Position numbers and translations under genes: made by a program
Part shown: positions 1 through 60,364 of the stretch, piece by piece
Numbering within the stretch: the stretch's first letter is position 1
How the letters are laid out: every line of letters starts with the position of its first letter
Notes under the pieces: generated by a model
Told to the model about the DNA's origin: nothing
Seen by the model: only the letters and a program-made list of their open reading frames with translations
Databases searched by the model: none
Origin: Candidatus Altiarchaeota archaeon
GTDB taxonomy: Archaea > SpSt-1190
Direction of reading: 5' to 3'
Assembly (NCBI GenBank): GCA_018220935.1
Contig: JAAOXU010000030.1
Coordinates: forward strand, 1 to 60,364
Length of the DNA stretch: 60,364 bases

Positions 1-3000
1 CTAACAGTTCAAGGAACTCTAACTCATAATCTTGAAAATCCAGACGGTGAAACGTATCTTAAGGGCGTAAACATCTCAATACGAGGAAATGTGACTAATG
101 ATTGTAATATTGGTATGAATTCAATTTATACTAACTTCACTCAAAAGAGTGATTTTACTAGTGAAGAACTTAAGTGTTCACCAATAAATGATGAAGGGGA
201 TGGGTATTACAATTGTACGTTTAATACCAGCAACATATCACCAAGGTGGTATGACTTAAGTTTTAATGCAAGTGAAATTTATTACCACGACAATAATAAA
301 ACACTAAACAATAAGTTCTTTGTTGAGACTGAGCCAAGTGTAGCAAACACAAAAGTCAACACAAGTTCTTATGATGGTGATGACGGAGTTATTGGTGGAT
401 ATTCAGAAATTTTCAATTATTCGGTTTTTGTTACTGATGTTGATGGAGACACATTAACGGCGTGGTTATGGCTTAGAAGTTGGAACCAAACTTCAGGAAA
501 TTGGACTAATTGGACTTTCGAGAATACTAAGTCTTGTGTTGATTGTAACAACACTTTACTTTACTCAGAAAAATTAAATTTCCTTTGCTCAGACCTAAAA
601 GATTGGCAGTTCTTATGGAATGTTACTGATGACCCTGATGATCCGTTACCAGGAGAAACAACTTACTTTGATGAAGATATTCCTAAAAATTTCACCATTG
701 AACAAGATGATGTACAAGTTAATTATTATGCCGGAGATGGTGGTACTATTTGGAGAAACGGAACAGATTCAAGAGTATTGAGTACCGAAATTTGGGATGT
801 TGATGATCAACGATACCTATCAACTGGAGAAGCAGATGGATTTTTCTGGATTACAGTTAATGGAACTGATTGGGATGGGGCACATGCAGTAGGAACAATC
901 CAACGTTTCTTTAATTACACTTACAACCCAGATTGTTCATACTTTACAGGTACACAAAAATGGGTTTCAGGAACAGTAAGTAATACCTGTTTTAAGGACG
1001 TTAATTCAAGTGAATTTACAGCAACACTACAAACATACCTACAAGGATCAATTGATACACCTGACGGGGAACCATACCAAAGAGGTCAACCAATTCCATT
1101 TAACATGTATGTTGAAGATGAATGTTCAGTTGGAGTTGAAAGTCTCACGCGTCAACTACATCTATACGTAGAAGGTAATCAATATGATATAACCTCAGGA
1201 ATAACTGACCCAAGTAATGGTACATACACTTACTCTTGGGACAGTGCACTAAAGACTCTCGGAAATTACAATGCAACATTTGAAGTTTCAAAAACAAATT
1301 ATGTCGCGCAAAATATAACAAAAATCTCAGCGTTTGATTTAGGTGAACCTCCCGAACTACAATTACAAAGTGTTGATAGATTGCTTGGTGGTTGGGGTGA
1401 GACTTGGAAATTTAGTGTTCAATGTAGAGACCGTGAAGGGGATACAGATCAAGTTCAATTATGGATTAAAAAGAATGCAACCGAAAATTGGGAAATGATT
1501 CAAGAACAAAATTGTACATCTGGTTCATATGTTGTTAAAGATTTCTTTGAAGTTTTCACATGTTCAGATATTACCCCAATAGGAGATGACGCACAGTGGA
1601 AGTTTAACGCATCCGATCAATGGGGCTTTACAGATGAGACCGCAATTGGTACTGTTGATATTGAAAAAGATGATGTTTCAATGTCACTGATTGCAGGACA
1701 TAACAATTTAATAAACCGAGAAAGTAATCCAACACTTTACTTATCTGTTAGAGCATATGACGATGATAAACTTGAATATTTACCAACGGATAGAAATGGA
1801 ACGTTCTATATTACAACTAATGGTACTGAATTTGATTCCGGAAACACAAGCGTTACTAATGCAACAGGTCACTTAGTTTACAACTTTAATCCATCTTGTT
1901 CATATGAGACAGGCCTACAAAATTGGAAAGGTGGAATTGAAAATGATGTATGTTACAAAGATTCATTTAGTCCAGATTATGACTTGAGTGTATATGGACA
2001 ATTAAAGAACGCCATTGAGATTCCCACATATGGTAGTATTTTCCAGACAACAAACCCTATAGATATAAGACTAAACGTGAGCACCGATTGTTCTGCAGAA
2101 GGCATAATAAACAGCACTAACGTGAATATAACACTAAATTCACCCCTTGATGATTTAGAGAGTTGCACCCCAGTTAATAATGAAGGGGATGGCTGGTATA
2201 ATTGTACATGGGATAGTTCATTTAGAGCACCAGGACTCTGGGACATCGGAACTAATTCAACTAAATCCTACTTTAATTTTAATTACACTAACTTAGTAAA
2301 TTGGTTTGAGTTACAAAATAAACCAACTAATTATAGTGATGTGAACGTTACACTTAATTCGTCAGGATGGGGTGCACCATTTAATTATTCGGTTAATGTC
2401 ACGGATGATGATACTGATGATGTGAATTGTACACTTTATGTTTCACTAAATGGTGGAAGCAGTTTTGAATCAAAGGGTCTCCAACTTATTACAAATGGAA
2501 CTGGAATTTGTTACTTTGACTTACAAAGCTTTACTTGTGCAGATATAGGAACAGACAACCAATATTACTTCCAATTAAATGATGGATATAATTCAGTTCA
2601 AACCCAAACAGAAGCAGGACCAACTATGACAAAAGACAGTCTTACGATAACACATCTTGATGGGAACGGTGGAACTGTTAATAGGACTATTACGAGTTTA
2701 TTGTTAAAAGTCAATGTCACTGATGATAACACTGGTAGTATTGCCCAAGACAATTTACCAGTTTACTTTAACATAACTAATAACGGATTAAATTATACAC
2801 AAGAAGATATTGATAACACAACTTTAGGTGTTTCTCAAATTACATTTAATCCTACTTGTTCATATGAAGTTGGAGTTCAAAAGTGGTTTACATACTTTGA
2901 AGAAGATTCTTGTTTCTTTGCAGCTAACACGAGTGAATTCAATTTGACAATATATGGTAAAATAACAAACACAATAATTTTACCAAATGGTACAGAACAT

Positions 3001-6000
3001 TATCAAGGAGAAGATAATGTAACCTTTAGAGCAAACTTTAGTGATCAATGTAATAATCTAATTGATCCTGAATATGTTAATTTTTCATATACGCATCAAG
3101 ATACAGCAAGTGAAGATTATTGTAGTCCAAGTGTGAATGAAAGCTTTGGATATTATAATTGTAGTATTGAAACTACTAATTTGAGTACAAGGTGGTATGA
3201 TACAGAAGTTTATGCAAATAAGACTCTACACACCCCAAACATAGAAACTGAAACTCAAGCCTTTTGGATTGAGACTAGACCTAATATAACACTCGTTTCA
3301 GTTGTTTCTGAACAAGGCGGTGGAATTGGAGGTTGGGGTGAATCTTGGACCTTTAAAGTTAATGTTACAGATTGGGATAAAGACGCAGTTAAGGTCTGGT
3401 TTTGGGATAGACCGGCTAGTGGAGGAGATTGGGAAATATTAAGTCCATTTGGTGTGACTAAAGCAGTTGGAATTGAGAGTCAAATTGTTACATTCATCTA
3501 CAATGGTTATACTTGTTCAGACTTCACAGGCGGTGCAAACAGAGAATGGTTTGTTAATGGTACAGATGATCCCTCTGAGCCAATAAGTGAACAAGACATT
3601 ACAAACACCAGTGTTAGTACGCATTCACTTGAAAGAAATGATGTTGAAATTTTACATAATCAAGGAAACGGTAGTTCATTAAACAGAAGTAATGTTACCA
3701 ATGGAGAAACAGTAACACTAAAAGTTCAGATAAGGGATACAGATAAAGATGCGTCAGTAAACACACAAGATACTAGTAAATTCTTAGTTACAACTGATGG
3801 CTTTAGTTTCACTCAAGACTTACAACTTGCAACAATTGAACCAGGTGGTTATGTAACAGATGATTTCCCATCAATAGCTGAATGTACCTATGGTATTAGT
3901 CTACAAAAGTGGAAAGTTGAATTTGGAGAAACCTGTTACAAAACAACACAAAGTCAAGAATGGAATGTAACACTAAAAACTGATCCAATTGAAGTTATAT
4001 TATACACACCCAAAGGAGACCCATATAGACAAGGTATTGATGATATTGAATTTTATGGTGGGGCATATGATGATTGTGGTGGTGTTACAAATGCAGATTT
4101 AACATTTGAAGCTATACAAAATGATAACACATATGTTTGTTCTGGAACACAAGGTGTTGGAAATGGTAATTACACCTGTAATATAACAAACACAGGGGCT
4201 TGGCTTCTAGGAAATTACAACGCCACAATGAATGCAAGTAAACAAGGTTACAACGACAGTGTTGTTTTACTAGTTGAAGATGGAATAAAACTCGCAACAC
4301 AGCCTTCCCTAGTAGGTTTCTTTGTATCTACTAGTGATGGTGGTAATTCATATGGTTGGGGTGAATATTGGGACTTCCAAGTCGACTTCTTTGATAGTGA
4401 TCAATTAGTCTATGATTATGAAGTTGCAAACATTACACTTTGGTACTTTAATGATTCACAATGGATTTTACTAAATAGTACAACGTGCAGTGCACCAACC
4501 TGTAGACTAACTGAAACACGTCACTTTTACAGAGACTTCACATGTAGTGATATTGGAAGTAATATTCCATTTACCCTAAATATTACAGACTATTGGAACT
4601 TTACAGAAACGTGGAATTTCAATCAAGATATTATTACAGATGACGTATTACTAACAGTAATTCAGTCACCTACATACGTTAGTAGAGAAAACCAAACAGT
4701 TCTGATACAAGTTAGAGGTACGGATCAAGATGCAGGTCATTTATTGGGTGCAAGTATTAACGGAAGTTTTGAAGTCACAACTAATGGTAGTGGAACTTGG
4801 AGTGTACCAATTTACAATCAAACTGATTCAGGTGGATACTTATCTTACAACTTTAACCCAGGATGTGGATATAATGTTGGTAATCAAGATTGGAGATCAC
4901 AAATTGAAACCGCGTGTTATTCAACAACAGCAATTGGTCCGGCATCTGGATTTATGGACGTTATTGGTCAATTAAAAAATAATATAACGTATCCCACAAA
5001 TGGAAGTAGCTATTATGTTACAGATTTAGTAAATTTCACATTTAATATTAGTGATGAATGTAATGAAAATTGGCAACCCATTAGTGACGCGTATCTAAAT
5101 ATTACATTTAATTCAACTAATGGTCTAAATGCGACTTTTGATCAAAATAATACGACTTATGTTGGTGAAGGTCTTTACAATTTCTCATGGATTACTGATT
5201 TTCACGAAGGTGGGTTATGGGACGTAAAACTAACGTCACAAAAAGAATATTACTACAGTAATCAAACAGACTTTACTGATTACATTTATCTAAATAATAC
5301 TCCCGCAGTTGCAGAAAACTTCAGCGTAACACCAACAACAGAAGGATGGGGAAGAACCTTCACATTCAGTGCAGACATAATGGACAGTGAACAAGATAAT
5401 ATAACTTGTAAACTTTTTGTTACGACTGACAGTGGATCAACTTGGATATACAAAGATGAACAAGTAATAACATGGGGTGTTGGAACTTGTGAATTAAATG
5501 TTACAGACTTTAATTGTGCAGACATAGGAACTGATAATTATTATAGATTTGAAATTGATGATGGCACTCAAGAAAATATATTTAATACAAGTTATACTCA
5601 AGGACCAAATATTACCGCAGATGATGTTTATTTAGAATATTTAGACGGGAATCAAACAGTAGTTAGTAGATATGGTATTAATGAAACACTTCTTTCATTT
5701 AGAGTATATGATCAAGACCAAAGTAATTTGACAATTTCTGGAATTCAAACAACCTATTGGGTAACACGAGACGGATCAACTTATGTCAGTCATACAGGAA
5801 CAACAACAAATTCAAGTGGACACTCTAATTATGATTTTGACCCAGTTTGTGATCCTTTATACTCACAAGGAATTCAAAACTGGAGAGCAGGAGTAACTGA
5901 CTCTTGTTATGTTGGGACAAACCTTACAGAAACATACCAACTAACCATTATGGGTAGTTTAACCAATGATCTTGATTATATCTATAAAATTGGAGTTCCA

Positions 6001-9000
6001 ACAGCACCCCCAGTTAATCTTACAAGGGACGAAGAAGATTTACAGGCAGATATTCACATAACTGATGACTGTAGCTTAGATGTTGATGCAGCCAATGTTA
6101 ATGTAACTTGGATTAGTGAATATAGTAACGAATACAATTGTACAGTTAGTGGTATTGGAAGTGGTGCTTATAGATGTGATATGCCAACAAATAACACAAG
6201 AGCAAGATGGTATGATATTTCAATGAATTCTTCAAAGCAACCATACTACTATGATAATTTAGCTTTTGTTCAAAGCAATGTATTATTTGTCCAAACAAGA
6301 CCGGTAGTAACTAATCTTACGTGTCTTAATTGTCCAGGTGGATGGGGTGAAGTATTTGAGTATAGTGTGACACTAACTGATGAAGATTTAGATAATGTAA
6401 CAGCAAAATTATTTGTAAAGAAACCTGGATCGATATTCTCCTTTGAACTCAACGTAACCAATGTTAGTTCACCAATCATAAATAAAACGGTAATACTAAG
6501 CATACCAGATTCAACATTCACGTGTCCAGATCACCTAGGTATTGGTGAATTTAAATTTGAAGTTCAAGACAATAGGGGTCTTGTGAGATCAAACCAAACT
6601 AACTACAGTGTTGAGCGAGATGATGTTAGATTTGAAATGTATAATGGTGATACTGAAATGGTCTGGAGAAATGGAACTGGATACGTATTTTTGAGTCTTG
6701 ACCTTTATGATGATGACCGAAATATATCACTACCATCTGGACTTGGTGGAAATGTATGGGTAACAGTTAATGAAAGTTATTGGGATGCTGGAAAAGGTAT
6801 TGCCACAAATAGTACAGGAAACTTCAATTATAATTTCATGCAAGAATTACCACCATCAGGACAACGCTGTGATTATTCACTAGGACCACAATGGTGGAGA
6901 GGTTGGATAAATGACACATGTTACAAAGATACCTATTCACAAAATTATACTACCACTATCATGTCTGAATTAATTCCACAAACAATAATCCCAGACGGAG
7001 AGGGTTATATTGTTGGAGATAAAATGTTGATTGCTGGGACGGTTGGGGATGATTGTCCTGCTTTAGTTGAAAACGTAACAGCTGAATACAAGCTAAAGAG
7101 AGGTAGTAACACGTATACTTGTAGTATTTCAAATAACTTTAATTGGACTGAAAATTCAGGTTGGTATAATTGTACGTGGGACAGTGCAAGTCGTGTTAAG
7201 GGTTGGTATGATATTACACTTAATGTTTCAAAGACTTACTATGCAAACAACGGATCAATTAAGACGTCTGCATTCTTCTTAGGTGAACCCCCTGTATTAG
7301 AGAACCCTCTAATTGATCATAGTTATGGTGGATGGGGTGAGCAATATGGATTCCAAGTAATCTTTAGCGACCCAGATTATCATGCAAACAATCTTAGTCT
7401 TTGGATAAGTTCAGATAATTCAACTTGGAACTTAAAGGATTCTAAGTCAGCTATAGGTGTTCAAGCAACAGTTCAGTTTATTGAAAGATTCACGTGTGGT
7501 GATATCTCAATATTCCCCAATGGAACAAGATATTGGAAGATAACTGCAGTTGATCCATTCAATTATAGTGACGAGACACCAGTGTTTGAAATTAATTTTA
7601 CAACAGACAATGTAACCGTTGTAGTTCAGTCATCAAGTAATGACACAGTTAGAAGGATGGGTGCAAATGACGCATTCTTAGAATTTTTAATTTATGATAC
7701 TGATTTAGACGTATATCCAAATGATACAAGTAGCTTAGTTTGGATTACTGAAAACTTTACTAATTACACCATACTAAAAACGTGTACATCAACCAATGGA
7801 TATTGTAATGTTACACACGACCCGGTTTGCGCATCTTCAATTGGTGATCAGCTCTGGATTGGTGCTACAAACGACTCGTGTTACCAAGTTCTCAATTCAA
7901 CCCCGGGAACGCTAGAAGTAATAGGACAATTATACGCACAGCCAGAAAGACCATCTGAGGGTCAAATAATTAATAGAAATACAACTGAACTCTTCAACAC
8001 CAGCGTTGTTGATGAATGTAGTGAATTAGTGAATGGGGCAACAGTTAATTGGTATGATGATTCAGATAACTCAATTGGAAACGGTTATGAAGTTAATTGG
8101 AGCATTCCAAATGGATTTGAACTAGGCGGTGAGACTATCACAACTAACACCAGTAAAACTAGTTATGATCCAGGTACCAATTCAACTAATATTTACGTAT
8201 ACGGATGGGCAATAATAACAGATATACAGCCCCCAGACAGTACTCAAATTGAAGCAGGAACAACTGCACAAATAACTTGTGAAGTTAAAGATAAAAACAT
8301 AGGGAGTCCACTCCCCACATATAGTGTTGACTTTTACAAAAATGAAACATTCCAGGACACAAAAGCCACAGGTATTGATGGAATTGCAACTTGGCAATGG
8401 AACACCAATACAGAACCATTTGGATGGTACAATATTAGTTGTCTTATAGGTAATGAACCAAGTATGTTTTACAACTACAGCGGGGGACTTAATACTACGA
8501 TATTACAAGTAAGGCGTTTACTAAAATTCAGTTACGTTACACCAACACCATATCAATTCTACAGAAATGATAGTTTTACTCCGCATGAAACATATTTGGA
8601 AGCAAAAGTAACAGAAGCACAAACAGGTCCAAGTGAAGATTCAAACATAACGTTTTACAATCAAACTTACGAATTAATTGGATGGTGTATAACTAACCCA
8701 CAAGGTGAATGTAACGTAACATTTAATGCATCAGACACCACAATACCAGACATCTACACAGTATACGCAAATGCAACAAAATCAGGTGCAGAACCATCAG
8801 TAACTAATTCAACTACAATTAAAGTTCAAGCTAAGATGTCTGCAAATATTACAGATCCTGTAAATGACTCTGCCTGGACTAAAGGAAACGTCATAAACCT
8901 AATTGTAGTTGTTAAAGATGAAAATAATCAAAACATAACGTCCGCAGATGTTTTCTGGTACAATGAAAGTAATGAAGTTGCACAGGGTTTGTCAACTACA

Positions 9001-12000
9001 TTAAATCTTAATACTCAAGATACAGGATGGCGAAACTTAACAGTTGAAATTAGAAAGAACTGTGCAAACTCACCAAGTACTGAGTGTTATGATAGAGAAT
9101 ATGGAGAAACTATAATTAGAATTGATGGACTCTCCGGCGTCAGATGGCTTAGCCCAACAGCACAGCCAGTATCACCATGGACTCAAATAACAGTCCTTGA
9201 AGCTGAAAACTTCAGTTGTGAGGTTTATGACACTATAACTAGTCAAAAGATTTTCAATTATAGTACAGAAATGTGGTATCAGTTTGATGTAGGAGACTGG
9301 GTTAAACTTGGATCATTTTATTCAGGTCACAATGGTAATGTAACTCAAACATTCATACCCCAAGTTAAAGGTGACTTGACATTTAAATGTAATATAACAG
9401 ATGACATATCTAAACTTTATACTGTTGATATTGCTGAAGCAAGTGCAACTTTTGAGGTTATTGATGATGTTCCACCAACCATATATGACTATTATATCTA
9501 TCCAACTTCAGGATTAGAAGCATATCAAGATAACACTACAATTTACACGACCATATCTGATAATATCGGCGTATCAACTGCATGGGCCGCAATTGAATTA
9601 CCAAATACAACGTTTGTTACTAAGAGTTTCGTAAGATATCCGTATCCAAATACTTTCAAGTTTGTTGATTTAGAGAATAGTACAAATATAACACATGTTG
9701 AAAATATTAGTGAACCAGGTCGTGTATCATTCTTTAACCTCACGATTGAAAATAATGAAACCTTTGATGCGTACTTTAATGTTTCAGTAAATGGCATACT
9801 AGTTTTTGATAATGTTAGTTTAATTAATTCAACTAATACTACTATTGATTTAGTTGAAAATTATACCTTTAGTTCAGCCGGTGAATTTAATTTAAGTGTT
9901 ATGTTCTTTAATGCGAGCAGTGAGCCATTAAATTTAAGCCACGTCTCTTGGATAAATTACACAGTTCACTCAGACCGGTATAATGTTTCATATGTCCCAT
10001 TAATTGGAGGCACACATAATGTAGTAATATATGCTCAAGACTTACCTCCAGAAAACAACTTAGCAAGTCAAGCTGCAGGTAGTTTTAATGCAGGGGGTAT
10101 CACTAATGTCACAGTTAATCTAACACCAGCATATCAACCCGCATTTGGCATAACACAGCTTGACGACTTTACATACATTGTAACAGCAAATATAACCAAT
10201 TGGGGGCCAGTAACCGCAATAAATGTTAGTTTGAACATAACTGATAGTTCAATTGATTATATGAGTTATAATATTACAAATGCCAGTTGCGGAAATTTAG
10301 CAGCAAATAGTTCATGTGTACACTACGTCTTAACTACAGTAAAGGAGAAGACACCACCAGCCTTCATACAAATTAGCTATAATGTTAGTTGGGTTAATCC
10401 AGACAGAGGATTTAACACAACAATAGGTATTACTGAAGTTGAGGTTGCTGAAAATCCAATATTAAACACTAGTGAAATTGCTGTATTTGCTGAAGCCTCA
10501 CACCAGAAGATGACATATATCGGAAACATAACAGTTGAATCACAAGGAAATACACCAATTTTTGATATTTCAATATACACTGTTGGTGGGGATCTATTCA
10601 CAAAGTGTGCAGAATGTGATCTTACAATTGTACCAGACGTACAAGGATTAGTTAGTGCCGGAGATAGTTTCCGTGCTGATTTATGGCTTGATGTTCCATG
10701 GGGTCAAGATCCAGGAATATATCTAACTAATTTAAGAGTTAACACCAGTAATGCTGCGTATAAAGATGTATTACTAAATGTCACAGTTCCGTGGAATAAT
10801 TCATGGAATAGAGCACCATCTACATATGGTACTATACTCGCACTACTAAACACAAATGTAACCCTTGGAAATGTAACAGCAAACAATGTGGGTAACGTAA
10901 GACTTGATTTCATTAATTATGTTAGTGGAACAGGTGCACCAATGGTCAATATTACGCCAAGAATCTTTGGTTTACCTAAAATTAATTCAAAAGATATTAC
11001 AGTTAGTTATTCAGTTGAACCTGATTCAATTGAAGGTATATACCCAGTCGTAATAACTCTAAGACCAGAAGATCAAGCAGGAAACCAAGCAGATCCATTT
11101 GATAATATAGTTACATTTACACTTAACGTTACAGACTTACCCCCGCTAATTGAAGACATTGTAGTTGAACCACAAAACTTTGAAGTATCTTTTGATACAG
11201 TTAATATTAATGCTACAATAACAGATAACTTTGTAGTGGCTGAGGCTTGGATCAACTTAACACTTCCCAATGGAACTGATTACATTAAGTTTATGAATAA
11301 TGAAAGTAGTCACTATTTCACCACATATAACACAGACACAATAGGATTCTATAAATTGAAAATTTGTGCAAATGATACAAGATTCCTATCTGGTTGTACT
11401 GAGGTAATTAATCTAACTGCTAATGCTAACACTACAATTAAATTTGAACCAGAAAGTAGCTTAACGGTTACAAATGCTAGATGGTTAGATGACATTAACT
11501 ATACGTTTAATTATAGTTTAAGAAATTCAGGATACTCAAGAGCATTTAATGTTAGTGCAGATTACAGTACTTTTGAAGGGTGGGTAGTTTACCCAAGTGA
11601 ATTTAATACGTCTATCTTGCTAAAGCAAGAAACATATAATGATTCTATGTACATTGAAGTTCCGGCCGCAACTGTTGCTGGAAATTACACCTTTAACTTT
11701 TACGCTAATTGGACTAACTATGATAATTCAACAGGAGAAAATACAACTAACCTTACAATCGAAGTTTTAGAAAACACATTAATTGAAGCCACACCCAGTG
11801 AAATTAATTTAACTATTATCAATAAAGAGAAGAAACTTCAAATAATTCAAATATTGTCGGCAGGAAATGTTCCAGTACAAAACGTGAGTATAAGCTGTGT
11901 TAGTGGATTAATTTGTAATAATATGACAGTAAACATTACACCCCAACTAATAGGTGATATGCCACAAGGAACCCTTGCATTAGTTAATTTAACTATAGAA

Positions 12001-15000
12001 GTTCCTGAAGTGTTTGAAACTGATGTGTATTACAGTGATATATTTGTGAATGGAACTGAATCATCACAAGTAGTAAAACTTTGGGTTAGAGTACCCCTTA
12101 ATATGTCGTGGGATCATAACACAACTTCAATAAGTAAAGTTTTAGTTCAAGGAGAACAAGGGGACTTTGGAACTGTGGGAATTAGGAATTTGGGGAATGT
12201 TCTCGCAAAGATTAATTTGAATGTAACTGGTAATATTACAGATTCAATAATTGTTGATAAATTTTACTTTGAAATGCCAATTGATGGATCAGATCAAGTC
12301 AATATTAAGTATAATACATCTGAATCATACTTTAGACAAGATTTAGTAGGTGAGATAGTAACATATAACGATACCGCAAATATTACAGAACAACGAACTA
12401 ATTTATCTATGACAATTCACCCACTTTGGGTGACTACGTTAAACCCAACAGAAACAAATCCAAAAATAGGTGTCTTTAACGGAACTAATATTACAGCAAC
12501 AATTAGCGCAACTTATGGTTACTCCATCATTACTTCAGGGATTGCATTTAACGCATCGCTTAGACGAGGAAATACGTATTATGATCTTAATCAAACCTAT
12601 AAGTACAATGTTACAGATTTCGTATGGTACTTAAATTTCACAGCACCACAACTAAACTACAGTATAGGTTATGATTTAGTTATAACCGGAAATTATAGTT
12701 TATTTGACATAGCAAAAACAAATATTCAAGACAAAGCAATAGTCTACAATGATACAGTAAATCCAATCGTACTAATAAGTGCACCCGGAAAAACAGGCAT
12801 AAATGATACAGCAGTAATTTATCTTAATGCAACTGATGCAGGCGGTGTTAAAGACGCCACAATGACAATAACATTCCCAGATACCATATCAAAAATAACT
12901 ACGGCAATGACTTATCTTTACAAAGTTAACGACACGTATGTATTTAGACTCAACTTTAATGATACACAACAAGAGGGAGTGTATGGTGTTAGTGCTGAGG
13001 CGTGTGATTATTCAGGTAATTGTGGTATAGGAATAAGTCAATTCACAACTTTCCCATTCGCACAATGGCACGGTAGAGCACTTGATGTTGATAGATCAGA
13101 CACAGTACCAATAAATCTAACATTTAACTTATATGAAGAATTAACAGATAATTCACTTTTCTTTGTATATCCAAATGAAACGGGTTACTATAATGAAACA
13201 ATTGATGCGAGAAGATATGATATTGTAACAAACTATGAGAATGTTACTACAAAATTATATGGTGCAAGAGTATTTGGCGATATTGAGAATCCAATAGTAC
13301 ACGGAGTTATACCAGGGAGTATGATAGGTTTAGGAACTTATGTGGGACTTGACTTTGAATCTAACCTGACTTATGATACTGCAAGAATTACATTTGACTA
13401 TGCCGACTTTGCAGGTGTTTCTGCAAATAATTTAGGAATTTATGAGTGTGAGAATTGGATAAGATTCCAAGGATGTGGTGGTAATTGGACCAGAATGATT
13501 GGCACAGTTATTGATTTAGGTAAAGAACAAGTGTATGCAGTAGTTACAGCTTTTGAAGACGCATACATAATGTCTGAATATGTTTGTGGTAATCAAGTTT
13601 GTGAAACTGGATATGGTGAATCACTTGCAACTTGTCCACAAGACTGCCAAGTTAGTTCACCTTCACCAACTGAACCAGGACCAAGTGACGGAGGCGGTGG
13701 AGGTGGAGGCGGCGGAGGTGGTGGAGGTGGAGGCGGCGGTGCTACACCAACTGACGAATTAGCACCAATTCCAATTGAATTTAAGGCACCCGTAATTGAT
13801 GTTACAGTATATCCAGGTGAGAGTAAGGTATTTGGTATTGAGATTACTAATAACCAGATTAATTCAACTGAAGGTATAATTTATGCAGAAGGTCCAATTT
13901 GGTCCTTACTTGAATTCCAATTTGATGAGTTTACTGTTGAGAATAAATCAACTAGAACCATTCAAATTAGTGTTAAACCAACTAATAATGTAACACCAGG
14001 AGTTTACACAGGAGACATCGTAATAGAAATTGGTAGCCTAAAACACAGAATCCCTGCATCAATTGCAGTTGAAATACTCCAAGAGCCACTACTTGACGTT
14101 AATGTGAAGATGCTCACACCCACAGTTAGACCAGGAGAGGATCTGAAGTTTGAAGTAACTCTAATTAACATGGGTGGAACTGAAGAAGTTGAAGATATTG
14201 TAATTAATTATACTGTAAGGACTCTTGAAGGTGATGAGACTCTAATCACGATTGCTAGTGAAACAGTTGCAGTTGACAATATCAACAGATACATCAGAGA
14301 AGTTGCAATACCAGAAGATGCAGAAGAAGGTCGCTATGTGATTGAAGCGACTGCAAGATATTGGTATGGTAGAAAGTATGCACTTAGTACTGATAGTTTT
14401 GACATAACAATTGAACCAGCAGCAATAACTGCAATAAGAAAAATTTTCGGTTGGTGGGTAACTTGGGTATTAATGTTCATTTTAGCACCAGTTGCATACT
14501 TTGGTGGTCAGTGGGTAATTGATTATTATAGAAAGTGGAAGGCCGCAAAAGAGAGTAAACAAAGATATACATTACCAGTTGATATGGATGAACTACCAAA
14601 AGCAGGTGGTTCGGCAGTTAAAGTTGGTAAATTGGCTGGAACTGAACTTGATGCTTGGTTTGATTTAGATGATTTAATGACGCACGCAATTGTAGCTGGA
14701 GCTACAGGATCTGGAAAAACAGTAAGTGCAATGGTAATTGCTGAAGAAGCACTAAAGTCAGGTAAGTCCATGGTAGTATTTGACCCCACAGCACAATGGA
14801 GTGGTTTCTTAGCACCAAATAAAGATCAGAAAATGATTAAACACTTCCCAGAATTTGGTCTAACTGAAGAAGATTCTAAGTCCTTTAAAGGATTAATCTT
14901 TGAGATCACCGATCCAGAACAAATTATGAATATTGACTTTAAGCAATGGATTAGGCCAGGAGAAATCACAGTATTTACACTAAATAAGTTAACGACAAGT

Positions 15001-15777
15001 CAGTTTGATGCAACAGTAAGAAATATTATTGCAGTATTCTTCAAACAGGTTTGGGAAGAATCAAGTGAACTAAAGACTTTAATCGTATTTGACGAAGTCC
15101 ACAGACTCTTAGAAAAATATGGTGGTCTTGGAGGATATGTTGCACTTGAAAAGGCAGCAAGAGAATTCCGAAAATGGGGTCTTGGTTTAATGGTTATCTC
15201 TCAAGTTTTAAGCGATTTCAAAGAAGCTGTTAAAGGTAACGTATTAACTGAAGTACAAATGCATAGTAAAGGTACTGATATCGAAAGAGTCAGAAGTAAA
15301 TATGGTGATGAATACGCTGAAAGGCTAATCAGACAAGAAATTGGTGTTGGGTTCTTACAAAATCCAAGATATAACAGAGGTAAACCTTGGTTTATTAAGT
15401 TTAGACCTTTAATCCACAGCCCACATAAATTATTGGAAGAAGAGTTAGAGACATATAAGAGGTTAGGTGCAATAATCTGGGCAATTAGAGATAAAGTTAA
15501 CAAGATAAAGGAGAAAGGTAAAGACGCAGGCGATCTAGAAATGGAACTAAAATTAGCTGAAGATAAATTAAAGAGTGGTGCATTTAGAATGGCTGAGATT
15601 TATCTTGAAGGTCTAAGAAAGAAAGCTGGAATTACTGATGTTAATGCTGCAATTGGCGCTAAGAAAGGTAAGGGCGGCAAGAAAGGAAAAAAGGATAAAA
15701 AAGATAAAAAGGAAACACCAACAAAAGTAAAGACTAAAAATGAACCAGAAGAAAAAAAGGAAGTGGATAAGAAATGA
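1..15777 (+). CDS. Giant repetitive surface protein with C-terminal TM helix and cytoplasmic HerA/FtsK/VirB4-like (DUF87) ATPase; 5'-partial
   Basis: Frame +1 is open from base 1 (LTVQGTLTHNLENPDGETY...), so the true start lies upstream. Contains ~330-aa repeats, dense N-x-S/T sequons, CGNQVCE..GE...CPQDC, a Gly17 linker and a TM helix (~14443-14520). Walker A GATGSGKT (14698-14721), Walker B LIVFDEVH, AREFRKWGLGLMVISQ, Lys-rich tail. Confidence 0.92.
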   Translation, partial: LTVQGTLTHNLENPDGETYLKGVNISIRGNVTNDCNIGMNSIYTNFTQKSDFTSEELKCSPINDEGDGYYNCTFNTSNISPRWYDLSFNASEIYYHDNNKTLNNKFFVETEPSVANTKVNTSSYDGDDGVIGGYSEIFNYSVFVTDVDGDTLTAWLWLRSWNQTSGNWTNWTFENTKSCVDCNNTLLYSEKLNFLCSDLKDWQFLWNVTDDPDDPLPGETTYFDEDIPKNFTIEQDDVQVNYYAGDGGTIWRNGTDSRVLSTEIWDVDDQRYLSTGEADGFFWITVNGTDWDGAHAVGTIQRFFNYTYNPDCSYFTGTQKWVSGTVSNTCFKDVNSSEFTATLQTYLQGSIDTPDGEPYQRGQPIPFNMYVEDECSVGVESLTRQLHLYVEGNQYDITSGITDPSNGTYTYSWDSALKTLGNYNATFEVSKTNYVAQNITKISAFDLGEPPELQLQSVDRLLGGWGETWKFSVQCRDREGDTDQVQLWIKKNATENWEMIQEQNCTSGSYVVKDFFEVFTCSDITPIGDDAQWKFNASDQWGFTDETAIGTVDIEKDDVSMSLIAGHNNLINRESNPTLYLSVRAYDDDKLEYLPTDRNGTFYITTNGTEFDSGNTSVTNATGHLVYNFNPSCSYETGLQNWKGGIENDVCYKDSFSPDYDLSVYGQLKNAIEIPTYGSIFQTTNPIDIRLNVSTDCSAEGIINSTNVNITLNSPLDDLESCTPVNNEGDGWYNCTWDSSFRAPGLWDIGTNSTKSYFNFNYTNLVNWFELQNKPTNYSDVNVTLNSSGWGAPFNYSVNVTDDDTDDVNCTLYVSLNGGSSFESKGLQLITNGTGICYFDLQSFTCADIGTDNQYYFQLNDGYNSVQTQTEAGPTMTKDSLTITHLDGNGGTVNRTITSLLLKVNVTDDNTGSIAQDNLPVYFNITNNGLNYTQEDIDNTTLGVSQITFNPTCSYEVGVQKWFTYFEEDSCFFAANTSEFNLTIYGKITNTIILPNGTEHYQGEDNVTFRANFSDQCNNLIDPEYVNFSYTHQDTASEDYCSPSVNESFGYYNCSIETTNLSTRWYDTEVYANKTLHTPNIETETQAFWIETRPNITLVSVVSEQGGGIGGWGESWTFKVNVTDWDKDAVKVWFWDRPASGGDWEILSPFGVTKAVGIESQIVTFIYNGYTCSDFTGGANREWFVNGTDDPSEPISEQDITNTSVSTHSLERNDVEILHNQGNGSSLNRSNVTNGETVTLKVQIRDTDKDASVNTQDTSKFLVTTDGFSFTQDLQLATIEPGGYVTDDFPSIAECTYGISLQKWKVEFGETCYKTTQSQEWNVTLKTDPIEVILYTPKGDPYRQGIDDIEFYGGAYDDCGGVTNADLTFEAIQNDNTYVCSGTQGVGNGNYTCNITNTGAWLLGNYNATMNASKQGYNDSVVLLVEDGIKLATQPSLVGFFVSTSDGGNSYGWGEYWDFQVDFFDSDQLVYDYEVANITLWYFNDSQWILLNSTTCSAPTCRLTETRHFYRDFTCSDIGSNIPFTLNITDYWNFTETWNFNQDIITDDVLLTVIQSPTYVSRENQTVLIQVRGTDQDAGHLLGASINGSFEVTTNGSGTWSVPIYNQTDSGGYLSYNFNPGCGYNVGNQDWRSQIETACYSTTAIGPASGFMDVIGQLKNNITYPTNGSSYYVTDLVNFTFNISDECNENWQPISDAYLNITFNSTNGLNATFDQNNTTYVGEGLYNFSWITDFHEGGLWDVKLTSQKEYYYSNQTDFTDYIYLNNTPAVAENFSVTPTTEGWGRTFTFSADIMDSEQDNITCKLFVTTDSGSTWIYKDEQVITWGVGTCELNVTDFNCADIGTDNYYRFEIDDGTQENIFNTSYTQGPNITADDVYLEYLDGNQTVVSRYGINETLLSFRVYDQDQSNLTISGIQTTYWVTRDGSTYVSHTGTTTNSSGHSNYDFDPVCDPLYSQGIQNWRAGVTDSCYVGTNLTETYQLTIMGSLTNDLDYIYKIGVPTAPPVNLTRDEEDLQADIHITDDCSLDVDAANVNVTWISEYSNEYNCTVSGIGSGAYRCDMPTNNTRARWYDISMNSSKQPYYYDNLAFVQSNVLFVQTRPVVTNLTCLNCPGGWGEVFEYSVTLTDEDLDNVTAKLFVKKPGSIFSFELNVTNVSSPIINKTVILSIPDSTFTCPDHLGIGEFKFEVQDNRGLVRSNQTNYSVERDDVRFEMYNGDTEMVWRNGTGYVFLSLDLYDDDRNISLPSGLGGNVWVTVNESYWDAGKGIATNSTGNFNYNFMQELPPSGQRCDYSLGPQWWRGWINDTCYKDTYSQNYTTTIMSELIPQTIIPDGEGYIVGDKMLIAGTVGDDCPALVENVTAEYKLKRGSNTYTCSISNNFNWTENSGWYNCTWDSASRVKGWYDITLNVSKTYYANNGSIKTSAFFLGEPPVLENPLIDHSYGGWGEQYGFQVIFSDPDYHANNLSLWISSDNSTWNLKDSKSAIGVQATVQFIERFTCGDISIFPNGTRYWKITAVDPFNYSDETPVFEINFTTDNVTVVVQSSSNDTVRRMGANDAFLEFLIYDTDLDVYPNDTSSLVWITENFTNYTILKTCTSTNGYCNVTHDPVCASSIGDQLWIGATNDSCYQVLNSTPGTLEVIGQLYAQPERPSEGQIINRNTTELFNTSVVDECSELVNGATVNWYDDSDNSIGNGYEVNWSIPNGFELGGETITTNTSKTSYDPGTNSTNIYVYGWAIITDIQPPDSTQIEAGTTAQITCEVKDKNIGSPLPTYSVDFYKNETFQDTKATGIDGIATWQWNTNTEPFGWYNISCLIGNEPSMFYNYSGGLNTTILQVRRLLKFSYVTPTPYQFYRNDSFTPHETYLEAKVTEAQTGPSEDSNITFYNQTYELIGWCITNPQGECNVTFNASDTTIPDIYTVYANATKSGAEPSVTNSTTIKVQAKMSANITDPVNDSAWTKGNVINLIVVVKDENNQNITSADVFWYNESNEVAQGLSTTLNLNTQDTGWRNLTVEIRKNCANSPSTECYDREYGETIIRIDGLSGVRWLSPTAQPVSPWTQITVLEAENFSCEVYDTITSQKIFNYSTEMWYQFDVGDWVKLGSFYSGHNGNVTQTFIPQVKGDLTFKCNITDDISKLYTVDIAEASATFEVIDDVPPTIYDYYIYPTSGLEAYQDNTTIYTTISDNIGVSTAWAAIELPNTTFVTKSFVRYPYPNTFKFVDLENSTNITHVENISEPGRVSFFNLTIENNETFDAYFNVSVNGILVFDNVSLINSTNTTIDLVENYTFSSAGEFNLSVMFFNASSEPLNLSHVSWINYTVHSDRYNVSYVPLIGGTHNVVIYAQDLPPENNLASQAAGSFNAGGITNVTVNLTPAYQPAFGITQLDDFTYIVTANITNWGPVTAINVSLNITDSSIDYMSYNITNASCGNLAANSSCVHYVLTTVKEKTPPAFIQISYNVSWVNPDRGFNTTIGITEVEVAENPILNTSEIAVFAEASHQKMTYIGNITVESQGNTPIFDISIYTVGGDLFTKCAECDLTIVPDVQGLVSAGDSFRADLWLDVPWGQDPGIYLTNLRVNTSNAAYKDVLLNVTVPWNNSWNRAPSTYGTILALLNTNVTLGNVTANNVGNVRLDFINYVSGTGAPMVNITPRIFGLPKINSKDITVSYSVEPDSIEGIYPVVITLRPEDQAGNQADPFDNIVTFTLNVTDLPPLIEDIVVEPQNFEVSFDTVNINATITDNFVVAEAWINLTLPNGTDYIKFMNNESSHYFTTYNTDTIGFYKLKICANDTRFLSGCTEVINLTANANTTIKFEPESSLTVTNARWLDDINYTFNYSLRNSGYSRAFNVSADYSTFEGWVVYPSEFNTSILLKQETYNDSMYIEVPAATVAGNYTFNFYANWTNYDNSTGENTTNLTIEVLENTLIEATPSEINLTIINKEKKLQIIQILSAGNVPVQNVSISCVSGLICNNMTVNITPQLIGDMPQGTLALVNLTIEVPEVFETDVYYSDIFVNGTESSQVVKLWVRVPLNMSWDHNTTSISKVLVQGEQGDFGTVGIRNLGNVLAKINLNVTGNITDSIIVDKFYFEMPIDGSDQVNIKYNTSESYFRQDLVGEIVTYNDTANITEQRTNLSMTIHPLWVTTLNPTETNPKIGVFNGTNITATISATYGYSIITSGIAFNASLRRGNTYYDLNQTYKYNVTDFVWYLNFTAPQLNYSIGYDLVITGNYSLFDIAKTNIQDKAIVYNDTVNPIVLISAPGKTGINDTAVIYLNATDAGGVKDATMTITFPDTISKITTAMTYLYKVNDTYVFRLNFNDTQQEGVYGVSAEACDYSGNCGIGISQFTTFPFAQWHGRALDVDRSDTVPINLTFNLYEELTDNSLFFVYPNETGYYNETIDARRYDIVTNYENVTTKLYGARVFGDIENPIVHGVIPGSMIGLGTYVGLDFESNLTYDTARITFDYADFAGVSANNLGIYECENWIRFQGCGGNWTRMIGTVIDLGKEQVYAVVTAFEDAYIMSEYVCGNQVCETGYGESLATCPQDCQVSSPSPTEPGPSDGGGGGGGGGGGGGGGGGATPTDELAPIPIEFKAPVIDVTVYPGESKVFGIEITNNQINSTEGIIYAEGPIWSLLEFQFDEFTVENKSTRTIQISVKPTNNVTPGVYTGDIVIEIGSLKHRIPASIAVEILQEPLLDVNVKMLTPTVRPGEDLKFEVTLINMGGTEEVEDIVINYTVRTLEGDETLITIASETVAVDNINRYIREVAIPEDAEEGRYVIEATARYWYGRKYALSTDSFDITIEPAAITAIRKIFGWWVTWVLMFILAPVAYFGGQWVIDYYRKWKAAKESKQRYTLPVDMDELPKAGGSAVKVGKLAGTELDAWFDLDDLMTHAIVAGATGSGKTVSAMVIAEEALKSGKSMVVFDPTAQWSGFLAPNKDQKMIKHFPEFGLTEEDSKSFKGLIFEITDPEQIMNIDFKQWIRPGEITVFTLNKLTTSQFDATVRNIIAVFFKQVWEESSELKTLIVFDEVHRLLEKYGGLGGYVALEKAAREFRKWGLGLMVISQVLSDFKEAVKGNVLTEVQMHSKGTDIERVRSKYGDEYAERLIRQEIGVGFLQNPRYNRGKPWFIKFRPLIHSPHKLLEEELETYKRLGAIIWAIRDKVNKIKEKGKDAGDLEMELKLAEDKLKSGAFRMAEIYLEGLRKKAGITDVNAAIGAKKGKGGKKGKKDKKDKKETPTKVKTKNEPEEKKEVDKK
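385..7950 (+). repeat. Eight diverged tandem ~330-aa (~990 bp) protein repeat units within the giant CDS
   Basis: GGYSE/GGWGE/SGWGA/GGWGE/YGWGE/EGWGR/GGWGE/GGWGE motifs at ~394, 1387, 2362, 3328, 4351, 5341, 6337, 7327. Units recurrently carry F.C.D, DDV, FNP.C.Y..G.Q.W....CY and G.YNC motifs. Confidence 0.88.
13690..13740 (+). repeat. (GGN)17 poly-glycine linker
   Basis: 17 consecutive Gly codons with mixed third positions, following the Cys motif and a Ser/Pro/Thr stretch. Confidence 0.95.
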
Positions 15778-16475
15778 AGTGGTTAGTAATTGCAATGGTT
15801 TTAGTTAGTGGATTTGCACTTAACTATAGTTATGATGGTTTAATTTATTCAACACCGGGAAAATCTATAGTATTACCAATTCACATTCAAAGCCTAGATG
15901 AGGAAGGGTTGTATGAAATAAATTGTTTCTCAAAGGCAAAAGTGAATTGTCCTGGTAATTTTTTTGTTAGTGCTAACAAAGAACAAAGTTTTGATGTTTT
16001 AATCACCCCCGAATTAGGGAGTCAAGTAGTGAATATAAAAATTGGAAGTGATTTTTTAAAATTTGAAGTAATTGGTTCAACTCAAACAGAAGTATTTCTC
16101 ACACGGTTAAAAAATTATGATGATTCTTTTTTTAGACTCGAAAAAACATATGGTGAACACACTGCAATTGATGATGCTAAGTTATTGATTAGAGAAGGTT
16201 ACATTGCATATGGATTGAATGATTTTGATGCAATGGACGGTATAACTCGTAATTTAGGTAGTATACTTAGTAATTATTATGATACACTTGATCCAATTGA
16301 TTTATTTGAAGAAGAAACACCATCAAAATTAAATTTTTCAGTTATTCCGTTGTTGTTATTAGTGAGCTTTGTAGTAATTTTGTATATAAGGCCAAAGAAA
16401 GAGATTAAGAGGACTTATGTTGATGAACTCACATCTTTAGTTAAAAAGGAGGAATATAATATTGGCATCCGCTAA
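15774..16475 (+). CDS. Small exported membrane-anchored protein (signal peptide, Ig-like beta domain, helical segment, C-terminal TM)
   Basis: ATGA overlap with the giant gene's stop codon. N-terminal MKWLVIAMVLVSGFA; C-terminal VIPLLLLVSFVVILYI followed by RPKK. Confidence 0.8.
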   Translation: MKWLVIAMVLVSGFALNYSYDGLIYSTPGKSIVLPIHIQSLDEEGLYEINCFSKAKVNCPGNFFVSANKEQSFDVLITPELGSQVVNIKIGSDFLKFEVIGSTQTEVFLTRLKNYDDSFFRLEKTYGEHTAIDDAKLLIREGYIAYGLNDFDAMDGITRNLGSILSNYYDTLDPIDLFEEETPSKLNFSVIPLLLLVSFVVILYIRPKKEIKRTYVDELTSLVKKEEYNIGIR

Positions 16476-17634
16476 AAAACCAAAAAAAACAGCAAAAAAG
16501 GCATCTAAGACTGTTAAGAAGGTTAAAGTAGAGAAAAAGACCCCAGAAGAGACAACAGAAGAAACTCAAGAAGAAGAGAGTCAAGAACAGACTATTGGGG
16601 ACATTGTTGAAGAAGAAGGGTTAGTAACTGAACCAGATCGAGAATCAATGCTCGGAAAAGACGCAGCGCCAGATATCTCAGAACTTTTAATGCGAATTGA
16701 CCGAATTGATGGTAAGCTCGACTTATTCAAAGGTATGCTTGATTCATTTGGTGAACGAATTTCAGATATGAATGAAAGATTAGGGGACACTAGACGAATG
16801 GTGTTTGACAGAGAAAAATGGGCAAGTAAATTAGAAACTGAATTTGAGAAAGTATCTAGTATTGTAAAAGAACTTGATCCCGAAAAAATAGTTTTAAAAT
16901 TTGAAAAATTCAAAACAGGTATTGATACTCAAGATGCAAGAGTAAGTAGACTAGATGAACTTCAAAACAATGCAAATGAAAGAATGAAATTAGTTGAAGA
17001 GAAATTAGTGAATATAAAAAGTCTTGATAATATTATGAAGGCTGCTGAACTTGTTGATAAAAAAATTAAGGAAATAGAAGATACTAAAAATTATTCAGAT
17101 AAACTAGCAGCAAAAGTTGAATCTATGTTTTTAGAAATTAATGATAAGGTGAGTTATCTAAAAGATAATGTGAGTAAACTTCAAAAAGTTGACTCATTAA
17201 CTAATGATGCTACAAAAGAAATTGAAAGTATTAAATTTCAAATTGATCAAGAACTAGTTAAAAGAAAAGATGCAGATGAATTAATTGATTCAGTAAAAGA
17301 TATTATTGTTGAGGAAATTGTCGGGATTAATCCTGCAGCATTTGACAGTTTGCGTCACAGAGTAACTTTAATGGAGAATAAAGATAAAAGTAGTAAGTCT
17401 CTTGAAAATGAAATGGGTAAATACTCAGGCTTAATGGATAAAGTTGAACGAGACTTTCAAATGGGTAGATTAAAAGACCAGAGTTATGGTGAAATAAAAA
17501 AGAGCACTGAAAAGAAAATTGCTGAGATTAAGTATGTGCTCGAATTACGTTCAAACAAACCAAATAAAGCACCTCAAAAACTCAAAGAAAAGTTAATTAG
17601 AACAGTCAAGGAAGACCAAAAAAGAAATAAGTAA
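16462..17634 (+). CDS. Cytoplasmic long coiled-coil protein with basic then acidic N-terminus
   Basis: TTG start preceded by AAGGAGG, overlapping the upstream gene. Heptad-like K/E/L-rich helices, no TM segment, SHOCT-like ERDFQMGRLKDQSYGEIK near the C-terminus. Confidence 0.8.
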   Translation: MASAKKPKKTAKKASKTVKKVKVEKKTPEETTEETQEEESQEQTIGDIVEEEGLVTEPDRESMLGKDAAPDISELLMRIDRIDGKLDLFKGMLDSFGERISDMNERLGDTRRMVFDREKWASKLETEFEKVSSIVKELDPEKIVLKFEKFKTGIDTQDARVSRLDELQNNANERMKLVEEKLVNIKSLDNIMKAAELVDKKIKEIEDTKNYSDKLAAKVESMFLEINDKVSYLKDNVSKLQKVDSLTNDATKEIESIKFQIDQELVKRKDADELIDSVKDIIVEEIVGINPAAFDSLRHRVTLMENKDKSSKSLENEMGKYSGLMDKVERDFQMGRLKDQSYGEIKKSTEKKIAEIKYVLELRSNKPNKAPQKLKEKLIRTVKEDQKRNK

Positions 17635-17636
17635 AT

Positions 17637-20600
17637 TTATTTTATTAGTCCTTTTAATTCTTCAAATGTTTCTCTGGATATCATACCCTCTTCATACTGG
17701 TCTTTTAATGCGTCATAAACATCTGAATATTCATTTTCTTCTCGTGACCTAATAAGAGTATTTTTAATTTTAAGTAAGGATGTTCGTCTCTCTTTATCCT
17801 TAAAGACATTAAATTTCTTAAGAGCAATTACAGCCACAAGTCCAATTATTGCGATAAATATTAAGATAAGATACCACTTAGTTGGAATTTGTGGGAGCAA
17901 AATAGTTGGCAAAAAGTCAGGTTTTGCAATTTCTAATCTATATTTAATTTCTTCAATCACACTTTCTGCTTCAGATATCGTTTTTATAGCATCAACCACA
18001 CTGTCTTCGAGTAGGTAAGTATCAGCAACTTCTAGTAGTTCCCTCGATTTTCTAAGTAAGGATAATATTTTTGTAACGTCCCCACCTCTAGCAGCAACTT
18101 TCCCAGTCTGGTCTTCTAAATCAAGTAGTTCGCTCTGAAGTGTATTAATCCTCGCACGAAGTGCTTCTTCTTGAGTTTTAAATACAAGTATTTTATAGAA
18201 TTCTGAGACTTCAATTTCTTTAGCAATTATTCTTAGTTTAGTAACGTATGTCCTAGCTGATGCTGAATCGGGAATTGAGAATTTAACTACTAAGTAACCA
18301 TTTGAACCCGCACTCAAAAGATCAATATCACGTACTACTTCAAACCATTCTTTTTCAATATCTTCAAAGAAGACTGTGATAGCAGTTAAATCAATATTAC
18401 CTGTGTTTTTTAGTTCAATGGTGAGGTATCCTACTGAGCCTCGATTTAATATTAGTTGATCAGGGAAAAGATTAGTTACAGTAAGTTCAATAACTGCCGC
18501 TTGAACTGGTTCGAGTATTTCAAGTGGTTCTCCTTCAGTAGTTGCTGCAATTACATTAAATGTTCTTGAAACTTCAATTGGCGGACTAACTGTAGAATAA
18601 TTAAGTAGTACGTTTAGAGTATAGTTTCCTGGAAGTTGGTTAGAGAAAATATTAAGACTTCTATTAAGAGTTCTGTTACCTCCTGCGGCCACAAAAATAG
18701 CTTCCCCCTTAACTTCGTCATATTTTACGTTGTCTTTTTCAACCCAATAAGATACGAATACATCTTGACCAAAATCACCCATGTTCTCAAGTAGTATATC
18801 AAAATCTTGAGACGTACTGACTTCAACTTCAGGTTCAATATTAAGAATTACAACGTCAAACGGTCCCCCGTATGTGACCCTAAATGATTCTAACTTTTTA
18901 ATTTGTCTCCCCCCTTCTTCAAGAGTCAAAACTGCCAAATAATATCCAACAGGAGAATTAACTGGCATTGCAAATGAATAGGTGTAGAGTGTACTCGTGT
19001 TAGTTGCATCAAACTGACTAAACGATTCTGTTGAGAAGTAAATGTTTTGTGCAGGATCATACACAGTAAGGTTTATTTTTTCTGGAGGGGGGAAAGGCCT
19101 ATCCCCATATGTTAGCACATAAAAGTTCATAGTAGAATCAGGATACCAAACTAAACTTGTATCAAATTCAATATTGTAGTCTTCCCTTGCTTTAAATTGA
19201 TAGGTTGCATTTGCGTATACTGTTTTATTTGCAATCCCATCATAGTGAGTTCCATTCACAAATACAGTATAGTTCCCAATTGGTGCATCACTTGCGAGAC
19301 TAAAAGTAGGAATTGGCTCAACTTTTCCAGGTGTACTTAATTCTTCTAAATATCGCAAATCCCCAAATGGATCGTGTATAAAAATAGAAAGATTAGACGA
19401 AATTAAAGTGCCTGCATAATCAGTAGAGTTTACGTATAATGATACAGTCTCACCTAAAAAGTAAGTTCCGTAAATGGTTTCAATTGGAATTTCAAGAAGG
19501 GGATATATGTATTTTGTAATATTTACCCTAGAAGTCAAACCAAGATTATCTTGAATTTCAATCTGAAAAGTGTAGTTTCCAAATACATCACTAATTCCCC
19601 CTACAGTTGGATAATCAGTTGAATAATAGTAGGTTACATTAAATTGGCTAATTAGGTTTAAGTTAATAAATTCAGTTCCATTATTGGGTTTAAAGACCAC
19701 AATTCTTGAGAAGTTTAAACCCTGAGCCGATTTATCAGTAACGTTTACGTATATTGTAAAAGTTTCTAGTTCTTGAGAAAGATTAACTGAAAAACTCGTA
19801 TTTATTTCTGCTAGTTCTCTTGGGATCATACTTAAGTTAAAATAATCCCAAGAAGGTGTACCACCCTCAACACTAATGTTATATGTAGCATTATAGTAAT
19901 CTCTAGCAACCCCAGTTATATTCCAAAGAAAATCAATTAAGTAGGTGGTTTGTTTTGGGATTGTGAAGTTAGTTGTATTTGGAAATGTATAGTTTGATGT
20001 TTCGGGTGATATTGAAAAATTCAAAGGAACGTTACCAGTATTATTAAAGAAAACACCACACATAGTTCCTAAATCAAATGCAACAGGAGTTGTACAATTT
20101 TGTGGAGAGTGTTCCCACGTTTTGGAAGTTGGAATTGTAACATTTAGAAAAACTTCATCATACCCACCACCAGAACTAGTAACGTTATTAGTACCTAAAT
20201 AATATCCAGGGATATAACCTGCAGGAATTGTAACATTAACATCAATATCAGTAATATTACCCGCAGCAAGTGAACTTATGACGGGATTAAATACAAAGGT
20301 AAAATCGGGTAAATTCAAAACGTTAGTTCCCATACTAGTTACTTGATCATTTCCTGTGTTGATTAGTGTGTAAAAACCAATTACAGTTGAAGTACCATGA
20401 GTTGCATTGTTTGCAATAAAACTTTGATTCACAATAAATTCTTGATGTGAACTTACGTTTATTGATACATCAGTAACATTATACGACACACCAACACCAG
20501 GATTAATCCAACTGACATTTGCACGAATTATATACGTCCCAGGGGATGAACCCATCAAACCAACATTAAAGGCACTCTCACAATATTCATTTATTTGAAG

Positions 20601-23297
20601 ATCACCACAAGAGTATTTATTATTAGTTAGATTGGTTGTCCAATTATTCTCAGGTAATTCGATTGTTAGATTTGTGGCTTGTGCAACAGTTGTACCCAAA
20701 TTTGTAGTATTAAGTACTAAAGTAAAATTTTCAAAGGTATACCACCGCATTAAAGTTGAATTAAATTCGGTCGGAATAGTTTCTATACCTAAGTATGTGA
20801 CAAAAATATTTAGTGAAATATTAGTAAGATCGTATGTATTAAATCCAGATGCATTCAAAACACCGTTAGATTCCCCAAGTGGTTGAGCATCAGGAACAAA
20901 TGCCCAAACACTAACTGAAACATTTTCACCTTGATTGAGCGCCGAAATATTTGAAGGTGTAAAATTAAAGGTCATATTTTCAAGACCAGTTACATTAAAT
21001 GTTAGATTCTCAAAAGGATAATTCCCAATAGACAAAATTGAAAGGTTTGTAAGATAATTCCAGTTACCAGGGGAAACAGTTTCATTCACAAGGGTCTCAA
21101 TTATTTCAATTACAGGGTTAGGTTCAATTGAAATGTTAAAGGTATTGTTAATTTCATCAAGCGTGTTGTCTGAATTTCTCCACCTTGTTGTCGTATTAAG
21201 GATATAGTATCCTGGCGTTGTATTTTTAGGTGCACTAATCTCAAAATATAGGGGATCAGAATAACCTAAATTCAAATCACTTGCAGTTGAAAAACTTGTG
21301 TTTACCCACCATAAAAGTGGGGGATAAATTGTAATATTAGTATCATATGAAGTTCCATTTCCTAGATTAGTTATGTTTGAGAGCATAGTAAAATTATACC
21401 GATTATTTAGTGTTGCATTATCTCCACTCCCTTCTGCAAAGTTCATCACGGTCGTGACACTTGTAGTATATTCAATTGCAATAAATTGATCATTACCACT
21501 TCCAGTATTGTTTAACTTAGTAGAATTACAAACTAAATCAAAAATGCTAAATGACGAAGGTGCTGTAAAATTAATAAAGTATGTTCCGTTGTCATAATCA
21601 GTTACATTCTCAAATGCATCAACCCCTTGCCCATATGTACAATTAATAGTTGCACCACCAATAAATGAATCATCACGATAATTTGTAAGAGTGAGTGTTG
21701 AATTAATAGTTCTATCCACAAATCCATAGTCATTTAGAATTGTTAGGTTTGAGGTATATGTATTTTGAATATTAAAACTAGAATTACTAGTGTTTAGGAG
21801 TTGATTTAGTTCACCCCAAACATATGAACTAAAATTCCACAAACCCGTTGAGTTTGATACATTCACAGTAAACCAATTAGTGTATAAGTCATCATCAGCA
21901 ACTTGATCACCATTAGTCCCATCATCATATAGAATAGTCTCAAAAACACCACCATCAGACGTAATAGTTGCGTTAACAAGGTCTATAAGGCCTGAATCAG
22001 TCGTTGCATTGACAAAAACAGTCACATTTTCACCCTTATTAAAATCAGAATAGTCTGTTAGAGCGTCTATTATTACAGTCCATTTTTCAGATAAAGTTTT
22101 AGTGGTATTTTCAGGAAATACAAGTCGATCTCTTAAATTTCTAACTTGTGCATCAGTTGGGGAACCACGAATCCAAGATGGGCTGTTAAAGTGCAAGTAA
22201 CCAACATCATAAATAGTTTCATTTTGTGTGAGGTTTGTCGTTGATAATTCAATACCACCCCGTCCAATACTTGAATTTTGATTTACTGTTGCGAAGTTTC
22301 CGCTATTAAATAAATTGATTATACCTACATGAAAGTTTGCAAATTCAGCAGCAAACCAATACCATGAACCCGGTTCATTAGCATTACCAATGATAATATT
22401 TGCAAATGCAATTTTTGCAACTTCAAATGCAAGTGCACCCGCATTAGTTGAATTTCTACTAATGTTATACGCTGCAAGGTTAGTATATTCTTGTTCAACT
22501 TTTACCCATTGACTCTGGTTGTAAAAGGTATATGTTTTTTTCATCATACCTTCTTGTATATCCGTGGTATTCCAGATGACTTCAGGTCCAACTAAATCAG
22601 TAACGACTCTAATTGATCCAGCATATTTTACAGTTAAATTATTTTGAAAATCAAATGTGAAATTATGAGTATCGTTACTGTATTGTGTATATTCTAGTGG
22701 ATTTTCAGTTTCAGTAGGTACTGTCCAAAACTCATTACCATCAGCATCTCGTATACGATATATACCTGAAATGTTTTCTCCACGAGACGTATCAAGATAA
22801 TATTCAAGGCCCTCATATGAACCGCTGTAATAAATTGAGACATTAATTAAGAATTCTTCACCATCCCAAAGGTAGGAAATATTCTCATAATTTGTTGGTG
22901 TTTTGTCATCAGTATCATAGTAAAGACAATATGTTTTGATTGTAAATGTAGGTATAGTACCATTCATTATCCAAACAAGTTCACCCTCAAAATTATCAGT
23001 ACTATTAAATTCATATGAAGGGTCAAATTGACTTTCAATTTCATACAGATATGCACCACTTGACGTATTTTGTTCAATTAACCTAAAAGATGAAATGTTA
23101 ATTGTTCCCGGAGCGCCTGTTGACTGTATCTCTTGTGTGAGGTTAAGACTAAATTCAATAGGCCAATACTCACGGGAATAATTAGACGTATTCACTTCCA
23201 AACAAACTCGGTAATCCCAAGATGCGTCCCACCAACTAAGCTTTGCTAGGGCAGGTAAAGTAATCATAAACAGCAATAAGGCTAGCCTTAACCTCAC
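17637..23297 (-). CDS. Large membrane-anchored surface protein (DUF2341-like N-terminus, Ig/CARDB-like domains, helical bundle, TM, SHOCT-like tail)
   Basis: Signal peptide MRLRLALLLFMITLPALA; WWDASWDYR motif; LYDDGTNGDQVADDDLYT (choice-of-anchor X-like); repeated N.GN Ig motifs; TM WYLILIFIAIIGLVAVIAL; tail LKDQYEEGMISRETFEELK. Confidence 0.88.
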   Translation of the reverse strand: MRLRLALLLFMITLPALAKLSWWDASWDYRVCLEVNTSNYSREYWPIEFSLNLTQEIQSTGAPGTINISSFRLIEQNTSSGAYLYEIESQFDPSYEFNSTDNFEGELVWIMNGTIPTFTIKTYCLYYDTDDKTPTNYENISYLWDGEEFLINVSIYYSGSYEGLEYYLDTSRGENISGIYRIRDADGNEFWTVPTETENPLEYTQYSNDTHNFTFDFQNNLTVKYAGSIRVVTDLVGPEVIWNTTDIQEGMMKKTYTFYNQSQWVKVEQEYTNLAAYNISRNSTNAGALAFEVAKIAFANIIIGNANEPGSWYWFAAEFANFHVGIINLFNSGNFATVNQNSSIGRGGIELSTTNLTQNETIYDVGYLHFNSPSWIRGSPTDAQVRNLRDRLVFPENTTKTLSEKWTVIIDALTDYSDFNKGENVTVFVNATTDSGLIDLVNATITSDGGVFETILYDDGTNGDQVADDDLYTNWFTVNVSNSTGLWNFSSYVWGELNQLLNTSNSSFNIQNTYTSNLTILNDYGFVDRTINSTLTLTNYRDDSFIGGATINCTYGQGVDAFENVTDYDNGTYFINFTAPSSFSIFDLVCNSTKLNNTGSGNDQFIAIEYTTSVTTVMNFAEGSGDNATLNNRYNFTMLSNITNLGNGTSYDTNITIYPPLLWWVNTSFSTASDLNLGYSDPLYFEISAPKNTTPGYYILNTTTRWRNSDNTLDEINNTFNISIEPNPVIEIIETLVNETVSPGNWNYLTNLSILSIGNYPFENLTFNVTGLENMTFNFTPSNISALNQGENVSVSVWAFVPDAQPLGESNGVLNASGFNTYDLTNISLNIFVTYLGIETIPTEFNSTLMRWYTFENFTLVLNTTNLGTTVAQATNLTIELPENNWTTNLTNNKYSCGDLQINEYCESAFNVGLMGSSPGTYIIRANVSWINPGVGVSYNVTDVSINVSSHQEFIVNQSFIANNATHGTSTVIGFYTLINTGNDQVTSMGTNVLNLPDFTFVFNPVISSLAAGNITDIDVNVTIPAGYIPGYYLGTNNVTSSGGGYDEVFLNVTIPTSKTWEHSPQNCTTPVAFDLGTMCGVFFNNTGNVPLNFSISPETSNYTFPNTTNFTIPKQTTYLIDFLWNITGVARDYYNATYNISVEGGTPSWDYFNLSMIPRELAEINTSFSVNLSQELETFTIYVNVTDKSAQGLNFSRIVVFKPNNGTEFINLNLISQFNVTYYYSTDYPTVGGISDVFGNYTFQIEIQDNLGLTSRVNITKYIYPLLEIPIETIYGTYFLGETVSLYVNSTDYAGTLISSNLSIFIHDPFGDLRYLEELSTPGKVEPIPTFSLASDAPIGNYTVFVNGTHYDGIANKTVYANATYQFKAREDYNIEFDTSLVWYPDSTMNFYVLTYGDRPFPPPEKINLTVYDPAQNIYFSTESFSQFDATNTSTLYTYSFAMPVNSPVGYYLAVLTLEEGGRQIKKLESFRVTYGGPFDVVILNIEPEVEVSTSQDFDILLENMGDFGQDVFVSYWVEKDNVKYDEVKGEAIFVAAGGNRTLNRSLNIFSNQLPGNYTLNVLLNYSTVSPPIEVSRTFNVIAATTEGEPLEILEPVQAAVIELTVTNLFPDQLILNRGSVGYLTIELKNTGNIDLTAITVFFEDIEKEWFEVVRDIDLLSAGSNGYLVVKFSIPDSASARTYVTKLRIIAKEIEVSEFYKILVFKTQEEALRARINTLQSELLDLEDQTGKVAARGGDVTKILSLLRKSRELLEVADTYLLEDSVVDAIKTISEAESVIEEIKYRLEIAKPDFLPTILLPQIPTKWYLILIFIAIIGLVAVIALKKFNVFKDKERRTSLLKIKNTLIRSREENEYSDVYDALKDQYEEGMISRETFEELKGLIK

Positions 23298-23400
23298 AAA
23301 ACCCTTAAACGGCTTAGATTAAAAGCATTAACCCTGAATTAAGGTTTTTTTCACAAAAGAACAAAGAAAAAGTATTTACTGGGCAATTGAGACACGGAGT

Positions 23401-23565
23401 TCAGTTTAATTTGGCTAAATCGTGTTCAAGAGCATGAACCTCAAATGGTGCACCCTCCTCCCCATCATCCTCAAAATAGTCTGCCATGAGCATGTTTAGA
23501 ACTATATCTAGTTTCTTTTCCAATTCCTTTATCTTTAATTCCAGGTTTTGTAGCTCTTTACCCAT
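23401..23565 (-). CDS. 54-aa hypothetical protein (N-terminal coiled coil, acidic tail); not in ORF track
   Basis: Translates to MGKELQNLELKIKELEKKLDIVLNMLMADYFEDDGEEGAPFEVHALEHDLAKLN*. Minus-strand TTTATA box ~23 nt upstream; fills an otherwise empty gap. Confidence 0.7.
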   Translation of the reverse strand: MGKELQNLELKIKELEKKLDIVLNMLMADYFEDDGEEGAPFEVHALEHDLAKLN

Positions 23566-23649
23566 AACTTCGTAGAAAACTCAAGCAATATAAGATTAAC
23601 TAAAAGAAGTGGAAACTTTATTAACTAAAACGTGGGTTACATATTTGTT

Positions 23650-23721
23650 GCCCTGATAGCTTAGTGGTAGAGCGCCTGGCTGTTAACCAGGAGGTCGCAG
23701 GTTCGAACCCTGCTCAGGGCG
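23650..23721 (+). tRNA. tRNA-Asn(GTT)
   Basis: Acceptor GCCCTGA/TCAGGGC, anticodon arm CCTGG-CTGTTAA-CCAGG, T-loop GTTCGAA; CCA not encoded. Confidence 0.97.
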
Positions 23722-23727
23722 CTTAGG

Positions 23728-23761
23728 CTTTTTAGTCAACTTTTTTCCGATAAAAGGTTGC
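23728..23761. repeat. Dispersed palindrome family, copy 1
   Basis: CTTTTTAGT-CAACTTTTT-TCCGAT-AAAAGGTTG, immediately after tRNA-Asn. Confidence 0.7.
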
Positions 23762-23789
23762 AATAACTTAAAAACTACAAAAACCGAAG

Positions 23790-23821
23790 CTTTTTGGTCA
23801 AGCTTTTTGCTAAAAAGCTTG
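23790..23821. repeat. Dispersed palindrome family, copy 2
   Basis: CTTTTTGGT-CAAGCTTTTT-GCT-AAAAAGCTTG (perfect 10-bp stem), ending 3 nt before tRNA-Ser. Confidence 0.75.
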
Positions 23822-23824
23822 CGT

Positions 23825-23905
23825 GCCGGGATGGCAGAGTGGTTAATGCGCTAGCTTGGAAAGCTAGTCCCTTTGGGATCATGGGTTCGAATCCCATTCC
23901 CGGCG
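23825..23905 (+). tRNA. tRNA-Ser(GGA)
   Basis: Acceptor GCCGGGA/TCCCGGC, anticodon arm CTAGC-TTGGAAA-GCTAG, variable arm TCCC-TTT-GGGA, GTTCGAA. Confidence 0.96.
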
Positions 23906-23906
23906 T

Positions 23907-24476
23907 ATGTTTACTTTAGCTTCTAGATCAAGTTCTAGAATTGAATTACTAAAAGACGCAGGATATGATTTTGAAATTTCACCATCGGGTTTTGATGAAA
24001 CACGTCTTATGGTACCACCCCCAGAAGTTGCGTGTGAGAAAATTGCAATTGAAAAAGCAAAGTCTGTTGGAGGCAAGGTAGTTTTGGCGGCAGATACAAT
24101 TGTTTGGCTTGATGGTAAGATAATTGGAAAACCAACAACAGATGACAATGCAATAAAGATGCTACAACGACTAAGCAATAGTTGGTATGATGTTTATACA
24201 GGTGTTGCCATCGTTTCAGGAACTGAAGTCTTTTCATTTTATGATTTGGCAAAAGCCAAATTCAGAAAAATTCCTGAAGTTGAGATTAAAAATTATGCTA
24301 AAAATTTTCCATTAAAAAACTATGCAGGAAGTCACACCACAAGAGGATACGGTGCCACTTTTCTTGAAAAGCTCGACGGTAATCTTTTTACCATATTAGG
24401 TCTGCCATTATCAAAAGTTTATGAAGGTCTTGCTAGGTTTGATGTTTATCCAGATATGAAAAAGGCAAGTAATTAG
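23907..24476 (+). CDS. maf: Maf-family nucleoside triphosphate pyrophosphatase
   Basis: LASRSSSR, FDE, EKA, LAADT, IIGKP and GLP motifs. Confidence 0.9.
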   Translation: MFTLASRSSSRIELLKDAGYDFEISPSGFDETRLMVPPPEVACEKIAIEKAKSVGGKVVLAADTIVWLDGKIIGKPTTDDNAIKMLQRLSNSWYDVYTGVAIVSGTEVFSFYDLAKAKFRKIPEVEIKNYAKNFPLKNYAGSHTTRGYGATFLEKLDGNLFTILGLPLSKVYEGLARFDVYPDMKKASN

Positions 24477-25855
24477 ATATCAAATTTAACTTTTGGCCCT
24501 TCTTTAGTGTCTTCAATTGAGATTCCTTCTTCTTTTAGATTATCTCTAATTAGGTCACTCATTGTGAATTTTTCTTCAGTTCTAAGTTCTTGTCTTAATT
24601 CTGCTAATTCAGTTGCAAGTCTGTATTCTTTTTTTGTCCAAGATTTTTCCGGTAAAAATGCAAAAATTTCATCTAAGGTTTTTAGGGCTTTGAGTGTAAT
24701 TGAGTTTGACTTTTCATCTAAGTCATTTGCTAAAACTAAAGAAGCAATAAAATGTATATTTTTGTATGCCTCGGGCGTTTTTAGATCGTTTTCTAGAGCT
24801 ACAAGAGATTTGTCAAACTCCATTTGTATTTCCTTTGATAAGTCAACATCCCCATATAGTTTTTGTTCATCTCTTTGAAGTACATCATACCAGGCCCTAG
24901 CAACTTTAGTCCACTGTTCCCTTGCCTTTTTCATCTTGTCCCAAGTAAAATCAAGTTGAGTTCTGTAATGAGCACTTAAAAGATAATATCTAAGGATCTC
25001 AGGAGAAAAACTGTCAAGGAGTTGATCAATCCCAACAAAATTTCCCAAAGACTTACTCATTTTTGCTTTTGATATAGTAAGATACGCAACATGTACCCAA
25101 TTGTTTACCCAAGGTCCACCAATTGATGCCTCACTTTGTGCAATTTCATTTTCATGGTGTGGAAATACCAAATCAACCCCACCACCATGAATATCAAATT
25201 TGTCCCCAAAATAAGTCGAACTCATCGCAGAACACTCAATATGCCAGCCAGGTCTACCATCCCCAAAGGGTGCATACCAAAAGGGTTCTCCTTTTTTCTT
25301 GAATTTCCAAACTGCAAAATCCCCAGGATTCTTTTTATTTTTGTTTTCTTCGATTCTACCAATTTTTGGATCATTTAAGTTTACTTTTGAAAGTTTACCG
25401 TAGTCTTTTTGTTTTGAGATATCAAAGTAAAGACCGTTTTCAATTTTGTAAACGTAATTTTTGTTTAATAGGTCTTGAATTAATTCAATAATTTCTTGCA
25501 TATGAGTTGTCACATGCGGAAAAGTATAGGGCATCTTAATTTTTAGTTTATCTAACATCCAAAAGAAGTACCGAGTATATACATCTGGAACAACTTGCCA
25601 ACTATCTTCTTTTTTTGCTGCGTTGATTATTTTGTCATCAATATCAGTTAAATTTATTATGAGTTTTACTTCATTTTTTTGATATTCTAGGTATCGTCTT
25701 AAAAAATCAAAGAATATGTAGGTTCTAGCGTGTCCTACGTGACTTTTGTCATATGGGGTTGGACCACAAACATACATTGAAACTTCTCCTTTTTTAATTG
25801 GTTTAAAGTCTTCAAGGTTTCGAGTTAATGTATTAAATAATTTTATTGTGTCCAC
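24473..25855 (-). CDS. cysS: Cysteine--tRNA ligase
   Basis: YVCGPT, HVGH, GRPGWHIECS, FPHHENE and KMSKS. Confidence 0.98.
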   Translation of the reverse strand: MDTIKLFNTLTRNLEDFKPIKKGEVSMYVCGPTPYDKSHVGHARTYIFFDFLRRYLEYQKNEVKLIINLTDIDDKIINAAKKEDSWQVVPDVYTRYFFWMLDKLKIKMPYTFPHVTTHMQEIIELIQDLLNKNYVYKIENGLYFDISKQKDYGKLSKVNLNDPKIGRIEENKNKKNPGDFAVWKFKKKGEPFWYAPFGDGRPGWHIECSAMSSTYFGDKFDIHGGGVDLVFPHHENEIAQSEASIGGPWVNNWVHVAYLTISKAKMSKSLGNFVGIDQLLDSFSPEILRYYLLSAHYRTQLDFTWDKMKKAREQWTKVARAWYDVLQRDEQKLYGDVDLSKEIQMEFDKSLVALENDLKTPEAYKNIHFIASLVLANDLDEKSNSITLKALKTLDEIFAFLPEKSWTKKEYRLATELAELRQELRTEEKFTMSDLIRDNLKEEGISIEDTKEGPKVKFDI

Positions 25856-25907
25856 CTAATAAGTCGTAAACTACGCCGGATATAAAAGATTGTGTATATT
25901 AGTTTTA
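25856..25907. promoter_or_regulatory. Bidirectional promoter with one central TATA box (cysS / ASCH gene)
   Basis: ATATAAAA at 25880-25887 lies ~20-25 nt from both divergent start codons. Confidence 0.6.
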
Positions 25908-26330
25908 ATGCATCATTTAGCTGTGTTACACAAAGGACCCTTGACCAACATCCTTTTAGGAAAGAAAACTATTGAGAGTAGGTTTACAAAAAATAAGTGT
26001 TTACCCCATACCAAAATTAAAGTAGATGACATAATTTTACTAAAGGAAAGTTCTGGACCTATAAGGGGAAAAGTTCAAGTTTCAAAAGTGTTATTTTTTA
26101 GTAATCTTAATCCAAAAAAAGTCAATACATTATTTAGTCAGTATCCTCAAATTAAAGCAGACCCTAATTTCGTATTAAAAAAGGGTGATTCAAAATTTGC
26201 AACACTTATATTCTTAAAAAAGGTCCAACCACTAAAAAAACCAATTTATATCAATAAAAAAGATAGACGAGCTTGGGTTATTCTAGATTCCCCCACACAA
26301 CAGTCTTTAGGGTTGTCATCTCTTTCATAG
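25908..26330 (+). CDS. ASCH/PUA-like domain protein
   Basis: ILLGKKTIESR motif. ATG at 25908 (MHHLAVL) preferred over TTG at 25890 by TATA spacing. Confidence 0.85.
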   Translation: MHHLAVLHKGPLTNILLGKKTIESRFTKNKCLPHTKIKVDDIILLKESSGPIRGKVQVSKVLFFSNLNPKKVNTLFSQYPQIKADPNFVLKKGDSKFATLIFLKKVQPLKKPIYINKKDRRAWVILDSPTQQSLGLSSLS

Positions 26331-27678
26331 TTTGCAAAAGACCCTCTCTACCCATACCAGCACCGGGAGATTCACCATATGGGAAAACACCAAGTGAATG
26401 GAAAGGAGCCCCATTTATATGAATCGAACCCTCATCAAGTCTTCTCTCAACATAAAATACTTGTCTTGCACTCTCCGTAAAAAGAGACGAATCAAGTCTG
26501 TATGGTAGTGCGTTAAAGTGACTAATTAGCCAATCTAAGTCCCTAAATTGCATTATTGGAATTACTGGACCAAAAGTTTCTTCATTTGCAATTTTCATAT
26601 GTTCATCTACTTTATCAAGCACAAGTGGATAAACTATATTTTTTTCAACCTTATATTCAGTTAGTGGAATTGCACCTCTACTTATTGCGTCTTCGATCAA
26701 AGTTTTGATAGATTTTACTGCACCATGGTTTATCAAAGGTCCAACATCGACCCCTTTCTTTAGTTGGTCACCAACTTTAAATCGTGCAACTTCTTTTACA
26801 ATTTTTTCTGTTAGTTCTTCTTTAATCTCATCATGAGCCATAGTAATTGAGAGTGCATTACACCTCTGACCCGAGAGTCCAAGTGAACCATTGGCAATTT
26901 CTTTTGCTGCCAAATCAAGGTTTGCATCGGGTAAAACTATTGCTGGTGCCTTACCACCTAATTCAAGGTGAAGTCTTTTCATACCAGCATTCTCAGCTAT
27001 CCACTTCCCAACTTCATAACTCCCAGTAAAAGCTATCATTTTTGGAATGATATTACTAACCATTTCCCCACCAACTTTTGAGCCAGAACCAGTTAAGGAA
27101 TTCATAACCCCAGGTGGTAAAATTTCCCTTGCTGCATCTGCAAACTCCATAAAAGTTAAGGGGTCATCAGTTGCTGGTTTGGCCACTACAGTATTACCAG
27201 CCGCAATTGCTGGGGCCACCTTTGCCACAACTGCAAAGAAAGGATAGTTGAAAGGACCAATGGCACTCACCACCCCCAGAGGCTCACGAAATACTGTCGC
27301 TACTTTGCCCTTTGTCCTTATAGTTTCACCTTTATTAAAAAATACTTCACTTGCTGCGACACTTAGTCTCTCACCAGTACCTTTAACTTCAGACTCACAA
27401 GCTTTTACAGGCTTACCACTTTCTTTTGCCATAGTTAAAGCCAAAGATTTTTTGTTTTTCTTTACCCAGTTGGATAGTTGGGTTAACATTTCCCTTTTAT
27501 CTTCAGCCGTAGTGAATTTAAATTTTCTAAAAGCATGTTGTGCACCCTCAATTGCACCGCGTGTTTGATCTTTTGTAGCACTAACTACGTGACCAACGGT
27601 AGAATCATCATATGGGTTTTTTACTTCAATTGACTCCCCAGATGCATGGTGATTACCGATAACTAAGTATTTTTTCAT
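26278..27678 (-). CDS. Aldehyde dehydrogenase family protein, probably non-phosphorylating GAP dehydrogenase (GAPN)
   Basis: PFNYP, FTGS, LELGGK, SGQRC and EETFGP; located near GAPDH. Confidence 0.85.
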   Translation of the reverse strand: MKKYLVIGNHHASGESIEVKNPYDDSTVGHVVSATKDQTRGAIEGAQHAFRKFKFTTAEDKREMLTQLSNWVKKNKKSLALTMAKESGKPVKACESEVKGTGERLSVAASEVFFNKGETIRTKGKVATVFREPLGVVSAIGPFNYPFFAVVAKVAPAIAAGNTVVAKPATDDPLTFMEFADAAREILPPGVMNSLTGSGSKVGGEMVSNIIPKMIAFTGSYEVGKWIAENAGMKRLHLELGGKAPAIVLPDANLDLAAKEIANGSLGLSGQRCNALSITMAHDEIKEELTEKIVKEVARFKVGDQLKKGVDVGPLINHGAVKSIKTLIEDAISRGAIPLTEYKVEKNIVYPLVLDKVDEHMKIANEETFGPVIPIMQFRDLDWLISHFNALPYRLDSSLFTESARQVFYVERRLDEGSIHINGAPFHSLGVFPYGESPGAGMGREGLLQTMKEMTTLKTVVWGNLE

Positions 27679-27729
27679 ATTAGTAGTAACACCTAGGTAA
27701 TTTAAACGAGTTTAAGGACTCCAGAGTTG

Positions 27730-28452
27730 TTAAATTCCAGTGGGAAGGTCTATGAACTCCGTTTTGACCCCGAAGTTCTCTTCTAGCTTTTTTCCAATGG
27801 CTTTGACACCATAAGTCTCAGTAAAATAATGGCCCAATGCAATCACGTTTATGTGGTTTTCAAGGGCATAGTGGTAACCATGATGATTAAATTCTCCCGT
27901 GATAAAGGTTGTATTTGGTTTTACTGAAAATAACAAATTAGTTCCCATCCCAGTACAAACAGTAATTTCGTTTAAGTCTTCTGGACCAAACTGCCCAACA
28001 AATGTTGGCTCTTCAAGTTTTGCAGCTCTTTGGAGTAATTCGTCAAAATTTCCTTTAAAATTAGTAGTAAAACTGACACTTCCTTCAATTGATTTAGGTA
28101 TTAGTCCTAGTGCACGAATTAGTTCTGCATTGTTTCCAACTTCGCTATGCGCGTCAAGTGGAAGGTGTGATGCATAAAGGCTCATTTTATGATCCATTAA
28201 ATATCTCACACGGTTTGCCATCTCCCCCGCAATTACAGGACTAATGCGTGTCCAGTAGAGTCCATGATGGGTTATCATTAAGTCAGCCTTAGCTTTTTCA
28301 AATACACTAATAGATGCATCAGTTGCCAAAGCTATTGTTTTTATTTCGTCACTAGCCTCGACTTGTAAACCGTTTAGAGCCTGATCATCAAGAAAATTAT
28401 TGTGACCTAGATAATTATTCATCCAATCAGTTAGTTCAGTTAGATTTACCAC
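27730..28452 (-). CDS. Nif3-like dinuclear metal centre protein (YbgI/DUF34)
   Basis: NGLQV, THHG, SHLPLDAH, GNN and GHYFTE. Confidence 0.93.
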   Translation of the reverse strand: MVNLTELTDWMNNYLGHNNFLDDQALNGLQVEASDEIKTIALATDASISVFEKAKADLMITHHGLYWTRISPVIAGEMANRVRYLMDHKMSLYASHLPLDAHSEVGNNAELIRALGLIPKSIEGSVSFTTNFKGNFDELLQRAAKLEEPTFVGQFGPEDLNEITVCTGMGTNLLFSVKPNTTFITGEFNHHGYHYALENHINVIALGHYFTETYGVKAIGKKLEENFGVKTEFIDLPTGI

Positions 28453-28496
28453 AAGTTTTGGTGTCTTAGCACTCTAAAAAACTTCCCGCAAGGTGA

Positions 28497-28547
28497 TTTT
28501 TGGTCAAGGTTTTTGAGCCGAGCGAAGCTAGTGCGAAAAAAAACTTG
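28497..28547. repeat. Dispersed palindrome family, copy 3 (enlarged loop containing GCGAAGC)
   Basis: TTTTTGGT-CAAGGTTTTT-GAGCCGAGCGAAGCTAGTGCG-AAAAAAAACTTG. Confidence 0.65.
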
Positions 28548-28600
28548 CTTGGTAAGAGTTTTATACTACCGTAATACTTTGTATTACTAAGGTGACACAA

Positions 28601-29596
28601 ATGATAAAAGTTGGAGTTATAGGCTATGGAACAATTGGACGACGCGTAGCAGACGCAGTTGACTTACAAAAAGACATGAAGTTAGTTGGAGTTACCAAAA
28701 ACTCTCCCGATTACGGTATAATCATTGCAAAACAAAAGGGACACAAACTTTTTTGTATGGATAAATCTAGATTTAGTGGTCATGAAACTGAAGGCACTAT
28801 TGAAAATTTAATTGATGACGCTGACATCTTAATTGATACTGCACCAAAAAAATTTGGGGCTGAAAATAAGGAGAAGTATTATGATAAGTCAAAAAAACCC
28901 GCAATCTATCAGGGGGCCGAAAAGTCAAGCATTGGAGTTTCTTTTAATGCACACACTAATTTTGAGATGGCAAATGGAAGAAACCATGTCAGAGTTGTGA
29001 GTTGTAATACAACAGGTCTTGCTAGGATACTAGGTCTTGTTAATGAACACTATGGTGTCGCGCACACTAAAGTTGCATTGATTAGACGTGCTGCGGATCC
29101 AAAAGAATACAAGAAAGGTCCAATAGATGCAATTGTACCAGACCCAATTGGCTTGTCTCACCATGCTCCAGACCTCAGAACAGTCTTAGATGTGCCAATT
29201 AATACTACGGCATACAAAGTTGGGAGCACCCTTATGCATGTTCATGATGTGCACATAAAGACTAAACAAACAATTGATGAGACTAAACTATTAAGTTCAA
29301 TAAATAAGGAGCCACGTTTGTTACTAGCCGACCCAGAACTAGGCTTCAAATCTACTGCTCAAGTTATGGATTTTGGACGTGATCTTAGGTCACGAGGTGA
29401 TATTTTTGAGAACGTGATTTTCAAAGGTTTCACTGTCGCTCCAAATGACATATACTTAACCCAAGCCATACACCAGGAGTCGATTGTAGTGCCCGATAAT
29501 ATAGACGCCATTCGGGCAATTTTTGGTGGAGATAAGCTGCACAGCATCAATGAAACCAATCGCACTCTTGGAATTGGGAGCTTTAGTATGAGTTAA
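28601..29596 (+). CDS. gap: Archaeal (type II) phosphorylating glyceraldehyde-3-phosphate dehydrogenase
   Basis: GYGTIGRRVADAV, VVSCNTTGL, HQESIVVP; GGTGA SD before ATG 28601. Confidence 0.96.
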   Translation: MIKVGVIGYGTIGRRVADAVDLQKDMKLVGVTKNSPDYGIIIAKQKGHKLFCMDKSRFSGHETEGTIENLIDDADILIDTAPKKFGAENKEKYYDKSKKPAIYQGAEKSSIGVSFNAHTNFEMANGRNHVRVVSCNTTGLARILGLVNEHYGVAHTKVALIRRAADPKEYKKGPIDAIVPDPIGLSHHAPDLRTVLDVPINTTAYKVGSTLMHVHDVHIKTKQTIDETKLLSSINKEPRLLLADPELGFKSTAQVMDFGRDLRSRGDIFENVIFKGFTVAPNDIYLTQAIHQESIVVPDNIDAIRAIFGGDKLHSINETNRTLGIGSFSMS

Positions 29597-29655
29597 TTTT
29601 TGGGGTTTAGAAAGGGACGGAGCCCCTTCTTGGAATCAGAAGCTTTAGTATGAGT

Positions 29656-30285
29656 TTAAGTTTTAACACCAACCTTGGGGCAAGTTGAACTTAAAGGACA
29701 AGCCCCACAAGTTGGTTTTATTGGTTTACATATGAATTTTCCAAAAGGTACTAAAACTCGATTAATTTCTCGCCAGTATTTTTGAGGTATCATATCACGC
29801 AACGTCATCTCAGTTTGAAGTGGAGTTTTAGTTGAGATTAATCCCCACCTATTTGGAATTCTATGAACGTGGGTATCAACACAGAGACCTGGTTTGTCAA
29901 AAGCTACTGCAACTACTAGGTTTGCTGTTTTTCTTCCCACACCAGGGAGTTTTACTAGTTCTTGAATTGTATCAGGTACGCCACCATACTCCAACACCAA
30001 GTTAGCAGTTTCTTTGAGGTGTTTGGCTTTAGTCCTAAAAAATCCAATTTTTTTAATTATTTTCTCAAGTTCAGGGGTCGGTAAATTTATCAAATCTTTA
30101 GGGCCTTTTATTTGACTAAAAAGGACCTCAGATACTTCTTCAGTAACTTCATCTTTAGTTCTAGCACTTAAAATTGTAGAAATTAAGACACGAAAGGGGT
30201 CTTTTAGCTCATGAACATACGCTTTCCCACCCAAGACCTTGTCGATTTTTTTAAGTATATTTCCCATGTTTTTTGCTAAAATCAC
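29656..30285 (-). CDS. nth: Endonuclease III
   Basis: HhH LPGVGRKTAN, VDTHV, and 4Fe-4S motif CKPIKPTCGACPLSSTC. Confidence 0.96.
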   Translation of the reverse strand: MILAKNMGNILKKIDKVLGGKAYVHELKDPFRVLISTILSARTKDEVTEEVSEVLFSQIKGPKDLINLPTPELEKIIKKIGFFRTKAKHLKETANLVLEYGGVPDTIQELVKLPGVGRKTANLVVAVAFDKPGLCVDTHVHRIPNRWGLISTKTPLQTEMTLRDMIPQKYWREINRVLVPFGKFICKPIKPTCGACPLSSTCPKVGVKT

Positions 30286-30336
30286 AAAAGGAAGGGAATT
30301 GAGAGTTATTATAAGTTTTTATTAAACTCTTTTTAT
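30286..30336. promoter_or_regulatory. Bidirectional promoter with central palindromic TTATAA (nth / radical SAM)
   Basis: TTATAA at 30309-30314, 22-23 nt from each divergent GTG. Confidence 0.65.
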
Positions 30337-31275
30337 GTGGAAGAAGGGGAATTTATTGATGAAGTTGTCCGCTTAGGTCTAAAATGTAATTTTAAATGTG
30401 AATTTTGTAACGTGACAGAGAAAAATGAAAGCCACCAGACAACTTCAGATATTGATTCAGTCAGAAAACGAATCAAAAATGCAACTTTGCGTGGTCATAA
30501 ATATATTTCACTCAGCGGTGGAGAACCAACACTCCAACCATATCTACCAAAGCTCATTAGGGAAATGAAAAACGATGGCATTCACGTAAGACTTCAGACC
30601 AACGCATCACTCATCACACCAAAACTCGCAAGTGAGCTAAAAGACGCAAAATTAGATGATGCCTTTATCAACTTTACATCTCACCTTCCAGAAAATTTTG
30701 AAAGGTTGACTGGAACTTCAAAACACATGTTCAAAAAGGTGGTAGGGGGAATTAAGGAATTAATAACTCACGACATAGAGGTTGTACTTAATATTGTAAT
30801 AACTGACGTCAATAAAAATGATTTAGTTGAATACATTCGATTTATTTCACGTGAATTTGGAAGAATACAAAGCGTAAATTTGTCAGTGATACAACCACAC
30901 GGACACGCACGTGTAAACAGTCATTTAGTTCCAAATTATCAAGACTTGATTGACCCAATAAGTGAATGTGTTAGTGTCGCAAGAAAATTAAAAATTAGAA
31001 TTGAAAACCCATATTGTGGACTCCCCCTTTGTATTACACATAAAATTTTAGATGATGTTGAAAATGGTGAATTAATGGGGGTTTTAAATGCTAGAAAGTT
31101 AAAAAAAGTTAGTGATCCATTAAGAAGGATTATGAAATCTAAAACTCGAACACCTTCATGTAGGGACTGTTATACTAGATCTTTGTGTTTAGGTGTTTGG
31201 AAAGAATATTATGTAATTAGGGGGGATGTTGTTGAACCAAGATATAGGTCACTTAGAGGATGGAGTTTCAGCTAA
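30337..31275 (+). CDS. Radical SAM protein with C-terminal Cys cluster (SPASM/twitch-like)
   Basis: CNFKCEFC, SGGEPT, QTNA; C-terminal PYCGLPLC and CRDCYTRSLCLG. Confidence 0.9.
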   Translation: MEEGEFIDEVVRLGLKCNFKCEFCNVTEKNESHQTTSDIDSVRKRIKNATLRGHKYISLSGGEPTLQPYLPKLIREMKNDGIHVRLQTNASLITPKLASELKDAKLDDAFINFTSHLPENFERLTGTSKHMFKKVVGGIKELITHDIEVVLNIVITDVNKNDLVEYIRFISREFGRIQSVNLSVIQPHGHARVNSHLVPNYQDLIDPISECVSVARKLKIRIENPYCGLPLCITHKILDDVENGELMGVLNARKLKKVSDPLRRIMKSKTRTPSCRDCYTRSLCLGVWKEYYVIRGDVVEPRYRSLRGWSFS

Positions 31276-31933
31276 AATAATTCGAGTTGGAAAGGGGTGT
31301 AATAACCACTGTATAACTTGTAATAGTTGTGGGAAGGATTTTGGTAACTTTAGTAACGCATTAAAAAAAATACAAAATAAGGGAAATTCTGAACAGGTAA
31401 TTTTTACAGGGAGTGAACCTGCAATTCAGCCTGGGTTTATTGAGGCTGTAAAAATGTCAAGTAATTTAGAATATAGATCAATTCAAGTCATAAGCAATGG
31501 ACGAATTTTTGCATCAGGTGATTTTACAAAAAAAGCATTAGAAGCAGGACTAAGTGAAATTTTAATTAAATTTCCCTCACATAAAAAAGATATATTCGAA
31601 AAAATAACTAGAGTTCCAGGCTCATATGAACAAACTATACAGGGGATAAAAAACCTAAAAAGACGTAGTAAAAAATTTAATTATTTATTTGAAGCCGTAG
31701 TAGTTTGTGGAATTTACATAACAGAAGATAACAACAATGAAATTCAAGAAACTGTTGGATTTTTAGAAAAACTTGATGTTGATGAAATATTTTTAATTAA
31801 TACAGGTGAACTTAAAAATATCGAAGTCCCAAAAACAAAAGTACCAATTTTTACACTAGGTTTCAAATCAACTAATAGATACGAAGATTATGTCAAGAAA
31901 GGTGTTTTAAGCCCAAAAACTACAGATTTTTAA
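31226..31933 (+). CDS. Short radical SAM protein
   Basis: CNNHCITC, TGSEP, SNGR, ITRVPGSYEQT; overlaps the upstream radical SAM gene. Confidence 0.82.
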   Translation: MLLNQDIGHLEDGVSAKIIRVGKGCNNHCITCNSCGKDFGNFSNALKKIQNKGNSEQVIFTGSEPAIQPGFIEAVKMSSNLEYRSIQVISNGRIFASGDFTKKALEAGLSEILIKFPSHKKDIFEKITRVPGSYEQTIQGIKNLKRRSKKFNYLFEAVVVCGIYITEDNNNEIQETVGFLEKLDVDEIFLINTGELKNIEVPKTKVPIFTLGFKSTNRYEDYVKKGVLSPKTTDF

Positions 31934-31959
31934 ACCAATAAATCCCAAAAACTTGTGCG

Positions 31960-32034
31960 GGGACCATAGTGTAGTTTGGCTAGCATGCTAGCTTTGGGAG
32001 CTAGTGGTCCGGGGTTCAAATCCCCGTGGTCCCA
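31960..32034 (+). tRNA. tRNA-Pro(TGG)
   Basis: Acceptor GGGACCA/TGGTCCC, anticodon arm CTAGC-TTTGGGA-GCTAG, GTTCAAA; TTTAAA box upstream. Confidence 0.96.
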
Positions 32035-32076
32035 CTCAAATTATAATCGTTTTACTCATATGTCGCATTAAAACTG

Positions 32077-32106
32077 TTTTTAATCGAACTTTTTTCAAAA
32101 AGTTCG
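32077..32106. repeat. Dispersed palindrome family, copy 4
   Basis: TTTTTAAT-CGAACTTTTT-TC-AAAAAGTTCG; compensatory stem changes relative to copy 2. Confidence 0.65.
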
Positions 32107-32109
32107 TAG

Positions 32110-32634
32110 TTAGAGTTTCTTGCACTCGTTTTCTGAACAGTAATCTAAAAGGTAATTAACGGAATTTTGGTTACCAAGTAAGAACCCATTAGGTAAATTA
32201 CAAAAGTCATATGGGAAACCATTCTCAAAACCACCTTGGTTAGTACAGAGTGTTTGCTCATAACTTTGACTAACAAAATATCCATCTAAAATTTGAGTCG
32301 CATCGGGATATCCTTCAATTGCAATAACTTTTGTTTCACTAATCCCAACTAAAATGGGAACTCCATATCTCCAAGTTATACCATCATTTTGTAAAAAGGT
32401 TTGAAGAAATTTTCCATTAGTTACTGCCTTTACGTTTACTGAAAGATTTAATGTTTTTAGATAATTTGCTAGTTCATGACAATGTGGACACGTTGGTGAA
32501 TACACAAAATAAATAGTACTACTTATGCTTGGATTCTTTTCAAAATCAAAAACACCATTTGAACCACCACTAATTGAAACTATCCATACTAAAACTAGTA
32601 GACCTAAACCAAATAACAGTGTTGATTTTTTCAT
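32110..32634 (-). CDS. Membrane-anchored extracytoplasmic thioredoxin-fold protein
   Basis: N-terminal TM, CPHC active site, GVP cis-Pro loop. Confidence 0.85.
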   Translation of the reverse strand: MKKSTLLFGLGLLVLVWIVSISGGSNGVFDFEKNPSISSTIYFVYSPTCPHCHELANYLKTLNLSVNVKAVTNGKFLQTFLQNDGITWRYGVPILVGISETKVIAIEGYPDATQILDGYFVSQSYEQTLCTNQGGFENGFPYDFCNLPNGFLLGNQNSVNYLLDYCSENECKKL

Positions 32635-32636
32635 GA

Positions 32637-33290
32637 CTAAACCATGAAAAGCACGGCGATTAAAAGGATTCCGGCAATCAGATGCAGTTCTTTTATGTAT
32701 TTGTTTTTTAGGTCCATTACACGCTTTGGGCTAGTTCCAAAAGCAGTCACAAAAGTTATTATAAACATAGGAGCCGTGAATAAAATATTATAGTAGATTA
32801 GGAGTGGAATTCGGTACACTAATTCATAATTAACTAAAATCGCTAAAGCGGCAATATATGGACCTGACGAACAAGGAAGTAATACAATTGACGCTAGTAC
32901 GGCCACAGGTATAACAGACCAGATACTATCAATTGACTGTGTTGCTTTTTTGAAAATTGGGCGTAAACTCATTGGCATTTCCATAGACGCAAAACCTGGT
33001 TTGTATGAAAAATATGCATTAATTTCAACTATAGCCATGATAACAATTAGTGCACGTAAAATGATACGCACTTGAGATTCTATACCAAAAGCATAGATCA
33101 CTTGAAGTACACCAAAACCATAGAGTGCGTACATTAGTAAAATTGTAAAGGTGAATAAAAGTCCAGCAAAGAAAACCTCACGCCTTTTTTTAGTTAGTAC
33201 TAATGATGATAAGAGTAGTGCTTGAATTGCAAGTGTACAAGGATTAATTGCATCAACTAAAGCAAGTGATGTGATTTGACCAAACACCAT
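32637..33290 (-). CDS. CcdA/DsbD-like transmembrane electron transfer protein
   Basis: About 6 TM helices with DAINPC and LPCSSGPY; adjacent to the thioredoxin gene. Confidence 0.85.
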   Translation of the reverse strand: MVFGQITSLALVDAINPCTLAIQALLLSSLVLTKKRREVFFAGLLFTFTILLMYALYGFGVLQVIYAFGIESQVRIILRALIVIMAIVEINAYFSYKPGFASMEMPMSLRPIFKKATQSIDSIWSVIPVAVLASIVLLPCSSGPYIAALAILVNYELVYRIPLLIYYNILFTAPMFIITFVTAFGTSPKRVMDLKNKYIKELHLIAGILLIAVLFMV

Positions 33291-33333
33291 TTAATTAATT
33301 TAGGTGTAAGTATATATTAACTAACCCTTAAAA

Positions 33334-34407
33334 CTAAAAGATTTGAATGATTAAAAATATCCAAGTAAGAATTGTAGTCGCCAGTAAAATGGTTGGGATT
33401 GGTTTTAATTTTCTTGCATTGTGCCCAGCTAGAGAAATTAAAAATCCGTAGATTGTCACACCGAGTCCAGCTGAAGCAATTAACATATGAAATGGAACTT
33501 GTAGTGATTGTGCTAGAAAGTAAAGTATGGCAGTACCAAAAACTACGATTCCAACTGATTTGTGTTTTTCTCCAAAGTCATTTACAAGGTGAACACCATA
33601 GACCATAAAAGACATATAAAAAATTAGAAGTGAAAATAGATCAATGGTTGACGCTAGTGGACCACCAAAGATACCTGAAAGATATGTAGTTGCAAGTCCA
33701 TTAACACCCGTACCAGAAACCGCAATTGCAAAGGGAAGATATAGCAAAAAGACAATTGAAATTGCCATATAAAATGCCTTTTTGGTAGTACTTTGACTCC
33801 GCATAATATTACGTATTCTAGGTATCATATTGTGACCATAAAAGGCAAACAAAGCCACTAAAAAAAGAGGAACTACTGAACCTAGGTTCATTAGAGGCGG
33901 TGTTGATGCATTTGCAAAATCAGTCATAGTTGAACCAGTCACAGCAAAAATATTCAAAGGTAGTTCCATTCTTGGAATAGTTAGTAAAGATAAAAGTGAA
34001 ACAAATGCCAACGTAAAAAATGATGCAAACATCGTAAAATTTGCAGGCAAGTGAAGTTCAAGGATTAGTGGAATTGCTAAAAGGGTTAGAATTGCTAAAT
34101 CTGAAATTCCAAGATGTGCTTTAATTGCAAAGGCGTATGAGGTTAGTGCTAAAAATATTATTGAGATCTCAATTAAGATTAAGACTATTACTCCCCATGG
34201 ACCAACATACCTTTCAACTTCCTCCTCAACAGTCCCAGGAAACATTTCAATTATAAGATACCCCAAGCCCAACATGTATAAAAATGCAAAAAAGATTACA
34301 AAAATAGACATTAACCCGACTCCTTTAGCTAAAACGGGTAGACCAAATACACCAGCACCAACTAATGCTGAGATAAGAAGTGAAACTGAAGTATCGAATC
34401 TATCCAC
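33334..34407 (-). CDS. Amino acid permease (aromatic amino acid/HAAAP-like, APC superfamily)
   Basis: VGAGVFGLP in TM1, FAFYGHNMIP, ~11 TM helices. Confidence 0.8.
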   Translation of the reverse strand: MDRFDTSVSLLISALVGAGVFGLPVLAKGVGLMSIFVIFFAFLYMLGLGYLIIEMFPGTVEEEVERYVGPWGVIVLILIEISIIFLALTSYAFAIKAHLGISDLAILTLLAIPLILELHLPANFTMFASFFTLAFVSLLSLLTIPRMELPLNIFAVTGSTMTDFANASTPPLMNLGSVVPLFLVALFAFYGHNMIPRIRNIMRSQSTTKKAFYMAISIVFLLYLPFAIAVSGTGVNGLATTYLSGIFGGPLASTIDLFSLLIFYMSFMVYGVHLVNDFGEKHKSVGIVVFGTAILYFLAQSLQVPFHMLIASAGLGVTIYGFLISLAGHNARKLKPIPTILLATTILTWIFLIIQIF

Positions 34408-34426
34408 AAAATTATTTACAGTCTGA

Positions 34427-35977
34427 CTATAAAATCCTTTCTTGAAGCTTTAGTTTATTTAAATCAAGTTCAAAAGCAGTCATAGGAACCCCTAATTTTT
34501 CACTAATTGATAAGTTTACTTCCCCATATACACCAACATCAGAGACGGCAGTTCTACCTTTCATGAAAAATTCATGTTCTCCGTTTTTCCACTCAACACT
34601 TTGTGAAATTGTCCCAATTAGTCTGTCTACTACGCCCTTTATTTCTGAAAAATTAGCTGTTTTGTGTACAATCATGCCAGAAATATTATGTCCTTCTTCT
34701 GGAGAAAATACGGGTCCAATTTCAAATACTTTTTGAGGATAATCTGCATCTTTGTTAAATTTTAATACATCAAAAATTCCAGGCAGTATACTTGGTCTTA
34801 GGGCTGAATATTCAAGGCTTTTAGAGTTAACTGCCGCTATTTTATGGCCTCCAGCCAGTTTTAGAATTTCAGGACTCGTGAGCATGAAAGTCTTTAATTC
34901 AAGAAAGCCCATACCAACCACAAGCTTTCTAAGTTCATTATCAAGTAAACTAGAAACTAAAGGTTCTCCCGGTGAGTAAGACGGAGAGAGTTCACCCTCA
35001 AATTTATTGTACCCATAAGCTATTGCAATTTCTTCTGCTATATCCATCTTGTTAAAAATGTCAAGTCGGTAAGGTGGAATTAAAACGTCACCATCATATC
35101 CTAGTCTCATTTTGGATAGTAAGATCATATATTCACTTTCATTGAGGTTTAATCCAACTATTTTGTTTATGTATTCTAAAGGTGCACTAACTCTTTTTGG
35201 TAAAAATGTTGGACCTGGAAAGATCACACCAATAACCCCACCCCTATCAGCAAGAGTCGATGCAATTATTGATACAATATTTTCAGTACCTTCAGCAGTA
35301 CCAGTCGAATCAATTAAAAAGTTTTTAGTATCTTTAGTTATTTTACAAAATTCTGCATTTAGGATTGGAACCATTGATAATATACGTGATTGTGAATCCA
35401 TAATAACAGGAGCGGTATCAGTTACAAGGTGTGCATACTTTTGCCCTTTTTCAGTTGATTCGAGTACTTCCTTACCCGTCATGTCTGACTCTTCTTCAAG
35501 AGGTCTAAACAGAATATCTTTTAGTTTAAGTTCTTTGTAGACAAAGGGTGGTTTAATTTTATCAAGATCATACACACCAATGCTAAATTTTCGTCGATTT
35601 CTACCAACTGTTGCGTGGAGTTTTTCTTGCATTTGCATTAAGGCTTTTAGTGATTCTTCATCTAGAGTTGCACCTTTTACAACTGAAAAACTCACATTAG
35701 GTCTTGAAGTACTTTTTACATCAACCTCAATATTGGTTGGTTCAGTTCGCCAGATTGGATACCCTGATTGAGATTCCATAAATCCATTTAATGCGCGTGC
35801 TAGACCCTCTGGGCTTAACATATCAACTCGATTTGGAAATACTTCAACTCGAAGTAAATCACCCTCAAATCCATCAACAGGAGTTCCCAACATATCAAGA
35901 TTTTCAATAACTTGTTCTAGTGAAGCTTTTGATTTTAGTAATTTCACTAGTTCTGAATATAGTATTTCAATTATCAT
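34427..35977 (-). CDS. pheT: Phenylalanine--tRNA ligase beta subunit
   Basis: NRVDMLSPEGLARAL, QEKLH, PPYRLDI, EEIAIAYGY. Confidence 0.96.
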   Translation of the reverse strand: MIIEILYSELVKLLKSKASLEQVIENLDMLGTPVDGFEGDLLRVEVFPNRVDMLSPEGLARALNGFMESQSGYPIWRTEPTNIEVDVKSTSRPNVSFSVVKGATLDEESLKALMQMQEKLHATVGRNRRKFSIGVYDLDKIKPPFVYKELKLKDILFRPLEEESDMTGKEVLESTEKGQKYAHLVTDTAPVIMDSQSRILSMVPILNAEFCKITKDTKNFLIDSTGTAEGTENIVSIIASTLADRGGVIGVIFPGPTFLPKRVSAPLEYINKIVGLNLNESEYMILLSKMRLGYDGDVLIPPYRLDIFNKMDIAEEIAIAYGYNKFEGELSPSYSPGEPLVSSLLDNELRKLVVGMGFLELKTFMLTSPEILKLAGGHKIAAVNSKSLEYSALRPSILPGIFDVLKFNKDADYPQKVFEIGPVFSPEEGHNISGMIVHKTANFSEIKGVVDRLIGTISQSVEWKNGEHEFFMKGRTAVSDVGVYGEVNLSISEKLGVPMTAFELDLNKLKLQERIL

Positions 35978-37344
35978 AATAGTGACCTCCTATTTCTTAA
36001 AGTTTTCAAATCACTTTTGTAAAGTTTTCTAAAGTCATTAATTTTGTAATTCATCATGGCAACACGCTCAAGACCAAGACCCCAAGCAAGTACAGGGACA
36101 TCTTCACCAAGTAAAGGTTCAACTAATTCAGGTCTAAATATTCCAGCACCCCCAAGTTCCATCCAACTATTTTTTGGACTAAACCAAACATCAACCTCAG
36201 CAGACATTTCAGTATAGGGGAAATATCCAGGCCTTATTCGGATTTTTGGAATTCCGAGTTTTTTGAAAAATTCTTTTAGATATCCAACCAAATTATTGAA
36301 GTTAGCATCCCTATCAACCACAATACCTTCAACTTGATAAAATTCTGCACCGTGTTTATAGTCAACAGTTTCATTCCTAAAATTTCTACCAATCTGAAAA
36401 ACTTTTGCAGGCGGTGTAACCTCAGTTAAGAGTTTAGCTGACCTAGCAGTAGTATGAGTTCTCAAAAGACGTCGTTTGGCTTCATTTTCATCCCAGCCAC
36501 CCCAAAACTTTTCATGAACTGTTTTCACTTTTTTTGAAACTTCAGGGAGTTTGTCTTCACCATCAAGATAAAACGTGTCTTGCATTTCTCTTGCTGGATG
36601 ATCTTGAGGAACAAAAAGTGCATCAAAATTCCAAAAGGCATTAGTGACGTGAGGTCCTTTGCTTTCAGTAAATCCCATCTCTAAAAATACTCGTCGGACT
36701 TTCTCAATAGTATCAGTTAAAGGATGAAACCTTCCAGCATAAATTTCTGGAACTTTTGTGTTTGGAGAAAATGTTTGAAACTCTAATTTTTTCCACTTAC
36801 CACCCATTAGATGATTTTGAGTCACTTGAGTTATTTTTTCTTCAACTGATGCTGTTTTTCCACTCGTTGTAATATTAAGAGTATAATCGACTTCTTTTTT
36901 CTTTACAATCCATTTTCTCTTAGTTAAAAGCTTAGTATCAGGGGCTTCAGGCAGTAAATCTTTTAATTTATCCAGTAGGGCTTCTTCTCGCGTTTGTGGT
37001 GGATCCTTTAGTATTGCTACCACTTTTCCTTTTTTCATTTCAGCCCAGCGTCGCTTTAGTGCCCAATTTAGAGCTATAGTATTAAGTTCTTCTGGTTTTT
37101 TTGGAAGTTCTAAAAGAAGATTTCTTTCAGGAAGGCCTGTTTTTTTCACTTCTTTACCTTCGTTAGTTAGTTTAAGCCCAAAAGTTTCCTCTTTTTCAAG
37201 TTCAACGAGACCTTTTTTACTCAAACTATATGCGAGTCGCGCAATAATATCTTTAGATAAATCTAACTTGACTGAAAGTTGAGACGCTTTAGCAGTTTTT
37301 ACTGTTTTTAGAAGCGTCATCAATTTTGCTTCGTTAGTATTCAC
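35974..37344 (-). CDS. pheS: Phenylalanine--tRNA ligase alpha subunit (archaeal type)
   Basis: HPAREMQDTF, FRNE, YFPYTE, AWGLGLER. GTG at 37344 preferred because the track start overlaps the divergent gene. Confidence 0.95.
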   Translation of the reverse strand: MNTNEAKLMTLLKTVKTAKASQLSVKLDLSKDIIARLAYSLSKKGLVELEKEETFGLKLTNEGKEVKKTGLPERNLLLELPKKPEELNTIALNWALKRRWAEMKKGKVVAILKDPPQTREEALLDKLKDLLPEAPDTKLLTKRKWIVKKKEVDYTLNITTSGKTASVEEKITQVTQNHLMGGKWKKLEFQTFSPNTKVPEIYAGRFHPLTDTIEKVRRVFLEMGFTESKGPHVTNAFWNFDALFVPQDHPAREMQDTFYLDGEDKLPEVSKKVKTVHEKFWGGWDENEAKRRLLRTHTTARSAKLLTEVTPPAKVFQIGRNFRNETVDYKHGAEFYQVEGIVVDRDANFNNLVGYLKEFFKKLGIPKIRIRPGYFPYTEMSAEVDVWFSPKNSWMELGGAGIFRPELVEPLLGEDVPVLAWGLGLERVAMMNYKINDFRKLYKSDLKTLRNRRSLL

Positions 37345-37390
37345 ACCAAAGAAAGTGTTAGCTCTATAAAAGTTTGATTGTACCCATTTT
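37345..37390. promoter_or_regulatory. Bidirectional promoter with one central TATA box (pheS / HTH gene)
   Basis: CTATAAAA at 37364-37371, 19 nt from each GTG. Confidence 0.6.
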
Positions 37391-38098
37391 GTGGACATAT
37401 CCAAGCTAAAAAAAGAGGGAAAAGTCGCAGAAGTAAAGGATGAAAAAATGCGCGCGTTTGATATAGCTTACGCTGGAGAACGTGCATATCTCATCAAAGT
37501 TGTTCATAATATTGAGTCAGTTAGTGGTGATTTTGCAGATACCATAAAAAAGTGTGCTTCAGTTGTTGGTGCTGAACCTTTAGTAATTAGTCACAGGGGT
37601 AAAGAGACTCTAAAAGAAAATGTAATTTATTCAAGACACGGTGTTCCTGTTATGCGAGAAGAAACTTTTATGTCGTTAGTTCATGGAGACCGAATTGGTG
37701 TTGCTGACCGAGGCGGAATTAAAATCCCAATTAAAGATCTCAGGCCTTTGATGAAAGAATTTGGAATGAGTCGCATAACCTTAGCAAAACTACTAGAAAC
37801 TAGTACTGAAATGGTTAGAAAGTATGAAGGGGGGAGTGCACCTGGAGAAGAAATCGCAAAACGATTAATTGAAATTTTTGGAACTAAGATTTTAAGTCCG
37901 CACCGTTTTGACTGTGTTGAACTAAAACGTGCCTTTATCGGAAAAGCACCAATTGATATGGCTATAAAGAAAAAGAAGACTTTGCTAATTAGTTTTGATT
38001 CAAGTAAACAAAGAATTGAGAATTTGAAAAACGTTTCTGAAGTTTTAGACGCAGAACCAGTAGTTGGTAAAAAATTAGAAGATATCGACCTTGATTGA
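37391..38098 (+). CDS. Archaeal XRE-type HTH transcriptional regulator (COG1395-like)
   Basis: FDI...LIKV, VIYSRHGVP, RGG, HTH MSRITLAKLLETSTEMVRKYE; directly upstream of the thermosome gene. Confidence 0.82.
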   Translation: MDISKLKKEGKVAEVKDEKMRAFDIAYAGERAYLIKVVHNIESVSGDFADTIKKCASVVGAEPLVISHRGKETLKENVIYSRHGVPVMREETFMSLVHGDRIGVADRGGIKIPIKDLRPLMKEFGMSRITLAKLLETSTEMVRKYEGGSAPGEEIAKRLIEIFGTKILSPHRFDCVELKRAFIGKAPIDMAIKKKKTLLISFDSSKQRIENLKNVSEVLDAEPVVGKKLEDIDLD

Positions 38099-38158
38099 AA
38101 GGCTTTTTAAACAACCGCTTACCAACATTTTGATACTGGTAATAACAGGTGAATAAAA

Positions 38159-39784
38159 ATGGCAGAAAATTTAAGACAACCAATGATTGTACTCCCAGAG
38201 AGTGCACAACGGATTTTGGGTAGAGATGCTCAACGATTAAACATGATGGCTGCAAAGGCCGTAAGTGAGATAATAAGGACTACTTTAGGACCAAAAGGCA
38301 TGGATAAAATGCTGGTTGACAGTTTAGGTGATGTTATTATCACTAATGATGGTGTTACCATACTTGAGACCATGGATATTGAGCACCCAGCAGCTAAAAT
38401 GATAGTTGAAGTTGCAAAGGCCCAAGAAGATGAAGTCGGAGACGGTACTACTACTGCAACTGTTTTAGCAGGAGAGTTACTAAAAAGAGCAGAAGATCTG
38501 CTTGATCAAGATATTCACCCTGTTGTGATTGTTCAAGGTTACAAACTTGCAGCAGAAGAGGCTATGAAAATAATTGATAGGGTCTCAAGCCCAGTAAGTG
38601 TTGAAGATAAACGACTTTTGTTTAAAATTTCAAAAACTAGCATGAATGGTAGGGGAACTGAGAGTGGAATTGAACACTTAGCCTCAATCGGAGTAAATGC
38701 CGTTTTGAAAGTAGTCAATAAAAACAAGGCAGATGTTGAAGACATTAAAATTGAAAAGAAAGCAGGTGGCAGTCTAGAAGACAGCGCACTAATTGATGGT
38801 ATTGTTTTGGACAAAGAAAGAGTTCATACAGGTATGCCAAGCTCAATTAATGACGCTAGGATTGCACTTCTTAATGTAGCTTTAGAAGTAAAGGAACCAG
38901 AGACTGACGCGCAAATTCAAATTACAAGCCCAGATCAGATTGAAGCTTTCTTGAATAAGGAAGAAGAAATGATTAAGCGCATGGTAACTAAAATTAAGAA
39001 TGTTGAAGCAACTGTATTATTTTGTCAGAAAGGTATTGATGACTTAGCCCAACACTTACTTGCAAAAGAAGGTGTACTAGCAATTAGACGAGTAAAGAAA
39101 AGTGATATGACTGCACTAAGTCGTGCAACTGGTGCATCAATTGTAACTGATATCCGTGACTTAAAAGAAACTGATCTTGGATTTGCAAAAATAGTTGAAG
39201 AGAAAAAAATTGCAGGAGAATCTATGACTTTTGTTGAAGGTTGTAGCGATCCAAAAGCTGTTACCATCCTAATTAGAGGTGGAACTGCCCATGTTACTGA
39301 GGAAGCTGAAAGAAGCCTAAAGGACGCACTAAAGGTTTTAGCAACTGCATTAAGTGACGGTAAAGTTGTCCCAGGTGGTGGAGCAACTGAAATTGAAGTT
39401 GGAATCCAATTAGGGAAAATAGCCTCAAAAATGGGGGGTAGAGCACAACTTGCAATTGAAGCTTTTGCTAAGTCTATGGATATTATTCCAAGAAGCCTAG
39501 CAGATAATGCAGGACTAAATGCCATTGATTTACTCGTAAAAGCCAAGAGTGAACACGAGAGTGGAAAGCACAATCAAGGCATTGAAGTTTTTAGCAGTAC
39601 TACAAAAGACATGTTTGAACTTGGAGTCATTGAACCTGCCATGGTAAAAAAGCAGGCAATAAAAAGTGCTAGTGAAGCTGCAATGATGATTTTGAAGATT
39701 GATGATGTTATTGCTGCTAGTAAGATTAGCAAGGGAGACATGGCTGCTGGCATGGAAGGCATGGGCGGCATGGGTGGATTCTAA
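38159..39784 (+). CDS. ths: Thermosome (group II chaperonin) subunit
   Basis: [24 protein letters not shown] tail; AGGTGA SD. Confidence 0.98.
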
Positions 39785-39792
39785 TAAATAAA

Positions 39793-39829
39793 GTGGGGGG
39801 AAAACCCCACCCTTTTATATTTCTTTTTT
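39793..39829 (+). terminator. Hairpin plus T-rich tract after the thermosome gene
   Basis: GTGGGG-GGAAAA-CCCCAC followed by CTTTTATATTTCTTTTTT; the TTTATA probably doubles as the next gene's TATA box. Confidence 0.55.
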
Positions 39830-39840
39830 ATCTTCTTATT

Positions 39841-40662
39841 GTGATTAAAGACTACCTTAAGGAGATGAGACTAAAACATTGGTATAAAGCCGGTATTGTT
39901 TTTGTTGCACCGATTTTAGCAGGACTTTTATTCACAGATAAAATAGCAGCAGTATTTTTTGCATTTTTAGCTTTTGGTTTTATTGCAAGTTCAATTTATG
40001 TGATAAACGATCTTATGGATGCAGACAAGGATAGATTACATCCAAAAAAACGCAATAGACCAATTGCAAGTGGTAAAATTTCAAGAAATTCGGCACTTTT
40101 GTTTTCAAGTATTTTGATTTTACTCGCACTAGTTTTTGCAAATAAGTCAAGCACAGAAGTAACTTACCTTGTTGGTTCTTACTTTTTTCTTATGATTTTT
40201 TACACTTATTATCTCAAAAATAAAGTAATTGTTGATGCATTTACTATTTCACTTGGATTTGTACTTCGCGCACTTGCAGGTGGATTTGCAGTTGGCGTTG
40301 AAGTTACACCTTGGCTATATCTTGGTATTTTCTCATTTGCCATGTACTTAGCATTTTGCAAACGATATACTGAAATTAAATTAGCAGGAACAAAACACAA
40401 AAAGACATTAGAGGAATATCAAGAGATTATTCATATTTTAATTGCAATTAGTGGTGCGATTACTAGTGTACTCTACTCGATTTATGCAATTGACAAAGGG
40501 GGACTTTTGTTTTGGTCTGTACCTTTTGCATACTTAGGTGGACTCCTTCATTTGCGTGAGACCTTTTTAGGTAAGGAAGTTCACGAAAGTATCACAAACC
40601 CAGAAGTCTTTTTCACATTTTTAATTTTTGTTTTGATTGTACTTTTTAGTGTTTATTTATAA
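39841..40662 (+). CDS. UbiA prenyltransferase family protein (decaprenyl-phosphate phosphoribosyltransferase-like)
   Basis: R.KHW.K, YVINDLMDADKDRLHPKKRNRPIASG, GFVLRALAG. GTG 39841 chosen by TATA spacing. Confidence 0.88.
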   Translation: MIKDYLKEMRLKHWYKAGIVFVAPILAGLLFTDKIAAVFFAFLAFGFIASSIYVINDLMDADKDRLHPKKRNRPIASGKISRNSALLFSSILILLALVFANKSSTEVTYLVGSYFFLMIFYTYYLKNKVIVDAFTISLGFVLRALAGGFAVGVEVTPWLYLGIFSFAMYLAFCKRYTEIKLAGTKHKKTLEEYQEIIHILIAISGAITSVLYSIYAIDKGGLLFWSVPFAYLGGLLHLRETFLGKEVHESITNPEVFFTFLIFVLIVLFSVYL

Positions 40663-43554
40663 TTAGATTAATTCTTCTTTTTCCTTTTTTTTAGACGCAT
40701 ATATGCCATATAAAAGCACTACTAGCGCTAAAAGAACCCTAAAATCTAATTTAAGATTGGTTGTTGATTTCATAAGGGCATATTGAGAGTAAAGTGCGGA
40801 CACAAGATAATCACCCGCATCGTGGCTTAATTTCGCTTTTTGTATGTATTTTTTTAGCAGGGTTGATGAGATGTCATTTAGGGACTCTAATTGTTTTAAG
40901 AGATAAGTTGACCTTTCAAGATAGGTATTAGACGTTACTAAGTATACTTCCAATTTAGGATTTGGCACAAAATCATAGTATTCTTTTGATGCAGCATCTA
41001 TTTGACTTGATAAAAAGAGTGTGTTAGATTTCTTTAGTTCATCTACTATAAAACAAGTTGGCGTATCAAATTTGTATTTTTTACGAACAGCTTCAAGTAC
41101 ATTATCTTCAATACAACCAAATTCAAAAGCAGGTGGACTAGTTAGTAATACAAAGGGCGAAGTTAGTTCACTTGTTTTATTGTTATAAGTATCATTAAGG
41201 GTGGTAGTAATTAGTGCATCAAACTCGAATACTTTTTTCTCATATGGATTTAAATTAAAGCTAAGTGATGCGTTGTATCCACGCGGATGTTCGACCTCAA
41301 TAATTAAGTTATTAGTTTGAGTTGAGTTAATTAGACTTTCAATTACAAGGCCATTATTTTCACTAAGTTCAACACTTGGACCACTAAACACAACTTTGTT
41401 AGGTTGGTTACATTTGGTTTGAAAATAAACAAATTCTCCATCATAAGTATAGTTATGTGTCGCATTCATTTGTCTCCCACTAAAAGGGTGTTTTAGTTTA
41501 ACGGTACCATATTTTTCACATGTAGGTATAATTACACAAGTGTAATTTGCATTCATGCCAAGGTATGTATAATCACAGTTTATGTTTAGATTCTGGGCTT
41601 TTGAAAAATATGTGGTTTCAAAAAATGCAACACCGTTAATATTTACTAAATTAAGTCTAACTTGACCACCAGAAAAACTAACCGATTTTAGTTTTATTGT
41701 ATCTCCAATAAAGTTTTTTGATGAGATTGAGATGGGTTTATGTGACAATTTGATTACAGAACTTGCCGATTCAAGCATAACTTTGTAAGTATTATTTACA
41801 AATATCTTACACTTAACTTCAAAAGTTTCACCTAAAATGGGTATTTTTGGGATACATACTACAGATGAAGGAATATTAGATGAAAAATCGATTAAAATCT
41901 CTTGGTATTTTTCTTTCATTTCAGCTAGAAAATCGTGTTTAGAGACGTAATAGATGATGTTTTTAATAGGATTATCAAGAAGGGAAAGGGGTAAATTTAG
42001 AATTTCAAAGTCAATTATATTTGATAAACTAATAAGTTCTGCTTTTGTTGTTCTTGCATCCTTAATGTTTTTCTCAAAAAAAGCGTTAGTAATTTTTTTC
42101 CTAAATTCTTTAATTTTAGTTTTTAGTGACGTTAGTTCACTTAAGTCTTTTAAGGAATTTAATTCAATCTCAAACCCGAGGACAGCATCAGTATAAACTA
42201 CCACATTTTTTGGCTCAATATATTTTTCAATTTGACCGATAAGGTTTTTTGTTTGGGTTAGTTCGGATTCTATTAGATTAACTAAAAGTTCATTAGATTC
42301 ATCACTTCGTCCAACAGATTTTAAATGATTTACCCTTACATCCAAAAAGACATTTGAAGTCAAGAGAAGTCTAGTTGAAATATCCCCACCAAAACTACAA
42401 GATGATCCGTAAGAGATACATAAGTTTTCCATAGTCTCAATTTTTGATTCTATATTACTTAGTGCAAGAGACGTTTCAAAATCAATATTGTGTAGATAGG
42501 AGGATAACTCTAAAAGTGTTAGATAAGTATTACCAAGACTTTTTGAGGTTTCAATAGATTCAAAATAATTTTTAAGTTTTTTACTATGATCCCAACCTAA
42601 AAAATCAAACTCAAAGCTATTTGCTAGGAGTTTTGACTCAAATGATATTTCAAGTAATGCAAATTTCACAGATGAATTTTTGAGGAGTGTTTGGATTGTT
42701 TTTACCTCTTCTAAAAAATATTTGGATTCTTCAAATTGTTTATTGAGTTCAAATTGTTTTATATTCACTTCCCCTTCTGCTTCACCTAAAAATTTTGCAA
42801 AGTCATTTAGAAAATCAATTCGAGTCATAACAAGTTGAAAGTCAGTAGACCAAAGTCTCCCAAATTCACGTAAATCATTTTTTGCATAAAACCCTTCAAA
42901 TTTACATAGTGCAGTTACACTTGAGAAATATTGATTTTTAATGTAGAGGGGGAGCCTTTTAGAACCACCAAATAAGTTAACAGCACAGCTCGGTTCATTT
43001 GCATTAAACATTAAAAACGGAGAGAAATCGGCTACAGGGACCATTTTTTGTGATTTTATACTTAAGGTATTAAAACTTACCCCCTCAACAAAAATTCTCC
43101 CCGAAAAAGCTTCAAGATTTTGAGCATTTGCTATTGACAGAAATAAATTTTGAGTGTTGGTTTGCATTATTTTTTTATGTAGATCTCGAATTTCATAATC
43201 AATATCAACTAAAGTGTTTATGTCTTTTTTATATCCTTTTTCAAAAAAACCTAAAATTACATTTATTAGTTTTGGTATGAAGTGTTTTATCTCAAACGAT
43301 TTTAGTTGAACGGAATTTCCATAAATTACTGCTTCACTTTGTTTTACTCGAAGATCACTAACTAAATTTCTAACAAGTGTATAATTTGAAATACCTTTAA
43401 GGTTAGGGAGTTCATAAATCTCAGGGTGATCAATTAAACGCTGACTATACTCATATGCTGCATCTGTATCCCAAAAAAGTTGTTGTTTTAGAAGGGTTGA
43501 ATCTGCAAACGACGTCATAAGCAACAAAGCAAGTACACTAAGTTTTTTTAGCAC
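40663..43554 (-). CDS. Large hypothetical exported protein with C-terminal membrane anchor
   Basis: Signal peptide MLKKLSVLALLLMTSFA; helical middle and beta-rich distal part; TM VLLALVVLLYGIY followed by KKKEK. Confidence 0.75.
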   Translation of the reverse strand: MLKKLSVLALLLMTSFADSTLLKQQLFWDTDAAYEYSQRLIDHPEIYELPNLKGISNYTLVRNLVSDLRVKQSEAVIYGNSVQLKSFEIKHFIPKLINVILGFFEKGYKKDINTLVDIDYEIRDLHKKIMQTNTQNLFLSIANAQNLEAFSGRIFVEGVSFNTLSIKSQKMVPVADFSPFLMFNANEPSCAVNLFGGSKRLPLYIKNQYFSSVTALCKFEGFYAKNDLREFGRLWSTDFQLVMTRIDFLNDFAKFLGEAEGEVNIKQFELNKQFEESKYFLEEVKTIQTLLKNSSVKFALLEISFESKLLANSFEFDFLGWDHSKKLKNYFESIETSKSLGNTYLTLLELSSYLHNIDFETSLALSNIESKIETMENLCISYGSSCSFGGDISTRLLLTSNVFLDVRVNHLKSVGRSDESNELLVNLIESELTQTKNLIGQIEKYIEPKNVVVYTDAVLGFEIELNSLKDLSELTSLKTKIKEFRKKITNAFFEKNIKDARTTKAELISLSNIIDFEILNLPLSLLDNPIKNIIYYVSKHDFLAEMKEKYQEILIDFSSNIPSSVVCIPKIPILGETFEVKCKIFVNNTYKVMLESASSVIKLSHKPISISSKNFIGDTIKLKSVSFSGGQVRLNLVNINGVAFFETTYFSKAQNLNINCDYTYLGMNANYTCVIIPTCEKYGTVKLKHPFSGRQMNATHNYTYDGEFVYFQTKCNQPNKVVFSGPSVELSENNGLVIESLINSTQTNNLIIEVEHPRGYNASLSFNLNPYEKKVFEFDALITTTLNDTYNNKTSELTSPFVLLTSPPAFEFGCIEDNVLEAVRKKYKFDTPTCFIVDELKKSNTLFLSSQIDAASKEYYDFVPNPKLEVYLVTSNTYLERSTYLLKQLESLNDISSTLLKKYIQKAKLSHDAGDYLVSALYSQYALMKSTTNLKLDFRVLLALVVLLYGIYASKKKEKEELI

Positions 43555-44650
43555 GTATATACAACCCCGTCATGAGTGCACCAAAAAGTGCAATTATTGA
43601 AAATTTTCCTACGTTTAATTTTTTAGTTTCTTTTTCTGGTATAACTGACGTATCAAAAAATTCATCATATGTTGAGAGGGGAACAGTACCAGAAATGTTG
43701 AAAGTTAAGGGTGCATCTTTATACCTTTCAACCACAGAGTTTTCATTTTCTAAAAATGTTAGTAGGGGGTAGGTTGACACTCCGTCTGAAAAGTATAGTA
43801 CATCATCTTCGATTTTAACAAGATAAAATCCTGAGAATGTTAAAGGACAATTTATTCTAAAATCAACTACAGAGTCATACAGAGAAAAAAATATGGGGTC
43901 GTCTGATGCTGCAAGCTTTTTTAGAATATTTGTGTATTTGGTAGTTGATTCGTGACAAAGGGGTAAAGTACTCAAATCATCAACTAAAAGACCTAGTGCT
44001 TGAATTCGGGTCAATCCCCCATTCACAACCATACTAGCAAAAAATTCATTTCGTTTGAAAATATCCATAAATGCCGTTTTTTTAGTTTGGTCAAGAGAAG
44101 TTGCTTTAAGGCTGGTTTTTTTGCTTTTTTCAAGTAAATTAAGTATGGTTTTTAGTGTGTCTCCACTACCACAAAGATCAGAAAGGTAGGTTGATTTGTC
44201 ATATGAGAAATATAATTCGGATGCTTTTTCTAGTGAAGTACACTCGTAATCTGATGCATACGCAGCACCAATTGCAAACTCAAGAGACCGTTTAGTGTTA
44301 GCGTAACCTAATGCTTCTTTTGATAGTGCATCTGTTAGAAGATATGGAACTTTCTCTAAAACTACTTCCAAATTCTCTAAAGGTCCAAACTTAGAAATTA
44401 AATTCTTAAAAAATTCTTGTTCAATTATTGATGACACTGCCTTGTCTAAAGATTTTAGTGGTTTTGATGGACAAATTAATTTGTGAAACCCGTATTCTAG
44501 TCGGTCCCCTAAATCGGGCGCAATAATTGCTGCAAGTTTTGGGGACATTTTTGGATGCGAGAATTGATTTGAAAATTTTACAAGGTAAGGAGAATCACAC
44601 GCAGATACAAGTGCTAACAAGAAAAATATTGCGAAGATGTGTTTATACAT
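43538..44650 (-). CDS. Hypothetical exported protein with C-terminal membrane anchor
   Basis: N-terminal IFAIFFLLALVSAC; C-terminal FSIIALFGALMTGLYI followed by RAKK; overlaps both neighbours. Confidence 0.72.
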   Translation of the reverse strand: MYKHIFAIFFLLALVSACDSPYLVKFSNQFSHPKMSPKLAAIIAPDLGDRLEYGFHKLICPSKPLKSLDKAVSSIIEQEFFKNLISKFGPLENLEVVLEKVPYLLTDALSKEALGYANTKRSLEFAIGAAYASDYECTSLEKASELYFSYDKSTYLSDLCGSGDTLKTILNLLEKSKKTSLKATSLDQTKKTAFMDIFKRNEFFASMVVNGGLTRIQALGLLVDDLSTLPLCHESTTKYTNILKKLAASDDPIFFSLYDSVVDFRINCPLTFSGFYLVKIEDDVLYFSDGVSTYPLLTFLENENSVVERYKDAPLTFNISGTVPLSTYDEFFDTSVIPEKETKKLNVGKFSIIALFGALMTGLYIRAKKT

Positions 44651-45066
44651 ATCGGAGATACTACAACGCCGAACGTTTTAAAACCACTGTCTTCTAGACT
44701 TAAAGTAACACAAAGTGAATTCTCAAAAAAAATTACGGAGTCTTCTTGGATTTTTTGATTATTTATAAATTCAGTAAATGAAAAAGATACCTGCTCACAA
44801 AGCAGGTTAGAATAGTCAAAATATCCATAGTTTAGATCACCTTGAGTATCCCAGTAATTGTAAAACTCATCCAGATTATGGTTTGATACTGCTTTAAAAA
44901 AATCAAATTCAAAATTTCTTGCTTGGTAGAATAGTTCTTCAGCATCCATTAGTTCTGATTGTTTTTTTAGTTCAAGATTGAGAAGTGTTGCTTTGGTTGC
45001 GTATAGACTAATTAAAGTTAAACTAACTAACAAGAACCAGGTTAGTGCAAACACTCCGCGGCGCAT
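44614..45066 (-). CDS. Type IV pilin-like protein (class III signal peptide)
   Basis: MRRG|VFALTWFLLVSLTLISLY. Confidence 0.65.
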   Translation of the reverse strand: MRRGVFALTWFLLVSLTLISLYATKATLLNLELKKQSELMDAEELFYQARNFEFDFFKAVSNHNLDEFYNYWDTQGDLNYGYFDYSNLLCEQVSFSFTEFINNQKIQEDSVIFFENSLCVTLSLEDSGFKTFGVVVSPICINTSSQYFSC

Positions 45067-45314
45067 ATTCGCGTCTCACCTCCAATAAACCGTTTAGTGC
45101 AATACATAAATTCAAAATCACAATCAGGTTCTAAATCAACCCAAATACTATGGGTTCCAGTTGGTGTGTATCCGTATAGTAAAACTTGCGCTGCATCTTG
45201 AGTGTAAACTTCAATTTCTCGTGTTAAAACCAGTTTTTCTGGCTGAACTAAGTACAGCAAATTGGGTAGTAAAAAGTACAAAAACAAGAGCTCTATGCTA
45301 AAAAAGCCCTTCAT
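45042..45314 (-). CDS. Type IV pilin-like protein (class III signal peptide)
   Basis: MKG|FFSIELLFLYFLL with Glu at +5; C-terminal Cys residues. Confidence 0.7.
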   Translation of the reverse strand: MKGFFSIELLFLYFLLPNLLYLVQPEKLVLTREIEVYTQDAAQVLLYGYTPTGTHSIWVDLEPDCDFEFMYCTKRFIGGETRICAAECLH

Positions 45315-45339
45315 AGTGTATAGTAGTAATTAGGATTTA

Positions 45340-45419
45340 TATAGCCCGCAAACTAACACCCCACATCATCGACTTATGAGCGTTACACTCCCTCAGTGGA
45401 CTGACCCTGTTGCGGGCCT
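45340..45419 (-). ncRNA. Box H/ACA pseudouridylation guide RNA candidate
   Basis: Basal stem GGCCCGCAA/TTGCGGGCT followed by AUA (ANA box). Internal pocket; upper stem with K-turn CCAC-U-GA / GAU-GA-U-GUGG; 15 nt from pocket top to ANA box. Confidence 0.75.
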
Positions 45420-45498
45420 ATTTTGTGTATCTACGCAATGTAGACACACTAGACAAAAAATAGAGAATGCTTAAATTATTGACGGGTCATATCTATTT

Positions 45499-47109
45499 GT
45501 GGGAAAAGTTGCCGATAAAGCTTGGTACAAGAAAATGTTAAAGAATAAGAAGAGACCTGACATTTTTGAGATAATGTTTGAACCTGAAATTGTTAAAAGT
45601 TTTAGAGGCCCAGTTAAGGGAAATTGGTGGAATCTTAGTGGCGATAAAAAAAATCCATCAAAAACCATGGGACTGACCCCACCACTTCAGCCATTTATGG
45701 TGTTAGTTGAAGGGGATAACTTAAATTACGAATCTTTCATTTTTGACTTTGTAAATGTATTTGCGGGAACTGGTGGTTTTAAGCTTGAAGGACTAAAGCT
45801 TCAGGAAAGATTTTTTTACAGTGAATCTAGCCAGTTACACGGGAATATGCTTCAAAAAACCAGTTATCAGAGAAATCAAGCTAAAGAATACCTAGCTTCA
45901 ATTCAAAATCTAAAGACGGCCATAATTAATATTGAAAGTGATATGGAAAAAATGAATGAGCAACTTAATGCCTTTAAGGCCGGAGATTGGGACCAGATTA
46001 AGGGACTTTTTATTGATAATTATGGTGGACCACAGAGAAGCTGGACTGCTGTCGCAAGAAATGTTCCACTAGTTAGAATGGCCATGACTTGGTTTTTGAG
46101 ATTACAAGTAAAACTAAAAACTGGAGAGGCGATGCCAATCCAAGAATTTACAAAATTAAAGATTACTGAATTTACTAAAACAAAGGATAAAGATGGAAAA
46201 GACTTACTTGGTCCTTTATCTAAAAAAATTAGTGAAAGAAAAGCAAAAATGAAGAAAGCAGCTCAAAAAAATAAGGAAATCATGATAGCTGAGATTGATG
46301 AGTTAGTGAAGTCAGAACAAATGAATCCAGCCATTGCTAATTATCTAAATAGAAAAATTCAAGAATTTTGGAATTGGGTAATTGACTATGTTGGGTGGTT
46401 AACTCGAAATAGAAATAATATACAAGTAAACTTAATTCAACAAAAAGCCAATCTAAAACTTTACATGAGATGGGCAGCAGACCATATACTTCAGTCTAGA
46501 AGCAGTGAGATGGAGAGTATGGATCTTGCTGAAGAAATGCCGGAGTTTGATATTAAAGGCTCACCTTCTGAGATGGTTAGAATAGACTATCTATTTTATC
46601 CAAATGACCAGGGACGACCTGACTTATTTGAAGTTACTGAGCCCTGGATTCCTGTGATTGGTACGTCTATTATGGTTGCAACATCAGTAGAATTACAAAG
46701 GAAATTTATGGAACTTGCAACAGTTACTATGCACGGATATGCTCTAATTGAAGATATTGAGGCCATCTCAAACTACGTGAAAAGTCCAGATAGTCAGTTA
46801 ATTAATATCATGCTTGAAGCAGGTGCAGTTACTGAAGATGAATTGCCTTTAATTTTTACGAAAGAAGAAATAAAGGAAATGAAAGGTGAAATAGAAGAAA
46901 AACCCGAGAAGTTTGCAGATAAGTGGAATAAGGGTATGAGTACTGCCGTTAATAATTTCAAAGGAATGGGTAGATTATTTGGTATTGACTTACCTGCTGA
47001 GAGTCTTCCCTGGACTCGTGAGAGAAGAGCAGCAACAATTGCAGCCGATTTGACTAATAGGGGTATTAGGAACTTCAAAAAAGGTGCAGGTATGCTTACT
47101 TTGGATTAA
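45499..47109 (+). CDS. Hypothetical cytoplasmic protein with coiled-coil segments
   Basis: 536-aa ORF with normal codon usage, TTAAAT box 22 nt upstream of GTG; no motif recognised. Confidence 0.8.
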   Translation: MGKVADKAWYKKMLKNKKRPDIFEIMFEPEIVKSFRGPVKGNWWNLSGDKKNPSKTMGLTPPLQPFMVLVEGDNLNYESFIFDFVNVFAGTGGFKLEGLKLQERFFYSESSQLHGNMLQKTSYQRNQAKEYLASIQNLKTAIINIESDMEKMNEQLNAFKAGDWDQIKGLFIDNYGGPQRSWTAVARNVPLVRMAMTWFLRLQVKLKTGEAMPIQEFTKLKITEFTKTKDKDGKDLLGPLSKKISERKAKMKKAAQKNKEIMIAEIDELVKSEQMNPAIANYLNRKIQEFWNWVIDYVGWLTRNRNNIQVNLIQQKANLKLYMRWAADHILQSRSSEMESMDLAEEMPEFDIKGSPSEMVRIDYLFYPNDQGRPDLFEVTEPWIPVIGTSIMVATSVELQRKFMELATVTMHGYALIEDIEAISNYVKSPDSQLINIMLEAGAVTEDELPLIFTKEEIKEMKGEIEEKPEKFADKWNKGMSTAVNNFKGMGRLFGIDLPAESLPWTRERRAATIAADLTNRGIRNFKKGAGMLTLD

Positions 47110-47158
47110 ACTTTATCATGGCGGGAAATCCATAAATATCTTCTTCATTTAGCCTTAT

Positions 47159-47371
47159 GTGTCTAAAAACAAGGTCGTACCATTCGCCGCAGTTGAAAGA
47201 CTTGCTAGAAAAGCAGGAGCTGAGCGAATTAGTGTTGACGCAATAAAAACACTCTCAGAAATTCTAAAAACATATGCTGAAGACGTATCAATAAAAGCCG
47301 TAAAATACGCACGATACGCCAAACGAAGCACTATAAAAAGAGAGGATGTTGAGTTATCCGCTTCAGAATGA
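47159..47371 (+). CDS. Archaeal histone (HMfA/B type)
   Basis: P.AAVERL.RKAGAERIS ... AKRSTIKREDV. Confidence 0.95.
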   Translation: MSKNKVVPFAAVERLARKAGAERISVDAIKTLSEILKTYAEDVSIKAVKYARYAKRSTIKREDVELSASE

Positions 47372-48375
47372 AAGTTGCCATCCTTTGTATTGATAGAGAC
47401 GATGATTTGGGTAGGAAGGCGTCTATTGATGGCCCAGTTATAGGTAAAAAAAATATTCTAAATGCCGCAGTAAATCTTGCGTTAGCTGATCCATCTGAGA
47501 GTGATGCTAATGCTATGTTTGCCGCCGTAAAACTACATAAAGAAATTAAGGATGAGAGTGAGGTTGTAGTTCTTACTGGTTCTGCCAAGGTAGGATATGA
47601 AAGTGATATTCTCATCAAAAAACAGTTAGAGAAATTTCTAAAGGAGTTTAAGGCTGATGGGGCAATTATAGTTAGTGATGGAAAAGAAGACGAGATGCTT
47701 CTCCCAGTAATTGAATCTATTGTTCCTGTTGTTAGTGTACATCGAGTAACAATTCATAGCGGAGAAGAACTGAAAGGTCTTTTTTATGTAGTCTCAAACT
47801 TTCTTAGTAGGGCAAAAGAGGATCCTCGACTATCTATGTTGCTTTTTGGTATTCCAGGTTTTATTGCATTAGCTTATGCTTTACTAGGTGGACAAGGCTG
47901 GAGATTAATCGCAGGAATATTTAGTGCATGGTTAATTGTCAAAGGTCTTAGAATGGAGAATGTTTTGAGTAGTCTTTTTAGATATTTTAAAGCTTCATTT
48001 ATCAACCTTTCAACTTCATTTTTCTTATACCTTTTGTCTTTTGTTGTTGGTATTATTGCAACAGTTAAGGTAAGTTATATTGAAGGAACACCCCTAGAGA
48101 TTGCAGCAAAAATAGCAGTTGATCCAGCTCTATTGTACTTTTACAGCATTCTCAGTTTACTAATTGGACTAGCTATTGACTCCTTACCAGACAAGAAAAA
48201 GGCATATGGTTTTGCTAGTTCTGGTGTTGGCTTGGGTGTGATAGTCCTCGTGATGAGAAGTGTTGGAAGCTGGGTACTTGACCCAACATACCCCCTGTCA
48301 TATGTTATTACTACTACTCTGTTGGGTCTTGTTGTTGTTACTATGACTAAGCTATCTGCTAAGTTCATCAGATAG
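47368..48375 (+). CDS. DUF373 family membrane protein
   Basis: LCIDRDDDLG, DPSESDAN, VSDG.EDE, C-terminal TM helices. Confidence 0.9.
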   Translation: MKVAILCIDRDDDLGRKASIDGPVIGKKNILNAAVNLALADPSESDANAMFAAVKLHKEIKDESEVVVLTGSAKVGYESDILIKKQLEKFLKEFKADGAIIVSDGKEDEMLLPVIESIVPVVSVHRVTIHSGEELKGLFYVVSNFLSRAKEDPRLSMLLFGIPGFIALAYALLGGQGWRLIAGIFSAWLIVKGLRMENVLSSLFRYFKASFINLSTSFFLYLLSFVVGIIATVKVSYIEGTPLEIAAKIAVDPALLYFYSILSLLIGLAIDSLPDKKKAYGFASSGVGLGVIVLVMRSVGSWVLDPTYPLSYVITTTLLGLVVVTMTKLSAKFIR

Positions 48376-48452
48376 TGGTCATAATCCTATATACTGTAAT
48401 ATATCTATTAGGAAATACATAACATATTAAAACATATGAAAAAGACCATCAC

Positions 48453-48755
48453 GTGGGAAGGAAAAAAGTAGGTAAGGAAAATCTAGAAAAGATGTTTTTA
48501 CATGAGAAACCCGCCAAGCTCTTAATCAAAATAAAGGAGGGTAATGGTAATAAATACGCCTCAATTTTGAGTAAAGAGGTTGATTGTACTTACTCTCACT
48601 GCATTCGTATTTTACAAGAAATGGAAAATTTAGGACTTGTTACTTTCAAGAAAGGGGGCAGGACCAAAATAATTACCATGACAAAATTTGGTGAAGATGT
48701 TGCTTTTGCCTTAGAGAACGTGTTTAGACTATTTGGACGTTCATCTGACAAGTGA
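48453..48755 (+). CDS. Winged-helix (MarR-like) DNA-binding protein
   Basis: YASILSKEVDCTYSHCIRIL..ME..GLV...K.GR.K. Confidence 0.88.
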   Translation: MGRKKVGKENLEKMFLHEKPAKLLIKIKEGNGNKYASILSKEVDCTYSHCIRILQEMENLGLVTFKKGGRTKIITMTKFGEDVAFALENVFRLFGRSSDK

Positions 48756-49136
48756 TTCTAAGGACTCAACATAGGCTTCTATTCTGTCAAGTATTTCCTC
48801 AACAAAATATCGTCTAAACACCTTAAAAGCAATAGATATGTCACCTTCTGCCAATGAGTATTCACCCCTACCTTCAACTAAACGTAAGGTTTTGAGCCTC
48901 TCAAGGTGGTATCTTACAGCAGATTCTGTTATTTTAGCCTTTTTTGCGAGTTCACCAACAGAAATGGGTTTTTTACTCAATAGAAGCTCTCTAAATATAG
49001 TTTCTACGGGACTGTCTTGACTACCAGGTCTAACCAAGCCTAAAGATAGTAAAAACTGCCTTAAATCGCGTTCTAGATCCCCACTAGGGGGTTCATACTT
49101 TCGAAGCGTAATTTCAGACATAGCAGAATCTCTCAT
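48741..49136 (-). CDS. Winged-helix (ArsR/TrmB-like) DNA-binding protein
   Basis: SVGELAKKAKITESAVRYHLERLKTLRLVE; N-terminal LSLGL motif. Confidence 0.85.
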   Translation of the reverse strand: MRDSAMSEITLRKYEPPSGDLERDLRQFLLSLGLVRPGSQDSPVETIFRELLLSKKPISVGELAKKAKITESAVRYHLERLKTLRLVEGRGEYSLAEGDISIAFKVFRRYFVEEILDRIEAYVESLESLVR

Positions 49137-49414
49137 TATTTTCGCATATACGCGGAACTATTAAACTTTAGCTATTTTGGTACTTAGGCTACTTCATAGG
49201 GCACCCCCTTTCTCTGGCATTCAATTGCAATATCCCGAAAAAGTATTAATATCCGCGAAAAATTACACTAATACTACGTAAAAACTCAATTACCAAGGTA
49301 CTACTGAAATTTCAGGGTTTAAGCGAAAAATTTCGGGTATTTCCAATACCATAAACTCATGTCATTTAAGTAGGGCTGGAGCATTCAAATATACGTAGTA
49401 GGAGACAAAATGAA
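49137..49414. promoter_or_regulatory. Divergent control region with repeated CGAAA(A)/TTTCG operator-like motifs
   Basis: TTTTCGC 49139; CCCGAAAAA 49234; GCGAAAAAT 49255; CTGAAATTTCAG 49304; GCGAAAAATTTCGGG 49323; inverted pair TACTACGTA 49272 / TACGTAGTA 49392. Confidence 0.55.
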
Positions 49415-49798
49415 ATGTTAAACATATCGATAAAGGAAGTTCCACTATCTGGGATTAGATCAGCAGATCAACTGGCTGCATTTGTACTACAATCACTTGG
49501 TCTTTCAGACTTAAGAGACGAAAGAGATGTTGACTTATTACTTGCCTTTGTAAAAAATAAGGACGGATTAAAGGTTGGTGAACTAAAGAAAATCGCTAAA
49601 CTGGGTCAAACAGCCACTTATTCGAAGATTAAAAAGTTCTTAGATGCAGGTCTAATATACAAAACGAGGGGTTCAGTGTATAAACTGCGTGAGAGAAGCT
49701 TAAAAGACACTTTAGACTTTAGGGTAAGACGTGAAATTGAACGAGTTTTTGCCAGTATAGTCGAGGTTGGAGAGGACTTAGAAGCCAAAATAAAGTAG
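49415..49798 (+). CDS. Winged-helix DNA-binding protein, paralogue of 48741-49136
   Basis: QSLGL motif; VGELKKIAKLGQTATYSKIKKFLDAGLI; GGAG SD. Confidence 0.85.
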   Translation: MLNISIKEVPLSGIRSADQLAAFVLQSLGLSDLRDERDVDLLLAFVKNKDGLKVGELKKIAKLGQTATYSKIKKFLDAGLIYKTRGSVYKLRERSLKDTLDFRVRREIERVFASIVEVGEDLEAKIK

Positions 49799-49964
49799 GT
49801 TTACACAAACAAGTTCTTTGTTTTTAGCGCTACTTGTTGGTGTCAAAATCGCAATTCATGTAACCAAACACATATAATTTAAGAATAAAGTATTCAATTT
49901 GAGTCAAATAGTATACACTAAAAAAGAACAAATCGACTCACCAAATGAAGGAAAAAGACAAGCT

Positions 49965-50037
49965 AGCCCCGTGGTGTAGTGGTCAAGCATACAGGACTTT
50001 GAATCCTGTGACCCCGGTTCAAATCCGGGCGGGGCTA
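49965..50037 (+). tRNA. tRNA-Gln(TTG)
   Basis: Acceptor AGCCCCG/CGGGGCT, anticodon arm CAGGA-CTTTGAA-TCCTG, GTTCAAA. Confidence 0.96.
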
Positions 50038-51332
50038 CTCTATTTTACCTATAAATTGTTCACATAAACGCGAAATTTTATTGTAAATACAAAGAAGTTG
50101 TTACATTAGTGTTTTGAAGTCTTTTGATGTCATTGATTACCTCAAAACACATCATTGATGTTAAATAACATCACAAAAACGTTAGTTTGACATCATTTAG
50201 CCTCATTGAGCGCAACCCGAAATTAACATCAATCTCAACTAACATCAAATGGTATTAAATGGTGTTAAATAAGCTCAATGAGGTCAGTGATTTACGTAAC
50301 TTTTTAGTAATAAGGTGGGTGTCACACCAGTGTAGCGTTATTTAGTATATAAGTAGACCCAAAATGAGAGGGTTCGCTAAGAGGGGGGAAGTGAGAAAAT
50401 CTTCAGATATGGTGGTTTTTGAGTGAAATTTGGAGTAAAGATCAAAAATGAGAGGGTCCTTTAGTCAGATAGGGTGGTGAGTGACGAGTAAAGAGGTGTT
50501 TTGAGAGGGTTTTTATGGGTATAAGGGTGATTTGAGTGAGAAAACTAGTAGTTTGAGAGCGTTAGGGTTTATAAAGGCTTTAAATGGGTGTGTTAGGTCT
50601 AAATCATATGTTTTTGGGTGATAAAACGATAAAAACGAGTGCTGAGGGGTTTTGATGCATTGATGTTAATTGATTAGGTGTGTGTATTCACAGTTTGAGG
50701 TTTTGTTATTTGTTTTATTTATTAAAGATTATAAATTTCATTCACTTTATTAATTTCATTCACTAATTTGTATGAGCCTCAATTGATGTCATTTGTAAAC
50801 ACCAGTTAAGAGCGTTTTAAAGGGGTTTTATAACAGTTTAAAAGTAAATTGTAGTTCATTCACTTTATTTATTTCATTCACTTTTTATCTGTCGATTAAT
50901 TTCGACGTCTTAATTGTCTTTAATTTTTGAGCTATCTAAATTCATTTTGACTCATTTGTCTTAATAAATCTTGTAAATTCAAGACATTTATTCTCACCCA
51001 ATGAATTTAGATTTGTTTTTGCGTATTGGCAGTTACCAACCCTTATTTTTTAGTAAAAAATCAATTCAAAATGAAATGAGTAAAAAAGTGATCATTATGT
51101 CTTTAACACTCGTATATATGAGTTAGAGCACTTGGTTACAATGACCTTACTTTTAGGGGGTATGCTATTGTTTGTTATGTATAACTTATTTTGAGGTGTT
51201 TGTCATTACAAAACTTAGATTAAACCAAAGAAATATTAAATTCTAAGCACCCTAAAACAAGTATCTATAACCTAAAGGGATATAGAATCAAAAGATAAGA
51301 ATAAAATGGTGTTAAAGACGTTTAGATTTGAG
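50038..51332. other. 1.3-kb non-coding island with several repeat and inverted-repeat families
   Basis: No ORF of 60 aa or more in the track. CATCA/TGATG palindromes, paired TTCATTCACT, AAAATGAGAGGGT x2, several hairpins. Confidence 0.75.
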
Positions 51333-51626
51333 TCATTCAGATAATTGAATAATCGCTTCAGCAACATCCCCAGTCTCTTTGAGGGTCTTTTGAGCCTGTT
51401 CTTTACTACAGTTCGTCTTTTCCATTATTAATGTCACATCTTCCTCAGATATCCCAGAAGAGCGCTCATATTTTCCTATTACCTGAAAAACTATGTTTCC
51501 CATCATGTTAGCTTCCACTACTTGAGGGGCTTCAAATATCCAAGACTCATTATCAAACTGAAAAATTACTTGTTTTGGAGAATGTTGTTTTGTCTTTAAT
51601 TGCTTCGCTAATGCTCGCATGTCCAT
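51333..51626 (-). CDS. nac: Nascent polypeptide-associated complex protein (archaeal NAC)
   Basis: P.V....MG...FQV.G, then UBA-like EEDV.LIME.T..S.E.A...L.E.GD.AEAI. Confidence 0.9.
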   Translation of the reverse strand: MDMRALAKQLKTKQHSPKQVIFQFDNESWIFEAPQVVEANMMGNIVFQVIGKYERSSGISEEDVTLIMEKTNCSKEQAQKTLKETGDVAEAIIQLSE

Positions 51627-51648
51627 AAAAAGAAAAAAGGGGGGGAGT

Positions 51649-51819
51649 TTATAGATCTACTCCCTTTAAGGTTTTTCTTCCGTTTCCAGAAGCCCTTTCA
51701 GCAGCCTTGGATAAGTACCAATCAACTAACTGATCTAGAGCATCATAGAAGTCCCCACTAACACGTAGGTCTTTTCGCTTTGCGAACTCTCTAACTTCTG
51801 TTTTCTTAATGTATGCCAT
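51649..51819 (-). CDS. Short histone-fold protein (alpha3-truncated, DUF1931 / face-to-face type); not in ORF track
   Basis: MAYIKKTEVREFAKRKDLRVSGDFYDALDQLVDWYLSKAAERASGNGRKTLKGVDL* (56 aa); RA..NGRKT....DL signature; TATA ~22 nt upstream. Confidence 0.9.
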   Translation of the reverse strand: MAYIKKTEVREFAKRKDLRVSGDFYDALDQLVDWYLSKAAERASGNGRKTLKGVDL

Positions 51820-51888
51820 AACCCACACAAACGGCGTTGAATATATGCTTTTCCGTTATGTTTTTATACCCTGCACTGACCTTCTCAA

Positions 51889-52002
51889 GTGGTTAAATCA
51901 TCTCACCCTTGGAAAAAGGTCAGAGGACGCAAGAGTAGATGGAAGTGGCGCAAGAAGAAAATGCGACGTCTCCAAAGACTTAGGCGAAAGATGAAAAAGT
52001 AG
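51889..52002 (+). CDS. rpl41e: Ribosomal protein eL41 (eS32); not in ORF track
   Basis: GTG start; MVKSSHPWKKVRGRKSRWKWRKKKMRRLQRLRRKMKK*; TTTTTATA 20 nt upstream. Confidence 0.9.
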   Translation: MVKSSHPWKKVRGRKSRWKWRKKKMRRLQRLRRKMKK

Positions 52003-52912
52003 GGTGAGCAATATCCCACGTTATGCCTTTTTCTTTTGATATCTCTCTGAGTAATGTTGTTGCATAACTTCCCTTTGGTAGGAAAAATTTTAGAGTTTTG
52101 TTATTTATTTCAAAACCTATTGGCTTGATAAAAAGTGGTCTTCGTCTCCCATCCCCAGGAAAATCTTTTAGTTCTAGTCCCTCCTCATATAGAATATTTT
52201 GTTCTAGTTCACCTGCTTTGTCTGTTGCTAGTCGGAGTTTATTTCCAAATACGGGCCCAGTTACACCTTTTCTAGTTATTACATCACCTGGTAACTCGGG
52301 AGTTTCTAGTCTTTTTGAGAGAATTTTGTTGAATAGATATGAGCAATATGCATCTTCCATTAGGACAAAATATTTTCTTGAAATTGGAATCTTTAGATCT
52401 CGCATAATTTTTAGGGCCTCTTTTTTCTCACCCGTAATTAGTAATTTACCAATCTCGTGATTTCTTGTACTAAATCTTTGAGGTCCAAAAAAGTTTGGCA
52501 CAGCTTCTAGTTTAGTTTCGACTATGTCTTTTGTTTTAAGAATAAACCAATTACCAAGAAGATTGCCTTTTTTTATTTTCTTTTGGGACTTTAGTACAAT
52601 TTTTAGTTGCCAACCCCTACCTTTAAGAGGAGGGGGTCCGGGGGAGGAGATCCACTGATACGTCTTGCCTTTTTTGTCTTTTAGTCCAGCATACCCAATA
52701 TCGTGCATCTGAACTTGTAATTCTTTTGAAATTTCCCTAACTACATCAAGTGTATTTCTAAAATTTTTTTCTAAGAGTCCCCAATAATGTGGCCCAGATT
52801 TAGTTGCAATAAATTTTGGAACCTCAAACACATTAAATTCTTGGATTGTTAGATGTGTACTTACGCCTTTAGTCAAATACCCAACAGCACCAGCTGGTTC
52901 GCGTAGTTCCAC
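51980..52912 (-). CDS. truD: tRNA pseudouridine(13) synthase TruD (compact)
   Basis: GYAGLKDK..T.QWIS, GNWF, PNFFGPQRF, FFLPKGSYAT. Confidence 0.95.
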   Translation of the reverse strand: MELREPAGAVGYLTKGVSTHLTIQEFNVFEVPKFIATKSGPHYWGLLEKNFRNTLDVVREISKELQVQMHDIGYAGLKDKKGKTYQWISSPGPPPLKGRGWQLKIVLKSQKKIKKGNLLGNWFILKTKDIVETKLEAVPNFFGPQRFSTRNHEIGKLLITGEKKEALKIMRDLKIPISRKYFVLMEDAYCSYLFNKILSKRLETPELPGDVITRKGVTGPVFGNKLRLATDKAGELEQNILYEEGLELKDFPGDGRRRPLFIKPIGFEINNKTLKFFLPKGSYATTLLREISKEKGITWDIAHPTFSSFA

Positions 52913-52959
52913 AAGAAAGGTTAGGGCAAGTGATATTAAGAAAGATTGGTCCTTTTGTT
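52913..52959. promoter_or_regulatory. Bidirectional promoter with central TATTAA (truD / DP2)
   Basis: TATTAA at 52934-52939, 20-21 nt from GTG 52912 and from in-frame GTG 52960. Confidence 0.6.
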
Positions 52960-55900
52960 GTGAAGGAGTATCATAAATCGTTAGAAGATTCTGTTGCCAA
53001 GGTTTATGAGGTTGCCAAGGTCGCTAGAGCCAAGAACTTAGACCCTTCAAAAGAAGTTGAAATTTTAACTGCCAGTGAATTAGCTGGGCGTGTTGAGAGT
53101 CTTGTTAGTATTGCTGTACCTGAACTTGCCGGTTCAGGTATGAGGGCAAGAATTCTTGAACTTGAAAAACATCTGGGAAAGGGTAATGAAGAGATTGGTT
53201 TTATTATGGCTGAAGAAACTGCTAAGGGTAGATTTTTCAAATTTGAAGATAAAGTTAAGGCAATTGAGGCTGGCATGCGTGTAGGTACAGCTTATTGGAC
53301 ACTCGGTGTTACAACAGCCCCACTTGAAGGTCTAACTCACGTCAAGATAAAAAAAAGAATGGACGGAGGAGATTACCTCGCAATCTATTTTTCAGGGCCA
53401 ATTAGGAGTGCAGGTGGTACAAGTAATGCCATGATTGTAATGCTTGCCGACTTTTTACGAAAGAAATTTGGTATTGATTCATATGATCCTACACCTCAAG
53501 AAATAGAAAGATACTTTTTAGAGTTAGAATCATATCACGGTAGGATTACAAGACTCCAATACATGCCAGGAATTGATGAAGTAAAACATATGATAAAAAA
53601 TTTACCAGTTGAAGTTAATGGGGAAGCTACTGAAAAAATTGAAGTTTTAGCGTATAAGGACTTACCTCGTGTTGAGACTAATAGAATTAGAGGTGGTATG
53701 GTACTAACTTTGAGTATGATTACACTAAAGGCTAAAAAATTAATTAAAAGAATGAAGCACTTTGGTGAGAAGTATGAGCTTACCAGCTGGGAGTGGTTAA
53801 AGGGTTTATCGGAGAAGAAAAAAGCAGCAGAGACTCAAGATAATACAGCAACCTATATTGCTGAAATTCCAGGAGGACGCCCTGTTTTTGGTTATCCTGG
53901 AAGAACGGGTGGATTTAGTTTACGATACGGCAGAGCCAGAGATACAGGTTTTGCTGCTTTAGGCCTTAATCCGGCAACTATGATTATTTTAGGTGAATTC
54001 ATTGCCGTTGGCACCCAGCTAAAAACAGAATTTCCAGGAAAATCTGCAGCTGTTTCTCCAGTTGATAGTGTTGAAGGGCCAATTGTCAAACTAAAAAACG
54101 GAAGTGTTGTTAAGGTAAATAGTGAAGTTAAAGCCAGACAAATAAAAAAAGATGTTGAAGAAATTCTTTACAATGGAGAAATTTTAGTCGCATATGGAGA
54201 ATTTTTAACAAATGGGCACAAGCTAAAAAAACCATCATGGTGTGTTGAGTGGTGGGAAAAGGAAGTAGAAGCTAAGGGCGGTAAAGTCACCAATAATTAT
54301 AGTTTTGAAGATGCGGTTAAGATTTCTAAAGACTTGGGTGTTGCACTTCACCCAAAATTTACTCATCACTGGGAAGCATTAACTGGGGATGATGTTAAGC
54401 GCATACAAGATAATTTAGAGCATTTAAATGAGGTTAAACCAATTTTGGAAAAACTTGGATTAGAACATATGATTGAAGATGATAAACTTTCATTAAATGA
54501 AGTTGATAGTTTAATTTTACATGCTCTTTTAGAAAAACCAATTAAGGTGATAAAGGATACTGGCCTTGAAACTTTAAATTTAGTCTCGCCCGTAAAAATT
54601 GTTGAGAAGGCGGGGAGTTATCTTGGGGCCCGTATGGGTAGACCTGAAAAAGCAGAAAGACGGCTTATGGTTGGTAAACCTAATGTATTGTTCCCCGCGG
54701 GAAAGGTAGAGCGAATGAGAAATTTAGTTGAAGCATTAAAATCTAATCTTCGAGCAGAACTCGCTTTACGAGTTTGTCCTAAGTGTTCATATAAAACCTA
54801 TTATACACAATGTGACAAGTGTAAAACTGAGACAAAACAGAGATCACTTTGTATTAAATGCGGAGTATCTACTACCACAAAAGAACACTGTGGGATGAGA
54901 ACTAAAAAGAGTTCATTTACTGGGGCAAATGATAAACTCGAAGTTATTGCCAATAAATTAGGCGTTAGTCTACCGCCTTTGATTAAGGGAGTTAGAGGTC
55001 TTAAAAGTGATACTAAAATTCCAGAAAGATTAGAAAAAGGTATTTTGAGAGCAAAATATGAATTATTTGTAAATAAGGACGGTACAACTAGAATTGATGC
55101 AACAGACATGCCACTTACCCACTTTAAACCTAAAGAAATTGAGGTTAGTGTAGAAAAACTAAAGAGTTTAGGCTACTCCAAGGATAGATTTGGAAAACCC
55201 TTAGAGCATGATGATCAAGTAATTGAACTTTTACCTCAAGACATTCTCTTAAGTGATAATGAGTATTTTTCATCTGGTGATTATCTTTTACGAATTAGTA
55301 AGTTTGTTGATGACCTACTTGAGAAATTTTATGGATTAGAACCTTTTTACAAACTCGAAAAAAAGGAAGATCTTATTGGTCAAGTCGTAATTGGTCTAGC
55401 ACCTCATACATCAGCGGGTATTATTGCTAGAATTATTGGTTTCTCAAAAGTAAGATCAGGATACGCTCACCCTGTCTGGCACGCTTCAAAGAAGAGAAAC
55501 TGTGATGGCGATGAGGATTCAGTAATATTACTTCTAGATGCACTCCTTAATTTCTCAAAAGAATTTTTACCTATGAGTCGAGGGGGAAGAACTATGGACG
55601 TTCCACTTGTAATTACCACCATACTTGATTTAGAAGAAGTTGATGATGAGGTACTTGATATGGATGTTGTTAGTTCTTATCCACTTGAGTTTTACAAAGC
55701 AGCAATTGAAAACAAGTATCCGTGGGACGTATCAATTAAGACTTTAGGTAAATATGGTAAGATGACTGATATAAAATTTACACACACAACCTCAGATGTC
55801 GAAGCAGGTCCAATCATTACAGCATATAGGTCACTTGGACCTATGATGGATAAAGTCAAACATCAGCTTGAATTAGCTGAAAGGATAAGGGCAGTAAATG

Positions 55901-56238
55901 AAAATGATGTCGCAGAGCGAATATTGTCTAGTCACTTTCTAAAGGACATTAAAGGTAATTTAAGGCAATTTAGTAATCAAGGTTTTAGGTGTGTTAAGTG
56001 TAATGACAAGTATCGTAGATTTCCACTTTTTGGTAAGTGTGAAAAATGCAGTGGAAGAATTATTTTTACAGTTCATGAAGGAACAGTCAAAAAATATTAT
56101 GAATCTAGTGTTGAATTAGCCAAAAAGTACAAGGTTTCAAATTATATTATAGATCAATTAAAATTACTTGAAAAGAAGATGGATTTGGCTTTTGGTGTCA
56201 AAGAAAAGCAAGAAGAATTAGACCAATGGTTTAACTAA
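52960..56238 (+). CDS. polC: DNA polymerase D large subunit DP2 (no intein seen)
   Basis: GPIRSAGGT, RMGRPEKA, KRNCDGDED, Zn-finger Cys clusters. GTG 52960 preferred over 52930. Confidence 0.97.
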   Translation: MKEYHKSLEDSVAKVYEVAKVARAKNLDPSKEVEILTASELAGRVESLVSIAVPELAGSGMRARILELEKHLGKGNEEIGFIMAEETAKGRFFKFEDKVKAIEAGMRVGTAYWTLGVTTAPLEGLTHVKIKKRMDGGDYLAIYFSGPIRSAGGTSNAMIVMLADFLRKKFGIDSYDPTPQEIERYFLELESYHGRITRLQYMPGIDEVKHMIKNLPVEVNGEATEKIEVLAYKDLPRVETNRIRGGMVLTLSMITLKAKKLIKRMKHFGEKYELTSWEWLKGLSEKKKAAETQDNTATYIAEIPGGRPVFGYPGRTGGFSLRYGRARDTGFAALGLNPATMIILGEFIAVGTQLKTEFPGKSAAVSPVDSVEGPIVKLKNGSVVKVNSEVKARQIKKDVEEILYNGEILVAYGEFLTNGHKLKKPSWCVEWWEKEVEAKGGKVTNNYSFEDAVKISKDLGVALHPKFTHHWEALTGDDVKRIQDNLEHLNEVKPILEKLGLEHMIEDDKLSLNEVDSLILHALLEKPIKVIKDTGLETLNLVSPVKIVEKAGSYLGARMGRPEKAERRLMVGKPNVLFPAGKVERMRNLVEALKSNLRAELALRVCPKCSYKTYYTQCDKCKTETKQRSLCIKCGVSTTTKEHCGMRTKKSSFTGANDKLEVIANKLGVSLPPLIKGVRGLKSDTKIPERLEKGILRAKYELFVNKDGTTRIDATDMPLTHFKPKEIEVSVEKLKSLGYSKDRFGKPLEHDDQVIELLPQDILLSDNEYFSSGDYLLRISKFVDDLLEKFYGLEPFYKLEKKEDLIGQVVIGLAPHTSAGIIARIIGFSKVRSGYAHPVWHASKKRNCDGDEDSVILLLDALLNFSKEFLPMSRGGRTMDVPLVITTILDLEEVDDEVLDMDVVSSYPLEFYKAAIENKYPWDVSIKTLGKYGKMTDIKFTHTTSDVEAGPIITAYRSLGPMMDKVKHQLELAERIRAVNENDVAERILSSHFLKDIKGNLRQFSNQGFRCVKCNDKYRRFPLFGKCEKCSGRIIFTVHEGTVKKYYESSVELAKKYKVSNYIIDQLKLLEKKMDLAFGVKEKQEELDQWFN

Positions 56239-56248
56239 AATCTTTAGT

Positions 56249-57676
56249 TTATTGAAGTTTTGAGAAATCAATAGCTTCAGTTGAACCATCACTTAAATCC
56301 ATTACAATAAATTTACCAGGGGACGGGACGTGTCCCAATTTTTCTTGAAAATTGGTAGTATCTTGAAAAGTTCCAGTAGAAATTAGTTTAACGCCTCTGT
56401 AGGAATTAATACTAAATTTGTGGACATGTCCTGTGTGAAATACATGAGGAACTTTGTTTATTACCATAAAATCGTGTTTATCTGGGAATATTTTGTTTCT
56501 ACCAAAAATAGGAGATAGGTGTCGTTTTTTTAGTAGATGTTTTTGACCAAGGAATGGTTTTTGATATCCTTCACTTCGTATAGGTTCAACCGCATCAATC
56601 ATACTGTCTAGACTTGTGCCGTGATACATCAAAATAGTAATACCCTCAATTTCAACCCAAGCCGGATTAGAGTAAACTTCTAAATTGTCTAATTTTTTTA
56701 GTGGCTTTCCAATATCAGCAGGAAATGCAGGTTGTGGTTCTGAGTCCCTATTAGGGTCGTGATTTCCACTAATTAGAAGTATTTTAACGTCTTTTCTTAT
56801 TTGTTTAAGGTATTTAGCGAGGGCTTCCATTTGGCCTTCAATTGTGTCAATTTCAAGAGATTTATCTTGATTTTTATACATGCCAATTCCGTCAACCAAG
56901 TCCCCAGCAATAAGAACATAAGAAATTTCTTTGTGTTCATTAATCCAAGACACAAATTTATCCCATACGTCCTCTAAGTATTTTTTAGAGCCTACGTGGT
57001 TATCCGAAAGAAATAGGATTTTTGATCTTTTAGCAACAGGCCAATGTACTTGGGGTATATCTGGAAAGACTACTGCATTTGCAAAAAAGATACCCCTACC
57101 AGCTTGTCCTTTTAGGCCTATAATCTCATCAGGTATTATCTCTCCCCTTTCAGGTAAATTTTTAGGTATTATTACTGTAGTTGATCCGGATAAGTCTTCC
57201 ACCTTGATAATTCGTCTACCATCGTTAGTATCGCGGATATCACGAACCATACCAATTATTGAGAGATCTTCACGCCCCTTAACTCTTGATAATTGACCAA
57301 TTGATACTGTGTTTTTTAGATTGGGTCGCTTCCATAACATCTGACTTATTGCTTTGTATCTAGACAGGAAAAAATTCCAAAAACTCTGTGGATTTATAGG
57401 CTCCCAATCATCATAATTTTTTATTACTTTAAACGCGGGTTTTATTTCAGGGATTATTGGTGTTTGTACCAGAGCTTTGGGTGTTTTTATTTGTTTTAGG
57501 AAGTCTGATGTTATTTCAGAAGGAATATCTTCCATTAAAATTAATTTGTCTAAAAGCGAAGAATCGGAAATAATAGTATCAAGAGCATCTTGATAGATCA
57601 TTCTAACACCTTTACTAAAAATTTGTTGAACTTTTAGTTTATTACTACCATCTTCAACAAAACTTGTCAAATCCAT
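56249..57676 (-). CDS. polB: DNA polymerase D small subunit DP1 (3'-5' exonuclease)
   Basis: OB fold followed by phosphoesterase motifs SDNHVGS, GDLVDG, GNHD, YHG, GHVH. Confidence 0.96.
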   Translation of the reverse strand: MDLTSFVEDGSNKLKVQQIFSKGVRMIYQDALDTIISDSSLLDKLILMEDIPSEITSDFLKQIKTPKALVQTPIIPEIKPAFKVIKNYDDWEPINPQSFWNFFLSRYKAISQMLWKRPNLKNTVSIGQLSRVKGREDLSIIGMVRDIRDTNDGRRIIKVEDLSGSTTVIIPKNLPERGEIIPDEIIGLKGQAGRGIFFANAVVFPDIPQVHWPVAKRSKILFLSDNHVGSKKYLEDVWDKFVSWINEHKEISYVLIAGDLVDGIGMYKNQDKSLEIDTIEGQMEALAKYLKQIRKDVKILLISGNHDPNRDSEPQPAFPADIGKPLKKLDNLEVYSNPAWVEIEGITILMYHGTSLDSMIDAVEPIRSEGYQKPFLGQKHLLKKRHLSPIFGRNKIFPDKHDFMVINKVPHVFHTGHVHKFSINSYRGVKLISTGTFQDTTNFQEKLGHVPSPGKFIVMDLSDGSTEAIDFSKLQ

Positions 57677-57677
57677 T

Positions 57678-58868
57678 TTAGAGACTCACCAGTAAACTCT
57701 CAATCTGGTCTTTAATATTATCTGCGGTAGTCAACTCAACTATTTTGGTTCTCCCATATCTTCCTCGGGAAATTACATTAGTTCTAACAATTCCTGCAGA
57801 TTCAAAGTCACCTAAAATATCTAAAACTCGTCTCATAGTTAGCTCTTTTAGTCCAGTTTGGGTAGATATCTCAACATATTTATCATATACTTCCCTTGTG
57901 TATGAAAGAGGCTTATCTAGACTGACTAGAGCGTGTAAAACCAGTTTCTGGTGATGTGGTAATGTGTTTACAAATCCACTAATATTATCAGCATACATCT
58001 TCGAAATAGCGTCTTTAACGTGCTTTTTCATGACTTTTAAGGACGTTTCTCGCTCAGCTAATTCAGCTGATATTCGAAGGAGTTCTAATGCACGTCTTGC
58101 ATCCCCGTGTTCTTTTGCAGATGAAGCAGCACAGAGCATAATAACAGAATCATCTAGCACCCCGGGACTAAACGCAGTATCTCTTTGTTTTAGTATTTCA
58201 TAAATTTGGTCAGCGTCATATGGAGGGAAAATAATTTCTTCCTCACTTAAACTAGATTTAGTTCGAGAATCAAGGTTGTTTACCACATTAAAATCATTAG
58301 TTATTCCTACAATTGATACTTGAGAGTTTTTTAGTTCAGAATTAATTCGAGACAAAGTGTAGAGTGCTTCTGGACTCTTCTCAACTAATACATCAACTTC
58401 ATCTAAAACTAGTAAGTAAATAGAAGGGTTATTCTCTAGTGTGTGCACAAGTTTTTCAAAAACTGAATGTGTTGGAACTCCAGTATCTGGAATAAATTCT
58501 CCCATCATCCTACAAAGATGAGCATATAATCTGTATTCAGTATCGGCCACTTTTTTTAGACCCGTATTAACATACATAAATTTTACAGGTATATTTTTTT
58601 CCTGAGCAGTTTTTTGGAGCATTGAACCCACATACAAAGTTACAGCAGTCTTACCAGTCCCAGATTTTCCATAAATAAAAACATTTGAAGGTCTTTCTAG
58701 TCTTAGTGAGGGTGCGAGGATTTGAGCGAGTTGTTTTACTAAATCTTCACGATGAGGTAGTTCATCAGGAACATACGACGATTGTAGAAAATCTTTACGA
58801 GAAAATATAGAACTTCCAGACGCATAAAAACCGAATATTTTTTCAATATCATTCTTCATTTGGAACAC
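57678..58868 (-). CDS. cdc6: Orc1/Cdc6 replication initiator
   Basis: PDELPHRE, Walker A GKSGTGKT, LDEVD, HGDAR, GRYGRT. The start may be ATG 58859. Confidence 0.97.
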   Translation of the reverse strand: MFQMKNDIEKIFGFYASGSSIFSRKDFLQSSYVPDELPHREDLVKQLAQILAPSLRLERPSNVFIYGKSGTGKTAVTLYVGSMLQKTAQEKNIPVKFMYVNTGLKKVADTEYRLYAHLCRMMGEFIPDTGVPTHSVFEKLVHTLENNPSIYLLVLDEVDVLVEKSPEALYTLSRINSELKNSQVSIVGITNDFNVVNNLDSRTKSSLSEEEIIFPPYDADQIYEILKQRDTAFSPGVLDDSVIMLCAASSAKEHGDARRALELLRISAELAERETSLKVMKKHVKDAISKMYADNISGFVNTLPHHQKLVLHALVSLDKPLSYTREVYDKYVEISTQTGLKELTMRRVLDILGDFESAGIVRTNVISRGRYGRTKIVELTTADNIKDQIESLLVSL

Positions 58869-59158
58869 ACCTATACGTTATTACTCAAAAAAAGTTTATA
58901 ATTATTAGTTACCCCTTTAGCATTACTTCGAGTGGAAACTACCTTGGTTTCCTGTGGAACTCTCCTTCATTTCGCGTGGAAGCTTTCATTTTAGTTCCGC
59001 CAAAAACTTTACTTTTCTATATTGAAAAATATTATAGTCTATATTACTATATTGAAAAGATAACTTATTATATTATATATAGGGTGTTCCACGAGAAGCA
59101 AAGGAGAGGGTTTTTTCAATATTGAAATCTTTTAAACTCATCAACCTATTAATAAAAT
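58869..59158. other. Replication origin (oriC): ORB elements flanking an AT-rich unwinding element
   Basis: TTCCAC-NN-GAA repeats on the minus strand at ~58927-58939, 58948-58960 and 58970-58983. Inverted GTTCCACGAGAAGCAAAGGAGAGGG at 59086-59110. AT-rich tract ~59005-59080. Immediately upstream of cdc6. Confidence 0.88.
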
Positions 59159-59656
59159 ATGAAATTTGGAATAATCCTAAAGGGCCCAGCTGACAAATTA
59201 ACTGAAAGAGCTAAAAAACTCAACCCTGCGACTCCTATAGTGATAGTTGATGAATCTACCTTTAATGATCCACAATTATTTGCAGTTTTTGTATTCAAAA
59301 AATACAGAAGTATTGCAGATAAATATAATGAAAAAAGGGAAAAACAAAACCTTAAACCCTTTGCAATTGTCGATATACCTCTTGGAACAAAACCAACTGT
59401 TTCAATTAATTCTGTAAGGGGTCGAATAGCTGAAATTTTAAAAGATGGTCCTGCATATGGATATGAAATTTTCAAAAAATACAAACTCAAATATGGCAAT
59501 GTTTCAATGAGATTAATTTACTATCATATTAATCGTGGGGAAAAAGACCATCTTTTTGAGATTGATAAACTAGAAGAGAGTGATGGTAACTTTTCTTGGG
59601 GTGCAAAAACTGTACGAAAATACTATAGGTTAAAGTCTTTTGTTAACGACAAATAA
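59159..59656 (+). CDS. Origin-adjacent protein with C-terminal winged-helix (PadR-like) domain
   Basis: R.RIAEIL...PAYGYEIFK.Y...YGNVSMRLIYYHI ... GNFSWG...RKYY.L. Confidence 0.78.
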   Translation: MKFGIILKGPADKLTERAKKLNPATPIVIVDESTFNDPQLFAVFVFKKYRSIADKYNEKREKQNLKPFAIVDIPLGTKPTVSINSVRGRIAEILKDGPAYGYEIFKKYKLKYGNVSMRLIYYHINRGEKDHLFEIDKLEESDGNFSWGAKTVRKYYRLKSFVNDK

Positions 59657-60364
59657 CCCTAAAATTGCAGGCATCCAAACTGTCAAAAATCTATACGTAA
59701 GTATACCACCAATTGCAACCTCAGCAGATACACCCTGACTTATCAAAAAACTAGGAATCGAAATTTCATATACTCCAAGACCAAATGGTGTGGGACTAGC
59801 TCCAATTACAATTCCACCGAGTGCAACCACGCTTATACTCAAAAAAAGCGAAATACCAACTAAACTTCTAATAGCAAGACTCTGAAATAAAAGAGATAAT
59901 ATTGACAAAACAATCAAAACAAAACCAACTTTAAAATTTACTATTTTATTAAGTTCTCCCCTAAAATCAGAAAGTTTTCTTATAATCTTCCACTTAGTAA
60001 ACCACTCAAACTTCTTAGTAAATAAAATCCCCATTCCAGTAAAAATAATTAGTGCAGACAATAAAACTGGACTAAAACTCCCAATAAAAAATACACTAAC
60101 TAAAAGGTGAAGACCAAGATCAAAAAATCTCTCAATTACAAACCCCGTCATAGCATGACTCAAAAAAACACCTCGTTTGACTAAGTAATAAACCGAAATT
60201 GTTGAACTCATTTTAATAAGGGAAAAAATTGATGAATTAGCAACTAATACGTATTCAAAAAGGGTTATATTCTTAACGGACGTTCCTAATTCCTTTAAAA
60301 CATATTTTAGTCTAAGAACTACTGTTGAAATGCCCAATAACACAAACATTAAAGCGTAAATTAA
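59630..60364 (-). CDS. Lysylphosphatidylglycerol-synthase-TM / flippase-like membrane protein; probably 5'-partial
   Basis: ERFFD, PTPFGLGVYE, YRFLT. Frame is open to the window edge (LIYAL-MFV). Confidence 0.82.
   Translation of the reverse strand, partial: LIYALMFVLLGISTVVLRLKYVLKELGTSVKNITLFEYVLVANSSIFSLIKMSSTISVYYLVKRGVFLSHAMTGFVIERFFDLGLHLLVSVFFIGSFSPVLLSALIIFTGMGILFTKKFEWFTKWKIIRKLSDFRGELNKIVNFKVGFVLIVLSILSLLFQSLAIRSLVGISLFLSISVVALGGIVIGASPTPFGLGVYEISIPSFLISQGVSAEVAIGGILTYRFLTVWMPAILGLFVVNKRL

Follow-up and report, generated by a model that had tools for sequence, protein, structure and literature searches.

A putative host-contact module around a SPEARE-type giant protein of a probable Undinarchaeota-like DPANN archaeon

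DPANN archaea live in direct contact with host cells and depend on it, and the means of attachment and of exchange of material are an open question. SPEARE-type giants, the giant membrane-anchored extracellular proteins described from Nanohaloarchaeota and small DPANN genomes (PMC6642349, PMC10266531), are the most conspicuous candidates for this contact and have so far been treated as single proteins. The locus described here lies at one end of a window of 60,364 nucleotides (the whole stretch of DNA that was analysed) and places the 3' part of what appears to be such a gene beside three smaller ones, p233, p390 and p1886 (Table 1).

The arrangement of four genes with two overlaps and a 2-nt tail-to-tail gap, as given in the original prediction, agreed with the list of open reading frames and with direct reading of the junctions. 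The giant/p233 junction reads ...AAGAAATGAAGTGG, an ATGA overlap; p390 begins with TTG at 16462, 14 nt short of the stop of p233, and has AAGGAGG some 10 nt ahead of this start; and p390 and p1886 meet as TAA-AT-TTA. Both p233 and p390 are translationally coupled to the giant gene, and p1886 would be on a separate transcript here because of its convergent orientation; in other lineages p1886-type genes are found on either strand. Since the window begins at base 1 of its contig, the assembly truncates the giant gene. The orthologue in the relative G005 is a single open frame of 14,695 codons. The gene order is identical in the four same-family loci that hold the ATPase (4/4), and each of the four genes is single-copy in the genome. 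Contigs from two other public runs span the region, one of them crossing the p390/p1886 junction; both runs are sediment-metagenome contigs, a kind of data that does not reveal transcripts, one labelled RNA-Seq and probably DNA. No RNA dataset was listed for positions 13501-18500. In the mapping of public runs many unrelated contigs pile up at the site of the poly-glycine linker. The flanks are core genes (CysRS, PheRS, thermosome, PolD, Cdc6), the same as in G005, and an origin as a mobile element or island is ruled out by these flanks and by the synteny in common with that relative. A scan of 15000-24000 for bacterial signals, which says little for an archaeon, found 36 promoter-like sites vs 37.1 expected and one terminator-like site vs 4.4 expected.

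Table 1 Features of the locus, with positions in the window
Feature	Position	Strand	Basis or remark
Giant gene, putative SPEARE-type, 3' part	1..15777	+	5258 codons, open at 5' end
Tandem ectodomain array, 7 or more GWG-bearing modules of ~330 aa	970..7900	+	aa 464 to 2444, motif spacing
Poly-glycine linker	13690..13740	+	aa 4564-4580
Putative membrane-proximal beta-sandwich of the giant	13798..14067	+	aa 4600-4689, homologous to the p233 beta-sandwich
Predicted single TM helix of the giant	14443..14520	+	aa about 4815-4840, prediction and sequon asymmetry (253 vs 0)
HerA-clade P-loop ATPase core	14614..15435	+	Walker A GATGSGKT aa 4900, Walker B ...DEVH aa 5027
C-terminal helical bundle and hairpin (LKLAEDKLKSGAFRMAEIYLEGL)	15436..15627	+	family-wide consensus
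Lysine-rich disordered tail of the giant	15628..15774	+	22 K/R in last 63 residues
p233 gene	15774..16475	+	233 aa
p390 gene	16462..17634	+	390 aa, TTG start
p1886 gene	17637..23297	-	1886 aa
Predicted TM of p1886 (aa 1803-1832) and cytoplasmic tail	17640..17891	-	SHOCT-like end ...QYEEGMISRETFEELKGLIK
Putative stalk-base module of p1886, beta-sandwich and hairpin outside the membrane	17892..18629	-	alignment A6

The giant protein and its ATPase domain

All 253 N-X-S/T sequons of the giant (253/253) precede the TM helix and none falls among its 418 cytoplasmic residues, a split that points to an N-glycosylation-rich surface protein with one predicted TM helix and a C-terminal region in the cytoplasm. 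In the visible part 4814 residues precede the membrane, the N-terminus being missing at the contig start. The repeated modules were compared by motif-anchored alignment, and 21 module pairs were 25-36% identical with scores of 163-480 vs 35-60 for shuffled controls. A BLAST of the giant against itself showed nothing off the diagonal, and aa 1-2500 had no Pfam match. Laminin-G, serine-protease and toxin-like Pfam families were absent at E<=0.01 from the visible 5258 aa; the missing N-terminal part could hold such domains. Weak Pfam matches to MG2 and Nis1 were found near the membrane-proximal beta-sandwich, and the extracellular part has NEW3-like matches as well.

The cytoplasmic domain was matched in Pfam by DUF87 (E 1.2e-9, 39.1 bits vs a cut-off of 23.2) and by ResIII (E 1.6e-6, above cut-off). 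Against the PDB its profile placed Sulfolobus HerA first (4d2i, E 7.3e-14), with DotL (0.0075), FtsK (0.019) and TrwB (0.42) weaker. Foldseek with the AF2 model of the cytoplasmic ATPase segment (pLDDT 83.8, pTM 0.79) also listed HerA hexameric translocases first (E 1.3e-12, TM 0.46), then antiphage HerAs, DndH-C, the B204 packaging NTPase, TcpA and FtsK. Both profile and predicted fold place the domain with HerA and not with VirB4/VirD4. The catalytic residues are strictly kept, with G100, G105, K106, E232, R235, R254 and R257 invariant in 43 of 43 aligned homologues and the Walker B residue D231 nearly invariant (at least 90%).

In the model the ATPase core is followed by helices 346-371, 377-391 and 395-409, the hairpin motif among them being one that also ends p233-like proteins of other lineages, and residues 416-458 of the tail have pLDDT below 50. 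The lysine-rich tail is kept in the orthologues from G005, G002 and G004 and absent from distant ones. The ATPase family is large: among species-representative genomes 533 relatives were confirmed, and a cluster search at E<=1e-30 gave 345 clusters. It includes a 7,378-aa DUF87 protein labelled Nanohaloarchaea that is 47% identical to the cytoplasmic domain, and also TM-ATPase homologues with almost no ectodomain (402 aa in G030, 385 aa in L066).

A coiled-coil partner and two stalk-type proteins

The protein p390 is cytoplasmic, with a lysine-rich and then acidic N-terminus and a conserved TIGDIVEEEGLV-EPDRE motif, and was modelled by AF2 as long coiled-coil helices at 72-286. It belongs to no known family in Pfam or NCBIfam. 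The Pfam matches of its family are low-specificity coiled-coil ones (Baculo_PEP_C in 21/59, BLOC1_2 in 12/59), its profile found generic coiled coils only in the PDB (best E 0.0015), and Foldseek with the AF2 model returned nothing at E<=0.001, the top rows being ribosomal protein hairpins. The nearest ESM Atlas clusters are archaeal 'hypothetical proteins'. An ESCRT-III/PspA-like reading was also considered, and nothing was found in its support.

Position in the genome was more informative. We surveyed 80 loci, the best-scoring of the 533 and mostly Aenigmatarchaeota; kin among them are not independent. A p390 homologue was sought on the same strand from -100 to +1500 nt of the ATPase gene end in those loci whose downstream sequence is 900 nt or longer (n=75), and was found just downstream in 68 of them, from many lineages, with a median gap of 19.5 nt. 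Seven of the 75 were without an adjacent same-strand p390, and the relative G030 has a TM-ATPase without p390. All of the strong p390 matches in the surveyed loci (73/73) adjoined the ATPase. In the reverse direction, a search of 41 relatives found p390 in 13 genomes, where it adjoins the ATPase in 9, lies near the start of the giant in 1, and in 3 is at a contig end facing a missing or split ATPase; a separate phylum-wide search covered 17 genomes. Chance adjacency is ruled out by the synteny and by both the forward and reverse surveys. In many archaeal lineages the motor has a p390-family gene as its near-constant partner. Coiled-coil composition may raise the scores of the p390 profile, but orthology is favoured by where the genes lie and by their strand. 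Complex prediction for the ATPase domain with p390, with custom alignments, gave a score of 0.00 and a mark of 0.32, which gives no verdict.

The two remaining proteins are related to the stalk of the giant. p233 has a signal-like N-terminal hydrophobic leader, a beta-sandwich, a helical hairpin, a TM helix at aa 184-208 and a short tail, and matches nothing in Pfam or NCBIfam. When compared by hhalign with the C-terminal module of p1886 it gave 98.1% with E 9e-14 over 163 columns, and positions 32-110 of the p233-type HMM (A7) match the beta-sandwich of the giant (domain E 1.1e-7). By these comparisons the giant, p233 and p1886 have a homologous membrane-proximal beta-sandwich in common, p233 and p1886 also the helical hairpin that follows it, and p233, a small type-I membrane protein, is the stalk-base module on its own. 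p1886 carries a NEW3/CARDB-like domain (PF10633, E 6.5e-13 in Pfam), its aa 751-1094 are 27% identical to aa 3311-3637 of the giant (E 1.4e-17), and it has 102 sequons outside and none in the cytoplasmic tail. We read it as a large type-I surface protein that is glycosylated and forms a 'sister fibre' to the giant, and its orthologues are 40-56% identical in all four family loci (4/4). In the survey, a p233-type gene was found in 13 of the 80 loci and a separate stalk-base/SHOCT-tail protein of the p1886 type in 25, many of the positive rows being the ones used to build the profiles. p233 and p1886 are lineage-restricted accessories, not universal parts.

For the original prediction that two members end in SHOCT-like motifs, the matches stayed below threshold. 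For the tail of p1886, SHOCT (PF09851) was the best Pfam match (E 0.0034), at 17.5 bits vs a cut-off of 27, and the motif is kept in 12 of 12 aligned homologues; like SHOCT, it is a short helical motif at a cytoplasmic C-terminus after a TM helix. In p390 a degenerate SHOCT-like motif is found at about aa 335-346, a G-R-L-x(4)-S-Y-G-E-I-K stretch some 45 residues before the end and not at it, and the p390 of the window is without a Pfam match. At E<=0.01 SHOCT was found in one of 12 C-terminal segments (330 aa) of the p1886 type and in two of 59 p390-type proteins.

A putative host-contact assembly and its alternatives

We consider it probable that the locus is the SPEARE-type module on the chromosome of a DPANN archaeon similar to Undinarchaeota and that its products form one host-contact assembly with a polymer-threading motor. 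By analogy with its HerA and FtsK relatives the ATPase would form a ring under the membrane, and we propose that several giant fibres would therefore emerge from one site. Short cytoplasmic helical tags, namely the hairpin at the C-terminus of the giant and the SHOCT-like tail of p1886, may dock the membrane proteins onto the coiled-coil rod of p390, and the giant, p390, p233 and p1886 would together make up one membrane-spanning host-contact assembly. At the contact site the motor would most likely thread a polymer, DNA or protein, as do its nearest solved relatives. Those relatives move DNA; among possible partners of the motor here, none was recognised as a nuclease, as DNA-binding or as pore-forming. 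We infer for the module a role in secretion or adhesion.

The earlier picture of a motor inside, a stalk outside, accessory ectodomains and a cytoplasmic scaffold fits the predicted TM helices, the split of the sequons and the models. The genes are a conserved set, and the co-occurrence test named beforehand as a refutation did not refute the prediction; all three smaller genes co-occur with the ATPase, p390 most strongly by the counts given above.

Other readings of the same genes have to be weighed. The giant could be a membrane-anchored dsDNA pump of the HerA/FtsK type, similar to FtsK/SpoIIIE, Streptomyces TraB or the crenarchaeal Ced importer, with DNA uptake or exchange where the giant ectodomain makes contact with the host. 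Its nearest solved relatives are dsDNA translocases, the best NCBIfam row was the DNA-translocating ATPase CedD (E 1e-12), the lysine-rich tails of the giant and of p390 could bind nucleic acid, and DNA handling by the cytoplasmic part of SPEARE was also proposed by Hamm et al. (PMC6642349). However, the CedD match covers only the P-loop and reaches 47.5 bits vs a cut-off of 600, Pfam and NCBIfam recognise no CedA-like channel, nuclease or DNA-binding domain, a single TM helix per subunit would be a thin basis for a DNA channel, and the lysine-rich tails are lineage-specific. We regard a dedicated DNA pump as unlikely.

An equally improbable explanation is a purely structural one, with the giant and p1886 as adhesins or sheath fibres that the ATPase and p390 insert, position, tension or turn over, and with no intercellular transport. 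The strict conservation of the catalytic residues and of p390 across phyla exceeds what an anchor would need, and the homologues in G030 and L066 have hardly any ectodomain to anchor. It is true that repeated ectodomain accounts for the larger part of the coding sequence and that the accessory proteins look like miniature or sister stalks. Furthermore, in the work of Hamm et al. the extracellular and the cytoplasmic part of SPEARE came out in different size fractions, which suggests processing (PMC6642349).

Reva et al. (2023) proposed for the SPEARE giant the role of a secretion 'straw' similar to a T4SS, in which Ig-like repeats bind the host and a VirB4/TraG-like ATPase secretes effectors (PMC10266531). 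In the giant described here the Pfam family T4SS-DNA_transf is above its cut-off, in the P-loop region only (E 1.5e-5, 24.5 vs 20.1 bits), the coupling protein TcpA and FtsK are among the fold matches, and a second TM-ATPase gene stands in tandem in 5 of the 80 loci, as it does in nanohaloarchaeal loci. Against this, sequence profile and fold favour HerA over VirB4/VirD4, and the other three DUF87 proteins found by a genome-wide search are HerA-like too. NCBIfam VirB4_CagE gave 21.4 bits vs a cut-off of 643 and TraG-Ti 18 bits vs 686, and the VirB4 N-domain PF03135 (CagE/TrbE/VirB) was not among the Pfam matches of the giant. As the original prediction had stated, the cassette has no recognisable T4SS or pilus core gene, and neither these nor further T4SS parts were seen among the 20 flanking ORFs. 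A T4SS-like straw is quite unlikely in our estimate.

A defence system whose surface part senses virus attack is very improbable: HerA-type ATPases are the core of SIR2-HerA and DUF4297-HerA, and HerA complexes of the antiphage kind rank high here both by fold and by sequence, but NCBIfam antiphage HerA gave 19.8 bits vs a cut-off of 800, Pfam and NCBIfam find no adjoining effector (SIR2, nuclease) and the locus is in conserved core-gene synteny, not in an island.

Returning to the host-contact assembly, a wider formulation can be put forward only tentatively, as a rather unlikely possibility: the SPEARE motor, the p390 family and the stalk-base/SHOCT-tailed proteins would make up one trans-envelope machine, widespread in DPANN archaea and present also in some genomes labelled Hydrothermarchaeales. 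It would be a system for cell-to-cell translocation distinct from T4SS, Ced and pili, with a bundle of giant fibres above a HerA-type ring that carries DNA or protein from symbiont to host or back. With a near-constant p390 partner and with stalk proteins that carry matching cytoplasmic tags, the giant adhesin becomes a testable multi-subunit machine. It also offers small expressible handles, that is, an ATPase domain of ~400 aa, a partner of ~400 aa and a mini-stalk of 233 aa.

Relation to SPEARE, HerA and membrane-anchored pumps

The giant appears to be of the SPEARE type by its domain description and its homologues labelled Nanohaloarchaea; the named type proteins are NAR1_1133, AQV86_04780 and SVXNc_0300. 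As far as the published descriptions consulted go, SPEARE is a giant fusion of ectodomain, TM helix, ATPase and coiled coil (PMC6642349; PMC10266531). The giant has in common with it a very long adhesin-like extracellular N-terminal part with repeats, a single TM helix near the C-terminus, a conserved cytoplasmic P-loop domain with a coiled coil behind it, the ResIII/DUF87 matches that are the source of the 'RE' in the name, and a small DPANN genome as its setting. It differs in three respects. No laminin-G, serine-protease or toxin-like domain is seen in its visible part, whereas such an ectodomain was described by Hamm 2019 (PMC6642349) and disputed by Reva 2023 (PMC10266531). Downstream of it are the mini-stalk p233 and then p390, in place of the second VirB4/TraG-like ATPase there. 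Finally, the SPEARE cytoplasmic domain, ResIII-like in Hamm 2019 (PMC6642349) and VirB4/TraG-like in Reva 2023 (PMC10266531), looks HerA-like here by profile and fold, which matters for the 'type IV secretion' interpretation in the literature. Because this architecture is already published as SPEARE, the motor-plus-stalk is not undescribed. The original prediction of an undescribed apparatus does not hold for the giant fusion and is kept for p390, p233 and p1886, of which no description was found in the consulted parts of the literature, the SPEARE papers included.

The ATPase domain and HerA have alike a RecA-like core, Walker A and B motifs and a C-terminal helical region. HerA carries an N-terminal HAS-barrel domain. 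The giant has no HAS-barrel and in its place a TM helix and the giant ectodomain; in the AF2 model of its C-terminal segment the P-loop core is preceded by a long helix at residues 7-53, in the TM region, and by only two short strands (72-78, 84-88). It also differs in having no NurA partner, its neighbours p233 and p390 being without a nuclease match, and in its distance, with ~15% identity to HerA 4d2i and 42.7 bits vs a cut-off of 800 for NCBIfam HerA_Thermprot. With FtsK/SpoIIIE, VirD4/TrwB/TcpA and the Ced ATPase it shares a membrane anchor on the N-terminal side of a cytoplasmic P-loop motor, of a ring type that would move a polymer at or across the membrane; unlike them, it has a single TM helix and an ectodomain of several thousand residues, no partner channel was recognised beside it, and its matches to them fall short of the one to HerA by orders of magnitude in E-value. 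Compared with what the consulted SPEARE descriptions hold, the architecture of the giant was already known, and what is new here is the p390 partner and the two related surface-protein genes beside it.

Organisation of the cassette and its genomic setting

The source genome (0.85 Mb in 37 contigs, 88% complete, ~35% G+C) contains a single copy of every component of the cassette; the window is one whole contig of it (bases 1-60364). The original prediction described four ORFs, coding for a giant ectodomain-TM-ATPase protein (the giant), a small membrane protein (p233), a coiled-coil protein (p390) and a convergent large surface protein (p1886), and all of them were found in the ORF listing at exactly the coordinates predicted. 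The junctions could also be read in the sequence as described: ATGA is common to the TGA stop of the giant and the start of p233, p390 starts at a TTG 14 nt ahead of the p233 stop and ~10 nt downstream of AAGGAGG, and a 2-nt gap parts the p390 stop codon from that of p1886. The three same-strand genes are tightly coupled. The region is also covered at high identity by contigs of two further public runs, from two studies, and therefore the arrangement is not an artefact of one assembly; the p390/p1886 junction is bridged by one outside contig piece (17179-17787). The flanks are made of core genes (Maf, CysRS, aldehyde dehydrogenase, NIF3, PheRS alpha and beta, thermosome, UbiA, TruD, PolD DP1/DP2 and Cdc6), and in the relative G005 the cassette is followed by the same ones. 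Three other ORFs of the window gave no Pfam family at E<=1e-5.

Features of the cassette and of related loci (window positions unless a genome is named)
Feature	Position	Strand	Description
Giant	1..15777	+	5258 codons, startless; contig begins inside gene
p233	15774..16475	+	233 aa
p390	16462..17634	+	390 aa, TTG start
p1886	17637..23297	-	1886 aa
Poly-Gly linker of giant	13690-13740		17 residues
Last beta-sandwich of giant	aa 4600-4689 (from contig start)		profile match to stalk-base module
tRNA-Asn(GTT)	23650-23722		in 600-nt spacer from p1886 start to Maf gene, upstream of p1886
tRNA-Ser(GGA)	23824-23906		same spacer
ORF without Pfam family	40663-43554	-	963 aa
ORF without Pfam family	43538-44650	-	370 aa
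ORF without Pfam family	45499-47109	+	536 aa
Giant orthologue of G005	G005:C1:17161-61249		14,695 codons
SHOCT-like-segment ORFs near p390	G013:C5:78399-91322		
SHOCT-like-segment ORFs near p390	G014:C33:612-19157		
SHOCT-like-segment ORFs near p390	G015:C29:366-10109		

The giant: an extracellular stalk and a HerA-like ATPase

All 253 sequons (N-X-S/T) of the giant fall within the 4814 residues preceding a hydrophobic helix with its start at aa 4815, and none in the 418 residues after this TM helix, a split that fits a putative outside-in topology. The ectodomain has at least 7 tandem modules of ~330 aa each, with pairwise identities of 25-36% and alignment scores of 163-480 vs 35-60 in shuffled controls. 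NEW3-like and MG2-like beta-sandwiches were matched by Pfam in the ectodomain, with no match in its first 2500 residues. Many unrelated loose-ended metagenome contigs align at the poly-Gly (GGN) stretch, a likely point of assembly trouble. The window may contain no more than the final third of the gene. The orthologous gene in G005 (loci L106-L108 and L017) is one unbroken frame with a signal-like N-terminus, its ATPase being 78% identical to that of the window; it would make up ~5.5% of a ~0.8-Mb genome, a figure that repeat-driven misassembly may have affected.

The cytoplasmic part of the giant carries a Walker A motif (GATGSGKT) at aa 4900 and a Walker B (DEVH) at aa 5027. Pfam matches above cut-off were the DUF87/HerA central domain (E 1.2e-9), ResIII (1.6e-6) and T4SS-DNA_transf (1.5e-5), the last confined to the P-loop region, while NCBIfam gave only sub-threshold rows (CedD 47.5 bits vs 600, HerA_Thermprot 42.7 vs 800, VirB4 21.4 vs 643). 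With a profile of 43 homologues the top match among PDB sequences was Sulfolobus HerA (4d2i, E 7.3e-14). Other HerA proteins came next, with DotL (0.0075), FtsK (0.019) and TrwB (0.42) trailing far behind. The AlphaFold2 model of the region (pLDDT 83.8, pTM 0.79) begins with a long N-terminal helix (TM plus linker) and two short strands; the RecA-like core comes next, and after it three C-terminal helices and a disordered Lys-rich tail. Foldseek against PDB placed the HerA hexameric translocases on top of the ranking (E 1.3e-12, TM about 0.46), and next antiphage HerAs, DndH-C, the STIV2 B204 packaging NTPase, the TcpA coupling protein and FtsK. All 43 sequences keep the Walker A lysine, the glutamate of Walker B and several arginines, and the Walker B aspartate is nearly invariant; together with the HerA-first rankings, this places the ATPase, predicted to be catalytically intact, in the FtsK-HerA superfamily, closest to HerA. 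It differs from HerA in that both the N-terminal barrel and the NurA partner are missing. The source genome encodes three other DUF87 proteins, all HerA-like, one of them adjoining DnaG.

A VirB4 or VirD4 identity was rejected, NCBIfam VirB4 being far below threshold and DotL and TrwB far behind HerA. Of the 20 flanking ORFs scanned, none was recognised as a T4SS, pilus or MinD gene, in agreement with the original prediction of an apparatus without recognisable T4SS or pilus core genes.

The coiled-coil partner, the accessories and their tags

The N-terminus of p390 is Lys-rich and then acidic, followed by a conserved TIGDIVEEEGLV-EPDRE motif and by a coiled coil with invariant R and E. Its AF2 model (pLDDT 77.5, pTM 0.29) has helices at 72-137, 140-184 and 188-286 and then four shorter ones. 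p390 could not be assigned to a known family or fold: the profile matched only generic coiled coils in PDB, Foldseek gave no match at E<=0.001, the matches in a large protein database were 'hypothetical protein' with no Pfam, and the nearest Atlas clusters were unnamed archaeal ones.

The smaller genes had been expected to accompany giant ATPases. Within the family of the window genome the same order is kept in 4/4 ATPase-holding loci, one of them cut by a contig end: ATPase end, 233-259-aa membrane protein, 392-719-aa coiled-coil protein and convergent ~1900-aa protein. Synteny was compared in the best 80 of 533 loci, mostly from Aenigmatarchaeota and including relatives that are not independent; 75 were informative (last ATPase ORF followed by >=900 nt). 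A p390-family gene (HMM E<1e-15, same strand, start within -100 to +1500 nt of the ATPase; scores that coiled-coil composition can inflate) was found downstream in 68 of the 75, at a median gap of 19.5 nt. The same-strand pair is missing in L030, L044, L053, L060, L066, L084 and L091. All 73 strong p390 matches in the 80 loci stand beside the ATPase: these 68, the one of L091, on the opposite strand, and four that are partial and lie in short flanks. In a reverse search of 41 relatives p390 appeared in 13 genomes, adjoining the ATPase in 9. It lies ~1.5 kb upstream of the inferred start of the giant in G035; in G015 the two genes lie on separate contigs, one at a contig's end and the other at a contig's beginning, and in G009 and G013 p390 is 565 nt and 328 nt from the contig end facing the missing ATPase gene. 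One relative, G030, encodes a TM-ATPase of 402 aa and no p390. The pairing of motor and p390 is near-constant, as expected, and the co-occurrence of p233- and p1886-type genes is only partial. The pair was also found in two Hydrothermarchaeales-labelled records (L049 and L096, one on a 1.9-Mb contig) and in MAGs labelled Heimdallarchaeota, Methanosarcinales and Methanobacteriota, indicating either spread beyond DPANN or binning errors.

p233 gave no Pfam or NCBIfam family. In hhalign it matched the membrane-proximal module of p1886 (probability 98.1%, E 9e-14, 163 columns), which shows it to be a stand-alone copy of this stalk-base module (beta-sandwich plus helical hairpin just outside the TM). 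The same profile is matched by the last beta-sandwich of the giant (E 1.1e-7). Profile comparison thus assigns a membrane-proximal beta-sandwich to the giant, p233 and p1886, and the following hairpin to the last two. In addition, p1886 and the giant have a NEW3-like region in common (27% identity, 357 columns, E 1.4e-17). A p233-type gene lies between ATPase and p390 in 11 of the 80 loci, with small matches elsewhere in two more (13/80), and a separate stalk-base/TM/tail protein within the flanks in 25, counts that lean high because many matched rows are the profiles' own building sequences. Both types occur on either strand, and are lineage-restricted accessories.

Two members had been said to end in SHOCT-like motifs. 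For p1886 the likeness is below threshold: its tail motif ...QYEEG-[ML]-[IV]-S-R-E-T-[FY]-x-E-L-K is kept in 12/12 aligned homologues and has SHOCT as best Pfam match (E 0.0034, 17.5 bits vs 27); one of 12 longer p1886-type segments matches SHOCT at E<=0.01. The p390 of the window does not end in such a motif and has no Pfam match; it carries a degenerate version ~45 residues short of the end. Distant homologues have clearer copies, yet SHOCT was matched by only 2/59. Furthermore, p233-like proteins elsewhere (Aenigmatarchaeota-labelled loci and others) carry at their cytoplasmic end the C-terminal hairpin of the giant, L-K-L-A-x-D-K-L-K-x-G-x-F-R-M-A-E-x-Y-L, as if the tail tag of the motor had been copied onto the mini-stalk in those lineages. 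In L032, L033, L036, L040 and L060 the p233-like proteins that end in it are longer (305-336 aa). Near p390, several ORFs of a sister family (431-1525 aa) match the p390 profile in the SHOCT-like segment only (E 1e-6 to 5e-12), which suggests that membrane proteins bearing the tag cluster around the module. From these short helical tags common to membrane proteins we infer docking on a common cytoplasmic partner, for which p390 would be the obvious candidate.

Relation to SPEARE proteins

In the nanohaloarchaeal 'SPEARE' proteins described by Hamm et al. 2019 (PMC6642349), which reach 8,553 aa, most of the chain is extracytoplasmic, a TM stands near the C-terminus and the conserved intracellular part has ResIII-type matches; the same authors reported similar sequences from Woesearchaeota, Aenigmarchaeota, Micrarchaeota and Altiarchaeales. 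As re-described by Reva et al. 2023 (PMC10266531), these proteins run from a signal peptide through Ig-like repeats, a TM and a VirB4/TraG-like ATPase to a coiled coil, and the role proposed for them is that of a secretion 'straw'. At E<=1e-3 the cytoplasmic domain of our giant matches 128 giant proteins of 2891-9202 aa. The labels among them include Pacearchaeota, Aenigmarchaeota, Woesearchaeota, Micrarchaeota and Nanohaloarchaea, the last on a 7,378-aa protein with 47% identity. Exhaustive phmmer retrieved 885 cluster representatives (345 at E<=1e-30), with the domain toward the C-terminal end in each of the best 150, and the 533 stretches of species-representative genomes encode ATPase relatives of which the closest are Undinarchaeota-labelled. 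Given the published architecture and these widespread relatives, the 'motor plus stalk' is a new member of a published family, and this part of the apparatus can no longer be called undescribed. In the literature searched, whose supplements or figures could hold neighbourhood maps, we found no description of the coiled-coil partner or the stalk-base/SHOCT-tailed accessories. The core of the module is known and the partner set of the window appears unpublished.

Sequence and model point to the topology and to an intact HerA-clade motor. Beyond this, we lean towards one conserved SPEARE-type host-contact assembly, within which any particular substrate is improbable. The motor, like its relatives, would form a ring over which several fibres and sister or mini stalks would gather, their cytoplasmic ends tied together by p390, and ATP hydrolysis would drive a polymer (DNA or protein) at host contact.

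The giant of the window has the same architecture and the same ResIII/DUF87 matches as the SPEARE proteins, and its G005 orthologue exceeds in length the protein of 9,409 aa that PMC10266531 calls the largest of cultivated archaea. In 5 of the 80 loci (L047, L058, L071, L084 and L091) a second ORF (551-1500 aa) with a TM and the same ATPase stands in tandem between the giant and p390, recalling the 'second VirB4/TraG ATPase' that was reported to follow nanohaloarchaeal giants. For nanohaloarchaea that downstream ATPase is the partner set reported, and the set found in the window differs from it.
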